A stretch of 63,579 nt of DNA, counting the filler, from Octopus bimaculoides (taxonomy: Eukaryota), in NCBI RefSeq assembly GCF_001194135.2. It is 4 parts of 4 records of this genome, joined end to end, with 100 filler letters (N's around TTAATTAATTAA, not from the genome) between each part and the next. Parts side by side here need not be neighbours in the genome. Positions count along the whole stretch, not along the records: positions 1 to 20,422 come from NC_068981.1; positions 20,523 to 36,591 come from NC_068987.1; positions 36,692 to 39,957 come from NW_026306323.1; positions 40,058 to 63,579 come from NC_068988.1. One strand, 5' to 3'. How positions within the stretch are numbered: the first letter of the stretch is position 1; each line of letters opens with the position of its first letter. Of this stretch, positions 1 through 63,579 are shown one piece after another. The notes beneath the pieces were generated by a model. That model worked only from the letters and a program-made list of their open reading frames with translations, was not told the DNA's origin and searched no databases. The translations under genes were made by a program, and so were the position numbers.

Positions 1-397
1 ACTTCTGCCCGGCACGGCGCATGTTTGCGCCTTGTCGACCAGTTTATCGATGACAAGCGCCAACCTCTCGGCTATTACTTTGGCCAAAATTTTCAAATCT
101 GCGTTGAGCAGAGTGATGGACCTGAAATTATCTATAAAATTTCCCTTGTTTGGGTCTTTCTTCAGCAATGTCACTGCACCTCGGCTCACGAAACCGGGAA
201 TTCTCCCGTTTTGTTGCCAGTTGCAGTAGACTGATGCCAAGAGGTCTCCAAACAAGTCTGGCATTTGACAATACAGCTCGTAGGGTAGACCATCCAATCG
301 AGGCGACTTATTCCTCGCGCAGCCCGCCATAGCATCCCTTACTTCAGCAGCTGTGATGGGACCCTCACAACAATCTGCCTCTCCCGCCGAGAGCCGC
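1..397 (-). mobile_element. L1/Tx1-clade LINE, 5'-truncated; open N-terminal part of the RT domain, runs off the window start
   Basis: Manual minus-strand translation is stop-free: RLSAGEADCCEGPITAAEVRDAMAGCARNKSPRLDGLPYELY...VTLLKKDPNKGNFIDNFRSITLLNADLKILAKVIAERLALVIDKLVDKAQTCAVPGRS. It matches the L1/Tx1 RT motifs KSPGxDG, (F/W)RPIxLLNxDxKILAK and QxxxVPGR. Confidence 0.9.

Positions 398-442
<45 letters not shown>
398..442. repeat. (GATA)n microsatellite abutting the Tx1-like 5' junction
   Basis: Pure tagata/gata run that starts immediately after the LINE sequence. Confidence 0.95.
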
Positions 443-443
<1 letters not shown>

Positions 444-984
444 CACTGTGTGTGTGTATGTGTGTGTGTGTGTGCATGCGTGTGTGTTCATGAGAACAAA
501 GCTTTCTGGTAGAAAATAAAGTACTCAATACTTCAAGAAATGGTGTTTGTTATATCATAAATAGATACTTTGAACAAGAGTATAGGATCGAGACGGGATT
601 AATTCTCTACACAGTTCTTTACTAAATATCATACACATTAATGTTTGTTTTTGTATACACACACACACACATACACACACATATGCAAACACACACACAC
701 ACATACAGACAGACACGCACATACATACGCGCGCGCACACACGCATACACACACACACATATACAAACACGCGTGCGCACATACACGCACACATACACAC
801 ACGCACATACACAGGTACATACGTGCATGCACATACATACACACATACAGACACACACACACACACTTTAACAAGGAGGTTGACGAAGGCAACTGAGCGG
901 AAACTTCGAAGTCACTGCCAGCCTCACCTTAACTCGTGGCCTTGAGTTGACCTTGTAAATGATATTATGTAAAAGGAAACTGTG

Positions 985-1120
985 CAGAAGCCCATCGAGT
1001 TGATGTCCCTGAAATTAAGACGTGCAGCTTTGTTACACCCTGATTTATCCGAGGATGACATTAATGGTACACATATCTGTGGAATGCTCAGCCACAATAT
1101 ATGCAAATTCAGTGAGCAGG
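985..1120 (+). mobile_element. Diverged fragment of SINE family D
   Basis: ttacaccctgatttatccgaggatgacattaatggtacacatatctgtggaatgctcagccac aligns to gtcacgctgaatatccccgagaactacgttaagggtacacgtgtctgtggagtgctcagccac of the copies at 9420 and 28025. Confidence 0.65.
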
Positions 1121-1192
1121 TAAGTCACTTGATTGAATAACTAAATCCTCATAGTCGAAACTGGTGGAAACCCAGCCAACCATCCATGTATG

Positions 1193-1226
<34 letters not shown>

Positions 1227-1231
1227 TGTAT

Positions 1232-1331
1232 GTCATTATAGAGTTTTATTTCAAGATTTCTTAGTAATAGAGAAAGAGCCGGTTTCTTAGTCAGATCCAA
1301 GGAGCCTTCATTGGAATTTCACCATCAACAA
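1232..1331 (-). mobile_element. ~100-bp dispersed module (family E) inside (TATG)n; possible PLE pLTR relic
   Basis: Homologous to 25032-25130 and 35180-35282. Has a CCAATGAAGG-hairpin-GAAACCGG segment and an AATAAA signal. Confidence 0.7.
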
Positions 1332-1719
1332 TAGGGTATGTATGTATGTATGTATGTATGCATGTTCAAATGTTCCTGTTTGTCAGCGAAAGAAGAAGAA
1401 ATTTCTGCTATTGATACAAAAGAAAAACAATCGCGTCTTATAAAAAACAATGTTGAAAGTAGGTCTGGATACATTTAATGCGACATGTACGATAAATCTT
1501 CCATTTCAAACTGAACTAAACTAGAAGTCCTTTTTTCTTACTTCTTCCTAACAAAAGCTCCACTTCGTAATCTTGCTTGATCTATGATTCACTTACTTAA
1601 AAGCACACAACATTTCTTTTGCATGAACATACAAGGTTTCTCTTTCCAGACTCGTTTGCAACAAAACTGTACCTTGCGGACTGGATCTCCCGACTAATCT
1701 ACAGCTTCCCAAACACACA

Positions 1720-1895
1720 TAACCTACAGCAGTTAAAACCGAGCATTAAATATGAAATAAATAGTTTCTCAATATTTCTACTTTTCTACGCTGCACACGT
1801 AATTCATGACTCAGTCGTCACTACTTCGGCAAAAAGAGCCAAACTTAAATTTCGCTGAGAAGGTCAAATATAATCGAAACAGCCTGGAATTGTCT
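1720..1895 (+). mobile_element. Possible Penelope-like relic (GIY-YIG C-terminal-like peptide followed by a degenerate HHR)
   Basis: Peptide QQLKPSIKYEINSFSIF resembles the IKxLKPSLNxQxxSxxL end of PLE ORFs. It is followed by CTGA-GA AGGT..AATC GAAAC AGC at 1855-1883. Confidence 0.35.
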
Positions 1896-2591
1896 CCGTA
1901 CTTGTCAAAAGACTAAAAATAATAATAATCAATTATTAATATTTTTCATTGCTTAAGTAGTTTTCTAGTTAATCTTTTGAAGTTCATTACCTTAAATATG
2001 TTGACACAATCTGAAACATTAAAAACTTCAAAGGTGTAATAAATTGATTTTTCTCATATATTACACTTTTGAACTGATTACTCTAACTAATTGCTAATGT
2101 AAAACATAACTAATTTCTTCAGATCCTATAGTTTCTTTTAAATGGTAAAAATACTAACGTAGACAGTATTGTGCAACAATGGGCTTTTATTTTCCCGTTG
2201 GGTGTTAATAAATCACATCAAGTACGAGGTTCAACCTATTCTACAAATATGAAATGGCCGGGTAAATAATGTACAATTCCTGGTTGGTGAGTCAAAAATC
2301 CAATAGGGACGTTTCTTTCTTTTGTAGATAAATCATTTTATTGTACGGATTGAGTTCAACATAGAGTCTAGACTGATCGTTTTACACGACACACGAACCT
2401 TGTATCCAAGATATAGGATATATTTAATCCATCTCCTGGCCATAAAACTAGGGATGTTCATTGAGTCGAGATGAAATCAGCTTATTACGTCAGTGAACAA
2501 GGCATTATGTTCCGAATGTGACTACTTTTGCTCTAAAGTTGAAACAACTTGAGGGTGTTAGCAGCGCCACGACAGTAAAATTTATTGGTAT

Positions 2592-2634
<43 letters not shown>

Positions 2635-3417
2635 NNNNNNNNNNNNNNNNNNNNNNNNNNNNNNNNNNNNNNNNNNNNNNNNNNNNNNNNNNNNNNNNNN
2701 NNNNNNNNNNNNNNNNNNNNNNNNNNNNNNNNNNNNNNNNNNNNNNNNNNNNNNNNNNNNNNNNNNNNNNNNNNNNNNNNNNNNNNNNNNNNNNNNNNNN
2801 NNNNNNNNNNNNNNNNNNNNNNNNNNNNNNNNNNNNNNNNNNNNNNNNNNNNNNNNNNNNNNNNNNNNNNNNNNNNNNNNNNNNNNNNNNNNNNNNNNNN
2901 NNNNNATATATATATTTATATATTTGTATATAGAGAGAGTAAGATGTATACTACATGCTTGCCACACACACATGGAGATAATAGATATACATTTGCTTCA
3001 CAGTACATATTACAATCCATCTAAACACGAAATGAACGTCTACGTGAATAAAATAGAATGGCATAGAGGAATCTCAAATATATCATACAAAGTGGATATG
3101 TATATATTATTTTTAATCCGGGACATAACATTGTTTCGATATGAGGTTGTGCTACTTGTCATAATACACACTCTAATCACTTCCTAAACTCTGCTTTTAG
3201 ATCTCTTTAGTATTGGGTGATTTTCTGTAAATTCCAAGTTTTATGTGCCTGAATCGCATTACGTTTGCTTGTAGGGAGTAGATTTCACCTATTGGCGTAG
3301 GATGAGTACCAATCGTTTACCTACGAGCATTTCTTTCTTCTAAAAATTTCTAGTGCAAGAGTGTGAATGAGTATTTTGTGGTTGTCACAAGGTTATGCTG
3401 CAGCTTATGTTCTACGG

Positions 3418-3747
3418 CAGGCCTGGCCCACTCGAATTACATTGCGGGCCATTTTATTCACAGAAAGTTTTTTGATAGCCGCTTGTATACTGATAGAATT
3501 GAAAGCATTTTGCTGTCTCATGCTATTATTACACTAATGAATGAATGATCGTTGATTCAACATGAAATTTTATCGTTGCAAAATCAGTAGTATCTTTCTT
3601 TTTACTTTTCACTACAATCTTTAATTTTTGATAACATTTTTAAAATGTTTGTTTAAATAAACCCATTTCAAGAAAGTATCAAGCGGCCTCCAAGATAAAC
3701 GTCTGCGGGCTGCATGTGGCCCGCGGGCCTCAGGTTGGCCAGCCCTG
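3418..3747. mobile_element. hAT (Charlie-like) MITE
   Basis: TIRs CAGGCCTGGCCCAC and GTTGGCCAGCCCTG, subterminal GGCCCGCGGGCC, and an 8-bp TSD ttctacgg/ctctacag (6/8 match, Charlie-like NTCTANAN). Confidence 0.8.
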
Positions 3748-3789
3748 CTCTACAGCTTCACTGGATGGCCAATGTGTTCAAGATAGAGG

Positions 3790-5160
3790 ACTTTTCTAGA
3801 TTTTCAGTTTTAGTTACATCTATGTGGGGCAGTCTATTGTGTATGGCTGTCAGAAACTTCTTTGGTAGCGGCCTCACCTTCGTGCAGACAAGCGGATGAT
3901 TCGTATCACAAACTTCATCGTTGTATATCTTAGCCAGCTTTAAGGAAACTGTCGAGAGTAGAATCAGCCAAAGTATATGACACAAAATATATGACCTCTT
4001 TGACCTTTGACTTTCTCAGACTCTCATTGATTACCCACATTGATTACTTAGCTGATAAAAATCGCTAAGTTTTCCTATGATTCATAATGAACATTGCGCA
4101 ATAAGAGCACTGAAGGTCAAAAGAAACTGGAATGAAGAACAGAATCAGGTATCGATATGTTTTCGGCCCGACAACTTCTGGTACTTTCTTCGCACTGATC
4201 CTGAAATACACATTCAACTCTCTAACTGACGATGTCTGCCTCCCCTCAAGATCTGATGGTCGGGTACTCAATATATCCAAACTAAAGATCAAATATTAAG
4301 GCAAGTTATTATCAGCTGTTTGCTGATGAAGCAACTATCTCCTCAAACAATTCAAGAGGGATTTTAAACTCTTATGAACAGATTCTCAGGAGCTTGTGGC
4401 TTATTTGATCTCGTAATCTAAGTCACTCCAGTTCCTCCTTGCATTAAGGACAAATTTAAGAACTGGCGTTTTGATATATTGGTGTTACTCTCCTACATGC
4501 AGAACTCGTGAAGGGCAATGGAAAAGCAGTTATGATTCTCTCAAGGCTTACAACGAAAGTTGGCAGAATAAATATCTCAGAATATCTACCAAAGTCGATG
4601 TGTACAAGGCTTGTAGTTCTCAATACGTCTCTGCTTGGCAACAACACAGACCTCATGTGTTTCGTATAAGATGTCTGTACAGAATCATTGCATCAAAGGG
4701 CAATATTGGGATGTGAAACACTGCCGTATTTTCACTATTCAGCGCCAAAAACGCCGATGATCTGGACGTGTTAGTCTCAGAGATGAATGCTGTATTCCAA
4801 AAGATCTGCTAGGTGGTGAAATGGAATCGGAACTAAGATGCAAATATCGTCTGCACAAGGATGTATGTGAGTGTGATATGAAAGTGACTAACATCAAACA
4901 CGTTTCATGGGAAGAAATCGCAGACAACGGGAATCACTGGAAATAATAAGTGTCTCAGAGATTAAGAAACGGAGAGCAAAAACTTCATAAGATCAGGATG
5001 GACAAAGACAAGCAAGAGTAATTTATGTTTTTCTTCATAGAAAACCCACATGCAGCATTCACAAAAGTCCTTTATGCCATGTCTGCAGTCAAGGCTGCAG
5101 GTCGAGAATTGAACTTCGCAGTCAGTTTAGAAGATGCACTCCGTCATCGTCATATTCTCA
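3790..5160 (+). mobile_element. Degenerate RTE-clade LINE (RT and C-terminal region)
   Basis: Frameshifted motifs in the expected order: SLLCMA (SLLSIxGK), QLxExCRExNQPxY, FGPTTSGTFFALILKY, SRSDGRVLNISKLK, IPKDLLGGE, KDVCECDMK..WEEIADN..W and CSQGCRSRIELRSQFRRC. Confidence 0.88.
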
Positions 5161-5175
5161 CGGGCGTTCTACGAC

Positions 5176-5176
5176 T

Positions 5177-5251
<75 letters not shown>

Positions 5252-5350
5252 ATTTTTGTTATTGTTGTTGTTACTGGTGGTGGTGGTAGTGGCGGCGGCG
5301 GCGGCGGCGGAGTGGTGGTGGTGGTGGTGGTGATGATGGTGGTGGTGGTG
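5176..5350. repeat. Compound trinucleotide microsatellite (CAG)n(TAG)n(TTG)n(GGT/GGC)n at the RTE 3' end
   Basis: Read directly; continues into an N gap. Confidence 0.95.
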
Positions 5351-5833
5351 NNNNNNNNNNNNNNNNNNNNNNNNNNNNNNNNNNNNNNNNNNNNNNNNNN
5401 NNNNNNNNNNNNNNNNNNNNNNNNNNNNNNNNNNNNNNNNNNNNNNNNNNNNNNNNNNNNNNNNNNNNNNNNNNNNNNNNNNNNNNNNNNNNNNNNNNNN
5501 NNNNNNNNNNNNNNNNNNNNNNNNNNNNNNNNNNNNNNNNNNNNNNNNNNNNNNNNNNNNNNNNNNNNNNNNNNNNNNNNNNNNNNNNNNNNNNNNNNNN
5601 NNNNNNNNNNNNNNNNNNNNNNNNNNNNNNNNNNNNNNNNNNNNNNNNNNNNNNNNNNNNNNNNNNNNNNNNNNNNNNNNNNNNNNNNNNNNNNNNNNNN
5701 NNNNNNNNNNNNNNNNNNNNNNNNNNNNNNNNNNNNNNNNNNNNNNNNNNNNNNNNNNNNNNNNNNNNNNNNNNNNNNNNNNNNNNNNNNNNNNNNNNNN
5801 NNNNNNNNNNNNNNNNNNNNNNNNNNNNNNNNN

Positions 5834-5888
<55 letters not shown>

Positions 5889-6258
5889 GAATAACATATC
5901 TAATTCGTATTTCTATGGCTGAGTCCAAGCTTGATTGGCGGTACCCATGACCTTTGTAAGGTCTCCAGCACTGGTGGAGAGAAAAAGAACTTATGACTCA
6001 TTTGTTGCTACTGCAAGAGAGAGCAGTGCACTAAGATATCCAATGAACCTTAGTCTGGACATCTAACTCGAATGATTACCCCAAAATAAGCTCAGCTCGA
6101 TGCACCTGAAAATCTGTCAGTAGAGTTAAACAGGTGGTGGGGCCAGGCATGTCAAACACGCGACCCTTTTCAAACACAAGCGCAGCCCATGGGAGAAAAA
6201 GAAACAAAACATTTTTATTAATAGAAATAACTAATAATAATCTAATTAATAAAATTAG

Positions 6259-6521
6259 TGGAGGCGTGTGGCTTAGTGGTTAGGGTGTCAGCATCATGAT
6301 CGTAAGATTGTGGTTTCGATTCTTGGACCGGGTGACGCGTTGTGTTCTTGAGCAAAACACTTCATTTCACGTCTACTCAGTCCACTCAGCTAGCAAAAAT
6401 GAGTAACGCCGCGATGGACCGGCGTCCGTCCAGCTCGGGAACACATACACCATAGAAACCGGGAGACCGGGCCCATGAGCCTGGCTAGGTTTTAAAATAA
6501 AGGGCGCATTTATTTATTATT
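6259..6521 (+). mobile_element. tRNA-derived SINE family A (CORE/V-like central domain), full length
   Basis: A box tggcttagtggttag, B box ggtttcgattc, central gttgtgttcttgagcaaaacactt...gcgatggaccggcgtccgtccag, and a perfect 16-bp TSD taattaataaaattag (6243-6258 and 6522-6537). Confidence 0.9.
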
Positions 6522-6769
6522 TAATTAATAAAATTAGGATTATTGATTAGCAAATAAAAGATTTTTACTTAATAATAAAGAATTGAAGACAGAAATCTTT
6601 GTTGCAAACGCTTGTTCAAAACTATGTAGGCTCTCATGACAACATGTATGTGAGCAATGCAGTTTGATACGTCTAGTCTTGTCAATGTACCCATCTGTGG
6701 GTAGTACGACTTCATGAGGAAACTATGGACTAAGTTTTTACACCCAATGAACCATATATATTTTGTAAC

Positions 6770-6930
6770 GCAATATTTAGCGGCATTTCGCCCGTCTTCA
6801 CGTTCTGAGATCAAATTCCGCCGAGATTGATTTTGCGTTTCATCTTTTGGAGGTCGATAAAATAAGTACCAGTTGAATACTGGAGTCGATGCAATCGACT
6901 TATCTTCTACTCTGAAATTACTGGCCTTGT
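6770..6930 (+). mobile_element. SINE family C, 5'-truncated
   Basis: acgttctgagatcaaattccgccgag...ttcatcttttggaggtcgataaaataagtaccag matches the family C copies. Confidence 0.8.
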
Positions 6931-6973
6931 GCAAAAAAAAAATTTAAACCAAGATTTAATTTCAGTAAACACA

Positions 6974-7347
6974 GGCGCAGGAGTAGCTGTGTGGTAAGTA
7001 GCTTGCTTACCAACCACATGGTCATAGGTTCAGTCCCACTGCGTGGCACCTTGGGCAAGTGCCTTCTACTATAGCTTCGGGCCGACCAAAGCTTTGTAAG
7101 TGGATTTGGTAGACGGAAACTGGAAGAAGCCCGTCGTATATGTGTAAATATATGTGAGTGTGTGTGCATATGTTTGTGTATCTGTTTGTCCCCCCAACAT
7201 CGCTTGACAACCGATGCTGGTATGTTTACGCCCCCATTACTTAGCGGTTCGACAAAAGACACAGATAGAATAAGTACTACGTTTACAAAGAATAAGCTCT
7301 GGGGTCAAATGACTGAAACAAGTAAAAGAATAAAAGAATAAAAGAAT
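6974..7347 (+). mobile_element. tRNA-derived SINE family B with internal (TA/TG)n tract
   Basis: Head gagtagctgtgtggtaagtagcttg...ggttcagtcccactgcgtggcacc, internal microsatellite, and (TAAAAGAA)n tail; many copies in the window. Confidence 0.9.
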
Positions 7348-8571
7348 ATGTTAAAAGCATGTAAGAATGGATCCGGATTTTGAAGGTGTTAGTTTTGCTT
7401 TTACCGCATTAAACGTGAAGTACACTTTCTCACTTGTTGACTCTCTCATTTATAAATATAAGCGTATTTCTTTTAACCAAATTAGTACAATATTAAATAG
7501 ACTAGGATGATATTCTAGCAACGGTATAGCGACCTAGGGAGGTTTGAAGCTGATGTCAGCTTCAGCGCAGATCAATATGTATGCAGAATAATAAACTGAT
7601 GCTGTAGGGTTGTATGGTTTGTCTTCTGTTAGGAAACTGCGCAATATCCATTTGAAAAGAGTTTTTTTTTTCACAATTCCACATCTAACAACAGTCATAA
7701 GCTAGAAACAGCTTACTGTTCCGAAATACTGAAGTGAATTACAATAAACAAATTTGTCGTTAGGTAACAATGGCTAAAGAGGTTAGCGTGAACCCTTCCC
7801 AATAGATTTTTTTCCTTGAAAATCTTGTGGAAGAAACTGTCAACGATCAAGAAAGGGTTTATGTGTATCGGCTTTCGTAGCTGCGTAGTATGAAGATATT
7901 TCAACCACACTGCATAAGGTAATATATAATTTATAATTGAGACGAAACTTCAAGCAAACTACTGCGAATATTGATGCTTAGTAAGATTAACATGCTGTGT
8001 ATATAACGAACAAAGGCCTCCGTTCTATCAGTTTCCATTCAATGATGTACACCTGTCTAACAAAGAAACATCTAAACTGTGACTTCTAGAAAAGATAAAA
8101 ACATGGATTTCAGCCACGCTCACTCACGGTGGCAGTTGGCGAATTGAAAAGGTTACATGGCGAGAACAAGAAGCGGGGAACAAAGGCCAAGCACATCCGT
8201 ATAAAAAAAACACAGCTTAGAATTTACAGTTTACAGTTTGAGGCATTGTTGTTGTTGTTGTTGTTGTCGTCGTTGTCGTCGTCGTTGTGGTGGTCGTGGT
8301 GGTCGTTGTTCTTGCTGATGTAAGGGGTAGTAGAAGGAGTGAATGAGTGAAACAGAAAGACTAGAAATACAATATATATCTATGTATTAGCTTATTGTCG
8401 AAATGTGTACGGGTGATTCTTTTTTCAATTATCTTCAGATGTGTTTCTCAGATTTAAAATTTAACATGAAATATGAAAGTTATATAACAATGTCTTTATC
8501 AAACAGAAGGAAAAAGAAAGTTATGGAAAACAGTAATTTAAACGAACATGCAACCAAATATCAAAGACTTC

Positions 8572-8616
<45 letters not shown>

Positions 8617-8950
8617 NNNNNNNNNNNNNNNNNNNNNNNNNNNNNNNNNNNNNNNNNNNNNNNNNNNNNNNNNNNNNNNNNNNNNNNNNNNNNNNNNNNN
8701 NNNNNNNNNNNNNNNNNNNNNNNNNNNNNNNNNNNNNNNNNNNNNNNNNNNNNNNNNNNNNNNNNNNNNNNNNNNNNNNNNNNNNNNNNNNNNNNNNNNN
8801 NNNNNNNNNNNNNNNNNNNNNNNNNNNNNNNNNNNNNNNNNNNNNNNNNNNNNNNNNNNNNNNNNNNNNNNNNNNNNNNNNNNNNNNNNNNNNNNNNNNN
8901 NNNNNNNNNNNNNNNNNNNNNNNNNNNNNNNNNNNNNNNNNNNNNNNNNN

Positions 8951-8981
<31 letters not shown>

Positions 8982-9419
8982 ACATATATGTATACATGCA
9001 GGTATACATACATACATATATACATACATACATACACACATACATACACACATACATACATACATACATACATACATACATACATACATACATACATACA
9101 AACATATAAGTCTATTAGGAACAATATCATACGAATTGCAGACTCGTTTCACTATTGACATGTCGTTTCAGAAATATTCTTTGCGATTAGGTTTATTTGA
9201 TATACATTCATATATACATACAAATTAACATACATACAATCGAGTGATTGCTATTTATTTTTGGTGCACGAGTTAAATCTACCCATGGAGGACAAAATAA
9301 ATGCCAATCACTCGTGTACCCTCTTTAACGAGAAAGGAAAACGAAATGGACATTATTCCATTTTATACTCCTGGTTCTACGGTGTGAAATCGGATCACAT
9401 TCATATATAAATTCTTTCT

Positions 9420-9811
9420 TGTTGTTGTTGTTGGCACTCCGTCGCTTACGACGTCGAGGGTTCCAGTTGATCTGATCAACGGAACAGCCTGCTCGTGAAA
9501 TTAACGTGCAAGTGGCTGAGCACTCCACAGACACGTGTACCCATAACGTAGTTCTCAGGGATATTCAGCGTGACACAGTGTGGCAAGGCTAACCCTTTGA
9601 ATTACAGGCACAACAGAAACAGGAAGTAAGAGTGAGAGAAAGTTGTGGTGAAAGAGTACAGCAGGGTTCGCCACCATCCCCTGCCGGAGCCTCGTGGAGC
9701 TTTAGGTGTTTTCGCTCAATAAATACTGACAACGCCCGGTCTGGGAATCGAAACCGCGATCCTATGACCGTGAGTCCGCTGCCCTAATCACTGGGCCATT
9801 GCGTCTCCACA
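9420..9811 (-). mobile_element. tRNA-derived SINE family D, full length, (CAA)n tail
   Basis: Reverse complement of the 16171 copy, with a 13-bp TSD ataaattctttct (9407-9419 and 9812-9824). Confidence 0.92.
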
Positions 9812-9934
9812 ATAAATTCTTTCTACCTCTAACTATTCCTTCTAATGACTTGTCTAAATTTTTGCTTCTTGGTAATAAGGTACCAATACTTAGTTATTAA
9901 TATGTATCTATGGCACAAGTTGGCGATCTGGTAC

Positions 9935-10130
9935 AATCGTTCGCACACCGGGCAAAAACACTTAGCGCCTTTTCGTCTGTCTTTACGTTCTGAGTTTCAA
10001 ATTCCGCAGAGGCCGATTGCCTTCCATCCTTTCGGACTCGATATAATAAGTACCAGTAGAGCACTGGGGGTCAAATTAATCGACTTACCACCTTCCTCCG
10101 AAACTGCTGGCCTTGTGCCAAAATCTTAAA
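9935..10130 (+). mobile_element. SINE family C, diverged
   Basis: ttacgttctgagtttcaaattccgcagagg...aagtaccagtagagcactgggggtc matches the family C body. Confidence 0.8.
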
Positions 10131-10359
10131 CCAATGTGTATCTATGGGATAAGGCAGCGATCCAAGGATCGAGGTGTAGGAAGAAAGTTAGCTTCAAGCA
10201 ATCCGTAGTAAATATAAAAAAACAACTTTCAGGGACAATATTGGCTTATTGAGAGGGGAGGTTGTGGATTTTTTCATATCGAAGTACAATAAACCGAAAA
10301 AAAGTTCTTTTTATATTTCACGAAAGGCTACCAGGTTTGCTGGGTATGCGAATTAGAAT

Positions 10360-10648
10360 ACAAGAGTTAAGGAATGGAGTAGATAAGATCCAGGTGGCAT
10401 ATGTTTTATAACGAACAGAACCATGGAATTGGTAAGTATCCAAGTTAGGTGTATACCATTCTGATTGAATCTTCCACATGTTAATATGTACCTCCTTGCG
10501 ACAATGTAGACTTTCGTTTAATCAGGATATCCTCGGTCTGAAGAGTAGCTTGCGACATACACCTCGCTTGGATATTTACCACTTCCGAGGTTCCGCTCGC
10601 TATGAAACACATATAGCCCGGATTTTATCCACTCCATTCCTTAACTCT

Positions 10649-10651
<3 letters not shown>
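10360..10651. mobile_element. Divergent inverted pair of pLTR-like modules with a degenerate HHR
   Basis: 10360-10454 is an imperfect reverse complement of 10557-10651. The plus copy reads CTGAAGA GTAGC...GCTAT GAAAC at 10538-10608 and ends at (TA)n. Confidence 0.7.
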
Positions 10652-10681
<30 letters not shown>

Positions 10682-11804
10682 NNNNNNNNNNNNNNNNNNN
10701 NNNNNNNNNNNNNNNNNNNNNNNNNNNNNNNNNNNNNNNNNNNNNNNNNNNNNNNNNNNNNNNNNNNNNNNNNNNNNNNNNNNNNNNNNNNNNNNNNNNN
10801 NNNNNNNNNNNNNNNNNNNNNNNNNNNNNNNNNNNNNNNNNNNNNNNNNNNNNNNNNNNNNNNNNNNNNNNNNNNNNNNNNNNNNNNNNNNNNNNNNNNN
10901 NNNNNNNNNNNNNNNNNNNNNNNNNNNNNNNNNNNNNNNNNNNNNNNNNNNNNNNNNNNNNNNNNNNNNNNNNNNNNNNNNNNNNNNNNNNNNNNNNNNN
11001 NNNNNNNNNNNNNNNNNNNNNNNNNNNNNNTATATATATATATATATATATATCTAGACTAGACTAGACTACCTGTGACCCGTTATACTCACAGCTACCC
11101 ACATACATAATTTTACAGTTTTGCTTCTTTGGGAAAGTATGTACTGAGGATCTGGATTTTATTCTCGCAGATTGTTGCTTCTTGTTTAGGCGCCTTCTAA
11201 CCTCTGTATCTGCCATCAGCAACTGCAGAACATTATCATACAGACCAACAATGCAAGGGAGTTGGGCAACTACATTTCAATTTTCATTACGTCTTTATCT
11301 AATGTATGACCAAATTATCGTGTAATACGACGGCATGCTTTTTCTTGACCTTGCAATGTCTCACGGGGTGTTGTTGTTGTTCGGCCCAGGATCAAAAGCT
11401 TTCCAGCCGTAAACAGTTTACCTTGTCTTCAATAGTAGTTAAGAAAGATTTGGGCTAGGGTTATTCATTGTATCCTTTTTTCATCTGAGAGTCCGAAGTC
11501 AAAAGATTTTGATAATTGTCCAGAATCTAGGACGTGATTTTTTTTCAAAATAATAAAATCTTGGTAAGTGATATACAAGATCAAATTCCCCTCAATACAT
11601 GATGATTGATCTTCGTTTTGTTTTATTTTACTTTTTGTTTTGATTTTCTTTTTTTCTTTCTTCCTTCTTTTTATAAAGAAATATTATTAACGATTAGTGA
11701 TGAAAATATTTCCTTGTGTATCCTTGTCCAGTTCCTGGAAGAATCACTTCACTCTAGTTTCGTTAATAATTCTTCCTAACTTTTTGAGAGAAGGCCAGCA
11801 ATTT

Positions 11805-11930
11805 TGAGGTGAGGTTGCTAGTTTATTATACTGACCGCCAGTACTCAACTGGCATTTATTTTACCGACCTTGAAAGAATGAAAAAATCTAAGTTAACCTC
11901 AGTTGTATTTGAGCTCAGAACGCAAGGCCG
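11805..11930 (-). mobile_element. SINE family C, degenerate
   Basis: ccagtactcaactggcatttattttaccgaccttgaaagaatgaaa...atttgagctcagaacg resembles the reverse-strand family C body. Confidence 0.6.
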
Positions 11931-12322
11931 AAAAAAAAAAATTGTCAACATCTTGTCTAGTGTGCTAAAGACTTTTCCAGCTCCTCTCTCTCGTTAATAA
12001 TTAACGTGAGATTAGGGACGGATCTGGAGTTAATCAAGGAAAATAACGACGATTAGCGTGGGAAAAGCATACATCATTGTCAATAGGTTTCACTTGTTAA
12101 AGCGACGATAATTAGCCGTTCTTGGGTATTAGTGCTTGAAGGAACTTGACTCAATTCATTATACCGCGTGTGAAAAACAAATATTGACGGATTTGTTTGA
12201 GGAGAATATGAAGAGCTTGTTACAAGCAGACACCACCGACGCATTATAAGACAGGAAGGGATCAATCATAGGGTGACAGATCGATGAAAAGAAAACATGA
12301 TCTCAAACTTTCACTTTCTCAC

Positions 12323-12325
<3 letters not shown>

Positions 12326-12393
<68 letters not shown>

Positions 12394-12403
12394 NNNNNNN
12401 NNN

Positions 12404-12440
<37 letters not shown>

Positions 12441-12446
12441 CATCCA

Positions 12447-12478
<32 letters not shown>
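12326..12478. repeat. Compound (CT)n/(CTAT)n/(CTGT)n microsatellite
   Basis: Read directly; contains a 10-N gap. Confidence 0.95.
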
Positions 12479-12479
<1 letters not shown>

Positions 12480-12779
12480 TTTGCTAACTGCGTATATAGG
12501 TGTAAATGGTCGATCTCTAAATTGTATGTGTTTTTACATGTATATATATATAAAGAGAGAAATTTATATATATATATAATACAAACACACACATATACAT
12601 AATATATTACACACACACACACACACATATATATACGCACTCACCCATACCAACCACATGTATATGTGTGCTTGCGGGTTGGAAATGTGCGCGAGTATAT
12701 ATATTTATGCATATATGTATGTAGATAAACAGATATATACTTATGTATAAACAAATACACAGACACACATATACTGTGC

Positions 12780-12838
<59 letters not shown>

Positions 12839-13086
12839 AACATACATATGTGTGTGTATAATGTTTAAATAGATAACAGGTTTTCTTTCAAACAGGTTAT
12901 ATAAAATACAAGTCTATGTTAGAGTTTTTTTTTTTACTTTTTTTACTTCTTTTTTAGGAATTTTTCATATTTCCTGATTAGTCCTTTATGACTAGTAATG
13001 ACGTAATGATAAAAATAGCGTGTTGGTTGCGCATTTTACGAGAGGTCGCAAAGTATCATGGGAATTGTGCTACAAAGTAAGGAACT

Positions 13087-13700
13087 ACTAGAGTAAGTCA
13101 AAAATTATACGCACTCTTGTTTCTGTAATTCGGTGAAACAAAAGCAGAGGTTGAAGAATTACATCATTTTCGCCACAGCCTCTTTGATTTTTGATGCACT
13201 TCTTCCGGCGGTGCACAAACTTGCTTATTCCATCGGAGAAGTTTTCCGGTTGGTCGCGTGGCCCTTTATGGACCGCTTCCCGCGCTTCTTCGCCCATAGC
13301 AAATCGACGACTTCGTAAAGGATGTTTGAAGGGTCCAAAGAAGTGATAGTCGGAAGGGTCAAGCTCTGGACTGTACGCATAGTGCTCCAGCAACTTGAAA
13401 CCCAATTTTTCTATGGTTTCAACGGTTTCTCGAGTCTGTTGAATTTTTACGTCAGTAGTAGTGGTGTGGAGGTGATGCTCACGCTTTGTGCTTTGCGCTC
13501 GTCCAGCCATTTTAAAACTTTTCGTTCTATCTATACCCACTTCTACGCCGTTGAGCGCTGTCCATGTATTGTACTGAAAATCTGCAATGAATTTTAGCTC
13601 TTGACACACCTTCAGAACAGAGAAATCGGATTAGTGTTCTCTGTTCTTCCTTGGTGCACACTGCCAGTGGAGCAGCCACGTTTACTCAGTAACACAAGAA
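13087..13700 (-). mobile_element. Mariner transposon relic, internally deleted, with one TIR
   Basis: ORF 13088-13609 contains LGFKLLEHYAYSPELDPSDYHFFGPFK..GISKFVHRRKKCI, matching the mariner YSPDLAPSDYHLF motif. TIR-like tactagagtaagtcaaaaattatacgca at about 13087. Confidence 0.88.
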
Positions 13701-14514
13701 AAGAAAAATGGAGCAATCAACGTCAAACCTCTTTTACGTAACCGCATAGTCGACAGTCTTTCAACCAACAACCTTGTAACAGAAAATATAAACGCAATCT
13801 TGCATTACATGCGAAAACATTATATAATAGAACCACCTGTTATATCAAGAAACACCCTTAAAAGGTTTCTGTTGGACAGCAAAAGTGAACTCACTATCCA
13901 CAAGGTAATCTATACATCCGATATGGTACATTGGCTACAGGTTCTCCACTCTAACCAATTTTCAGGACTGTTTATCGCTAATATGGGAAACGAAATTGTT
14001 CTCAAACATAAAGACGCTATCTAAACTTGGCATAATGATAATACAGGTACAAGTTGAAGATCTCAAGATTAAACTTGGTCCTTACATTAACAATTAAATA
14101 TACTATCAGCATAAATTCAAACCATAACACCACCTCATTCTAAGATATAAACGTAGGAATATGTAACAATACTTATAACATCGCAGTATACACAATATAA
14201 ACAAGTTATTCAAAATCTCTTTGATGAATTGTCAAACTTTCATTGACCAAAATAGACAAAAGACATTGTTTATAAACCCATATTTTACTAGAATACACCG
14301 ATTTGCATATATAACGTATTCTTAGCACGTAATTCGATTAATAATTTAATGGTAACTTTAATTAATCAATTACTGTATAGCATGTAGCATTGAGTCGTTG
14401 TCAGATGCGTTTTCTTTCCTCTGGCCTCCTAAGTTAACAGCAGGAGGAACAAGAATTCAATGAATATTCAAATATCTGAAAAATTCAAAAGCTAGAATCC
14501 TTTGTAAGATATAG

Positions 14515-14890
14515 TTGTGTGGTTGAGAAGCTCATTTTGAAACCACGTAGTTTCGGGTTCAGTTCCACTGCACAGCACCTTGGGCAAGTGTTTTCCACTA
14601 TAGCCTCGGGCTGACCAATGCCTTGTGGTAGACAAAAATTTACAGGAACCCATTCTATGAGTGAATGTCTTTGTGTTTGTGTTTGTTCACCACTACTCCG
14701 TCACCCCCCCCCGTTACTAGTTGACATCCGCTGTTGATTTGTTTAAGTCCTCGTAGCTTAGCAAAGGAGATTGATGGAATAAGTACCAGACTTTTAGCAA
14801 ACATTGTACTAGGGGTCGATTTGTCCGACTGAACTCTTCAAGGTGTTATCCTAGCATGGTCGAATTCCAATGACTGAAACAAGTAAACGC
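14515..14890 (+). mobile_element. SINE family B, diverged
   Basis: gggttcagttccactgcacagcaccttgggcaagtg...aatgactgaaacaagtaaa matches the family B head and tail. Confidence 0.8.
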
Positions 14891-14944
14891 TGAGATAAAA
14901 AAAAAAAAAAGAAGCAAGCAATAGTTCAGTCTCTGAATACTCGA

Positions 14945-15790
14945 ACATTCTTTTCTACTCGAGGCACAAAGCCCGAAATTTTGGGGGAGGGGGCCAGTCG
15001 ATTAGACAGACACCAGTACTTGACTTATCGACCCCGAAAGGTAAAGTCGACCTGGGAGGAATTTGAACTCAGAACGTAACAGCAGACGAAATACCTATTT
15101 CTTTACTGCCCACAAGGGGCTACACACAGAGGGGACAAACAAGGACAGACAAACACGGATTAAGTCGATTATATCGACCCCAGTGCGTAACTGGTACTTA
15201 TTTAATCGACCCCGAAAGGATGAAAGGCAAAGTCGACCTCGGCGAAATTTGAACTCAGAACGTAGCGGCAGACGAAATACCGCTAAGCATTTCGCCCGGC
15301 GTACTAACGTTTCTTATTTNNNNNNNNNNNNNNNNNNNNNNNNNNNNNNNNNNNNNNNNNNNNNNNNNNNNNNNNNNNNNNNNNNNNNNNNNNNNNNNNN
15401 NNNNNNNNNNNNNNNNNNNNNNNNNNNNNNNNNNNNNNNNNNNNNNNNNNNNNNNNNNNNNNNNNNNNNNNNNNNNNNNNNNNNNNNNNNNNNNNNNNNN
15501 NNNNNNNNNNNNNNNNNNNNNNNNNNNNNNNNNNNNNNNNNNNNNNNGCTAACGTTTCTTATTTCTTTACTGCTCACAAGGGACTACACACAGAGGGGAC
15601 AAACAAGGACAGACAAACGGATTAATTCGATTATATCGACCCCAGTGCGTAACTGGTACTTATTTAGTCGACCCCGAAAGGATGAAAGGCAAAGTCGACC
15701 TCGGCGGAATTTGAACTCAACGTAGCGGCAGACAAAATGCGGCTAAGCATTTCGCCCGGCGTGCTAACGCTTCTGCCAGCTCACCACCTT
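14945..15790 (-). mobile_element. Tandem multimer of SINE family C (at least 3 units, ~220 bp period)
   Basis: Near-identical units at 15088-15310 and 15556-15775 flank a 228-N gap; a terminal unit with a different 3' end lies at 14945-15087. Confidence 0.85.
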
Positions 15791-16170
15791 ATGAATACTT
15801 GAATATTGAATACTCAACTAGCTATTCTCGTTCACTTCATTCATTCTAACCAATAATTTTGAACGAATTTATTTTACAAAAATCAATGAGAAATATGAAT
15901 TGTATGATGATTCTCAGCAAATGTTACAAGCCATAAACAATTACAATACATAAATAATCTACATTTTTACAAAAAACTAGCCTAGCAAGAATCATTCACT
16001 AAAGTACATTTTATTAACACCTCGACTGAGTTTTATCAATGTTTGATTGATATTCTATGCAGCATCAAAATAACTCTTCGCTTCCATCTGAAATTCGCCT
16101 TATATCTGCAAAAATACATTTGTTCAGTGAGTGTGATTGTGAGGAAGCTTCCTGGTTGTATCTCACAATG

Positions 16171-16433
16171 TGGAGGCGCAATGGCCCAGTGGTTAGGGCA
16201 GCGGACTCGCGGTCATAGGATCGCGGTTTCGATTCCCAGACCGGGCGTTGTGAGTGTTTATTGAGCGAAAACACCTAAAGCTCCACGAGGCTCCGGCAGC
16301 GGATGGTGGCGAACCCTGCTGTACTCTTTCACCACAACTTTCTCTCACTCTTTCTTCTTGTTTCTGTTGTGCCTGTATTTCAAAGGAGCCAGCCTTGTCA
16401 CACTGTGTCACGCTGAATATCCCCGAGAACTAC
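16171..16433 (+). mobile_element. SINE family D, truncated by a gap
   Basis: Head tggaggcgcaatggcccagtggttagggcagcggactcg with B box ggtttcgattccc; body matches 9420-9811. Confidence 0.9.
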
Positions 16434-16929
16434 NNNNNNNNNNNNNNNNNNNNNNNNNNNNNNNNNNNNNNNNNNNNNNNNNNNNNNNNNNNNNNNNNNN
16501 NNNNNNNNNNNNNNNNNNNNNNNNNNNNNNNNNNNNNNNNNNNNNNNNNNNNNNNNNNNNNNNNNNNNNNNNNNNNNNNNNNNNNNNNNNNNNNNNNNNN
16601 NNNNNNNNNNNNNNNNNNNNNNNNNNNNNNNNNNNNNNNNNNNNNNNNNNNNNNNAAGCAACTCTGGGATGATTCCTTGGCTTCGAACAAATTTAATAAA
16701 CAGATTTAAAATATGCATGTATGCATTTATAATTTATATACGTGTTTATGTATGTACATACACACACACATACACGCGTAAACATAGACACCCTTACGCA
16801 CACATGCACACACCAGTACACACGCAAGCTCACACACGTGTGAATACGTATATAAGTTATTCAAATCTTATTCCGTTAGATAAGTGCAATGTTACGAAAC
16901 TCAATTCCCGCGAGCTTCAAGACAATTCA

Positions 16930-16963
<34 letters not shown>

Positions 16964-17164
16964 TGTTGTTGTTGTAGTAGTAGTAGCTGTATAAACATCT
17001 ATATACAACTGTATATATATGCAAATAGGTAGCTGTATATACATATAGTCTATGTGCATACATATATGCGTATATACTATATATGTGTGTATGTTTGTGT
17101 GTGTGTATGTCTGTGTGTGTGTGTGCGTGTGTGTGTGTGCGTGTGCGTGCGTGCGTGTAGTTGT

Positions 17165-17335
17165 TAAGGCAACGAGCTGGCAGAATCGTTAGAGCGTCGA
17201 ACAAAATGCTTGGCGGCATTTCGACCGTCTTTACGTTCAGAGTTCAAATGTCACCGAGGTCAACTTTGCCTTTCATCTTTTCAGGGTCGATAAAGTAAGT
17301 ACCAGCTCTAAAATTGCTGGCGTTCTGCCAAAATA
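17165..17335 (+). mobile_element. SINE family C
   Basis: ggcaacgagctggcagaatcgttagagcgtcg...ttcagagttcaaat...gtcgataaagtaagtaccag. Confidence 0.85.
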
Positions 17336-17459
17336 TGAAACTATATGTATGTAGTAGTATGTATATATGTGTATATATAGGCATATGCATATGTATATAT
17401 GTATAAATATATACATATACATACATATACATACATATACATATACATATCAATATGTG

Positions 17460-17666
17460 ACCGCGTGTGTATCTTTGGTGATTTTCTTTCTCCGTCTTCC
17501 CTTCTTTGAACTTTTTCTATATTTCTGATGAAGAGCTCCGCTCGAAACGTGAAATCCTCTTTCTTTTCTATCCTTTCCTGAGCGTCCAATAACACTACTT
17601 TTTTCACATCCTCGCGTTGTTGTTTTTTTTGTGTTTTTCTTGCTTGTTCATGCTTTGATTGACTGC
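17460..17666 (+). mobile_element. pLTR-like module (family F) with an HHR motif at 17521-17555
   Basis: ATTT CTGATGA A GAGC-TCC-GCTC GAAAC GT G AAAT. Homologous to 59777-59925 and flanked by TA-rich microsatellites. The cleavage triplet is GUG, predicted inactive. Confidence 0.75.
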
Positions 17667-18267
17667 ATATATATATATATATATATANNNNNNNNNNNNN
17701 NNNNNNNNNNNNNNNNNNNNNNNNNNNNNNNNNNNNNNNNNNNNNNNNNNNNNNNNNNNNNNNNNNNNNNNNNNNNNNNNNNNNNNNNNNNNNNNNNNNN
17801 NNNNNNNNNNNNNNNNNNNNNNNNNNNNNNNNNNNNNNNNNNNNNNNNNNNNNNNNNNNNNNNNNNNNNNNNNNNNNNNNNNNNNNNNNNNNNNNNNNNN
17901 NNNNNNNNNNNNNNNNNNNNNNNNNNNNNNNNNNNNNNNNNNNNNNNNNNNNNNNNNNNNNNNNNNNNNNNNNNNNNNNNNNNNNNNNNNNNNNNNNNNN
18001 NNNNNNNNNNNNNNNNNNNNNNNNNNNNNNNNNNNNNNNNNNNNNNNNNNNNNNNNNNNNNNNNNNNNNNNNNNNNNNNNNNNNNNNNNNNNNNNNNNNN
18101 NNNNNNNNNNNNNNNNNNNNNNNNNNNNNNNNNNNNNNNNNNNNNNNNNNNNNNNNNNNNNNNNNNNNNNNNNNNNNNNNNNNNNNNNNNNNNNNNNNNN
18201 NNNNNNNNNNNNNNNNNNNNNNNNNNNNNNNNNNNNNNNNNNNNNNNNNNNNNNNNNNNNNNNNNNN

Positions 18268-18323
<56 letters not shown>

Positions 18324-18325
<2 letters not shown>

Positions 18326-18480
18326 CTGGCTTCTTTCAGTTTCCGTCTACCAAATTGACTCACAAGCCTTTGGTCGGCCTGAGGCTATAGTAGAAGTCAT
18401 CTGTCCAAAGTGTCTCGTAGAAGAACTGAAATCGAAACTATTTGGTTCGGAAACAAACTTCTTGGCACACAACCACGAAC
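18324..18480 (-). mobile_element. SINE family B, 5' half, adjacent to its expanded (TG)n tract
   Basis: ctggcttctttcagtttccgtctaccaaattgactcacaagcctttggtcggcctgaggctatagtagaag is the reverse complement of the family B body. Confidence 0.8.
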
Positions 18481-19645
18481 GAGATAATCGAACAGATCGA
18501 AGTATTGAGTTTGTTTCGTATTGCAAAGTTGATAGGAAATATTGATAAAACTCAGTAGAGGAGTTAATATGTACTTTAATGAATATTTCTTGCTAAGTCA
18601 GTTTTTAGAATCTATGTTCACAGTAATAATTTATAAATTGTAACTTCTGCTGAGAATCATCACACAACAGTTCTTTGTCATTAATTTTTGTATAATAAAT
18701 TCATTCAAAGTTATCGATTAGAATATGCAAACTAAGCGAGAACAGATATTTGAATATTCAGCATCGAATATTCAGAAATGAGGCTATTGCTTACTTACAG
18801 AGAAGTCTAGATTTTCAAAGTTTCAGTTGAATATATTAAAATTTTAATTGTATTCCTGATACTTCCCTCATTGGTTGAGGGGAAGTAGAGAAAAGCAAAC
18901 GCATCTGGCACCCACGGAACAATGGTTACTGCATAGTAATTTATTAATGGGACTAGCTACCAAAAAGGTGTTATAGTTATATGCAAATTGGTCCATTCAA
19001 TTTACTGAGGTTGATTTATGAATCAGTGTCTCTGTGGATAGTTAAAGAAGGCGTTCAACCTCTATGCCCAGGAGTAGTTTCTTCTGGAAAGCATCATCGC
19101 CATCAGATTTTACGAGCATTTTGGAGTAAATGTCCTTGTTGACTTCAGGCCTGAATTGGGTCGTCTCCCATCACGGCATAGTGTTTCAGTCGCCTTTGGT
19201 TTGCAACATGTTAGACCTCATGACCTTCTTGATTCACAATATATATATATATGTAAAGAATAAAAAGTTTTGAATGGTACAACAATGCACTGTAATACAA
19301 AACATGGACTATATTCCTGTTGTAAATTTAGTTATCCATAGTCCGATGATATTTCGGAATACAATTCCTTCTTCAGATATTCTTAGATGGCGACTCCATC
19401 ATNNNNNNNNNNNNNNNNNNNNNNNNNNNNNNNNNNNNNNNNNNNNNNNNNNNNNNNNNNNNNNNNNNNNNNNNNNNNNNNNNNNNNNNNNNNNNNNNNN
19501 NNNNNNNNNNNNNNNNNNNNNNNNNNNNNNNNNNNNNNNNNNNNNNNNNNNNNNNNNNNNNNNNNNNNNNNNNNNNNNNNNNNNNNNNNNNNNNNNNNNN
19601 NNNNNNNNNNNNNNNNNNNNNNNNNNNNNNNNNNNNNNNNNNNNN

Positions 19646-19685
19646 ACGTACTCGAGTTTCAGGGTTATTTCCCTTCTTCAGCGTA
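19646..19685 (-). ncRNA. Intact minimal type-I hammerhead ribozyme motif
   Basis: Minus strand reads TACG CTGAAGA AGGG-AAATAA-CCCT GAAAC TCGA GT A CGT: complete core, 4-bp stem II, palindromic stem III (ACTCGAGT), GUA site and stem I pairing. Confidence 0.85.
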
Positions 19686-19850
19686 CCTGAATAACCCTGA
19701 AACTCGAGTACGTACGTATCGTAGATCAAGATGGGAAGGATAACTTCCCTTGGCAAATACAGACAGGACACAGAAGTGTGTCGATAGCCAGTTGGAGGAG
19801 ATGTCCTCCTGGGGCTAAAAGCAACAGTAACATTCATATATATATATATA
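19686..19850 (+). mobile_element. Inverted partner copy of the HHR module (9-nt core deletion) plus downstream pLTR-like sequence
   Basis: CTGA[AGAAGGGAA deleted]ATAACCCT GAAAC TCGA GTA CGTA. 19690-19713 is a perfect 24-bp reverse complement of 19646-19669; the unit ends at (TA)n. Confidence 0.75.
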
Positions 19851-19851
19851 T

Positions 19852-20340
19852 ATGGGCACAGGACGTCACGAAATGTGTACAACGACAACAAAAATACGAA
19901 GCACGAGAACATGGAAAATGAACTATTCTTTCGAACAACGAAAGACACAAATGGAACACGCATCCTCTTCCAAGTACGTTTTATCTGTCTATATATATAT
20001 GGCTTAATAGCCCACACCGTTTGTTTTTGCTATTTTGTTCTTACTCTCCTGTTCTTGTTACCACTTTCACCCAACGCAAAAAATCCTAAATTTTATTTAA
20101 TTTGCTTTGCGAGAAGGACTGTTTTAATGAAGTCGCGTCTTGTCTCTACCTTCGAAACGCGGAGTAGATAAAACAGGGGACAACTGATGAAAGGAATGTT
20201 CTTTATGTTGCCTGTCTCGTTTCTCTATTTGTTTCTTTCGTTGTTCGAAAAAACAGTTCATTTTCCATGATTTTGTCTTTTATGTTCTCGTTTCTCATTT
20301 TGTTCACGTTTTGTTTTGACGTCCTGTACCCATGTATGCA
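19852..20340. mobile_element. Divergent inverted repeat element between two (TA)n tracts
   Basis: gggcacaggacgtca...catggaaaatgaactattctttcgaacaacgaaagacacaaat (about 19855-19950) is the imperfect reverse complement of about 20225-20330. Degenerate HHR-like words at about 20126-20160 and 20184. Confidence 0.7.
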
Positions 20341-20422
20341 TGTATATATGCATATATATGTAGGCATGTACATGTATGTATATATATGCATATATATATA
20401 TTATATATATATATATATATAT

Positions 20423-20522
20423 NNNNNNNNNNNNNNNNNNNNNNNNNNNNNNNNNNNNNNNNNNNNTTAATTAATTAANNNNNNNNNNNNNNNNNNNNNN
20501 NNNNNNNNNNNNNNNNNNNNNN
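20423..20522. other. Artificial 100-bp scaffold spacer N44-TTAATTAATTAA-N44
   Basis: Identical layout at 36592-36691 and 39958-40057; the 12-mer gives stops in all six frames. Confidence 0.9.
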
Positions 20523-20567
<45 letters not shown>

Positions 20568-21454
20568 ACTTATGAACATAAATCCATATATATGTGTGCA
20601 TGTGTGTGTGTATTGAGGTCTGTATGTGTGTTTACATGTATGTATTTCTGAGTATCTCTTTGCGCATGTAGTCGTTTGCGTAGTTGTTTTGTGTGTGCGC
20701 GTGCGTGTGTATGTACGTATGTATGTATGTATGTATGTATGTATATATACATGTATGTATGATTGCGCTCACGCGAGCGTTTCAACAGATGTCTCAGATA
20801 GAATCTGAAAATATGTTTTCATTCCTTTTGTCACTTGGCTGATAGCAACAAAGGCGTCAGTAGTGTGCTGATGTGATGTGATGTTGTTATGTTGCCTTCA
20901 ACACCCCTACTTTCTTCTCACCATCATTGTCAGCTAATCCTATTGTTTTCATTTCCTATGTGTTTTCTGATATGCACACGTGTGTGTGTTTTCTTTTTCA
21001 TCTCCTACTGGGTCGTGGTGCTAAATTTTACTGTAGTTGTAGTTGTTGTTGCTGTTTTATAGCTTTTTTTTTTTTTTGTAGTGTTTAACGACAGACATTC
21101 TGTTGAAACCCACAAACAAAAAAATGCTTACAGTTATGCGTTATGTTGAATGTTTGAAGACCGTTTTGGGGCCCTGTTCTCGTTTCGTTTCTAAAATACT
21201 ATATAACAGCACGTTTGTGCTTTTAACATTCTACGTTATATTAAAGTTCTTTAAAAAGTCACACAAAGCTAGCTGTTGTTTAGTCCCAAGCGAGCTCTGA
21301 ATCAGTAAGCATACATGATCAAACACATTCCCGTTATGTCCAAGTTACTCTTATCTAGCAATTCAAAATGGTTGCCAGATAAACGCGTTCAGTATCTTTA
21401 TATATTTTTTGTTTCCCATTCATTTTATGTTGATTTTTCATCTACAATTTTAAC

Positions 21455-22010
21455 AAATCATTCAGTAATGTACACTCTTTCATTGTTAACGACTTCTTGC
21501 CAACGCTCCACTATCTTGTCGGTGCCTGGACGATAGAAATTACCGAGCCTTGGCATAAAGGATTCACCGAGTCACGTTTTCAACTCCGTGTCGTTATTGA
21601 GCGAAACACCTCGCAGATTTTTGGAGAGTGACCAAAAAGAAGAAGTGATAATTTGAAGGTGCTATATCAGGAGAAAACGTGTGGTGTGGTAGAACTTGCC
21701 AACATAGCACTTCAATAGAATTTTTGGTCAAATTAACGACGGGAAGATGGGCGATGAAGAAGCACGCCGTGTCGCCGATTGAGTATGTAGAGCCTATGCC
21801 CCGTGAATTTAGACCTTAGCCATTGGGTGAAGGTGATTGAGCATCGTTATTTATTATGAGAGAGTCTCGTCTGCTGGTTCAATTTCCTGGTGGATTGACA
21901 CGGATACTCGTGAATTATCTTTTTCAGTTGATCCCCATTCAGCAGAACAGGTCGCCGGAACATTAAATCCCGAAGGTCGAATTTCCCCCACTCCCACCCC
22001 CACCCCGTTG
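21455..22010 (-). mobile_element. Mariner relic, internally deleted
   Basis: Minus strand gives GKFDLRD..RPVLLNGDQLKKIIHEYPCQSTRKL (HTH region), then PHHTFSPDIAPSNYHF and a terminal VERWQEVVNNERVYITE*. Confidence 0.82.
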
Positions 22011-22271
22011 AAGCGTGAAAACCATTTCTGTGTAGTTTTCCATTCATTTTCTTTTATTTTTTTTTTATTTTTCTTTGTCGNNNNNNNNNNNNNNNNNNNN
22101 NNNNNNNNNNGAGCAGTTTTGGCAGCATTGGAACATTGACTAAAGCGAATGAAGGGGGAGGGGTAGGAGGAAGGGAAGAAGAAGGAAAAGGAGAAGGAAA
22201 AGAAGGAAAAGAAGAAGGATGGGGGAGGAAGAAGACCAAATCTGTTTCAAGTCAAATAATAACAATCATTT

Positions 22272-22478
22272 CTACTGGAAGCACAAAGCCTCAAATTTAG
22301 GGGAGGGAATTAAGTCGATTGCATCGACCCCAGTGCGTAACTGGTACTTATTTAATCGACCCCGAAAACATGAAATGCAAAGTCGACCTCGGCGGAATTT
22401 GAACTCAGAACGTAACGGCAGACGAAATACCGCTAAGCATTTCATCCGGCGTGCTAACGTTTCTGCCAGCTCACCGCC
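22272..22478 (-). mobile_element. SINE family C, full length
   Basis: Reverse complement begins ggcggtgagctggcagaaacgttagcacgccgg and is nearly identical to the units at 15100-15780. Confidence 0.9.
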
Positions 22479-22785
22479 AGTTTTATCGCAGGTTTCTGCG
22501 GTCGATAGGTATTTAAATATCCTTTAATTTTAATTATTTCTGTAGGAAAATAAACGTTTTCACGCCTAAGAATTAGTAAATTAATAAATAAAAGTACAGT
22601 GCAGTATTGCACTGTACAACACATTAATTGGAATATATTAAAAGAAAACAAGTAGTGTACTGTAGATGAGTAAACAAAGAATCGCACGTACAATATGGAA
22701 AGCGAAACTCGGGAGGCGAGTGTGTGGTGTTGTTTTGCATTTATAATAAAATAAATATATTCAAATTATAGAAATAATTTTTAAA

Positions 22786-23093
22786 ATATGGCTGTGTGGT
22801 AAGTAGCTTACTTACCAACCACATGGTTCCGGGTTCAGTTCCACTGCATGGCACCTTGGGCAAGTTTCTTCTACTATCGCCTCGGGCCGACCATAGCTTT
22901 GTGAGTGGATCTGGTAGACGGAAACTGAAAGAAACCCGTCGTGTATATGTATATATGTGTGTATGTTTGTGTGTCTGTGTTTGTCCTCCCCAACATCACT
23001 TGACAAATGATGCTGGTGTGTTTACGTCCCTGTAACTTAGCGGTTCGGCAAAAGAGACCGATAGAATAAGTACTAGGCTTACAAAGAATAAGT
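22786..23093 (+). mobile_element. SINE family B, truncated by a gap
   Basis: tggctgtgtggtaagtagcttacttaccaaccacatggttccgggttcagttccactgc... Confidence 0.9.
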
Positions 23094-23337
23094 NNNNNNN
23101 NNNNNNNNNNNNNNNNNNNNNNNNNNNNNNNNNNNNNNNNNNNNNNNNNNNNNNNNNNNNNNNNNNNNNNNNNNNNNNNNNNNNNNNNNNNNNNNNNNNN
23201 NNNNNNNNNNNNNNNNNNNNNNNNNNNNNNNNNNNNNNNNNNNNNNNNNNNNNNNNNNNNNNNNNNNNNNNNNNNNNNNNNNNNNNNNNNNNNNNNNNNN
23301 NNNNNNNNNNNNNNNNNNNNNNNNNNNNNNNNNNNNN

Positions 23338-23848
23338 AAGAGCGAAGACGTGGTATGAGCAAACCCCAGGAGGAGTCACCGAAAATGAGAACTGCAAATT
23401 CCTGTGGGATGTGATGATCCAGTGCGATCACCTGACATAGGAAACCGGACATTGTTGTGGTGAATAAAAAAGAAAGAACATGCATGATAATCGACATAGT
23501 ATACCCCGGTGACAGCAGGATCAATGTAAAAGAAGAAGAAAGAATAAACAACTATGGCGATTTGAAGTGGGAAATACGGAAGTTGTGGCCAATGAAGAGA
23601 GTAGACGCGATACCAAGAGTAATTGGTGCAGTTGGAAGTATCAGCACTCAACTACCAGAAGGGCTGAAAAAGATTGGTACAAATGTAAAGGTAGAACACC
23701 TACAAAAATCAGCATCGCTTGGAACTGCAGGAATTCTTCGCAGGGTTCATGAAGCATGACCAGAAAAGAAGTGTCGCCTTAGTCTGCTGGCTGTGGACAG
23801 CTGACACTTTCCATCATACCCAGCAAAATAAGCTGTGAGTATTCATAT
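23338..23848 (+). mobile_element. 3' end of an R4/Dong-like non-LTR retrotransposon (restriction-like endonuclease domain plus 3' UTR)
   Basis: WYEQTPGGVTENENCKFLWDVMIQCDH / KPDIVVVNKKERTCMIIDIVYPGD..KEEERINNYGDLKWEIRKLW..VIGAVG..LQKSASLGTAGILRRV matches the R4-clade PD-(D/E)xK RLE pattern; one frameshift. Confidence 0.88.

Positions 23849-23914
<66 letters not shown>
23849..23914. repeat. (CAA)n(TAA)n tract at the R4/Dong-like 3' junction
   Basis: Read directly. Confidence 0.95.
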
Positions 23915-23916
<2 letters not shown>

Positions 23917-24000
23917 TTCGGACGCATTTTAAATGCTAGCATTTTTTTATTATAAAAATGACATTAGAGTACCAAATATATTCATTACATAACTGATATA

Positions 24001-24472
24001 CAGGGGTTCTGCATATTATCTAAAATTTGAATATTACATCCTGGTGATGGCCACCACTACGAAATGAACATTCACGAGCTCGCTTTCTCATATCAAGCAT
24101 ACTGCGGCTTAGCATATCAACTGGAATGGCTGCAATCGCCTGTCTCATGGAAGTTTGTGACAGCACGCAAGATCATCTTTCGAGATGATGATGTATGTCG
24201 CTTTCCAAAATGCTGCCAGAATTTTCTTTGGGCTGCAACAATGGATCTTTGGCTGGTAAACTATGCTTTGACAATGTAGGGACTTTCTTTTCAAGTTCAC
24301 GACATTTTGATGGTTACCGACACCAATTACTAGTAAAAAATATTCTAATCTTAGATAATATGCTGAACTCTTCTATATCGGTTATGTAATAAATATATTT
24401 GTTACTCTATGCCATTTCTATTAGCCAAGATACTAGCATTTAAAATGTAGCCCATCATTATGGCCCACCCTG
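24001..24472 (-). mobile_element. Internally deleted Tc1/mariner-superfamily element (rosa/DD41D-like)
   Basis: TA on both flanks and CAGGG termini. Minus strand fuses N-terminal SIVAAQRKFWQHFGKR..MILRAVTNFHETG to C-terminal AIAAIPVDML..RARECSFRSGGHHQDVIFKF*. Confidence 0.72.
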
Positions 24473-24483
24473 TATATATAATA

Positions 24484-24915
24484 TTTTATTCTTTCATTCT
24501 TTTACTTCCTTCAAGCATTTGACTGCAGCCATGCTGGAGCACCGCCTTAAAGGAGTTTTTTAGTCGAAGAAATCGACCCCAAGATCTATTCTTTGTAAGC
24601 CTTGTAATTATTCTATCGGTCTCTTTTACCGACCGAATCGCTAAGTTACGGGGATGTAAACATACCAACATCAGTTGTCAAGCGATGGTGGGGTGGACAA
24701 ACAGAGAAACAAAGATACACACACGCATAGATACACTCACTCACACAAACACACACACACATATATACGACAGGCTTCTTTCAGTTTCCGTCTACAAAAT
24801 CCACTCACAAGGCTTTGGTCGGCCCAAGGCTATATTAGACACTTGCTCAAAGGGCCTCGCAGTGGGACTGAAGCCGGAAACACGTGGTTGGGAAGCAAGC
24901 TTCTTACACACATTC
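24484..24915 (-). mobile_element. SINE family B, full length
   Basis: Reverse complement of the 6974 copy, including the internal CA tract. Confidence 0.88.
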
Positions 24916-25031
24916 ACATATGCATACGAGGACATACATACGTACATACATACATAAAGCAAAACATACAAATCTACACATGTACTGACTCCAAATATTG
25001 TACACATACACACCAACATGCACAAACACCA

Positions 25032-25130
25032 TGTTGTTGATGTTAAAACTCCAATAAAGGAGACTTGGATGCAAGTTAAGAAACCGACTCTTTCTCTTTT
25101 GGTAAGAAATCTAGAAATAAACTGAATAAC
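25032..25130 (+). mobile_element. Family E ~100-bp module
   Basis: Homologous to 1232-1331 and 35180-35282; followed by (GACA)n. Confidence 0.7.
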
Positions 25131-25904
25131 AGACAGACAGACACACACACAAACATAGACACCGACAGGTAGACGGACAGACATACAGCCATAGTTACGT
25201 TTGAGTGTAGATAGATCCTTATACATGTACTTAAATACATAGATAGACATACACACACTCATGTATACAGATAAATAGGCAGATAGATACGTACATGGAG
25301 ACACGCGCACGCACACGATATGCGTATATACTTGTGTATTTTTCCTACGCCTAGACAACATATTAAAGTGTTCAATAAACATAATATTTTGAATTCCATT
25401 CTCTTTAACCCCAATTATACATACCCCCACACACACACACACACACATCTCCACACAAATTCCACTCACCTGTCACCTCGCAACGCTTCCAAACACCACT
25501 CTAAAATTACCTTAACTTAACACCCCACATATCTTCCATACAGCCTAACACCACTTCCTCCCCGGTATTTAAAACGTGTTGTACTCGTTCACCTTGCACT
25601 GACGAATCTAAATATCTAGGGATTAGCCTCAGATTTACTCCGTCCACTTCATATAATCCCGTCTTCATGTCTACAACGCTATGTTTAAAGCATTTAAGAC
25701 AGAGCCCGATTTGAGACTTGCTCCGGATGTAGGAAGAGTGCAGATTTGGAATATAATATTTTGTAATACAAATATATTCTAATTCATTTTAATAAAATAC
25801 AATTTATTATAATGTGTCTGATATAACACTGCAATATGACGCCTAACAGATTATCATACAATGTAATATAATATATCGTAATATAGCGTAATAAAATGGC
25901 AGCG

Positions 25905-26100
25905 ATCTGATAGAGTCGTCTACATGGTTGGCAGCAGCTGTTCGTCTGTCTTTAGGTTGTAAATTCAAATGCCAACGAGGTCGTCTTTGCTTTTGGTTCG
26001 TTCAAGATCAATAAAATAAGTACCAGTTGAATATTGGGGTCGACGTAAACGACTAGTCTTCTTACCCGGAAATGCTGGCTTGTGCCAGAATTTGAAATCA
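25905..26100 (+). mobile_element. SINE family C, diverged
   Basis: aattcaaatgccaacgaggtcgtctttgc...ataagtaccagttgaatattggggtcgacg. Confidence 0.7.
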
Positions 26101-26321
26101 ATATTGTAGCATAATAAAAGGCTGCGAGCTGACACATGCTGACACACGCTGACACATATACAACATAAACAGCATTAATAATATAGGAGATGGAATGTCT
26201 GTTGAACATTTTTGCTTTTTTGCTATTTATACATTTTATATATTTTTCCATTATACATTCATATATATATATATATATAGTTACGTACTTACATATATAT
26301 ATACGTATATGTGTGTGTGTT

Positions 26322-26680
26322 AATTCTTTTATTTGTTTCAGTCATTTGACTGTGGCCATGCTGGAGCACCGCTTTTAGCCGAACAAATCGACCCCAGGAC
26401 ATTCTTTGTAAGCCTAGTACTCAATCTATCGGTCTCTTTTGTCGAACCTCTATGTTACGGGGACGTAAAAACACCAACGTCGGTTGCCAAGCGATGGTGG
26501 GAGGGGGATAAACATAGACACACAAACATATATATATACGATGGGCTTCTTTCAGTTTCCGTCTACCAAATCCATCCACAAGGCTTCGGTCGACCCGAGG
26601 CTATAGCAGAAGACACTTGCCCAAGGTGCCACGCAGTGGGACTGAACCCGGAGCAATGTGGTTGGTAAGCACACAGCCAT
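26322..26680 (-). mobile_element. SINE family B
   Basis: tttcagtcatttgactgtggccatgctggagcacc...ccaaggtgccacgcagtgggactgaacccgg. Confidence 0.9.
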
Positions 26681-26968
26681 TCCTATCCCATATACATACG
26701 TATATGTATGTACCATATATTATAAACACACGCTTTTATACATATAACTATATACAGGAACACATATATATTTATATGTACAGGCGTACACACACACGCA
26801 CATATACATATACACACATGCATGCATGCATACATACATGTATACTTATACTTACATACATAAATACGAGTGTACATACTTCTATCCATACACACATACT
26901 TAGATACACGCCTACACACATACATACATACATACACACCTACACATGCACACGCACACATACACACA

Positions 26969-27000
<32 letters not shown>

Positions 27001-27585
27001 CAGGCAGGCAGGCATGCATAGATATATATTATCTTTGCACAGAAAAGAAAAAACGACGAATGTGATACCAGGTAATTTTTCAGCCATTTAGACCGGACTC
27101 AATGACGCCAATCTAAGTGGTTGGTCGGTTGAGATAACTTGATGGTTGTTAGATAAGTGGATGACCTGGTGAAGTGACCTGAAAGCGGAAGGTTGACTCA
27201 GTGAAACTCACAGATAGTTACCGGTGAAAGTTGTATGAGACCTTCATTAAGTATGTTCCGGGTAGAGCGTGTCATTCGCTGATCTGATTCTGGTCTGCTT
27301 GCTTCAAACAAAGGCGCATTTTTGCGCGCACACGTGTGCAGTCTTAATAATGTTGAGGGGTTTTTTTTTGTATATTTTTTTATACGAGTTCCTTGTTGTT
27401 TATTGCATACTGTTATAATTGTTGAAGGTAGAATATGCACACGAGCACACACACGCACACACACACANNNNNNNNNNACGCAGACCCGCGAACACACACA
27501 CAATAAAAACTGCGGGTGTGTGTGTGAATGTGTTATTGTGTGCGCGCGTGTGTGTGTACATGTGTGGATGTCTGTGCGGGCGCCC

Positions 27586-27617
<32 letters not shown>

Positions 27618-27704
27618 CCCCGCTCCGTAAGTCTGTTACTTGATCAGAATTTAAGTTTGTTATTCTATGAATAGAGTGAAACTGTGAGGAAGCCGATCGT
27701 ACAC

Positions 27705-27766
<62 letters not shown>

Positions 27767-27854
27767 ATGTATGTATATATACATACCTATTATTGGGATA
27801 CCGTGGTAGCTCTCAGTTATGCTCCAGACTACGTCTAACTTCACCGATTAGTAT

Positions 27855-28170
27855 AGACCGGGCTTTGTGAGTGTTTATTGAGCGAAAAAACCTAAAGCTC
27901 CACGAGGCTCCGACAGGGGGTAGTGGTGAATTCTGCTGTATTCTTTCACCACAACTTTCTCTCACTCTTTCTTCTTGTTTATGTTGTACCTGGATTTCAA
28001 AGGACCAACCTTGGCACACACTGTGTCACGCTGAATCTCCCCCAAAAACTACGTTAAGGGTACAAGTGTCTGTGGAGTCCTCAGTCATTTGCACGCTAAT
28101 TTCACGAGCAGGCTGTTCCGTTGCGCATATCAACTGCAACCCTCGTCGTCGCAACCGACGGAGTAGCACG
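27855..28170 (+). mobile_element. SINE family D, 5'-truncated
   Basis: Body and 3' end (caactgcaaccctcgtcgtcgcaaccgacggagt) match 9420-9811. Confidence 0.88.
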
Positions 28171-28171
28171 A

Positions 28172-28247
<76 letters not shown>

Positions 28248-29379
28248 AAAACACACACGAGCATATATATATTTACAGAGAGAGAGAGGATGAGAGAGAG
28301 AGAGGGGATGAGAGGAAGAGAGGGGATGAGAGAGAGAGAGGGAGGTGGGGTTGGAATACAGGTAATATTAAGCAAAAGAGAACAGTGTTAGTTACAATGT
28401 ATATTTTATTATTTTATTAACTTATCTCTTTGATTATTTAGAAACTGGCTGAATATTCTTTTATTACATTAATGCAGAGAGTTTTGTTGTAACAAAGCTC
28501 TTCAGTTAATGTTTTGTAATGTATCTACTTGTGTTCTTTCTTTAAACATAAAATGAGATAAAACCATGTCCTTCACCGAATTGCATTCTTGAGGCATATT
28601 CGCTGCTATGTTTGTGCTATAACTTATGTATGATCATGACTATTTTAACGCTTAGGTGTATATCTCCCTATATCCACGGTTGTTTGAATGCTTTACTGCA
28701 TGCATGAAGCTGGATGTGAGTGTATTTGTTTGAACGCTTTAGTATTGCGCCTGCATGTACAAATATTATGTTAATGTGTCAATATGTGTCTGTTTAGTCG
28801 TGTACAGATATCCTTTTACATACCCATAGGGTATGCAAGCTAGCTGTTGCTAGTATAGTAAATTCATTGTAGAAGGTTGGTCTCTCTAACATAATTACTT
28901 ATAAAGCACAGAATGCCATTAGAAGAGAAAAAAAAGAACAGAAAAGAGAAATAATATCAAAAGGAAATGTGTGTTCAATTGGGATTTCATGTTTCCTGAA
29001 AAAGGGATGTTTTTACAGTTTCCTTGTATGTAATTATTGATTTATTGGAGAGAGAAAAAAAGGGCCCACTCTAACGCTATTATTAATTAAGGCACAAAAT
29101 CCTGTTTTGGGAGAAAGAAAGAATAAAATCAAAAGACGAAAGTTAAAAAAAATATAATTGAAACAAAATGTGTTCCATTGATATTTTATTATGTTTATAT
29201 TCTTATTGGGAATTTTTATTTACTTTTTTTTTAAGTTTGTACGAAAGCATATGAGGTACGAAAAAATTGATTCTTTGTGTCTGTTGTATAACGAAGAGAG
29301 AAATACAAACAAATGTACAACAACGTTAGAAGAGTTGTATATAGAATGAACAAATATAGGAGCAATCGTGGCTGCGTGG

Positions 29380-29535
29380 TTAGGGGGGGGGCTCGCTTTG
29401 CAGAGCCGTGTTTTCGACTCAGTGCCACTGTGTGCGGCACCTTCCGAAAGTGAAATCTGGTATAATAAATACCAAGCCGAGACCATCGTCTTGTAAGTGA
29501 ATTTAGTAGACAAAAACTACGTCAAAGTCGGTCAT
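29380..29535 (+). mobile_element. SINE family B, diverged 5' half
   Basis: tggctgcgtggtt...ctcagtgccactgtgtgcggcacc...gtgaatttagtagacaaaaact. Confidence 0.55.
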
Positions 29536-29969
29536 GAATATACATACATATACATATGAAACAGGTTATATATATATATATACATATATATNNNNNNNNN
29601 NNNNNNNNNNNNNNNNNNNNNNNNNNNNNNNNNNNNNNNNNNNNNNNNNNNNNNNNNNNNNNNNNNNNNNNNNNNNNNNNNNNNNNNNNNNNNNNNNNNN
29701 NNNNNNNNNNNNNNNNNNNNNNNNNNNNNNNNNNNNNNNNNNNNNNNNNNNNNNNNNNNNNNNNNNNNNNNNNNNNNNNNNNNNNNNNNNNNNNNNNNNN
29801 NNNNNNNNNNNNNNNNNNNNNNNNNNNNNNNNNNNNNNNNNNNNNNNNNNNNNNNNNNNNNNNNNNNNNNNNNNNNNNNNNNNNNNNNNNNNNNNNNNNN
29901 NNNNNNNNNNNNNNNNNNNNNNNNNNNNNNNNNNNNNNNNNNNNNNNNNNNNNNNNNNNNNNNNNNNNN

Positions 29970-30000
<31 letters not shown>

Positions 30001-30009
30001 TGTATGTAT

Positions 30010-30460
30010 GTATGTATCTTTTACCTGTTTCATTCATGAGACTGCGGCCACGCTGGGGCACTGACCTGAATTTTTAGTCGAATGAATCAACCCAGTGCTT
30101 ATTTTATCGATCACTTTTTACCGAACCACTAGCCGTCACGCAGAGAGACTGAACCCGGAAGCATGTAGTTGGGAAGCAAGCTCCTTACCACGCAACAACT
30201 CCTGCGCGTATTCTTTATACATACGCACGCACACACACACGTGTGTGTGTGTGTGTGTGCGTGTGTGTAGCTTTGTGTCTGTGTTCGACTCCCACCACCG
30301 CAAAACAACGATCGTTACTTTCTCTACGTCCCCATAACATAGCAGTTCGCAAAAGTGATCGATAGAATAAGTATCAGACTTTAAAAGACAAAAGAATTCT
30401 CCAATGTGGTGCTCCAGCTTGGCCGCACTCCAATGACTGCAACAGAAAAAAGATAAAAAT
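30010..30460. mobile_element. Two SINE family B fragments in opposite orientation
   Basis: 30010-30200 is a deleted minus copy and 30270-30460 is a plus 3' half. Confidence 0.7.
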
Positions 30461-30622
30461 TTATACGATTCACACAAACAAAGCAATATGTTTATTTTAG
30501 AATTCGGTAATTAAGAAAATGATTTATCTCCCTTTGTAGTAAAAAAACCAACCAACTCAAGTGGGGTGGGGTGGATTGCGAATGATTACTAGTAATACAA
30601 TTGAAGAACAAACCAGTTAATG

Positions 30623-30657
<35 letters not shown>

Positions 30658-30659
30658 CG

Positions 30660-31067
30660 TGTGCGTGCGTGCGTGTCTGCCAGTCTGTGTGTCATGTATT
30701 TTTATGTGAATATGGTGATTATGTGTATGTATGTATATATGTATACATGTATGTGTGTATATGCGTGCGCGAGTCTGTGTGTCGATTTGTATTTTTATGT
30801 CTATGTGTGTATGCATGTATATATGTATACATGTATGTGTGTGTGTGTGTCTACGAGTTTCTTACTTGACGTATTTTTAAGTGTATATGTGTATGTGCGT
30901 ATATATACATATGTGCATGTGTGTGTGTGGCGGGTGTCTGCGAGTCTGTGTGTCTTGACATGTGTTTTTATGTGTATATTGTGTATATATGTATACATGT
31001 ATGTGTGTACATGTGTGCACGCGTCTATGTGACGACTTGTATTTTTATGTCTGTGTATATGTGTATG

Positions 31068-31098
<31 letters not shown>

Positions 31099-31230
31099 AT
31101 GTGTGCACATATATATGTGTGTAGCTGTGTGTGTGTATGTGCTTGTGTGTGTTTAGCGAGTTGTGTACCTTTGTATATTTGTAAGTGTATGTGCATATGT
31201 ATATATACATATGTGTGTGTGTGCGTGTGT
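30660..31230. repeat. Degenerate minisatellite (~75-90 bp unit) inside a TG/TA-rich tract
   Basis: Recurring gcgagtctgtgtgtc(ga)cttgtatttttatgt...tatatgtatacatgtatgtgtgt, about 6-7 copies. Confidence 0.7.
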
Positions 31231-32129
31231 GTATTTAATGAAAGCAAGTATGTGTTTTTGCGCGTGAGTGAAAGAGTGTCTGAGCGCATGCGTGCGACGT
31301 TTGCGTGTGCAAGTGTATGCCGAGTGTTTCTCAGGTGTATGTGAGTCGGCGAAAGACGTTGTAATGATCATATCTATGTGTGTATGTGTATGTTTCTCTG
31401 TTTTCCTATGTCCCTTTGTGAGAGCGTGACTCTGCATGTCTGCGTGCGTGTATGTGTGTGTGTGTGTGTGTACGTGTGTGCGTGCGTGCGTGTATGTGTG
31501 ATTGCATGCCTGTGCGAGTGAAGGAGAATGCAAATGTGTATGTATGTATGTCTGCATGTGTCTGCGCTTATGTATGAATACGTGTTTATCTCTCAGTATG
31601 TGTGCGCGTAAGGGAATGAGAGAAAGCGTGAGTATATGTATATGCCTTGCGCGTGTTAATTTGTGTACGAATACGTGCGTCTCTGTGTGTGTGTCTGTGT
31701 GTTTGCGTGCATCGGTGATCGTCAGTGTTTGTCAGCACATCTGTAAGTGTGTGTGCTCGAATATGCGCGTGCAATTATCAATAAACAAATTTATCACTTT
31801 CTTTGTATTATATAAATTGATATAAATTAATAGGATTTAATAATTATATCTTCTCATCTCTCCCATACATCCCTACCTCACCATACATTACAAACATACA
31901 TACTTACATACATGTATGTGTGTGTGTGTGTGTGTATGTATATATATATATAATATATATATNNNNNNNNNNNNNNNNNNNNNNNNNNNNNNNNNNNNNN
32001 NNNNNNNNNNNNNNNNNNNNNNNNNNNNNNNNNNNNNNNNNNNNNNNNNNNNNNNNNNNNNNNNNNNNNNNNNNNNNNNNNNNNNNNNNNNNNNNNNNNN
32101 NNNNNNNNNNNNNNNNNNNNNNNNNNNNN

Positions 32130-32172
<43 letters not shown>

Positions 32173-33587
32173 TATATATAGATATATTTATAGATATATA
32201 TATATATATTTATATATATTTATAGATATGTATATATATTTTTAGATATATATATATATATTTATATATATATATATATAGATATAGATATAGTTATATA
32301 TGTATATAATGTGCTGGTTATATATATATATTCATGTTTATAGTTTTCTCCCATTCGCGCTCTTGTTCACACACATCCCTAAGAGCAGTATTTTCACCTC
32401 TATGAAATCTAATATCAAGTTGAACGCAATTTGATCCTACTTGAGTTATGTGTATATCATGGATATCAGAAATATCTTCAAATATCTTTATTGTCAGCTA
32501 TGAATTAAATACAAATTGACGTCATCAGCAATCAACATCAAGTCAAGTAGTGGCAGAGGTAGTCGTGTCGTATGAGAACACCCAAAATTATTGTCTCTTA
32601 CTTATTGACAAACTAAATAGTTGAGGGTGAAAATTTGTTGGGGTAGTTATGTATATAAAATATTACAATATATTCTATTTGTTTTGCGACGTAATAGCTA
32701 ATTAAATGTAGCTTAGTTGCATATAGTGGAAATATATACAATGGATTGAAGTCTGTATTATGTCCTCAAAAGTTATTTTCTCTTGGTTATTGTCAGAATG
32801 ACAACAACTAAGGCGGGGTTAGATCTATAAAGCATCATAATAGAGATATCACGTCTAATTGCTGCAGTGGAATGAAAACTGTATTGTGTCTCCTACAATT
32901 ATTGTCTATTGTTTAGTGTCGAGACAAATAGTTCTCTCTAAAACACAGTAATATACTCCAGTTGTTTGTGATATAATAGCTACTTCATAATGGAGCGCAT
33001 ATGCAACATTCGTCAGTGCTGCATGATGTGTGCAAGAGTTATTGTCACCTGTTTAATGTGAAAATATATGACTAACGTAAATTTATTAGCATGTATTCCA
33101 CTTGTTATATGACATACGAGAATAGAAGCTTTAATATATAATCTAATGCTCTTCTTGTTGTTGTTGTTGTTGCTGCTGCTGTTGTTGTTGTTGTTTGAAA
33201 ACTTGAGAAAGGATGTTGCTCTATGAGAAAGCGTCAGAGAAAGCGAGAGGAAGCTGAATGCAATGGTGGACTGAGAAAAGGAGTCGTAGTTGCCGTTTTC
33301 TTTCTCGTTCCGCCTTTTTCCATTCCATCTTGACATTCACCTTCCGCTTGGTGTTTTTCTCGAAGACCAGCGACCTTTCTTGACTTTCAAATAAGCCCAG
33401 TCATGTGTATTTGAGCCTGAAGGATTGCTTGGAGAGACAAAGCATAATATATAAATCTGCCGAATAATTGTTTCCTCAGCATAAAACTATTGGTAGCTAT
33501 CTAAATAATATGCATATTGAAGTGTGTGTGTGTGCGTGCGTGTGTGTATGCGAGTGTATGTATGCGAGTGTGTGTGTGTCTGTGTGT

Positions 33588-33621
<34 letters not shown>

Positions 33622-34412
33622 CTGTGTTTGTGCGTGCGTGATGGACTGCATTATTTAATCTGACCATTTCTAATTCAAGATGCTTAGAAAGTGAATTAAA
33701 GAAGCTATCATTGCTATTTCAGGTTGATTGAACAACCGGCTAAAGTTTTCCTCGTTGGTTTGTTAATCTTACTGTATATATTGACGGTAGATGTAGTGAG
33801 ATTAACGTTGAATTATGTCACCAGATATTATTATATTTTTATGTTTATTGTCAAAACAAAATGGCTGATGTGGGAAAGCAATCGGTGGCTTACTTCTATA
33901 AAACAACACAATACTCTCCATTTTCTTAAGAACCACCATAACATAATGTCCTGCATTGCAAACATTGGTCATATCAGGTGACAAGTATTCGATATTATTT
34001 ATTTACTGTACTGTGTCACCTATAATTATTATTCCTTACTACTTGTGAAAACAAATGGCGGAAATAGAAAAACAGAGGCCATTGGAGTCTTTATAAAATG
34101 CGGTAATATAATAGCATATGTGTGACATATATTTCAAGGGAATAAGAAACATCAGAATTTAAGGCTTAAGGGAATATGGGTCAGAGATAAACCACTTTAT
34201 AAGTTTATATAAGAATTCTGGAATGAAATAACAGATATAAATAGTTCATTTTAGCAAAAGCATTTACAAGATGGCGATTGATTATGTCTGTATACGTTTC
34301 TTGTTTAAAGCTAAAATTGAACTAAGCAATGAGAGTTACGTGTGTCATTATCACAGAAGAGCGAAACGCAGGAGGATCAGCCATCTCCAGTAAAAAAGAA
34401 TCATACATATGT

Positions 34413-34445
<33 letters not shown>

Positions 34446-34449
34446 TATT

Positions 34450-34507
<58 letters not shown>

Positions 34508-34508
<1 letters not shown>

Positions 34509-34770
34509 GGAGTGGCTGTGTGGTAAGTATAGCCACAGTAGTGTTGTGTGGTAAGTAGCTTGTTTACCAACCACATGGTTCTTGGTTCAGTCCCACTACG
34601 TGGCACCCTGGGCAAGGGTCTTCTGCTATAGCCCCGAGCTGACTAAAGCCTTGTGAGTAGATTTGGTACACGGAAACTGAAAGAGGCCAGTCGTATTTGT
34701 TTGTGTGTCGCTGTTTATCCCCACTATCAACGCTTGACAATCGATGTTGCAGTATTTACGTTCCCGTAAC
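34508..34770 (+). mobile_element. SINE family B with a duplicated head
   Basis: aggagtggctgtgtggtaagta occurs, then tgtgtggtaagtagcttgtttaccaaccacatgg repeats the head; body follows. Confidence 0.85.
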
Positions 34771-35179
34771 TTATATATATATATACACACACACACACGT
34801 GTGTGGATGTCTATGTATGTATGTATGTATGTATGCATGTACATATATACACATACACACCTGGATATGTAACACACTGCCTAAATACCAACCTTGAGAA
34901 ATTAGGCTTCTCAAAACCAGAAAGGAGAAAGCTAATTCGGAGACTACAGATCCAATCCATCACTGGAACTGTAAAAATCTGTAAAACATTCCAGAAGTTT
35001 ATCATTTAAGTATATATAAGCATGTCTAGATTTGCAACTATATGCATGAAAATACATACATAAAGCAAAACACAAATCTGCACACATACATACATGCATG
35101 CATGCATACATACATACATACATACATACATACGTACATGCATACATACATACATACATACATACATACAAAAATACTC

Positions 35180-35282
35180 TGTTGTTGACGTTGAAATTCC
35201 AATGAAGGAACTTTGGATCTAGGTTAGAACCCGGATCTTTCTCTTTTGGCAAGAGGTCTTGAAATAAAACATTCCACAACGA
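35180..35282 (+). mobile_element. Family E ~100-bp module inside (TACA)n
   Basis: gttgttgacgttgaaattccaatgaaggaactttggatctaggttagaacccggatctttctc...aaataaaac. Confidence 0.75.
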
Positions 35283-35856
35283 CATACATACGTATACGTG
35301 TGTGCGCGTGACAGATGTGTGTATGTTTCTGTATTTGTGTGTACGTGTATCTGTATGAATATCAGTTTCAAGACGCTAAACGAACTGATTGTGTGAAGAA
35401 ATGTATGTGTGTGTATGCATGTGAGTTGGGTTTGTATGCAAGGAAATTTGATATAGACTTATGTATATATATATGTGTGTATGTATACATAAGCATATAA
35501 GTGTATATGTGTGTATTTATATATATTTATGCCTGTGTGTGTATACAGATACATATTTATATACAAACATACATATATACATACATACAAATATATATAT
35601 ATATACATATATATANNNNNNNNNNNNNNNNNNNNNNNNNNNNNNNNNNNNNNNNNNNNNNNNNNNNNNNNNNNNNNNNNNNNNNNNNNNNNNNNNNNNN
35701 NNNNNNNNNNNNNNNNNNNNNNNNNNNNNNNNNNNNNNNNNNNNNNNNNNNNNNNNNNNNNNNNNNNNNNNNNNNNNNNNNNNNNNNNNNNNNNNNNNNN
35801 NNNNNNNNNNNNNNNNNNNNNNNNNNNNNNNNNNNNNNNNNNNNNNATACATATAA

Positions 35857-35930
<74 letters not shown>

Positions 35931-36591
35931 TGTACCACCATATATATTTGTTTTTCTTTTGTTAGTGCATTTGTCTGTGGGTGTAATAAGACGTTGTTAT
36001 CGCTGAGAAGAAAATGTCTCAAATCGTAGGAACAATTTGATTTAGATTAATTACTTGAGGCTTGTTTGGGTGGATGGTATATTAAAGAGCTGATTGGATA
36101 AATTACACTTTACACATTTCTTATTTGCCCGGTTACTAACACGAACACTGGGCGTCTCAAAGTCATCCCGCAGAAAAAGTTTGTTTCATGAATTGATTGT
36201 CATTCAGATTATAACGTCTGAAAAAGTGTATGACCACTAAATTTAATGCATGAAATGTATCACTTTGTATGTAATTTGAAATAAATGGCATTCGTTTACC
36301 GAAACGTACATAACATTGATTTCACATCTTTCCTCAACAATAATCATGGTCATTCACTCCGTGATGATTATAGCAAACTTATTTGATATATGAGTACAAT
36401 ACCTTGATTGGTGAAACTCTGCTTCAGTAACTGGCCCGAACCATAAGCAATTATTCTTTGTTCTTTGGTTAATGAAAAAGCATAACATCTACACCCCTAC
36501 TCGAACTTTAGGCTAGCCATGAAGTACAAAACTGATCGCCTGGATTTTACTTAACTTTGTGAACTATATATATATATATATATATATATAT

Positions 36592-36691
36592 NNNNNNNNN
36601 NNNNNNNNNNNNNNNNNNNNNNNNNNNNNNNNNNNTTAATTAATTAANNNNNNNNNNNNNNNNNNNNNNNNNNNNNNNNNNNNNNNNNNNN
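36592..36691. other. Artificial 100-bp scaffold spacer
   Basis: N44-TTAATTAATTAA-N44. Confidence 0.9.
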
Positions 36692-36799
36692 CTTGGCTGA
36701 AACACATAAATAAATAAATAAATAAATACACATACATACATACATACATACATAATGATGACTGTCCACTCGTGACCTAGGAAGATCATCACTGTTACT

Positions 36800-37378
36800 T
36801 AAGAACATTGTGCACTTAAACAAATTCATGCTTTACAATTGTGGCTCCCCTAATGACTAATGAGCTGAGCCCTTGATAAGCATACACGACCGCAGATATT
36901 TGAGACCAAGCTTCCTTCATTCATTATGCTGGCGGTGCATTTTCGAGAATCTCGCTTGAATGCTGTTTGAAAAATGCGTCTTTGTCCGAATACACTCAAT
37001 CTTTCCTTTATCTGCTTTCTCCTTCAGTAGAGATGACATGCAGTGCTCTCTCTCAATTGACCCTGTACATCTCATATGCATTTAAAGAGGATTTACTCAA
37101 CTCTTAAATAGTGGACTCGATTTTCCCTGGGACCTCTTTCCACAAACAAGTTCGCTATAAAGCATCTGCTTGGTAATCCTCCGATCATTTATCCGAACAA
37201 GGTGTCCTGTACAACGTAAACGGTGCTTGTGTATCGTTTATGTAACCCCATTGCTCAAGACGTCGGCCCTCCTCAAGGCCTCTGTGTCTGAAATCCACAA
37301 GGATTAGCCAGCATTCAGAATATTTCTCAGACAACTCCGTTGGAAGCATTCAAGGACCCTTACATGATGCCTGTAAAG
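36800..37378 (-). mobile_element. Degenerate RTE-clade LINE 3' end
   Basis: Minus strand: [70 protein letters not shown]. Confidence 0.88.
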
Positions 37379-37446
37379 GGACTACATACATACATACATA
37401 CATACATACATACATACATACATACATACGTATGTTTATGTATGTA

Positions 37447-37509
<63 letters not shown>

Positions 37510-37555
37510 ATGTATGTATGTATGTATATATATATATATATTATTCTTTCTTTCT

Positions 37556-37760
37556 TTTTTTATTTGTTTCAGTCTTTGACTGCGATCATGGTGGAGCACC
37601 ACCTTTTAGTCGAGCAATTCGACCCCAGGACTTATTCCCTGCAAGCCTAGTATTTATTCTATCGGCCCCATTTTTGCCGAACCCCTAAGTTACTGAGACG
37701 TAAACACACCAGCATCGGTTGTCATGCGATGGTGGGGGACAAACACAGACACGCAAACAC
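37556..37760 (-). mobile_element. SINE family B 3' half running into an expanded (CA/GACA)n internal tract
   Basis: tttcagtctttgactgcgatcatggtggagcacc...gatggtgggggacaaacacagacac. Confidence 0.85.
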
Positions 37761-37817
37761 AGACAGACAGACACACACACAAACACAGACACAGACAGAC
37801 AGACAGACAGACACACA

Positions 37818-37853
<36 letters not shown>

Positions 37854-38147
37854 TACATATATACATATACGANNNNNNNNNNNNNNNNNNNNNNNNNNNN
37901 NNNNNNNNNNNNNNNNNNNNNNNNNNNNNNNNNNNNNNNNNNNNNNNNNNNNNNNNNNNNNNNNNNNNNNNNNNNNNNNNNNNNNNNNNNNNNNNNNNNN
38001 NNNNNNNNNNNNNNNNNNNNNNNNNNNNNNNNNNNNNNNNNNNNNNNNNNNNNNNNNNNNNNNNNNNNNNNNNNNNNNNNNNNNNNACAGCCACATATAT
38101 ATATATACATATGTGTGTGTGTGTGTGTGTGTGTATACACACACACG

Positions 38148-38183
<36 letters not shown>

Positions 38184-38965
38184 CATATATATATAGTGGA
38201 CCATAATATGACTTTAAAAAACTGCTTCATGAAATTATGGTATGGGCCACTACTCGGTGAAATCCTAAGTTTATCAAAGTTTTACATATGTATATGCATG
38301 TAGCCAATAGCAATTAATTGTATATTTGCGTATTTGCGGGCGTAAGTATTTTTAGACATACACACATACAAGCCTGCACGTACATATATACATACATACA
38401 TACATCCATCCATCCATACATACATACGTACATACATACATACATACATACATACATAAGGAGGAACGCACGTACACATACCCTAGATGAAAGTAAGTTA
38501 AAACCACTAGAGTGATTTTAAAGCGGGGCGGATGTGGAAGTATAAACACAACACTGCTGACGGATTACACATGCAACCCAGCCGAGATTTGTTTTGATAT
38601 GTTTGTGTACTTGGTAACTATGGCAACTAGCGAGCGGACTACAAAACTGCTTCTTTTGACCGAAATTTCCTACAACTGCTCTGTGGTATAACTAAAGACA
38701 TGACGTGTGGGTGTGTAAATGTGTATATGTATCCGTATTGTACTCAATATTTATATAATGCTTATAGACGTTCGTATGTATGCATGTGTGCGTGTGTGTT
38801 AGTTTGTGTGTAAGTTTTTGTGTGTATATTTGTATGAATGCAAGTGCGTATTTCACATGCATGCATATATGCATACAAACATGAATATGTATTTCTTTCT
38901 CTCTTTATATGTGTGTGTGTGTGTGTTTGTGTGTGGGTGTATGTACATATTGACACTTATACACG

Positions 38966-38999
<34 letters not shown>

Positions 39000-39593
39000 N
39001 NNNNNNNNNNNNNNNNNNNNNNNNNNNNNNNNNNNNNNNNNNNNNNNNNNNNNNNNNNNNNNNNNNNNNNNNNNNNNNNNNNNNNNNNNNNNNNNNNNNN
39101 NNNNNNNNNNNNNNNNNNNNNNNNNNNNNNNNNNNNNNNNNNNNNNNNNNNNNNNNNNNNNNNNNNNNNNNNNNNNNNNNNNNNNNNNNNNNNNNNNNNN
39201 NNNNNNNNNNNNNNNNNNNNNNNNNNNNNNNNNNNNNNNNNNNNNNNNNNNNNNNNNNNNNNNNNNNNNNNNNNNNNNNNNNNNNNNNNNNNNNNNNNNN
39301 NNNNNNNNNNNNNNNNNNNNNNNNNNNNNNNNNNNNNNNNNNNNNNNNNNNNNNNNNNNNNNNNNNNNNNNNNNNNNNNNNNNNNNNNNNNNNNNNNNNN
39401 NNNNNNNNNNNNNNNNNNNNNNNNNNNNNNNNNNNNNNNNNNNNNNNNNNNNNNNNNNNNNNNNNNNNNNNNNNNNNNNNNNNNNNNNNNNNNNNNNNNN
39501 NNNNNNNNNNNNNNNNNNNNNNNNNNNNNNNNNNNNNNNNNNNNNNNNNNNNNNNNNNNNNNNNNNNNNNNNNNNNNNNNNNNNNNNNNNNNN

Positions 39594-39647
<54 letters not shown>

Positions 39648-39921
39648 TAGATACAAACACATGCGAGTGTATAATGTGTATGTAAGTGCATGCATATGGG
39701 CGAGCAAGAATGTCTGTGTGTCTGTGTATGTGTTTGCTTGTATATGTGTGTGGATGGGTGTATGTGTGTGTGTGTGTGTGTGTGAGTGCGTGTGTATACA
39801 TGCATATTTGCTTATACGCATGTGAGATTTCAAATAAAAATATGGATGTAGATATATGTAGGTACCTATATATGCATAATTCTGTTTGTGTACGAATTCA
39901 TAGAATCTGTATAGAATTACC

Positions 39922-39957
<36 letters not shown>

Positions 39958-40057
39958 NNNNNNNNNNNNNNNNNNNNNNNNNNNNNNNNNNNNNNNNNNN
40001 NTTAATTAATTAANNNNNNNNNNNNNNNNNNNNNNNNNNNNNNNNNNNNNNNNNNNN
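39958..40057. other. Artificial 100-bp scaffold spacer
   Basis: N44-TTAATTAATTAA-N44. Confidence 0.9.
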
Positions 40058-41721
40058 AAAAGTGTAAAAAGATAATGCAAAGTGAGAATAAAATTCATAA
40101 AAGAAAGAAAAAAGATTCGTCGACGTGTAAAAAAAAAAATGATAATAAAAGATAAAAACTGGAATACTTATCTTACTTTCTACAGTCTGTCGCACCAGAA
40201 CAAAAAAATGTGTTTACGTTTTCAAAAGTGAAGCTGTAAAATTTTTGTACGTCAAAAAAAAAAACAAAAAAACAATAAGAGTGAAATCGGGGAGAGAAAT
40301 TGAAATTTGGGAGGAATATACGCATTCAATATTGAATAATAAATTTAAAAGTAAACATTAAAATGTCGTTGAGACGAAATAAAGAATATGGCCTGATAAA
40401 AGTATATTGCATCACTATAGAATTGAGCGGTATAAAACGAAATAAGAGCGACAGCATACGCATTGCTCGTAACTGCTCTTATTTCAATGATTATTTTCTT
40501 GTGTATTGCTGTCTTTTTTCGTCATGGATTTGAACAGCTATTAAAATTAATTGTATCTGTTTATCATTTGTGATAAATAATGGTGGATTTGCAGAATGAT
40601 TCAAAGATATTAGATTTATTAATGGTTTGTACTGAAAAAAAATGTCAGTTTTGTCTTTATCAGAAGAACACCCTCTGTTTCTGATTCCTTTTGGAGCAGT
40701 AGTTTTTGATTCTGTTTGAAGTGTAATATTTAGGTACGTACAATTAAACGGACAGTAATATTACAGATTCTAGTTCTCGTATACTTCAGTGCTTCATTTG
40801 AAGGAATGGCACAGCTTCTTGCATAGTTTGAACAAGAATCACTTTGCAAAGTCAATTCTTTTAGCATCTCCGCCATAGTCATTCTCTCAAAATGTTCGCA
40901 AACTGTATCTGGGGTCATAAAGTATAACCTGATATTTGTTTCCATTCCTTAAAAGATTTTAAGGTATATGTTGTGGAACATTCGACTGTTATTTCCAGCA
41001 AGTTACGCAAACACCTACCGGCTCTATCGTTTTCTCGTTTCAACAAATTCTAGGCATAAAAATGCATCTAAATAATAAAAAAAGACTAAAACAGTCTAAA
41101 TTTTCAGTTGTGAATAAGTAATTGTTTGGTCAGTTACCAGCATCACTGAATTCGCGTATAAACGGTTGAGTATTCTAAAGTCACATTTACTCAGGTCAGA
41201 TGAGCGTGGAAGAGCGGGACGTTACTTTAGATTACATGTAAAATCAATCCCTTAGGCTTCTATACAGTTTTCGTCTACATAATTTTACTCAGAAATTATG
41301 AGTCGACCAACATCTACGGAAATGAGAAATGCCCAAGATGTCACCCAAGGGAATAGAAACAAGGTACTTGTAATTACGAAACATCATTCTCAGTAATTCG
41401 ACCACACCGCATCAGAAACATATAGCTATAACACAGCAAATGCGGCATTTAATATGAATATAACTGAATCGTAGTCTATATTTATCAGTTTCGCAGAAAT
41501 ATCTCTTAAACTCACATTGGTTGATGGTCTTTGAAATAGGGGCTATATAATCCAGAACATGATTCTGTAAAATCGCATTTAAGGATATTTCGTTCTGGAT
41601 TTTACGATCAAGAGCGATCCACTAAAATTTGTTTATGTGCGTTGCAGCTACGTTGTTCTGGATATCACGAGTGTAGAAATATGTGCACACATACATGCAT
41701 ACAAACACACACACACACACA

Positions 41722-41794
<73 letters not shown>

Positions 41795-41796
41795 GT

Positions 41797-41840
<44 letters not shown>

Positions 41841-42371
41841 CTGAGTGTGTACGCGTGTGTGTGTATGTATATGTATGAATGTCAATGTGTATGTATGCAT
41901 GGACATATGTGTGTGAGCTTGTGTGTGTTTGTATTTTATTGCTCAGAAGAAATGGCCGAATATTTCTGAACGAGTCCTGAGGAAGCTAAAGCTAACTAGC
42001 CAATAATATTAGTTATAATATTCTGAATCTTGGCAAAAGTTCCCCCATTTAAAATCACATCCTCATTAACCTCACTCTGAATTATCACTATAATGCTAAA
42101 ATATAGTTATATACTCACTTTAGCACTTAAATAAAAGCGCGGATTAAATTACATATATTTAATTTTACATTAGCCAGGTGAAAGATTATTCTGAGCCATT
42201 TAGATAAGTAGTTAGATTACTCTTGATTAACTTTCAAAGAGAAAGAGTAACCAATATCTCTACATTTAATATCGTTAATATCGTTAATAATTACTAAAAA
42301 CGTCAATATATTCAACACATTACATTAACACCGCATTTTGCCAGTTCTAACGACACAATATAGGGCTAGGC

Positions 42372-42410
<39 letters not shown>

Positions 42411-42654
42411 CATGCATACATGCATGAATGCACACATACATGCATGCATACATACGTACATACATACATGCATATATGCAAACATATATATGCTTATGTG
42501 TGTATGTGTATTTATGCCTGCGTAAACATATGCATCCAGAGTCGCTTGGCTTATACGGAGAGATAGATATATATATAGAGAGAGAGAGTGACACAAACGT
42601 GTATGCATATATGTATGTCTATATTTATATGTGTGTATGAATATCTGTTCAAGC

Positions 42655-42900
42655 ATGTGTATGTAGAGGGGTTTGTTTACTGTTAGTGTGTTCCACTCAT
42701 GTTCGTAAGTTTGCGGTTTCGATTCCTGGACCAGGTAATATGTTATATTCTTGAGCTAATCACACCATTATTTCACATTGCTTTAGTCAACTCACCCATG
42801 GCTAATCCAGTGATTGTACCTGCGACTAATCGACTTCTCGTCCAAGTAGTGATTGGGGATACAGGGCACTGTAAACCGGAAACTGGTCTTATGAACTGCG
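42655..42900 (+). mobile_element. SINE family A, degenerate
   Basis: ggtttcgattcctggacc..ttcttgagc..atttcacattgctttagtcaactca..aaaccggaaactgg..atga parallels 6259-6521. Confidence 0.6.
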
Positions 42901-43022
42901 CACAGAACATGTATCGCTCTTTGACATATATAGTCATTATTTTATTATTTTACTTGTTTTACTTGTTCTAGTCATTTGACTAAACCCTAGGCCATGATAC
43001 ACACACATATATGTATGTGTAT

Positions 43023-43066
<44 letters not shown>

Positions 43067-43073
43067 CCTTTTA

Positions 43074-43109
<36 letters not shown>

Positions 43110-44999
43110 NNNNNNNNNNNNNNNNNNNNNNNNNNNNNNNNNNNNNNNNNNNNNNNNNNNNNNNNNNNNNNNNNNNNNNNNNNNNNNNNNNATATATATA
43201 GTAAGAGGAGGGATATAATATCCAGGCAGATAACGATTTTTCTCCGTAAAATGCCAAGGCTGGTTCCTTCAGATTTGCGTTCGTTTCATGGTAAACTTAC
43301 TTTAACACTCATCCGATGTTACAGTTTATACCTCGCTACTTAGAGTGTAAAGTACAATATTGATAATAAGGAGAACAAAGAATTTCAACATCCAAATTTT
43401 ATGTTCAATTAGAGTTGGCTTAATCATAATAATTGTCCGACACGTGTTTCGATCGCAGAATTATATATCCTTGTATATGTATATGCAGCGATTTATGCAC
43501 TTTTATTCATAAACTTTACAACCTGAATGAAATTCAGAGGAAACTGGGAGAAAAGGACTTTATTAAGGAATTCAAACCCAAGCTTGACAAACAATGTTTA
43601 AATTAATCTTATTTGGGGTTTAAAAATTTTAACCCAATAACTAAAACAAAAAAATTCTCGAAAAAGTACTGCTGTCATCATTTCTAAAAATAAACATTGA
43701 AAAATGGTTTGGCATCATCTCTAAAAATAGCCAAACAACTACTACTGCCGTCCACAGGAATGTACAAAGAGGACAAAAGACAGTCAACTGCAGTTGAAAC
43801 ATTCCTGTCACAACATGGGACGTTGAAGACTGCTAAAATGCAAGAAAGTATATTAGTCCTTGAATATTTCATATTCAATATTTCAATTATTCAAAAAGAC
43901 AATCAATACTTCATTTCATTTTACTATATATACTATATATTCCATATTCCATATCCTACATTAATATTATAAGAATATAAATAAAACATAAAATACAGAG
44001 TTGCAATTCCTTTGAATAATATATTTCTCTATACACAATCATACAAAACCCTTTATAAATATATATATATATATATGTACATACATGGATTTTTAAAAAT
44101 AAAATACGGAATACGCCGTAGAATTGTAAAGCAAATATGAAATCAGACACACACACAACAGTGATTTATGTCACAAACCGAAGCAAGAAGAATATATTGA
44201 AATAACTGACATAAAAAGAATTAAGAGATACGGGAAAATAATTCAAGTGTATTACAAACTTAATAAAAATGTGAGGTGAACTGACGTGTCGCATGAAGAT
44301 ATATTTAGCTGAGAATAATTCTGTCACATAAAATTTCATATAGATAAAACTGAGGAAGCCTGTGGTGAAATACAGCTTCAGATTCAGAATTACTGAGACA
44401 TTTTAAACGCATTAAAGTAACAGATATGCGTCTGTGAATTCATTAAACCACTAGAGAAGCCATTAAGAAATATAATTGAACGTACTTGATGTATTTGGAA
44501 AAAAAGATTGTGTCTATATTTAGTAATGTATTGGAGGTTGTACGCTAATTAGGACAAAAGATAAGTAGAAGAAAAGAAGGTAAAGTACTTTCGAAAAGAT
44601 TAATCATATCTATGGTTTTAAGATACAGTAGTCAAATATTCCTGCAAGGAACAACATGTACAAGCATTTATTAATATGTTGAAAGATGCTTGTTAGCTGA
44701 CAAATGAAAATAATAATCTACCAGAAATTAAATTCCCAAAATTAATTTACATGCAATTTACATTCTTATTGGTTGGGAACTTTGATGTTTGCTTCAGTAT
44801 AAGAGGGGACTTACAATCGTGTTTTATGTCACGTTGGACATCCGCAGTATAAAACCTACAGAAACTTGTTTTTATAATATGACATAGTATTTCATAGGCA
44901 GAAAAAAGCAAAATGAAGATATGTTTGATGAGTATATTAATAAATAAAAACTAGAATGCGTTAATTAAAATGTGCATTTGTATTAAGAGCACTTTCATT

Positions 45000-45140
45000 A
45001 CATTATTTAAATTATTTATAATTGACGGGTATTTGTCCTCATCTTGTTTGTTGTAAACACAACGTATCGGCTGATATACCTTCCAGCATTCTTCAGGTGT
45101 CTTGGGGAAATTTCGAACCCGGATTAGAACCTGGATTAGA
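45000..45140 (-). mobile_element. pLTR-like module with a degenerate HHR at 45057-45100
   Basis: Minus strand: ACAC CTGAAGA A TGCTG-GAAGGTATAT-CAGCC GATAC GT T GTGT; two substitutions from a canonical HHR. Confidence 0.7.
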
Positions 45141-45589
45141 AGCAAATATCAAGAAAATGTGCCCAAATTGGTAACATTTCTGGAGGTTTCTCTGGATAAG
45201 ATATCACATACATCCGTAAAAAACTCGTAGCAATTTAATCCTTTATGGGAAATTTGCTTTAATTTTTAGTTTCCTAATTATATTTTAATTACACTATTGG
45301 TAAATAATACTTTTACCACATCGTTCAGTCACCCAAAGCATTTTCGATAAAAATTTCTCGGATGGAAGAGGAGCTAAAAATCAGGAGAATAATAATAATT
45401 CTCTCCGGTTTAACACTGCTACTCAGTTGTTGTGTCATTCTTTGAAGTCGACACCCTTGTAAACTTTCGGCCCAATATAATCTTCATCAAATAAATTCTC
45501 TCCTTCCTCCCATCAGTCTCAAAAGCTCTGAAAATTTCACTGGAACGTTATTCCTGGCTTGAAAAAAATCAATAATATTGATTTCACAC

Positions 45590-45938
45590 ATTTGCACAAG
45601 GCCAGCAATTTCAGGTGAGGAGTGTAAGTCGACCCAGTATTAAACTGGTACTTATACTTTTGACTACACATGGATAAAAAGCAAAGTTTATCTTAGCGGA
45701 ATTTAGTAATACTTATAACATCCTTTCTACTAAAGTTACAAGGTGAAAAACTTTGCTGGGGAGAGGAAAAGTCGATTACATTGAACCAAGTGATTCACTG
45801 GTATCTAATTTATCGGCCCCGAAAGGATGAAAGGCAAAGTCGACCTCGGCGGAATTTGAACTCAGAACATAAAGACGGACGAAGTGCCGTTAAGCATTTT
45901 GCACAGAGTGCTAACGAATCTGCCAGCTGACCGCCTTA
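45590..45938 (-). mobile_element. Two adjacent SINE family C copies
   Basis: 45590-45710 is a partial copy; 45722-45938 has cggccccgaaaggatgaaaggcaaagtcgacctcggcggaatttgaactcagaac and the head. Confidence 0.85.
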
Positions 45939-46565
45939 ATAATATTTATATATTGATACAAGTATACATTTGCTAATATATCCGTTCCGTGTCACAATGC
46001 ATATGTGTTCCGTCGCTAAACGAGCTTCTAATCGTATTACGAATTGCTATTCCCTCGCTCAACCCTTCTGGAAATGAGTCAGACATAGATTCGTTGCCAA
46101 CGACAATTCTCACATCGCTAGGAACATACTAGATATTAAGAGAGAATGAAGGAAAACATTTTACCGCCTGTTCTGGATTCATACATTATTTGTTCGACCC
46201 TGGAATGATACTTTGGAAAATGTCCTCGATGCATTTTGAACCCAAGCACACAACGATTAAACCGATACAATACATTCTATCCGACATCCTAACGACTCTG
46301 CCAATTTTCGCGACTTTGATTTTCTTATGCTTTCCGTATCTAACTAAACACAAACTGTGGACAGCATGTAGAGGTGAAGATATATCGGGAACTGAAGTAA
46401 TATTGTATATATTATTCGTGCTCGATTCTATGTACTATACAAGGGTAAGGCAGGGTGGTATAGTTATTCTCATATATCTACTTTCGAACAAAGAAACATA
46501 CGCTTAAACACACACGCAGATGTACACACAAGGAACGGTATGCTTGTGTATAATTTGTATACATG

Positions 46566-46624
<59 letters not shown>

Positions 46625-46675
46625 ATATATATATATATATGTATGTATGTATATATAAATACATATATACAGTAA

Positions 46676-46897
46676 GGAATTAAATGTGAAACGAGGTGGA
46701 AAAAAATAGTATTTGAATACCAGAGGTAGAGTAATATGCTTTATTAATAAAGCTGCAAAGGCATCACAAAAACTGTTATTCAGAGTTTCTTGTTCCCTTT
46801 CGTCGGACAGTTTTATTCGAGAATCCCAACTAAAACCGTCCGGCGAACGGGAACGTGAAACTCTGAGTACAGTTTTGTGATGTCTTTTCAGCTTTTG
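46676..46897. mobile_element. Divergent inverted pair of HHR-like modules with a CCGACGA core
   Basis: 46769-46814 (minus) and 46832-46876 (plus); consensus AAAACTGT CCGACGA ACG-GGAA-CGT GAAAC TCTGAGT A ACAGTTTT. The left copy continues into AATAAA and ends at a TA-rich tract. Confidence 0.78.
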
Positions 46898-47342
46898 TAT
46901 GGTATATAAATACATATACATTGATATATATAGAGGGCAGATGAGAAAAAGAGATAACCCACAGCTTTTAGCGCTTATTTCTAGCAATGTAGGTGCTACT
47001 TTGCACCATCAGTCCAAATTAATGACAATTGAATCTTTCCATTTGAGATTTATATTGCTAATAGCCGTTTCTGTTATGACATCTTTCTCTCTCTTTCTCT
47101 CTCTCTCTCTCTCTATCTGTCTCTCTCTTTCCCTCTGTCTCTCTCTCTCTTTCTCTCTGTCTCTCTCTCTCTCTNNNNNNNNNNNNNNNNNNNNNNNNNN
47201 NNNNNNNNNNNNNNNNNNNNNNNTATATTGCTAATAGCCGTTTCTGTTATGACCTCTTTCTCTCTCTTTCTCTCTGTCTCTCTCTCTCTCTTTCTCTCTG
47301 GCTCTCTGTCTCTCTGTCTCTCTCTTTTTCTCTGTCTCTCTG

Positions 47343-47374
<32 letters not shown>

Positions 47375-47815
47375 ACACACACACACACATACACACACAC
47401 ACGCGCACGCACACACACATATATGAAGTTAGAGGTGCATAGCTACGTAGAACCATATCTTATTGTGCCATATTGTAGCGTATTCTTGTGGAGAATTACA
47501 ACATAGTTAAACACCTGTGTTTGATATTCTATTTCAGTAGATTGTTATCTTCCCATATCCGCTGTTAATTAACCAATATTTTGTTTAACTGCCTTAGCGT
47601 AATCTATTTCAAGATATAGAAGTGTTATAATAAGGTTAATAAAGATTTAATCTTGTGACTTAAGAGGTTTCTAGTATAACCCGTAGCGAATACGTTTCGT
47701 ATTGATGACGCCTTCGGTGAAATGAAATAATTTGTGGTATAACCTTTAAAAATGCAACACTTCTGTTCATTTGAGATGGTGTTGATTTAAATCTAAAGTG
47801 TAGACAAACGTGGAG

Positions 47816-47869
<54 letters not shown>

Positions 47870-47971
47870 AATAACAAGAACAACAAAAACAACCGCAATA
47901 TCGGTAAAATAATAATGAAATTAAGTAAAGAATTTCTCCCGTAGGTAGCAGAAATGGACTAACAATTATCA

Positions 47972-48152
47972 TTCTTCTTCTTCTTCTTCTTCTTCTTCTT
48001 CTTCGTCTTCTTCTTCTTCTTCTTCTTCTTCTTCTTCTTCTTCTTCTTCTTCTTCTTCTTCTTCTTCTTCTTCTTCTTCTTCTTCTTCTTCTTCTTCTTC
48101 TTCTTCTTCTTCTTCTTCTTCTTCTTCTTCTTCTTCTTCTTCTTCTTCTTCT
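47972..48152. repeat. Long near-perfect (CTT)n microsatellite (~60 units)
   Basis: Read directly; a single CGT interruption. Confidence 0.97.
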
Positions 48153-48983
48153 GTGTTATGTTTGATTACTGGAGAGCAAATAGCTAATCAATGATGCTGA
48201 TTGGATTGTTAATTTCCCGCTGGAGGTAAGGAATTAAAACTGAGAAAGCAAATGCAAAAGTCTAATGCAAAATATTTGTCTCACGAATTAAAGTATATTT
48301 TATTAGTGTAGTTTTGCAGAAGTAACTATTTCTTAATGGAAACAAATGTAAAATATTCTACAGACGTTGCCGATGGGATCAGTCGCAGATAGGGGAGCTG
48401 ATGAGGGACGATTTTAGTAAGAGACTAGTTGATTAGTCGGTTGCTTAATTGGTTTTTCGTCTTAACAGTCATTCGCCAAAGGCTAAAATTGTCGTTTAGT
48501 ATTCCACGCGCTGAATAATTAAAAGTCGAGGTATCAATGCAGAGTTCGTATCTCAGGAACCTCGGATGATTTGACATTTACGGTATGGTTTTAAGAATCG
48601 TAATTATTAAAACCGTTGTACTATGTTTAAGTGTAGATAACAGTGCCGTTAAGGGTTGGGGTAGGATGTGATAAACACCGGACACAGAAAATAACAACCT
48701 ACACTGAACACAATTTTATAAGAAGCCTGTGTGTATACATTCACATCACACACAGCCATATACATTCTTGCATACACGCATATATATTTAATATCTGTTG
48801 TGTCTCAAGCTACTGCTATCTACCACCTTCGGATGGTCGCTACTCGACTGCTACTCAACTGTCACTCAACAGCTATTCAACTCCTCTACCACGGCTAGAC
48901 TACCTCTAATTATATGTCTTGGCCGACCCTACTGCTTCGCTTGGGGGCGTCGACACAACAATATCTCTAAAATCGTTTTCTGT

Positions 48984-49059
<76 letters not shown>

Positions 49060-50119
49060 AAAAATTTAATGTAGTTCAATAACTTCTACATCTTTTATCC
49101 GATTTCTTTCAACCTTAGACTTTTACAATATCGATATTAGAGACTTTAAACTTTAAAAAGAAATCAATATTGGGGTCTTTCCACTTTAAAAAAATCGATA
49201 TTGAGGCCCCTAGAGTGATGAGATAACAATAGATGATTCCTATTCAGTTGCATTAATCAGCTGTTTTATAATCTTTAGGGTCTTCCATATGTACATGCAT
49301 ATAAAGAATGAACTGCATAAGAAGCACGATTTTTTCAAAAGTCATTTTTATATTTTAAATTTATTTCGGGGAAGTGAGTGTAAATATCCCAAGACATGCT
49401 GGCTTATGGCTGAGACACAAATTGCAGGTAACCTTTCAACTTTCCCAGAAACGAGACGCCGAAACACAGCTGCATTGAATGCCATGGGTGGCAGTCGCAA
49501 ACAATTGTCATGAAAACCAAAATGAACGTGCATCTCGTGGAGGTTATGTGTATAAAAATCGACTTGAACCCCGTTGCTGGCATTCGAATTCCGTCCTCCA
49601 TTTGTTCCTCTCACTTTGGGTGTTAGTGTCGTGAATTACGATCACTAGCACTTGGTATATTACGGTTATTGCTTTGTTGAATGTCGTTATTGTGTGTTTG
49701 TAAAACACCTTGTTTCACTCCTTTGCGGTGGTCCCTTTGCTGTTTGCCCCTTGTTTGAAGTGAGAGGCGCTATTATGAAATGAGAACATTTAAGTTAGTC
49801 CGACGTGGAGTTGTCGGAGGGAGAATTCATGTATTGCGCGAGTAGCATGAAGAAGGAACTGTCAAGAGGAGGAAAAGGAAAAAAACTGGAATAAATATCA
49901 ACAGTTTTGTGTCAACGGCAGATGTGTCGAAAAGGAAAGTGGAGTTTGAAAAGCAGGACTTGGTAAAATACCGAGATATGTTGAAAAGGGAGGGGGTTCG
50001 AGGGAAAACTGACCCCTCCTAACGAAATTACGAGGGTCATTTGCGAGAAAACGATGATATTTAAGACATTTGTGATAAAGAAGAAAATTGAAATTAAGGT
50101 ACAAATTGAAAAGTGCTTC

Positions 50120-50790
50120 GCACCCATCTGGCCGGCCGGTATGACACCTCGCGAGACCATTGGTACTGGACAGTGACCCGTCAGCGACGACGTGGTACGA
50201 CGTCGATTGGCCACCAACAACCTGCGTTGCCGTCGTCCTGCTCGAGGGCCTGTCCTCACCGCCCGCATTACTACAATAGGCTACACAGCACCGATATTGG
50301 CAGCATCAGCAATGAAGGTCGATAGTCTTCTCTGACGAGAACCGTTTCCACCTCGGATGGCAGAGTGAGGGTGTAGCGCAGGAAGAGGTGAACGCTACAG
50401 AGATACCTGTGTCGTGGAGAGAGATGCTTTGGAGTGGTAGTGGGGGTGCTAAAGCATCTTGGTTTGGGGTGCTATATTCCTGAATCAGAGAACTGGGCCA
50501 CATGTGTTCCAAAATATTGGTGCAGGCAGATGGAATAGCATCACAGCGCAGCGCTACGTTGACCAGATCCGATGATCTCACTTCAGGATCTTTTACGCGC
50601 GTCACCATTGCTACGTGTTCCAGCAAGACAATGTCCCTTCCCTCACGGTTAGGGTCACCATGGACTTCCTGCATCAGCGCAACATCAGAGCCATGCCGTG
50701 CCCGGCTCTCAACCTGGAATTGAACCCTACTGAACACCTGTAGAATGATATCCAGAGACGCCTGAACCAGGTGGTCTCAAGGCCGATAAC
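50120..50790 (+). mobile_element. Degenerate Tc1-like transposase
   Basis: VRRRLATNNLRCRRPARGPVLT..VFSDENRF..DGRVRV..VWGAI..FQQDNVP..TMDFLHQRNIRAMPCPALNLELNPTEHL, spanning the DD34E-type catalytic region with frameshifts; the 3' end is interrupted by a SINE. Confidence 0.88.
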
Positions 50791-50910
50791 TCACCCACGA
50801 GGCTTTGATTGGTCCAAGGCAATAGTAGAAGGCATGTATCAAAGTGCCACGGAGTGAGATTGAACCTGGAAACATGTGATTGGTTAGCAGGCTTCTTAGC
50901 ACGCAGGCAG
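50790..50910 (-). mobile_element. SINE family B 5' half
   Basis: aggctttgattggtccaaggcaatagtagaag..gtgccacggagtgagattgaacctggaaacatgtgattggttagcagg. Confidence 0.7.
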
Positions 50911-51014
50911 GTCTGCACCTGTACATATATACACCCATATATACATGCATATAATTATACATACACGCGCGCTTCCGTACACGCACACACGCAAACACAC
51001 ACACACATACAAAG

Positions 51015-51044
51015 ATAGATTGAGAGATAGATAGATAGAAAAAC

Positions 51045-51096
<52 letters not shown>
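51015..51096. repeat. (GATA)n microsatellite
   Basis: Read directly. Confidence 0.95.
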
Positions 51097-51232
51097 TGTT
51101 TTGTATGTAATGCAGCTCTCACAAATACCTTTTTGCTTTTTTGAAAGAAGCCATAGATTGCCTACATCTTGAGGCAGTAGTCTCAGCTAAAGTATTTCTC
51201 TCGAACATGCATATGACTCTTGGTGTGTGTGG

Positions 51233-51273
<41 letters not shown>

Positions 51274-52084
51274 TGTTTGTGTGCGCGTGTGTGCGCGTGT
51301 GTGCGCGTGTGAGTGTACGTGGGTAGTTCTGTATCTGTGCCTCTGAATGTTTGTGCCTCTGAGTGTTTGTCTGCGTATGTAGGATATGCTTCCCTAAAGA
51401 ATTTTAATTGAACCGAAACATATCCGTCACGTCCATCAGTTATCGTATTTACTCTCCAGAAAATCTCATCATTTGTTCTTATTGCGATGACGTCAATTCA
51501 TTCTATCCTTAAACATTTCATTATTTTTTTTAATCTTTTTTTTTTAATTTACCATGTTCCAAATCAAAATGGTCCCACCGTATTTTCTTTTAAAAACATA
51601 AAACATATTTACGTCTCATCTCTGACGAAGTGTCAATCCCGTGACATGAATAGAACGTTATAACCACCGACAGACTTCAGAAATGAATTATCGGACAACA
51701 TTTAATAATATGAGCCTGAGCTTAAACAGAATATATTCTGATTGAAGAACAAATAATAACTTCGAATGACACGGTATCTATCGATAGTGAATTTCATTTT
51801 GTAGCATTGCGTAGAAACATCACACGAGGACTGATGCCCGGAGAAGTGTACCAGATGATATGAAATATTCAATCAAAATCTACCAGCAGACTATTGCATC
51901 TGACAACAAGAAAATAATTAAGATAATATATTGTATTGGAAATTGAAACAAAATTGTACTATACATGTAATGTAATAAATTACGCTATCACTGGCGGAGT
52001 ATTGAGTTGCATTTCCGTTTACGTATGTGAATATATGTATATATGTACAGACACAAACACAGACACAAGCACACTGACACGTGC

Positions 52085-52137
<53 letters not shown>

Positions 52138-52686
52138 NNNNNNNNNNNNNNNNNNNNNNNNNNNNNNNNNNNNNNNNNNNNNNNNNNNNNNNNNNNNNNN
52201 NNNNNNNNNNNNNNNNNNNNNNNNNNNNNNNNNNNNNNNNNNNNNNNNNNNNNNNNNNNNNNNNNNNNNNNNNNNNNNNNNNNNNNNNNNNNNNNNNNNN
52301 NNNNNNNNNNNNNNNNNNNNNNNNNNNNNNNNNNNNNNNNNNNNNNNNNNNNNNNNNNNNNNNNNNNNNNNNNNNNNNNNNNNNNNNNNNNNNNNNNNNN
52401 NNNNNNNNNNNNNNNNNNNNNNNNNNNNNNNNNNNNNNNNNNNNNNNNNNNNNNNNNNNNNNNNNNNNNNNNNNNNNNNNNNNNNNNNNNNNNNNNNNNN
52501 NNNNNNNNNNNNNNNNNNNNNNNNNNNNNNNNNNNNNNNNNNNNNNNNNNNNNNNNNNNNNNNNNNNNNNNNNNNNNNNNNNNNNNNNNNNNNNNNNNNN
52601 NNNNNNNATATAGAGAGAGAGAGAGAGAGATACTTAGAAACATATTGGTGTACATGTGTGTGTTTCTGTGTCTGTGAGTGTTTCTC

Positions 52687-52723
<37 letters not shown>

Positions 52724-53163
52724 ATGTGTGTTTGCGAGTGCGTGCGTTCTAAGACTGTAGCAGTGGCGTACTAAACTTGGCCATGGAGTAATTCTGCCGC
52801 TGCGTGTCCTCGAGATTTTCGTAGTCCTTTTGTAAGTAAACGAATAACTGACTTGAGTATGGGCGTGTTTGAATGTACAGTCCACAGGTCGTACTTCTTC
52901 TACCCTCATAGAATGAATTCATACAAATATAGCATCCATTTGACACTAGCCAACGAATCTAATTCATTTACACAACCAATGTATTGATAAGTTTTCTTTT
53001 ACTAGTTTCAGTTATTTCAGTAGATGAGGACGGGGCACCGACTTGAAGCATTTTAGTCAAACAAATCGCCCCAAGAACTTATATAATAATTATTCTATTC
53101 ATATCTGTTGCCGAACCCTAGGTTATCGAAACGCAAACACTGTCCCCACATACATACATCCGA

Positions 53164-53195
<32 letters not shown>

Positions 53196-53544
53196 ACGNN
53201 NNNNNNNNNNNNNNNNNNNNNNNNNNNNNNNNNNNNNNNNNNNNNNNNNNNNNACACACACACACACACACATATATATATACTATATATTTGTGAAAAG
53301 GGCGGAAGTTATTTCACAAGCCGCTGTGCAGGCAAAGGTGTTAGTAAATGTGGTCGGATTAACCTGAAAATGTGCACCCCTATGTTAAAAGTGCTGGTAA
53401 GTAAGTTTGCATGGCGATTTTGGGTTTGCTCAATTGAAAGGCGTAGCCTCTGGGACAAAATTCCTCATTTTTATAATGTGGCCCGAGTAGACCTGAATGA
53501 AATCAAGTTATAATACTAGTATATATATATATATGTGTATATTT

Positions 53545-53690
53545 ATACGAGGGTCTTCAGTAAATCCACTCGCAAGGCTTTTATCGGTACGAGACTATAG
53601 CCGGAAGACACTTGATCTTGGTGCCACACAATGCGACTGGACACGGGACCATGAGGTCGGGAAGCAAGCTACTTACAACACAACCACACA
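53545..53690 (-). mobile_element. SINE family B 5' half, diverged
   Basis: aaatccactcgcaaggcttttatcgg..gactatagccggaagacacttg..ggtgccacacaatgcgactgga. Confidence 0.7.
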
Positions 53691-54324
53691 TACATACATA
53701 TGTAATACGCATATATGCGTACTCATGTACTCATGTACGCATGTACGCATGTGCGCATGTACGTACTCATGTACGCATACTTAGGTGTCTCATTTTTCTC
53801 GCTTTCATTAAGATCTTAAAGTTTGTTTATATGCAAATTCACCCATATTTTAAAAATCTTTTTACTAATTTACCAAATTTTTGTCAATTGACATGCTGCG
53901 ACAACGGCATTACGTTACTTTAAATTCATTTCGATAACTGCTCTTTTGGCTTAGCTCTTCAAAATAAGGGAGATTGGTAGTACCATACAGTTTCACTCAT
54001 TCCTTTCTTATTGTGACGTAGGCTCGTATCAGTAGCGGCTTCAAAGGTAAATTAATGTATAATCCCTCTAACAATAATCATAATATTAATAATATATCAA
54101 GTGGCATCAAAGGTAAAGTAATACATAATCCCTTTTAGAATTTATCGGAATAATTAAGAAGAAGAAACCTATAAATAGGCCTAGGAAAATTATTTGGTTC
54201 ACCCATCACTTTTCCCGTCATATAAAAAATTAACATAGGTAAAAGATTCATGTCTCTCCTAGACAAATACTTTACAGCAACTAACAGATACGGGAGAATA
54301 TTTAATATATATGCATATGCTTTT

Positions 54325-54497
54325 GTGTCTGTGGTTGTGCTCACACGATAGCCTGGCAACCGTTGTTGGTGTGTTTACGTCCTCGTAATCTAGCAGTTCG
54401 GCAATAAACACCGATAGAATAAGTACTTGGTTTACAAGTCGATTTGTTTGACTAAAGGTGGTGCTCCAGCATGGCCGCAATCAAATAACTGTAACAA
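54325..54497 (+). mobile_element. SINE family B 3' half
   Basis: gttggtgtgtttacgtcctcgtaatctagcagttcggc..gactaaaggtggtgctccagcatggccgca. Confidence 0.8.
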
Positions 54498-54526
54498 GTA
54501 ATATATATATGCGTGTGTGTGTGTGT

Positions 54527-54574
<48 letters not shown>

Positions 54575-55299
54575 NNNNNNNNNNNNNNNNNNNNNNNNNN
54601 NNNNNNNNNNNNNNNNNNNNNNNNNNNNNNNNNNNNNNNNNNNNNNNNNNNNNNNNNNNNNNNNNNNNNNNNNNNNNNNNNNNNNNNNNNNNNNNNNNNN
54701 NNNNNNNNNNNNNNNNNNNNNNNNNNNNNNNNNNNNNNNNNNNNNNNNNNNNNNNNNNNNNNNNNNNNNNNNNNNNNNNNNNNNNNNNNNNNNNNNNNNN
54801 NNNNNNNNNNNNNNNNNNNNNNNNNNNNNNNNNNNNNNNNNNNNNNNNNNNNNNNNNNNNNNNNNNNNNNNNNNNNNNNNNNNNNNNNNNNNNNNNNNNN
54901 NNNNNNNNNNNNNNNNNNNNNNNNNNNNNNNNNNNNNNNNNNNNNNNNNNNNNNNNNNNNNNNNNNNNNNNNNNNNNNNNNNNNNNNNNNNNNNNNNNNN
55001 NNNNNNNNNNNNNNNNNNNNNNNNNNNNNNNNNNNNNNNNNNNNNNNNNNNNNNNNNNNNNNNNNNNNNNNNNNNNNNNNNNNNNNNNNNNNNNNNNNNN
55101 NNNNNNNNNNNNNNNNNNNNNNNNNNNNNNNNNNNNNNNNNNNNNNNNNNNNNNNNNNNNNNNNNNNNNNNNNNNNNNNNNNNNNNNNNNNNNNNNNNNN
55201 NNNNNNNNNNNNNNNNNNNNNNNNNNNNNNNNNNNNNNNNNNNNNNTATATATATATATATATATATTAACATATATTTACCAACATTACACAAAAATA

Positions 55300-56080
55300 T
55301 TTTGAACACCTATACACTAAATGTTTTCTATAAAATCACCCTTGGTTTCAATCACGGCCTCCAGATGTTTTTGGAATCTCCGACATCTCAACTGGATGGT
55401 CTCCTTGTTTACGATGGTGAATGCTACTATAATTTTTGTCATGAATTCATTTTTGGTGTTAGAAGGAGATTTGTTCGTCTCTCGCTCAACTGCACCCCAC
55501 ATATAATCAAGAAGGCGCAGTCTGTGGATTAAGGTGACCGGAAGTTAGGGTGATGTGGTCGCAGAAATTTACTGACATCCATATCGGCGTTCTTCTGCTT
55601 GTGTGGCAATGTGCAGAGGTCATGTTCCCAGACATAGTGTCTTCCAGCAGTCACCCTCATAATACAGGCCCGTATTAAATCCTCCAGACACTTGATGTAG
55701 GCCCCAGTGTTGAGTTTGGGTCTGTGTGGGAGGTTGAATGGAGGCATAACGTCGCCATTACTAGGGATCACTACCATGATGTTGACTGGAAGTTTGATTT
55801 TTATCACTCTTAGTACATATCCTCAGATTGCACTTCCTTCAGATTGACACCCAACCACTCTGAAATGTTCGTGTTGGAGGTTCCATCGTGAATGACAAGT
55901 GGTACAGCGTGTCATCTCCAAATTTCTGGCAGAGTGAATTGCGTCATGGTGCTGTTGTTCTCACAGATGCTGCCCAACTGACTGTACTATACTGTGTAGT
56001 TGAAAAAATCAAAAACAAACAATGCGTATGCATGAAATTAAAAATATAAAATGGCGACACTTTACCTATTGCACTCTGTG
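55300..56080 (-). mobile_element. maT/DD37D-like Tc1/mariner relic, internally deleted
   Basis: KIKLPVNIMVV..SNGDVMPP..LNTGAYIKCL..AGRHYVW and WGAVERETNK..ACRRF-like IQLRCRRFQKHLEAVIETKGDFIE. TIR-like CACAGAGTGCAATAGGTAAAGTGTCGCC at the upstream end. Confidence 0.8.
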
Positions 56081-56090
56081 TGTGTGTCTG

Positions 56091-56125
<35 letters not shown>

Positions 56126-57582
56126 TGTAATCGTTGTTTATTAGTGGTTATAAATAAACCATTGCTTTGACGTCAGCAGTATAGAAAACACATAGGAACT
56201 TCTGGCCGGAGACACATAACCTCTTTACTAATGGAGGTAAGAGGTGTCTTCTTGAGCATGATCGTGAAATAAGCGAAATTCTGAAAAGAATTTATTTGAA
56301 TCGAAAATGTTTTGTCAGCGAAGTTGATAACCAGATTACGTAAGTTCAAGCAAGAATTTTCTCTCATAATAACACCAAGTAAACTATTCACCATCTATGT
56401 ATGTGTGTGTTCGGGTATGTGTGTGCATGTTTGTATGTAGGTGAGTGAATGTGCGCGTGTGTATGTGCGCATGTGTTTGTGAGTGTGTAGGAGTGTATGG
56501 GTGTATTTTGACCGTTTACGACTTGTGGTGTACTACAGTGTATTATAAGCAGAAAAAAAACTTCGATGTGCAAAAACGTGTAAACACAGCACATACGCAC
56601 TAAGCCTCATACAGACACATACAGACACACACACACACATACAGTTATATATGTATGTACCTGAGTGTGAATGTGCTTGTGTGCGCTTTTGTTTGAATCT
56701 GTGTACTTGCATTACGTGTTTGTACGTATAATCATATTTTCTCAATACTCACTCATATATATGTCTATATATTTATATATATATATATNNNNNNNNNNNN
56801 NNNNNNNNNNNNNNNNNNNNNNNNNNNNNNNNNNNNNNNNNNNNNNNNNNNNNNNNNNNNNNNNNNNNNNNNNNNNNNNNNNNNNNNNNNNNNNNNNNNN
56901 NNNNNNNNNNNNNNNNNNNNNNNNNNNNNNNNNNNNNNNNNNNNNNNNNNNNNNNNNNNNNNNNNNNNNNNNNNNNNNNNNNNNNNNNNNNNNNNNNNNN
57001 NNNNNNNNNNNNNNNNNNNNNNNNNNNNNNNNNNNNNNNNNNNNNNNNNNNNNNNNNNNNNNNNNNNNNNNNNNNNNNNNNNNNNNNNNNNNNNNNNNNN
57101 NNNNNNNNNNNNNNNNNNNNNNNNNNNNNNNNNNNNNNNNNNNNNNNNNNNNNNNNNNNNNNNNNNNNNNNNNNNNNNNNNNNNNNNNNNNNNNNNNNNN
57201 NNNNNNNNNNNNNNNNNNNNNNNNNNNNNNNNNNNNNNNNNNNNNNNNNNNNNNNNNNNNNNNNNNNNNNNNNNNNNNNNNNNNNNNNNNNNNNNNNNNN
57301 NNNNNNNNNNNNNNNNNNNNNNNNNNNNNNNNNNNNNNNNNNNNNNNNNNNNNNNNNNNNNNNNNNNNNNNNNNNNNNNNNNNNNNNNNNNNNNNNNNNN
57401 NNNNNNNNNNNNNNNNNNNNNNNNNNNNNNNNNNNNNNNNNNNNNNNNNNNNNNNNNNNNNNNNNNNNNNNNNNNNNNNNNNNNNNNNNNNNNNNNNNNN
57501 NNNNNNNNNNNNNNNNNNNNNNNNNNNNNNNNNNNNNNNNNNNNNNNNNNNNNNNNNNNNNNNNNNNNNNNNNNNNNNNNNN

Positions 57583-57644
<62 letters not shown>

Positions 57645-57920
57645 GTTTATATATGTGTGCATATATATATGTAAATATACTTATAGCCATATGTGTGTGT
57701 GTGTGTATGTGTGCGTGCGTGCAATTTTGTGTGAGGTAAGTATCCAGATAGAAGGTGGATGAAATAATATGAATCACACCTAAAGGTGAAGGATCTATCA
57801 CACAGATTAACAAAAATAGCATATTTTCCAACTGATTAAGAAAGAAACATAGCACATATCCAATAGGAGCATTATTGTTTGGACAACTGTTAATGGTTTC
57901 TCACTAAATTCTATTGTGTG

Positions 57921-58813
57921 TAGTCGTCTGATCAATAAGTATCTAAACTGTTGCCATAGTAACGAAGAGAAAGTACGCAGAGTGAAGCTGCTTTGCACAG
58001 ACTGACTTTGAACGCTGCTGTGCATTTGCACTAAGTTTTAACGTTCTAGCTCAGTTCCCCTGTTTACAGCAGCGCTTTGGATAACGTGCGTAGCGTGTGG
58101 TCGTCGAATTGACCATGACAGAGAAAGTTGAGCAGAGAATCAGCTTCAAATGTTGCCAAAAGCTTGGTGATACCTGATCAGAGGCGTACGCAAAGTTTTC
58201 AAAAAGTTTTCATCTTTCTCAACACAATCAAGGAGATCTTGTACAACTGAAAGTGTCTTTTTAGTCCGCTCAAAGCAGTTTTGGCACAAACTTGGCAGAC
58301 ACGCGTCTCATGCCCAAATCTTCAGTGGTAATGGCCTGAACTGAACCGTCACTAATCTGCACATCCTCTGATATTTCATAGATTGTGATTCGATGATTTT
58401 CCCCTCAGAGCTGCATGCACATCTGCCATGCTTTTCACAGTTCTGCTGGTTGCATGTCTCCCAGAACGTTCGTCACTATCGACTTTTTTACGGCCATCTT
58501 GGAAGCGTCTGACCTACTCGTACATATGTGTGCAGCTCATTCACTCCTCTAAATACACTTTCTGAAACTTTCCGTCGGTCTCTGAGCAAGGAACGCCATG
58601 GCAACCAACTCTCTCATGGTCAATGTGACGATCACACGCTACACACCTTCCTTCCAAGCATGGCTGTAAACAGCGGAAACAAGCTAAATCGCTAAACCTT
58701 AGTTCACTTACGTAGCAGAGGTCAAGGTCAGCTTGTGCCAAGCGGCTTCACTCTGCGTGGTTTAGCTTTGTTACTATGGCAACAGTCCGGGTACTTATTG
58801 ATCAGACCTTGCA
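57921..58813. mobile_element. Palindromic mariner derivative built from two 5' ends
   Basis: ~190-bp imperfect inverted arms beginning (G)TCTGATCAATAAGTA..ACTGTTGCCATAGTAAC. The left arm leads into MTEKVEQRISFKCCQKLG on plus; the right arm leads into DERSGR..DLGMRRVSAKFVPKLL on minus. Confidence 0.85.
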
Positions 58814-59564
58814 TGTCTCTAGCAAATGAACAGATTTGCACTCTGCTTGATAATGTGAGATACAGAAGTATCGAATTGCACATCTTGAGCTCTTGGAGTG
58901 AGAGTCTATTATATATATTTCCCTCTGTCTAATACAGGTTTGCAATGCAGTAGGCATTGTGCCTCCCAATCTATAGTGATTTGCGACCCAAAGGTTTACA
59001 CTCCTTGTATGTCCCGTGTCGTTACTTTATTCCTCTTAATATTCGTCTCAGCAGGAATACTCCCGTAGAAGATGTAGTCTTGTAAAAATTATCCAATGTG
59101 CAAAAGTAACATTCCTTTGACAGCCGATATGCGACTTTATCTATACAAAATATTCTTAATTTCTGTTTGCATCTCGTTTGCAAGATTCTGTATATGAATT
59201 TATGTGTTGAAAGAAATTGTGTTGTCTAGGGAGCGTCATTATGTCAGTATTGTTAACACCCGCACTGGTTCAATTGCACTACTTTATCATTATTCAATTG
59301 GTTAAATACCCAATTAAATAAGCGAGTGTGTGTGGCTCTCAGTTTTCGATTGTTTTCGTCACTGGGATGGTGTACTTAGAGTCTTTATCCATTTGCTCGA
59401 TTTCACCTTTCTGTTTAATGATAACCTGTGGTTTGGTCAATTTGGCTGCTATGTCAGCAAGCTGGTACTGCTTGCTTGGACCTTTGATTGTTAATTGACA
59501 TTTTATACCGTTACAGGTTTTTGTTTACGCATGCTAAACCACTGCAAATCATATATACTCTTTT

Positions 59565-59776
59565 ACAGTTTTACTTCTTTCAGTCATTTGACTGCGGCCA
59601 TGCTGGAGCACCGCCTTTATAGTCGAGCGAATCGACCCTAGAGCTTATATCTTTGTAAGCCTAGTACTCATTCTATCGGTCTTTTTGCCGAACCGCTAAG
59701 TTACGTGGACGCAAGCACACCAGCATCGGTTGTCAAGTGATAATGTCGGTACAAACACAGACACACAAACACACAC
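59565..59776 (-). mobile_element. SINE family B 3' half (split copy)
   Basis: tttcagtcatttgactgcggccatgctggagcaccgcc...acaaacacagacacacaaacacacac. Confidence 0.88.
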
Positions 59777-59925
59777 GCTCCTCCGTTTCTCCATTCTTTG
59801 AACTTTCCGGCTTTCCGACGAAGGGCTCCGCCCGAAACGTCATACTCTCTCTCTTTCCTTTCCAGAGCGTCCAATAACACAGTCCGTATCACGTCCTCAC
59901 TTTTTTGTGTTTTTTTAAACTATAT
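59777..59925 (+). mobile_element. Family F pLTR-like module with an HHR motif at 59811-59846
   Basis: CCGACGA A GGGC-TCC-GCCC GAAAC GTC. The downstream gagcgtccaataacac is shared with the 17460 copy. Confidence 0.78.
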
Positions 59926-60067
59926 NNNNNNNNNNNNNNNNNNNNNNNNNNNNNNNNNNNNNNNNNNNNNNNNNNNNNNNNNNNNNNNNNNNNNNNNNNN
60001 NNNNNNNNNNNNNNNNNNNNNNNNNNNNNNNNNNNNNNNNNNNNNNNNNNNNNNNNNNNNNNNNNNN

Positions 60068-60205
60068 NCCGTCTACGAAATCTACTCACAAGGCTTTGGT
60101 TGGCTCATGGCTAAAGTAGAAGACACTTGCCCAAGGTCACACGCCGTGGGACTGAACCCGGAGCCATGTGGTTGGGAAGTGATCTACTTACCACACAGCC
60201 ACATG
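60068..60205 (-). mobile_element. SINE family B 5' half (split copy)
   Basis: ccgtctacgaaatctactcacaaggctttgg..agaagacacttgcccaagg..gggactgaacccggagccatgtgg..cttaccacacagccac. Confidence 0.88.
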
Positions 60206-60644
60206 TTTTTGTATGTGCGTATGTCTATATGTATACATGTATACTATATAATCAAAGTAGAGGAACTTGGTGAGTGGTTCTGGTGTGACATATTTATATT
60301 AGAATTTGAAAGGGAGGGATATAGATAGAGAGAGAGAGAGAGAAGAGAGAAGAAGCAAGAGGTAACGAAAAGAAGAGTTGTATGAGCTATACTCTATTGC
60401 AGGCTTGCATGCTGGGAGGACTTCCGTTATTTTTGACTAATTGATATCTGCATCCATGAAATAGAGAATCAGTTAATGTGCTGTCTCATGCATCAGATTA
60501 GAAATTGTAACATAAGACATCGTTACAGAAAGACAAAGAACTGTCATCACATGCACATGATATGAATATATAACTAATAGAATTAATAATTATGGACATT
60601 AACAATATAAATCTGCTTCCAATTTGCTATGTTCGTCTATATAT

Positions 60645-60651
60645 CTATCTG

Positions 60652-60724
<73 letters not shown>

Positions 60725-60745
60725 TTATCTATCTATCTTTATCTA
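60645..60745. repeat. (CTAT)n microsatellite
   Basis: Read directly. Confidence 0.95.
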
Positions 60746-60827
60746 TATATAAGTATAATGAACAAGCTTGAGTTGTTTGCTTTGCCTTAATGTATATTGT
60801 TCTCTTTACTAATTATACATCTCTAAG

Positions 60828-60900
<73 letters not shown>

Positions 60901-61489
60901 GTGTGTGTGTGTGTGTATGAAATTACATGCGGAAGAGTGCGTGTGAATGTATGTTTGTAGGTATCTATATATGTATGTATTGTCATTATAACAGACGTTC
61001 TATTTCTCGTATTTTTGTGTGCGTGTGTGTGTGTCTGTTAAGGGAATCAAGGATTCAATATTTCCAGACGAATAGCTCTTTAAGCACGATGTGGAAATTT
61101 AATCCAGTTAATTCATATATTTTTTCTATTAACTTCCTCATTTCCTGTGACAAGTTCAATTTGTAGATCCGTGGTTGTACATCAGTTCAGTTCCTTGTAT
61201 TAAACATAGAGTGTATTAGAAGAAAGATGAAGATCAGGAATGATCAGGAATGAAGAGACGCATGATCACGAATTTATTTCGCTGTTACACGTTTCGAATA
61301 CCCAGGCACGACTTAAGCGTTGTACTTGGCAAAATGAATATTTAATCGATCCGTCAACTGGTTGATTAAATAAGAATTCTATCTTGATATGAAGTTTAAG
61401 ATTACTGGCCGCCATAAAACTCCGAAGACAAGCATGTATTCACTTGTTATGACTTAAAATGTTGTCAACAAAATAGGAGTATTTTGAAA

Positions 61490-62363
61490 GCATACGCCAG
61501 TTCAAGTTGAAGCTAACTTTGATGGTGACTCTGCTCATTTTCCTTGTCTAAAAGATACGGTTTCGACCGCAGATAATGTTGACATGAATTGGCACAAAGG
61601 CAATATTATGAGACTGCTACGAGAGTTTGGGAAACGGTTTCAAATTTTTGATAAACCTGAGACAGATTTCACAGTTTTTCGCTTGCCATTTACAGTCAAC
61701 ACCTCTGACCTGTCTGTCAACATCCAACTTGAAATGATCGACTTGCAGTGTGATTCAGATATAAAGTACAAATTTATCTCAGTGGGCTTGAACACATTTT
61801 ATCAGTATCTCTTGCCAAATATCCCAAATTGACAGCTCTTGCTGCGAACGTTTTGAGCATGTTCGGGACTACCTACCTTTGTGAACAAATGTTCCCCCAA
61901 TTAACATCAATAAAACAAATCGTCGCTCAAGACTCAAACGTCAGCACCTAAATAACATCCTGAAATTAGCTGCTTTTGAGGATTTGACGCCTGATATTGG
62001 TGTACTTGTGAAGGAGAAAAGATGGCAAGTGTTAAGAACATATTAAAAACAAATGATAGAAAATAATAAAAATGTTTTTAAAGAGTTTTTTTTTTAGTCT
62101 ATAAATTGTATGCATTTACAAGGCAGTATGATAAATCAGTCTTCTTTAACAGTTCCTGCTTTCACTTGTTCAATGTTTTCTAAACAAAAATTGTTCTTTA
62201 AACGTGGACATTTTCAGAATGAACTTTTTTACACTAAGGCAAAGGGGACATTTTGAAATTGCTATCTATAGGTTCTTACGCCATGACTTTACTAGTCCAG
62301 CCCGTTTGAGATCAAATTGGGTTGATATGTGCCCCGTGACCTACATTGAGTTTGATACTCCTG
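61490..62363 (+). mobile_element. 3' part of a hAT transposon (Charlie/SPIN/GTF2IRD2-like transposase C-terminus plus right TIR)
   Basis: LLREFGKRFQIF..FRLPF..IQLEMIDLQCDSDIKYKF..FYQYL / KYPKLTALAANVLSMFGTTYLCEQMF..RRSRL..HLNNILKL..LTPDI..LVKEKR. Terminal tgagtttgatactcctg resembles the reverse complement of CAGGGGTGTCAAACTCA. Confidence 0.88.
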
Positions 62364-62859
62364 GTTTAGCTTTTCCCCAGATCGAATTACCAGCTGTTGT
62401 TCCAACGTCACAAAGGAAAAATTGAAATAAGTTTATATAATAATATAAATACGTATGTTTGCATATATGCATGAGAGAGCGCTCTGTTGCTATAGTATTA
62501 AATGTAAAAAAACGTTTTATTTCTGTTATAGATATTTTGGCTGCTTACAATTTTTTTCTGACTTTGTTTGGCGTGTATAATATCAAACATTTTCGTTTTT
62601 TGTTTTTTTTTCTTTATGGGTCATTCTGCAGTCATCGGATATTAGAATCAAGCAGCCATTTTTTATTGGGAAAGTGTAGAAGGACGGTAGATCGCAAGGA
62701 CATATAAAACACCGTAAACATTCAATTATTTTATTATTGCATTTACTTGGTCACCTTATGTTCCAGAGATTAACAAGCATTCATTATTATCGCAGAATTA
62801 TTTGCAATCTGGACAAAATACTTAACAAATTTACTTCAAGCTCCTTATATGCTGAGTTG

Positions 62860-63000
62860 CACCTCAATCGGCGTCAATTTTCATCGTTTCAAGACCAACA
62901 GAATGAAGTATCAGTCCAGTACAGGAGCCGATTACATCCACTACCCCCTGCCCTAGAAAATTCAGGCTTCGCGCTGAAACTACGGAGAATATTTATGAAA
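62860..63000 (+). mobile_element. SINE family C, degenerate
   Basis: cgtcaattttcatcgtttc..aagtatcagtccagtacaggagccgattac..ccccctgccctagaaaattcaggc. Confidence 0.55.
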
Positions 63001-63076
63001 GTGTATCAATCGGCAAACAGACGTTATATATATTGATAATGATATAATGTTTTGTTTTCGGCTAATTTCTGGAAGA

Positions 63077-63077
<1 letters not shown>

Positions 63078-63121
<44 letters not shown>

Positions 63122-63131
63122 NNNNNNNNNN

Positions 63132-63168
<37 letters not shown>
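63078..63168. repeat. (GATA)n microsatellite with a small gap
   Basis: Read directly. Confidence 0.95.
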
Positions 63169-63169
<1 letters not shown>

Positions 63170-63579
63170 CATATATATACAACAACGATCAAACGCATTT
63201 TAGATGCGACATTCTTAATCAAATTTATCACAAATAATATATTTGAAATAAAACATGGGGCGATTTCAAATAGATTCGGCTACACTCGCTCATCACTCGA
63301 GCAGATGACATAGGTGCATCAATGTCGGCTCAAATCTTCCGCGTTAACTTCCTTCCCTGCGTTGAATTACAGTCTTATTATACAAGTTGCTTTTGTTTTC
63401 TTCTCTACCATCTTGTCTTCATTGAAGTTGTCCTCGTTATATTTTTTTTTATCATATTTCATCCGTGTAATTATATATAAATTTAATTTCACATACTTCA
63501 ATCAACTTGGAAATCCTCTTACAACTTACAATGACATATTGTTTGATTATATGATTTCTTGTTCTATTCCACTCTTTTT

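What the first reader, a model, noticed from the sequence alone, without database searches (positions are those of the whole stretch)
1..63579. Candidate system: a diverse set of ribozyme-bearing mini-retroelements exploiting microsatellites
Seen: at least five unrelated HHR or HHR-like families (10538, 17525/59815, 19646, 45057, 46769/46832) plus family E and weaker candidates in one gapped 64-kb window. Four loci share the layout simple repeat, 3'-copy-5', 5'-copy-3', simple repeat. Tx1-like and Dong-like LINEs also abut (GATA)n and (TAA)n. Known: PLE pLTRs encode minimal HHRs, often occur inverted, and some PLE clades target simple repeats. Inference: short HHR-bearing units amplified non-autonomously (retrozyme-like) in a feedback loop where SINE-born microsatellites serve as targets. 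The new elements would be the density, the recurring divergent architecture, the U4C core and the long stem II variant. Microsatellites are so common here that chance adjacency must be excluded.
Basis: partly seen in the sequence, partly recalled or inferred. Interest (0 to 1): 0.75.

Follow-up and report, generated by a model that had tools for sequence, protein, structure and literature searches.

The report
Scrambled hammerhead ribozymes in octopus retroelements
This repeat-rich octopus-like DNA holds ordinary broken-off tail ends of Penelope-type jumping genes plus short protein-free parasites, and one parasite carries a likely self-cutting hammerhead RNA wired in a scrambled order that also sits at the tail of Naiad elements, a group reported to lack hammerheads.

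Summary
The hammerhead loci are real: seven loci, six families, each with hundreds to thousands of genomic relatives. They are not one mini-element system. A, B, D and E are 5'-truncated 3' ends of Penelope-like elements (PLEs), with endonuclease remnants upstream in some copies; inverted layout and (TA)n targeting are published PLE traits. C (351 nt) and F (741 nt) are ORF-less wrap-around units (retrozyme type). 3' ends touch (TA)n in 20-77% of copies against 2.6% background; D does not (8%). A SINE-born-target loop is unsupported. The unusual part is F (20070-20194). Its hammerhead blocks run cleavage site, GAAA, CUGAUGA, and stem II is replaced by two helices made with an upstream strand. 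All helices but one show compensatory changes across four families, one being the Naiad 3' end. Genomic 5' ends pile up 2-20 nt past the predicted cut (34/62 versus 2/28; 20/60 versus 2/40), suggesting cleavage in vivo. Family C, with a normal hammerhead, shows no such pile-up, and RNA reads show no cut ends. Cleavage is untested. The scan noted this motif before, on other DNA of this genome and on another genome.

The parts
10161..10453 (-). Family A, inverted arm of a Hydra-type PLE 3' end; holds only the GAAA/cleavage half of the ribozyme; no microsatellite at its 3' end
10454..10651 (+). Family A, direct arm; type I hammerhead with core at 10538 and 59-nt stem II domain; followed by (TA)n to 10681
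   Evidence: endonuclease remnant upstream in L033, L034, L038
17480..17666 (+). Family B sister copy; minimal hammerhead, core CTGATGA at 17525, G at the cleavage position; 3' end on (TA)n
19646..19686 (-). Family C inverted arm with intact type I hammerhead (core at 19681); runs into an assembly gap
19690..19835 (+). Family C direct arm, part of the 351-nt ORF-less unit; ends on (AT)9 at 19836-19853, which it shares with F
19854..19955 (-). Family F inverted arm
20001..20422 (+). Family F direct arm, part of the 741-nt ORF-less unit; ends in an AT-rich tract at the end of the stretch
20070..20194 (+). Scrambled, core-opened hammerhead, damaged in this copy: IIa partner 20070-73, hairpin 20074-20112, IIb partner 20113-17, outer strand 20119-26, stem III' 20134-38, predicted cut after 20139, stem I' 20140-45, G arm 20149-53, GAAA 20154-57, stem III to 20161, outer strand 20169-76, stem I 20178-83, CTGATGA 20184-90, C arm 20191-94
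44999..45125 (-). Family D solo PLE 3' end; minimal hammerhead, core at 45096, GAAA read as GATA; no microsatellite flank; lacks the tRNA-like head of the family
46670..46899 (.). Family E head-to-head pair (Hydra-type PLE end); cores at 46806 (-) and 46840 (+), both damaged; TA-rich tract on the left
   Evidence: RT and endonuclease remnants upstream in L097/L150
59779..59925 (+). Family B solo PLE 3' end inside a SINE; core CCGACGA at 59815, no local stem I; ends TATAT at a gap
   Evidence: GIY-YIG upstream in L146
1..397 (-). LINE RT fragment abutting (TAGA)n 398-443; no ribozyme, not part of the system
23338..23848 (+). LINE 3' end (restriction-like endonuclease C-terminus by eye) followed by (AAC)n(AAT)n; not part of the system

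Best explanation
The loci are insertions likely made by Penelope-like retroelement enzymes, mostly at (TA)n tracts: four families are truncated tail ends of protein-coding elements, two are protein-free units, and one of these carries a scrambled hammerhead fold that likely cuts its own RNA. Shown in sequence: endonuclease remnants upstream of A, B, D, E; wrap-around ORF-less units for C (351 nt) and F (741 nt); fixed 3' ends on (TA)n; head-to-head arms; covarying helices of the F motif; the same motif at the Naiad 3' end; 5' ends piling up just past the predicted cut. Inferred: a PLE GIY-YIG nuclease nicks (TA)n and its RT copies the RNA from one or two fixed internal sites on each target strand, which gives short inverted pairs. 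In F the RNA would fold with blocks in S-G-C order, an upstream strand supplying the G that pairs with C11.1. Cleavage would leave a nicked RNA still held by base pairs: RT often stops near the nick, and otherwise crosses it on a ligated circle or an uncut multimer. F is likely a non-autonomous relative of the Naiad end; which PLE now moves it is open.
For: ORF links: A in 3 of the 5 loci translated, E, D, B in one locus, Pfam GIY-YIG E 1.4e-4. C: tandem period 351, 3' ends at unit positions 172-173 and 218 in 23 of 41 gap-free copies, fold z -7.1. F: 9 of 39 loci exceed one unit, counting one split by a gap; two pattern matches 738 apart. (TA)5+ at 3' ends: B 17/22, F3 29/56, C 18/41, A 7/20, E 5/20, F1 12/55, Naiad 3/15, background 2.6%. 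Motif: stems I and III pair in 89-100% of cells within a copy and fall to 29-68% in many cross-family pairings. On 11 distinct rows 7 of 13 pairs change on both sides and 0 of 500 shuffles reach the covariation score. The G arm pairs 5/5 Watson-Crick with its own upstream partner in all four families and 2-4/5 across families, and a hairpin sits exactly between the two partners. 5' ends at +1..+20 versus -20..-1: F3 34/62 vs 2/28, p 1.5e-5; F1 20/60 vs 2/40, p 1e-3. The S-G motif of the published octopus Naiad end has 787 matches here, control 0. The full layout is visible by eye in three other kinds of Naiad consensus passage.
Against: No cleavage assay. Family C, with a canonical hammerhead, shows no 5' pile-up (5/34 vs 2/29, p 0.44), so the signal has no positive control here. 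Positions +9..+20 are also the 3' strands of helices IIb and III, where RT could stall. RNA reads from 3 raw runs cover C and F on both strands but show no pile of read ends at the cut. Helix IIa shows only one both-sided change and cross-family pairing stays high; the count of covarying pairs was reached by 37 of 500 shuffles and further pair types by 400. Some cross-family controls are uninformative because the strands are alike (F3/Naiad stem I, F1/F3 stem III). No F copy was linked to an ORF, and no fetched Naiad-end copy showed a recognisable ORF within 1.5 kb; the Naiad link rests on the published consensus. F3 copies are 95-99% identical to the query, while cephalopod Naiads are described as long inactive. 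Pfam did not recognise the A, D, E fragments; clades are by eye. The assembly is gapped at microsatellites.
Confidence: 0.7

Rival explanations
1. All loci are ordinary 5'-truncated PLE ends; the F motif is a conserved but non-cutting structure (protein-binding site or RT pause).
For: True for A, B, D, E. No cut ends in RNA reads. The pile-up overlaps helices IIb and III. The canonical stem II is absent.
Against: C and F wrap around with no ORF seen. CUGAUGA, GAAA and the A-U pair with UH are kept in all four consensus lines. Nine F3 ends lie at +2..+8 but one at -1..-18, both single-stranded after unwinding, and the stronger hairpin (-17 kcal/mol) stops few copies.
Confidence: 0.17
2. The F motif is a plain type-SGC hammerhead with a short stem II between the C and G arms.
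For: Block order and the 2-5 nt link from stem I to the G arm match; G-C and G.U are possible in all four families.
Against: Only 2-3 pairs, half wobble, against 5-6 covarying Watson-Crick pairs with the upstream strand. In one other kind of Naiad passage the two arms cannot pair at all, by eye.
Confidence: 0.08
3. One reading: all families are mini-retroelements feeding on SINE-born microsatellites.
For: (TA)n enrichment; C and F are ORF-less; many D copies start at a tRNA-like head; target tracts have a SINE beyond them in 11 of 56 cases against 57 of 528 tract sides.
Against: Four families run into ORFs. (TA)n tracts in arbitrary DNA are no closer to SINEs (43 of 320) than random positions are (18%) (four SINE references only). 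D avoids (TA)n.
Confidence: 0.05

Closest known systems
Endonuclease-bearing PLEs: Hydra, Neptune, Penelope/Poseidon clades (PMC8557442; passages and supplement passages read)
   Same: 5' truncation, inverted copy, two 3' end points, (TA)n preference in Hydra and Neptune, type I hammerhead at the 3' end; fits A, B, D, E.
   Different: The motifs of A and E differ from the Hydra-1_oBim hammerhead listed in the supplement. B has no local stem I. D carries a tRNA-like head in its 3' UTR.
Metazoan non-LTR retrozymes (PMC7229834, passages; bioRxiv 10.64898/2026.07.22.740005, first fifth and passages)
   Same: ORF-less unit of 170-400 nt, type I hammerhead, tandem or permuted copies, strong self-pairing; fits C.
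   Different: C is mostly dispersed, shorter than a dimer, with fixed PLE-like 3' ends on (TA)n; octopus is not named in either text. F is 741 nt and its hammerhead is not type I.
Type-SGC hammerheads, HRIMA-1 (Eckert et al. 2023, PMC10085705; sections 13, 14, most of 18 and passages read)
   Same: Block order cleavage site, GAAA, CUGAnGA; short link between stem I and the G arm; pseudoknotted.
   Different: That paper found none in genomes of known organisms. Here stem II is replaced by two helices to an upstream strand with a hairpin between them, and the motif lies in animal retroelements.
Naiad PLEs (PMC8557442)
   Same: The same motif lies at the 3' end of Naiad_Obim, Naiad_Ovul and, by eye, other Naiad consensus passages; (TA)n targeting.
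   Different: The paper reports that Naiads lack canonical hammerheads and marks 8 as 'half core'. F units have no ORF.

Membership tests
EN+ PLE 3' ends (A, B, D, E) | GIY-YIG or RT ORF upstream on the same strand | tested here: met
   Pfam support only for B, in one locus with two gaps between ORF and ribozyme
EN+ PLE 3' ends (A, B, D, E) | Fixed 3' ends, variable 5' truncation, inverted copies | tested here: met
   B copies are nearly all solo
EN+ PLE 3' ends (A, B, D, E) | Clade by RT phylogeny | not tested
   Hydra for A and E, Neptune for B, Penelope-like for D are by-eye motif calls on short remnants
Non-LTR retrozyme (C) | Short ORF-less unit, tandem or permuted, canonical type I hammerhead | tested here: met
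Non-LTR retrozyme (C) | Self-cleavage and circular RNA | not testable with these tools
   reads cover it without ends or strand bias; fold z -7.1 is only compatible
Non-LTR retrozyme (F) | ORF-less wrap-around unit | tested here: met
   sister F3 has tandem spacings near 0.8-1.0 kb
Non-LTR retrozyme (F) | Type I hammerhead and 170-400 nt monomer | tested here: not met
   S-G-C order, 741 nt
Type-SGC hammerhead | Blocks in order S, G, C with conserved core | tested here: met
Type-SGC hammerhead | Covarying stems I and III | tested here: met
Type-SGC hammerhead | Stem II formed between the C arm and the G arm | tested here: not met
   2-3 weak pairs; each arm has a better partner upstream
Type-SGC hammerhead | Interaction helix joining the far sides of stems I and II | not tested
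   a candidate seen by eye in F1 only
Type-SGC hammerhead | Cleavage at the predicted site | tested here: inconclusive
   genomic 5' pile-up; no RNA end pile
tRNA-headed SINE (part of D) | A and B boxes with copies starting at the head | tested here: met
   about 15 of 38 loci by eye; box labels recalled; ARAGORN finds no tRNA gene in 10 of 10
tRNA-headed SINE (part of D) | Pol III transcription | not testable with these tools
   no data

The most novel reading that the evidence does not exclude
Many Naiad retroelements and their protein-free offshoots use an undescribed hammerhead topology, non-circularly permuted and with stem II opened into two helices, that cleaves in vivo; this genome holds thousands of copies in at least four families, and the cut is recorded in the 5' ends of the insertions.
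Probability: 0.62. Interest if true: 0.86.

Novelty: new variant of a known kind. Interest (0 to 1): 0.73.

Why it matters
Naiads dominate many invertebrate genomes and were taken as evidence that PLEs can do without hammerheads. If the scrambled motif cuts, that argument falls for part of the clade, non-circular permutation moves from environmental RNA to animal genomes, and the rule that stem II joins the two core strands is broken. The 5' pile-up would also show what a PLE-type ribozyme does to its own template. The claim can be tested with one in vitro transcription. The rest of the finding is known biology in a little-studied genome.

Tried and rejected
Rfam at E up to 5: the 150 rows shown were nearly all microsatellite-driven miRNA or snoRNA matches, none a hammerhead; 137 lower rows were not shown. 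My six-permutation descriptor assumed a canonical stem II; it missed the window's F copy and found 4 type I and 1 GCS hit in 319 kb against 0.8 in shuffles. I first read F as plain type SGC and dropped that after note e1-8806550. Run search: no RNA holder listed; the small word shares were not used as evidence. One lay of reads gave nothing, so F3 was never laid. In one search, 15-20 reads per run join 20140 to 20177 on opposite strands and one run has 32 loose ends at 20140; these may come from an inverted genomic copy or from fold-back artefacts and were not counted. L147 was fetched on the wrong side, so the ORF link of B was not checked in a second locus. ARAGORN negative on D. Rows dropped: gap-ended copies (5 of 70 F3, 1 of 70 F1, 8 of 50 C at 5' ends; 0-15 per family at 3' ends); copies not fitting the anchor pattern (for example 26 of 39 F1 kept). 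Literature searches that found no report of the motif in animals or Naiads; of a PLE-tailed SINE. The library lacks most subscription papers. The Craig supplement is cut when stored, and the Eckert and bioRxiv supplements were not seen.
Full report
Setting. The window is four joined stretches of a 2.34-Gb gapped genome. A 23-nt motif of the published octopus Naiad consensus matches 787 times, so the animal is octopus-like. I searched the genome with each locus, then with three sister families, and sampled 40 arbitrary 10-kb stretches (319 kb non-N) as background.

Observation. Seven loci in six families carry hammerhead-type motifs. All six are genome-wide repeats. The background holds 17 such loci in 319 kb, so the window is about twice as dense, with profiles biased to the window. 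Inverted arms occur at A, C, E and F; microsatellites close both ends only at F.

Four families are PLE tails. A continues upstream into a GIY-YIG remnant with Hydra-type cysteine motifs in L033, L034 and L038. E continues into an RT thumb and endonuclease remnant resembling Hydra proteins of the supplement. B has a Neptune-type GIY-YIG 1.7 kb upstream in one locus. D follows an endonuclease C-terminus. Clades are by-eye calls; Pfam recognised only B. PMC8557442 (passages) describes 5' truncation, inverted copies, tails and (TA)n targeting for such elements, and PMC11167929 (abstract, first part of the main text) shows initiation at two internal RNA sites. U4C is known from a viroid (PMC3088659, passage). 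A stem II with a 35-nt loop is listed for another PLE.

Microsatellites. (TA)5+ lies at the 3' end of B 17/22, F3 29/56, C 18/41, A 7/20, E 5/20, F1 12/55, Naiad 3/15 and D 3/36 gap-free copies, against 2.6% of random positions. C, F1, F3 and Naiad are position-ordered samples of exact pattern matches; the others are top hits. (TA)n tracts are not nearer to SINEs than random positions (13% versus 18%), and target tracts only mildly so (11/56 versus 57/528). The feedback loop is not supported.

C is a retrozyme-type unit. A tandem gives a 351-nt period; copies are 95-99% identical, cross the cleavage site and end mostly at two positions 45 nt apart. The monomer folds far better than shuffles. 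This fits PMC7229834 and the 2026 preprint, with PLE-like ends added.

F is the unusual part. It is a 741-nt unit that wraps around; 9 of 39 loci exceed one unit and none of the six translated upstream shows an ORF. A profile search found sisters F2 and F3 (F3 1027 pattern matches). In all, the hammerhead blocks run S, G, C, the order of type-SGC ribozymes, which PMC10085705 found outside genomes of known organisms. Stems I and III covary across F1, F2, F3 and the Naiad end. After reading note e1-8806550 I tested its 'core-opened' idea. In each family the G arm pairs with 5-6 Watson-Crick bases 35-41 nt upstream, the C arm with 3-7 bases further up, and a hairpin fills the space between them. 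Cross-family pairing of the G arm drops to 2-4 of 5. The C-arm helix varies little, so its support is positional. Canonical stem II offers only G-C, G.U and sometimes a third pair. The motif works like a type-SGC hammerhead but fails one defining feature. By eye the same layout is in Naiad_Obim, Naiad_Ovul and three further kinds of Naiad passage. Other passages show other arrangements; I saw only those hit by a few core spellings, so this is no census.

Does it cut? In 70 position-ordered copies each, anchored downstream of the site, 5' ends fall at +1..+20 in 34 of 62 F3 and 20 of 60 F1 copies still at risk, and at -20..-1 in 2 of 28 and 2 of 40. The lowest values are +2 and +4. Against this: C shows no pile-up (5/34 versus 2/29); part of the zone overlaps two short helices; a promoter could give a similar edge; and three raw RNA runs (about 6% of each read, both strands about equal) laid 1441, 1273 and 887 reads, mostly partial, with no end pile at the cut. 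My reading is a nicked template that RT often fails to cross, with C more efficiently circular. That last step is inference.

D aside. About 15 of 38 loci begin at a tRNA-like head inside the PLE 3' UTR and about 5 run on towards the ORF (by eye). This suggests a PLE-tailed SINE with a hammerhead; I recall a similar schistosome repeat (SM-alpha) but did not check it. The window copy lacks the head.

Verdict. Most of the finding is known PLE and retrozyme biology. The scrambled, core-opened hammerhead is well supported as a structure, has indirect support as a ribozyme, and was not found in print. The scan noted it before (e1-8806550, e1-9040678); those notes are not independent evidence. New variant of a known kind; interest 0.73.

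Noticed in passing
Family D loci, e.g. L110, L119, L178 (not the window copy): tRNA-like A/B-box head plus (AAT)n inside a PLE 3' UTR; many copies start at the head, like a SINE that uses PLE machinery.
   Followed up: partly
L027, L071, L078, L091, L143: B-like 3' ends with altered cores (CTGTTGA, CTGTGGA, CTGTGAA), a further family whose catalytic core seems to have drifted.
   Followed up: no
window 59815 and family B: Core and stems II/III are kept but no local stem I can form, unlike the sister copy at 17525.
   Followed up: no
L049:784-900, L096:686-798, L114:563-723, L135:2930-3064, L166:992-1120: Further diverged relatives of the scrambled motif, beyond the four families counted.
   Followed up: partly
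L194, L203, L211, L225: Other type I hammerhead families in arbitrary or flanking DNA, some with long stem II.
   Followed up: no
window 19300-19403: Repeat with CTGAAGA on the minus strand, two relatives in fetched loci; not resolved.
   Followed up: partly
window 43200-43350: Repeat at a TA tract with three relatives at 77-81% in fetched loci; no ribozyme core seen.
   Followed up: partly
window 57926-58807 and 23925-24447: Inverted terminal repeats of decayed DNA transposons (identity by eye).
   Followed up: no
window 19836-19853: C and F share one (AT)9 tract, a nested insertion at the same target.
   Followed up: no
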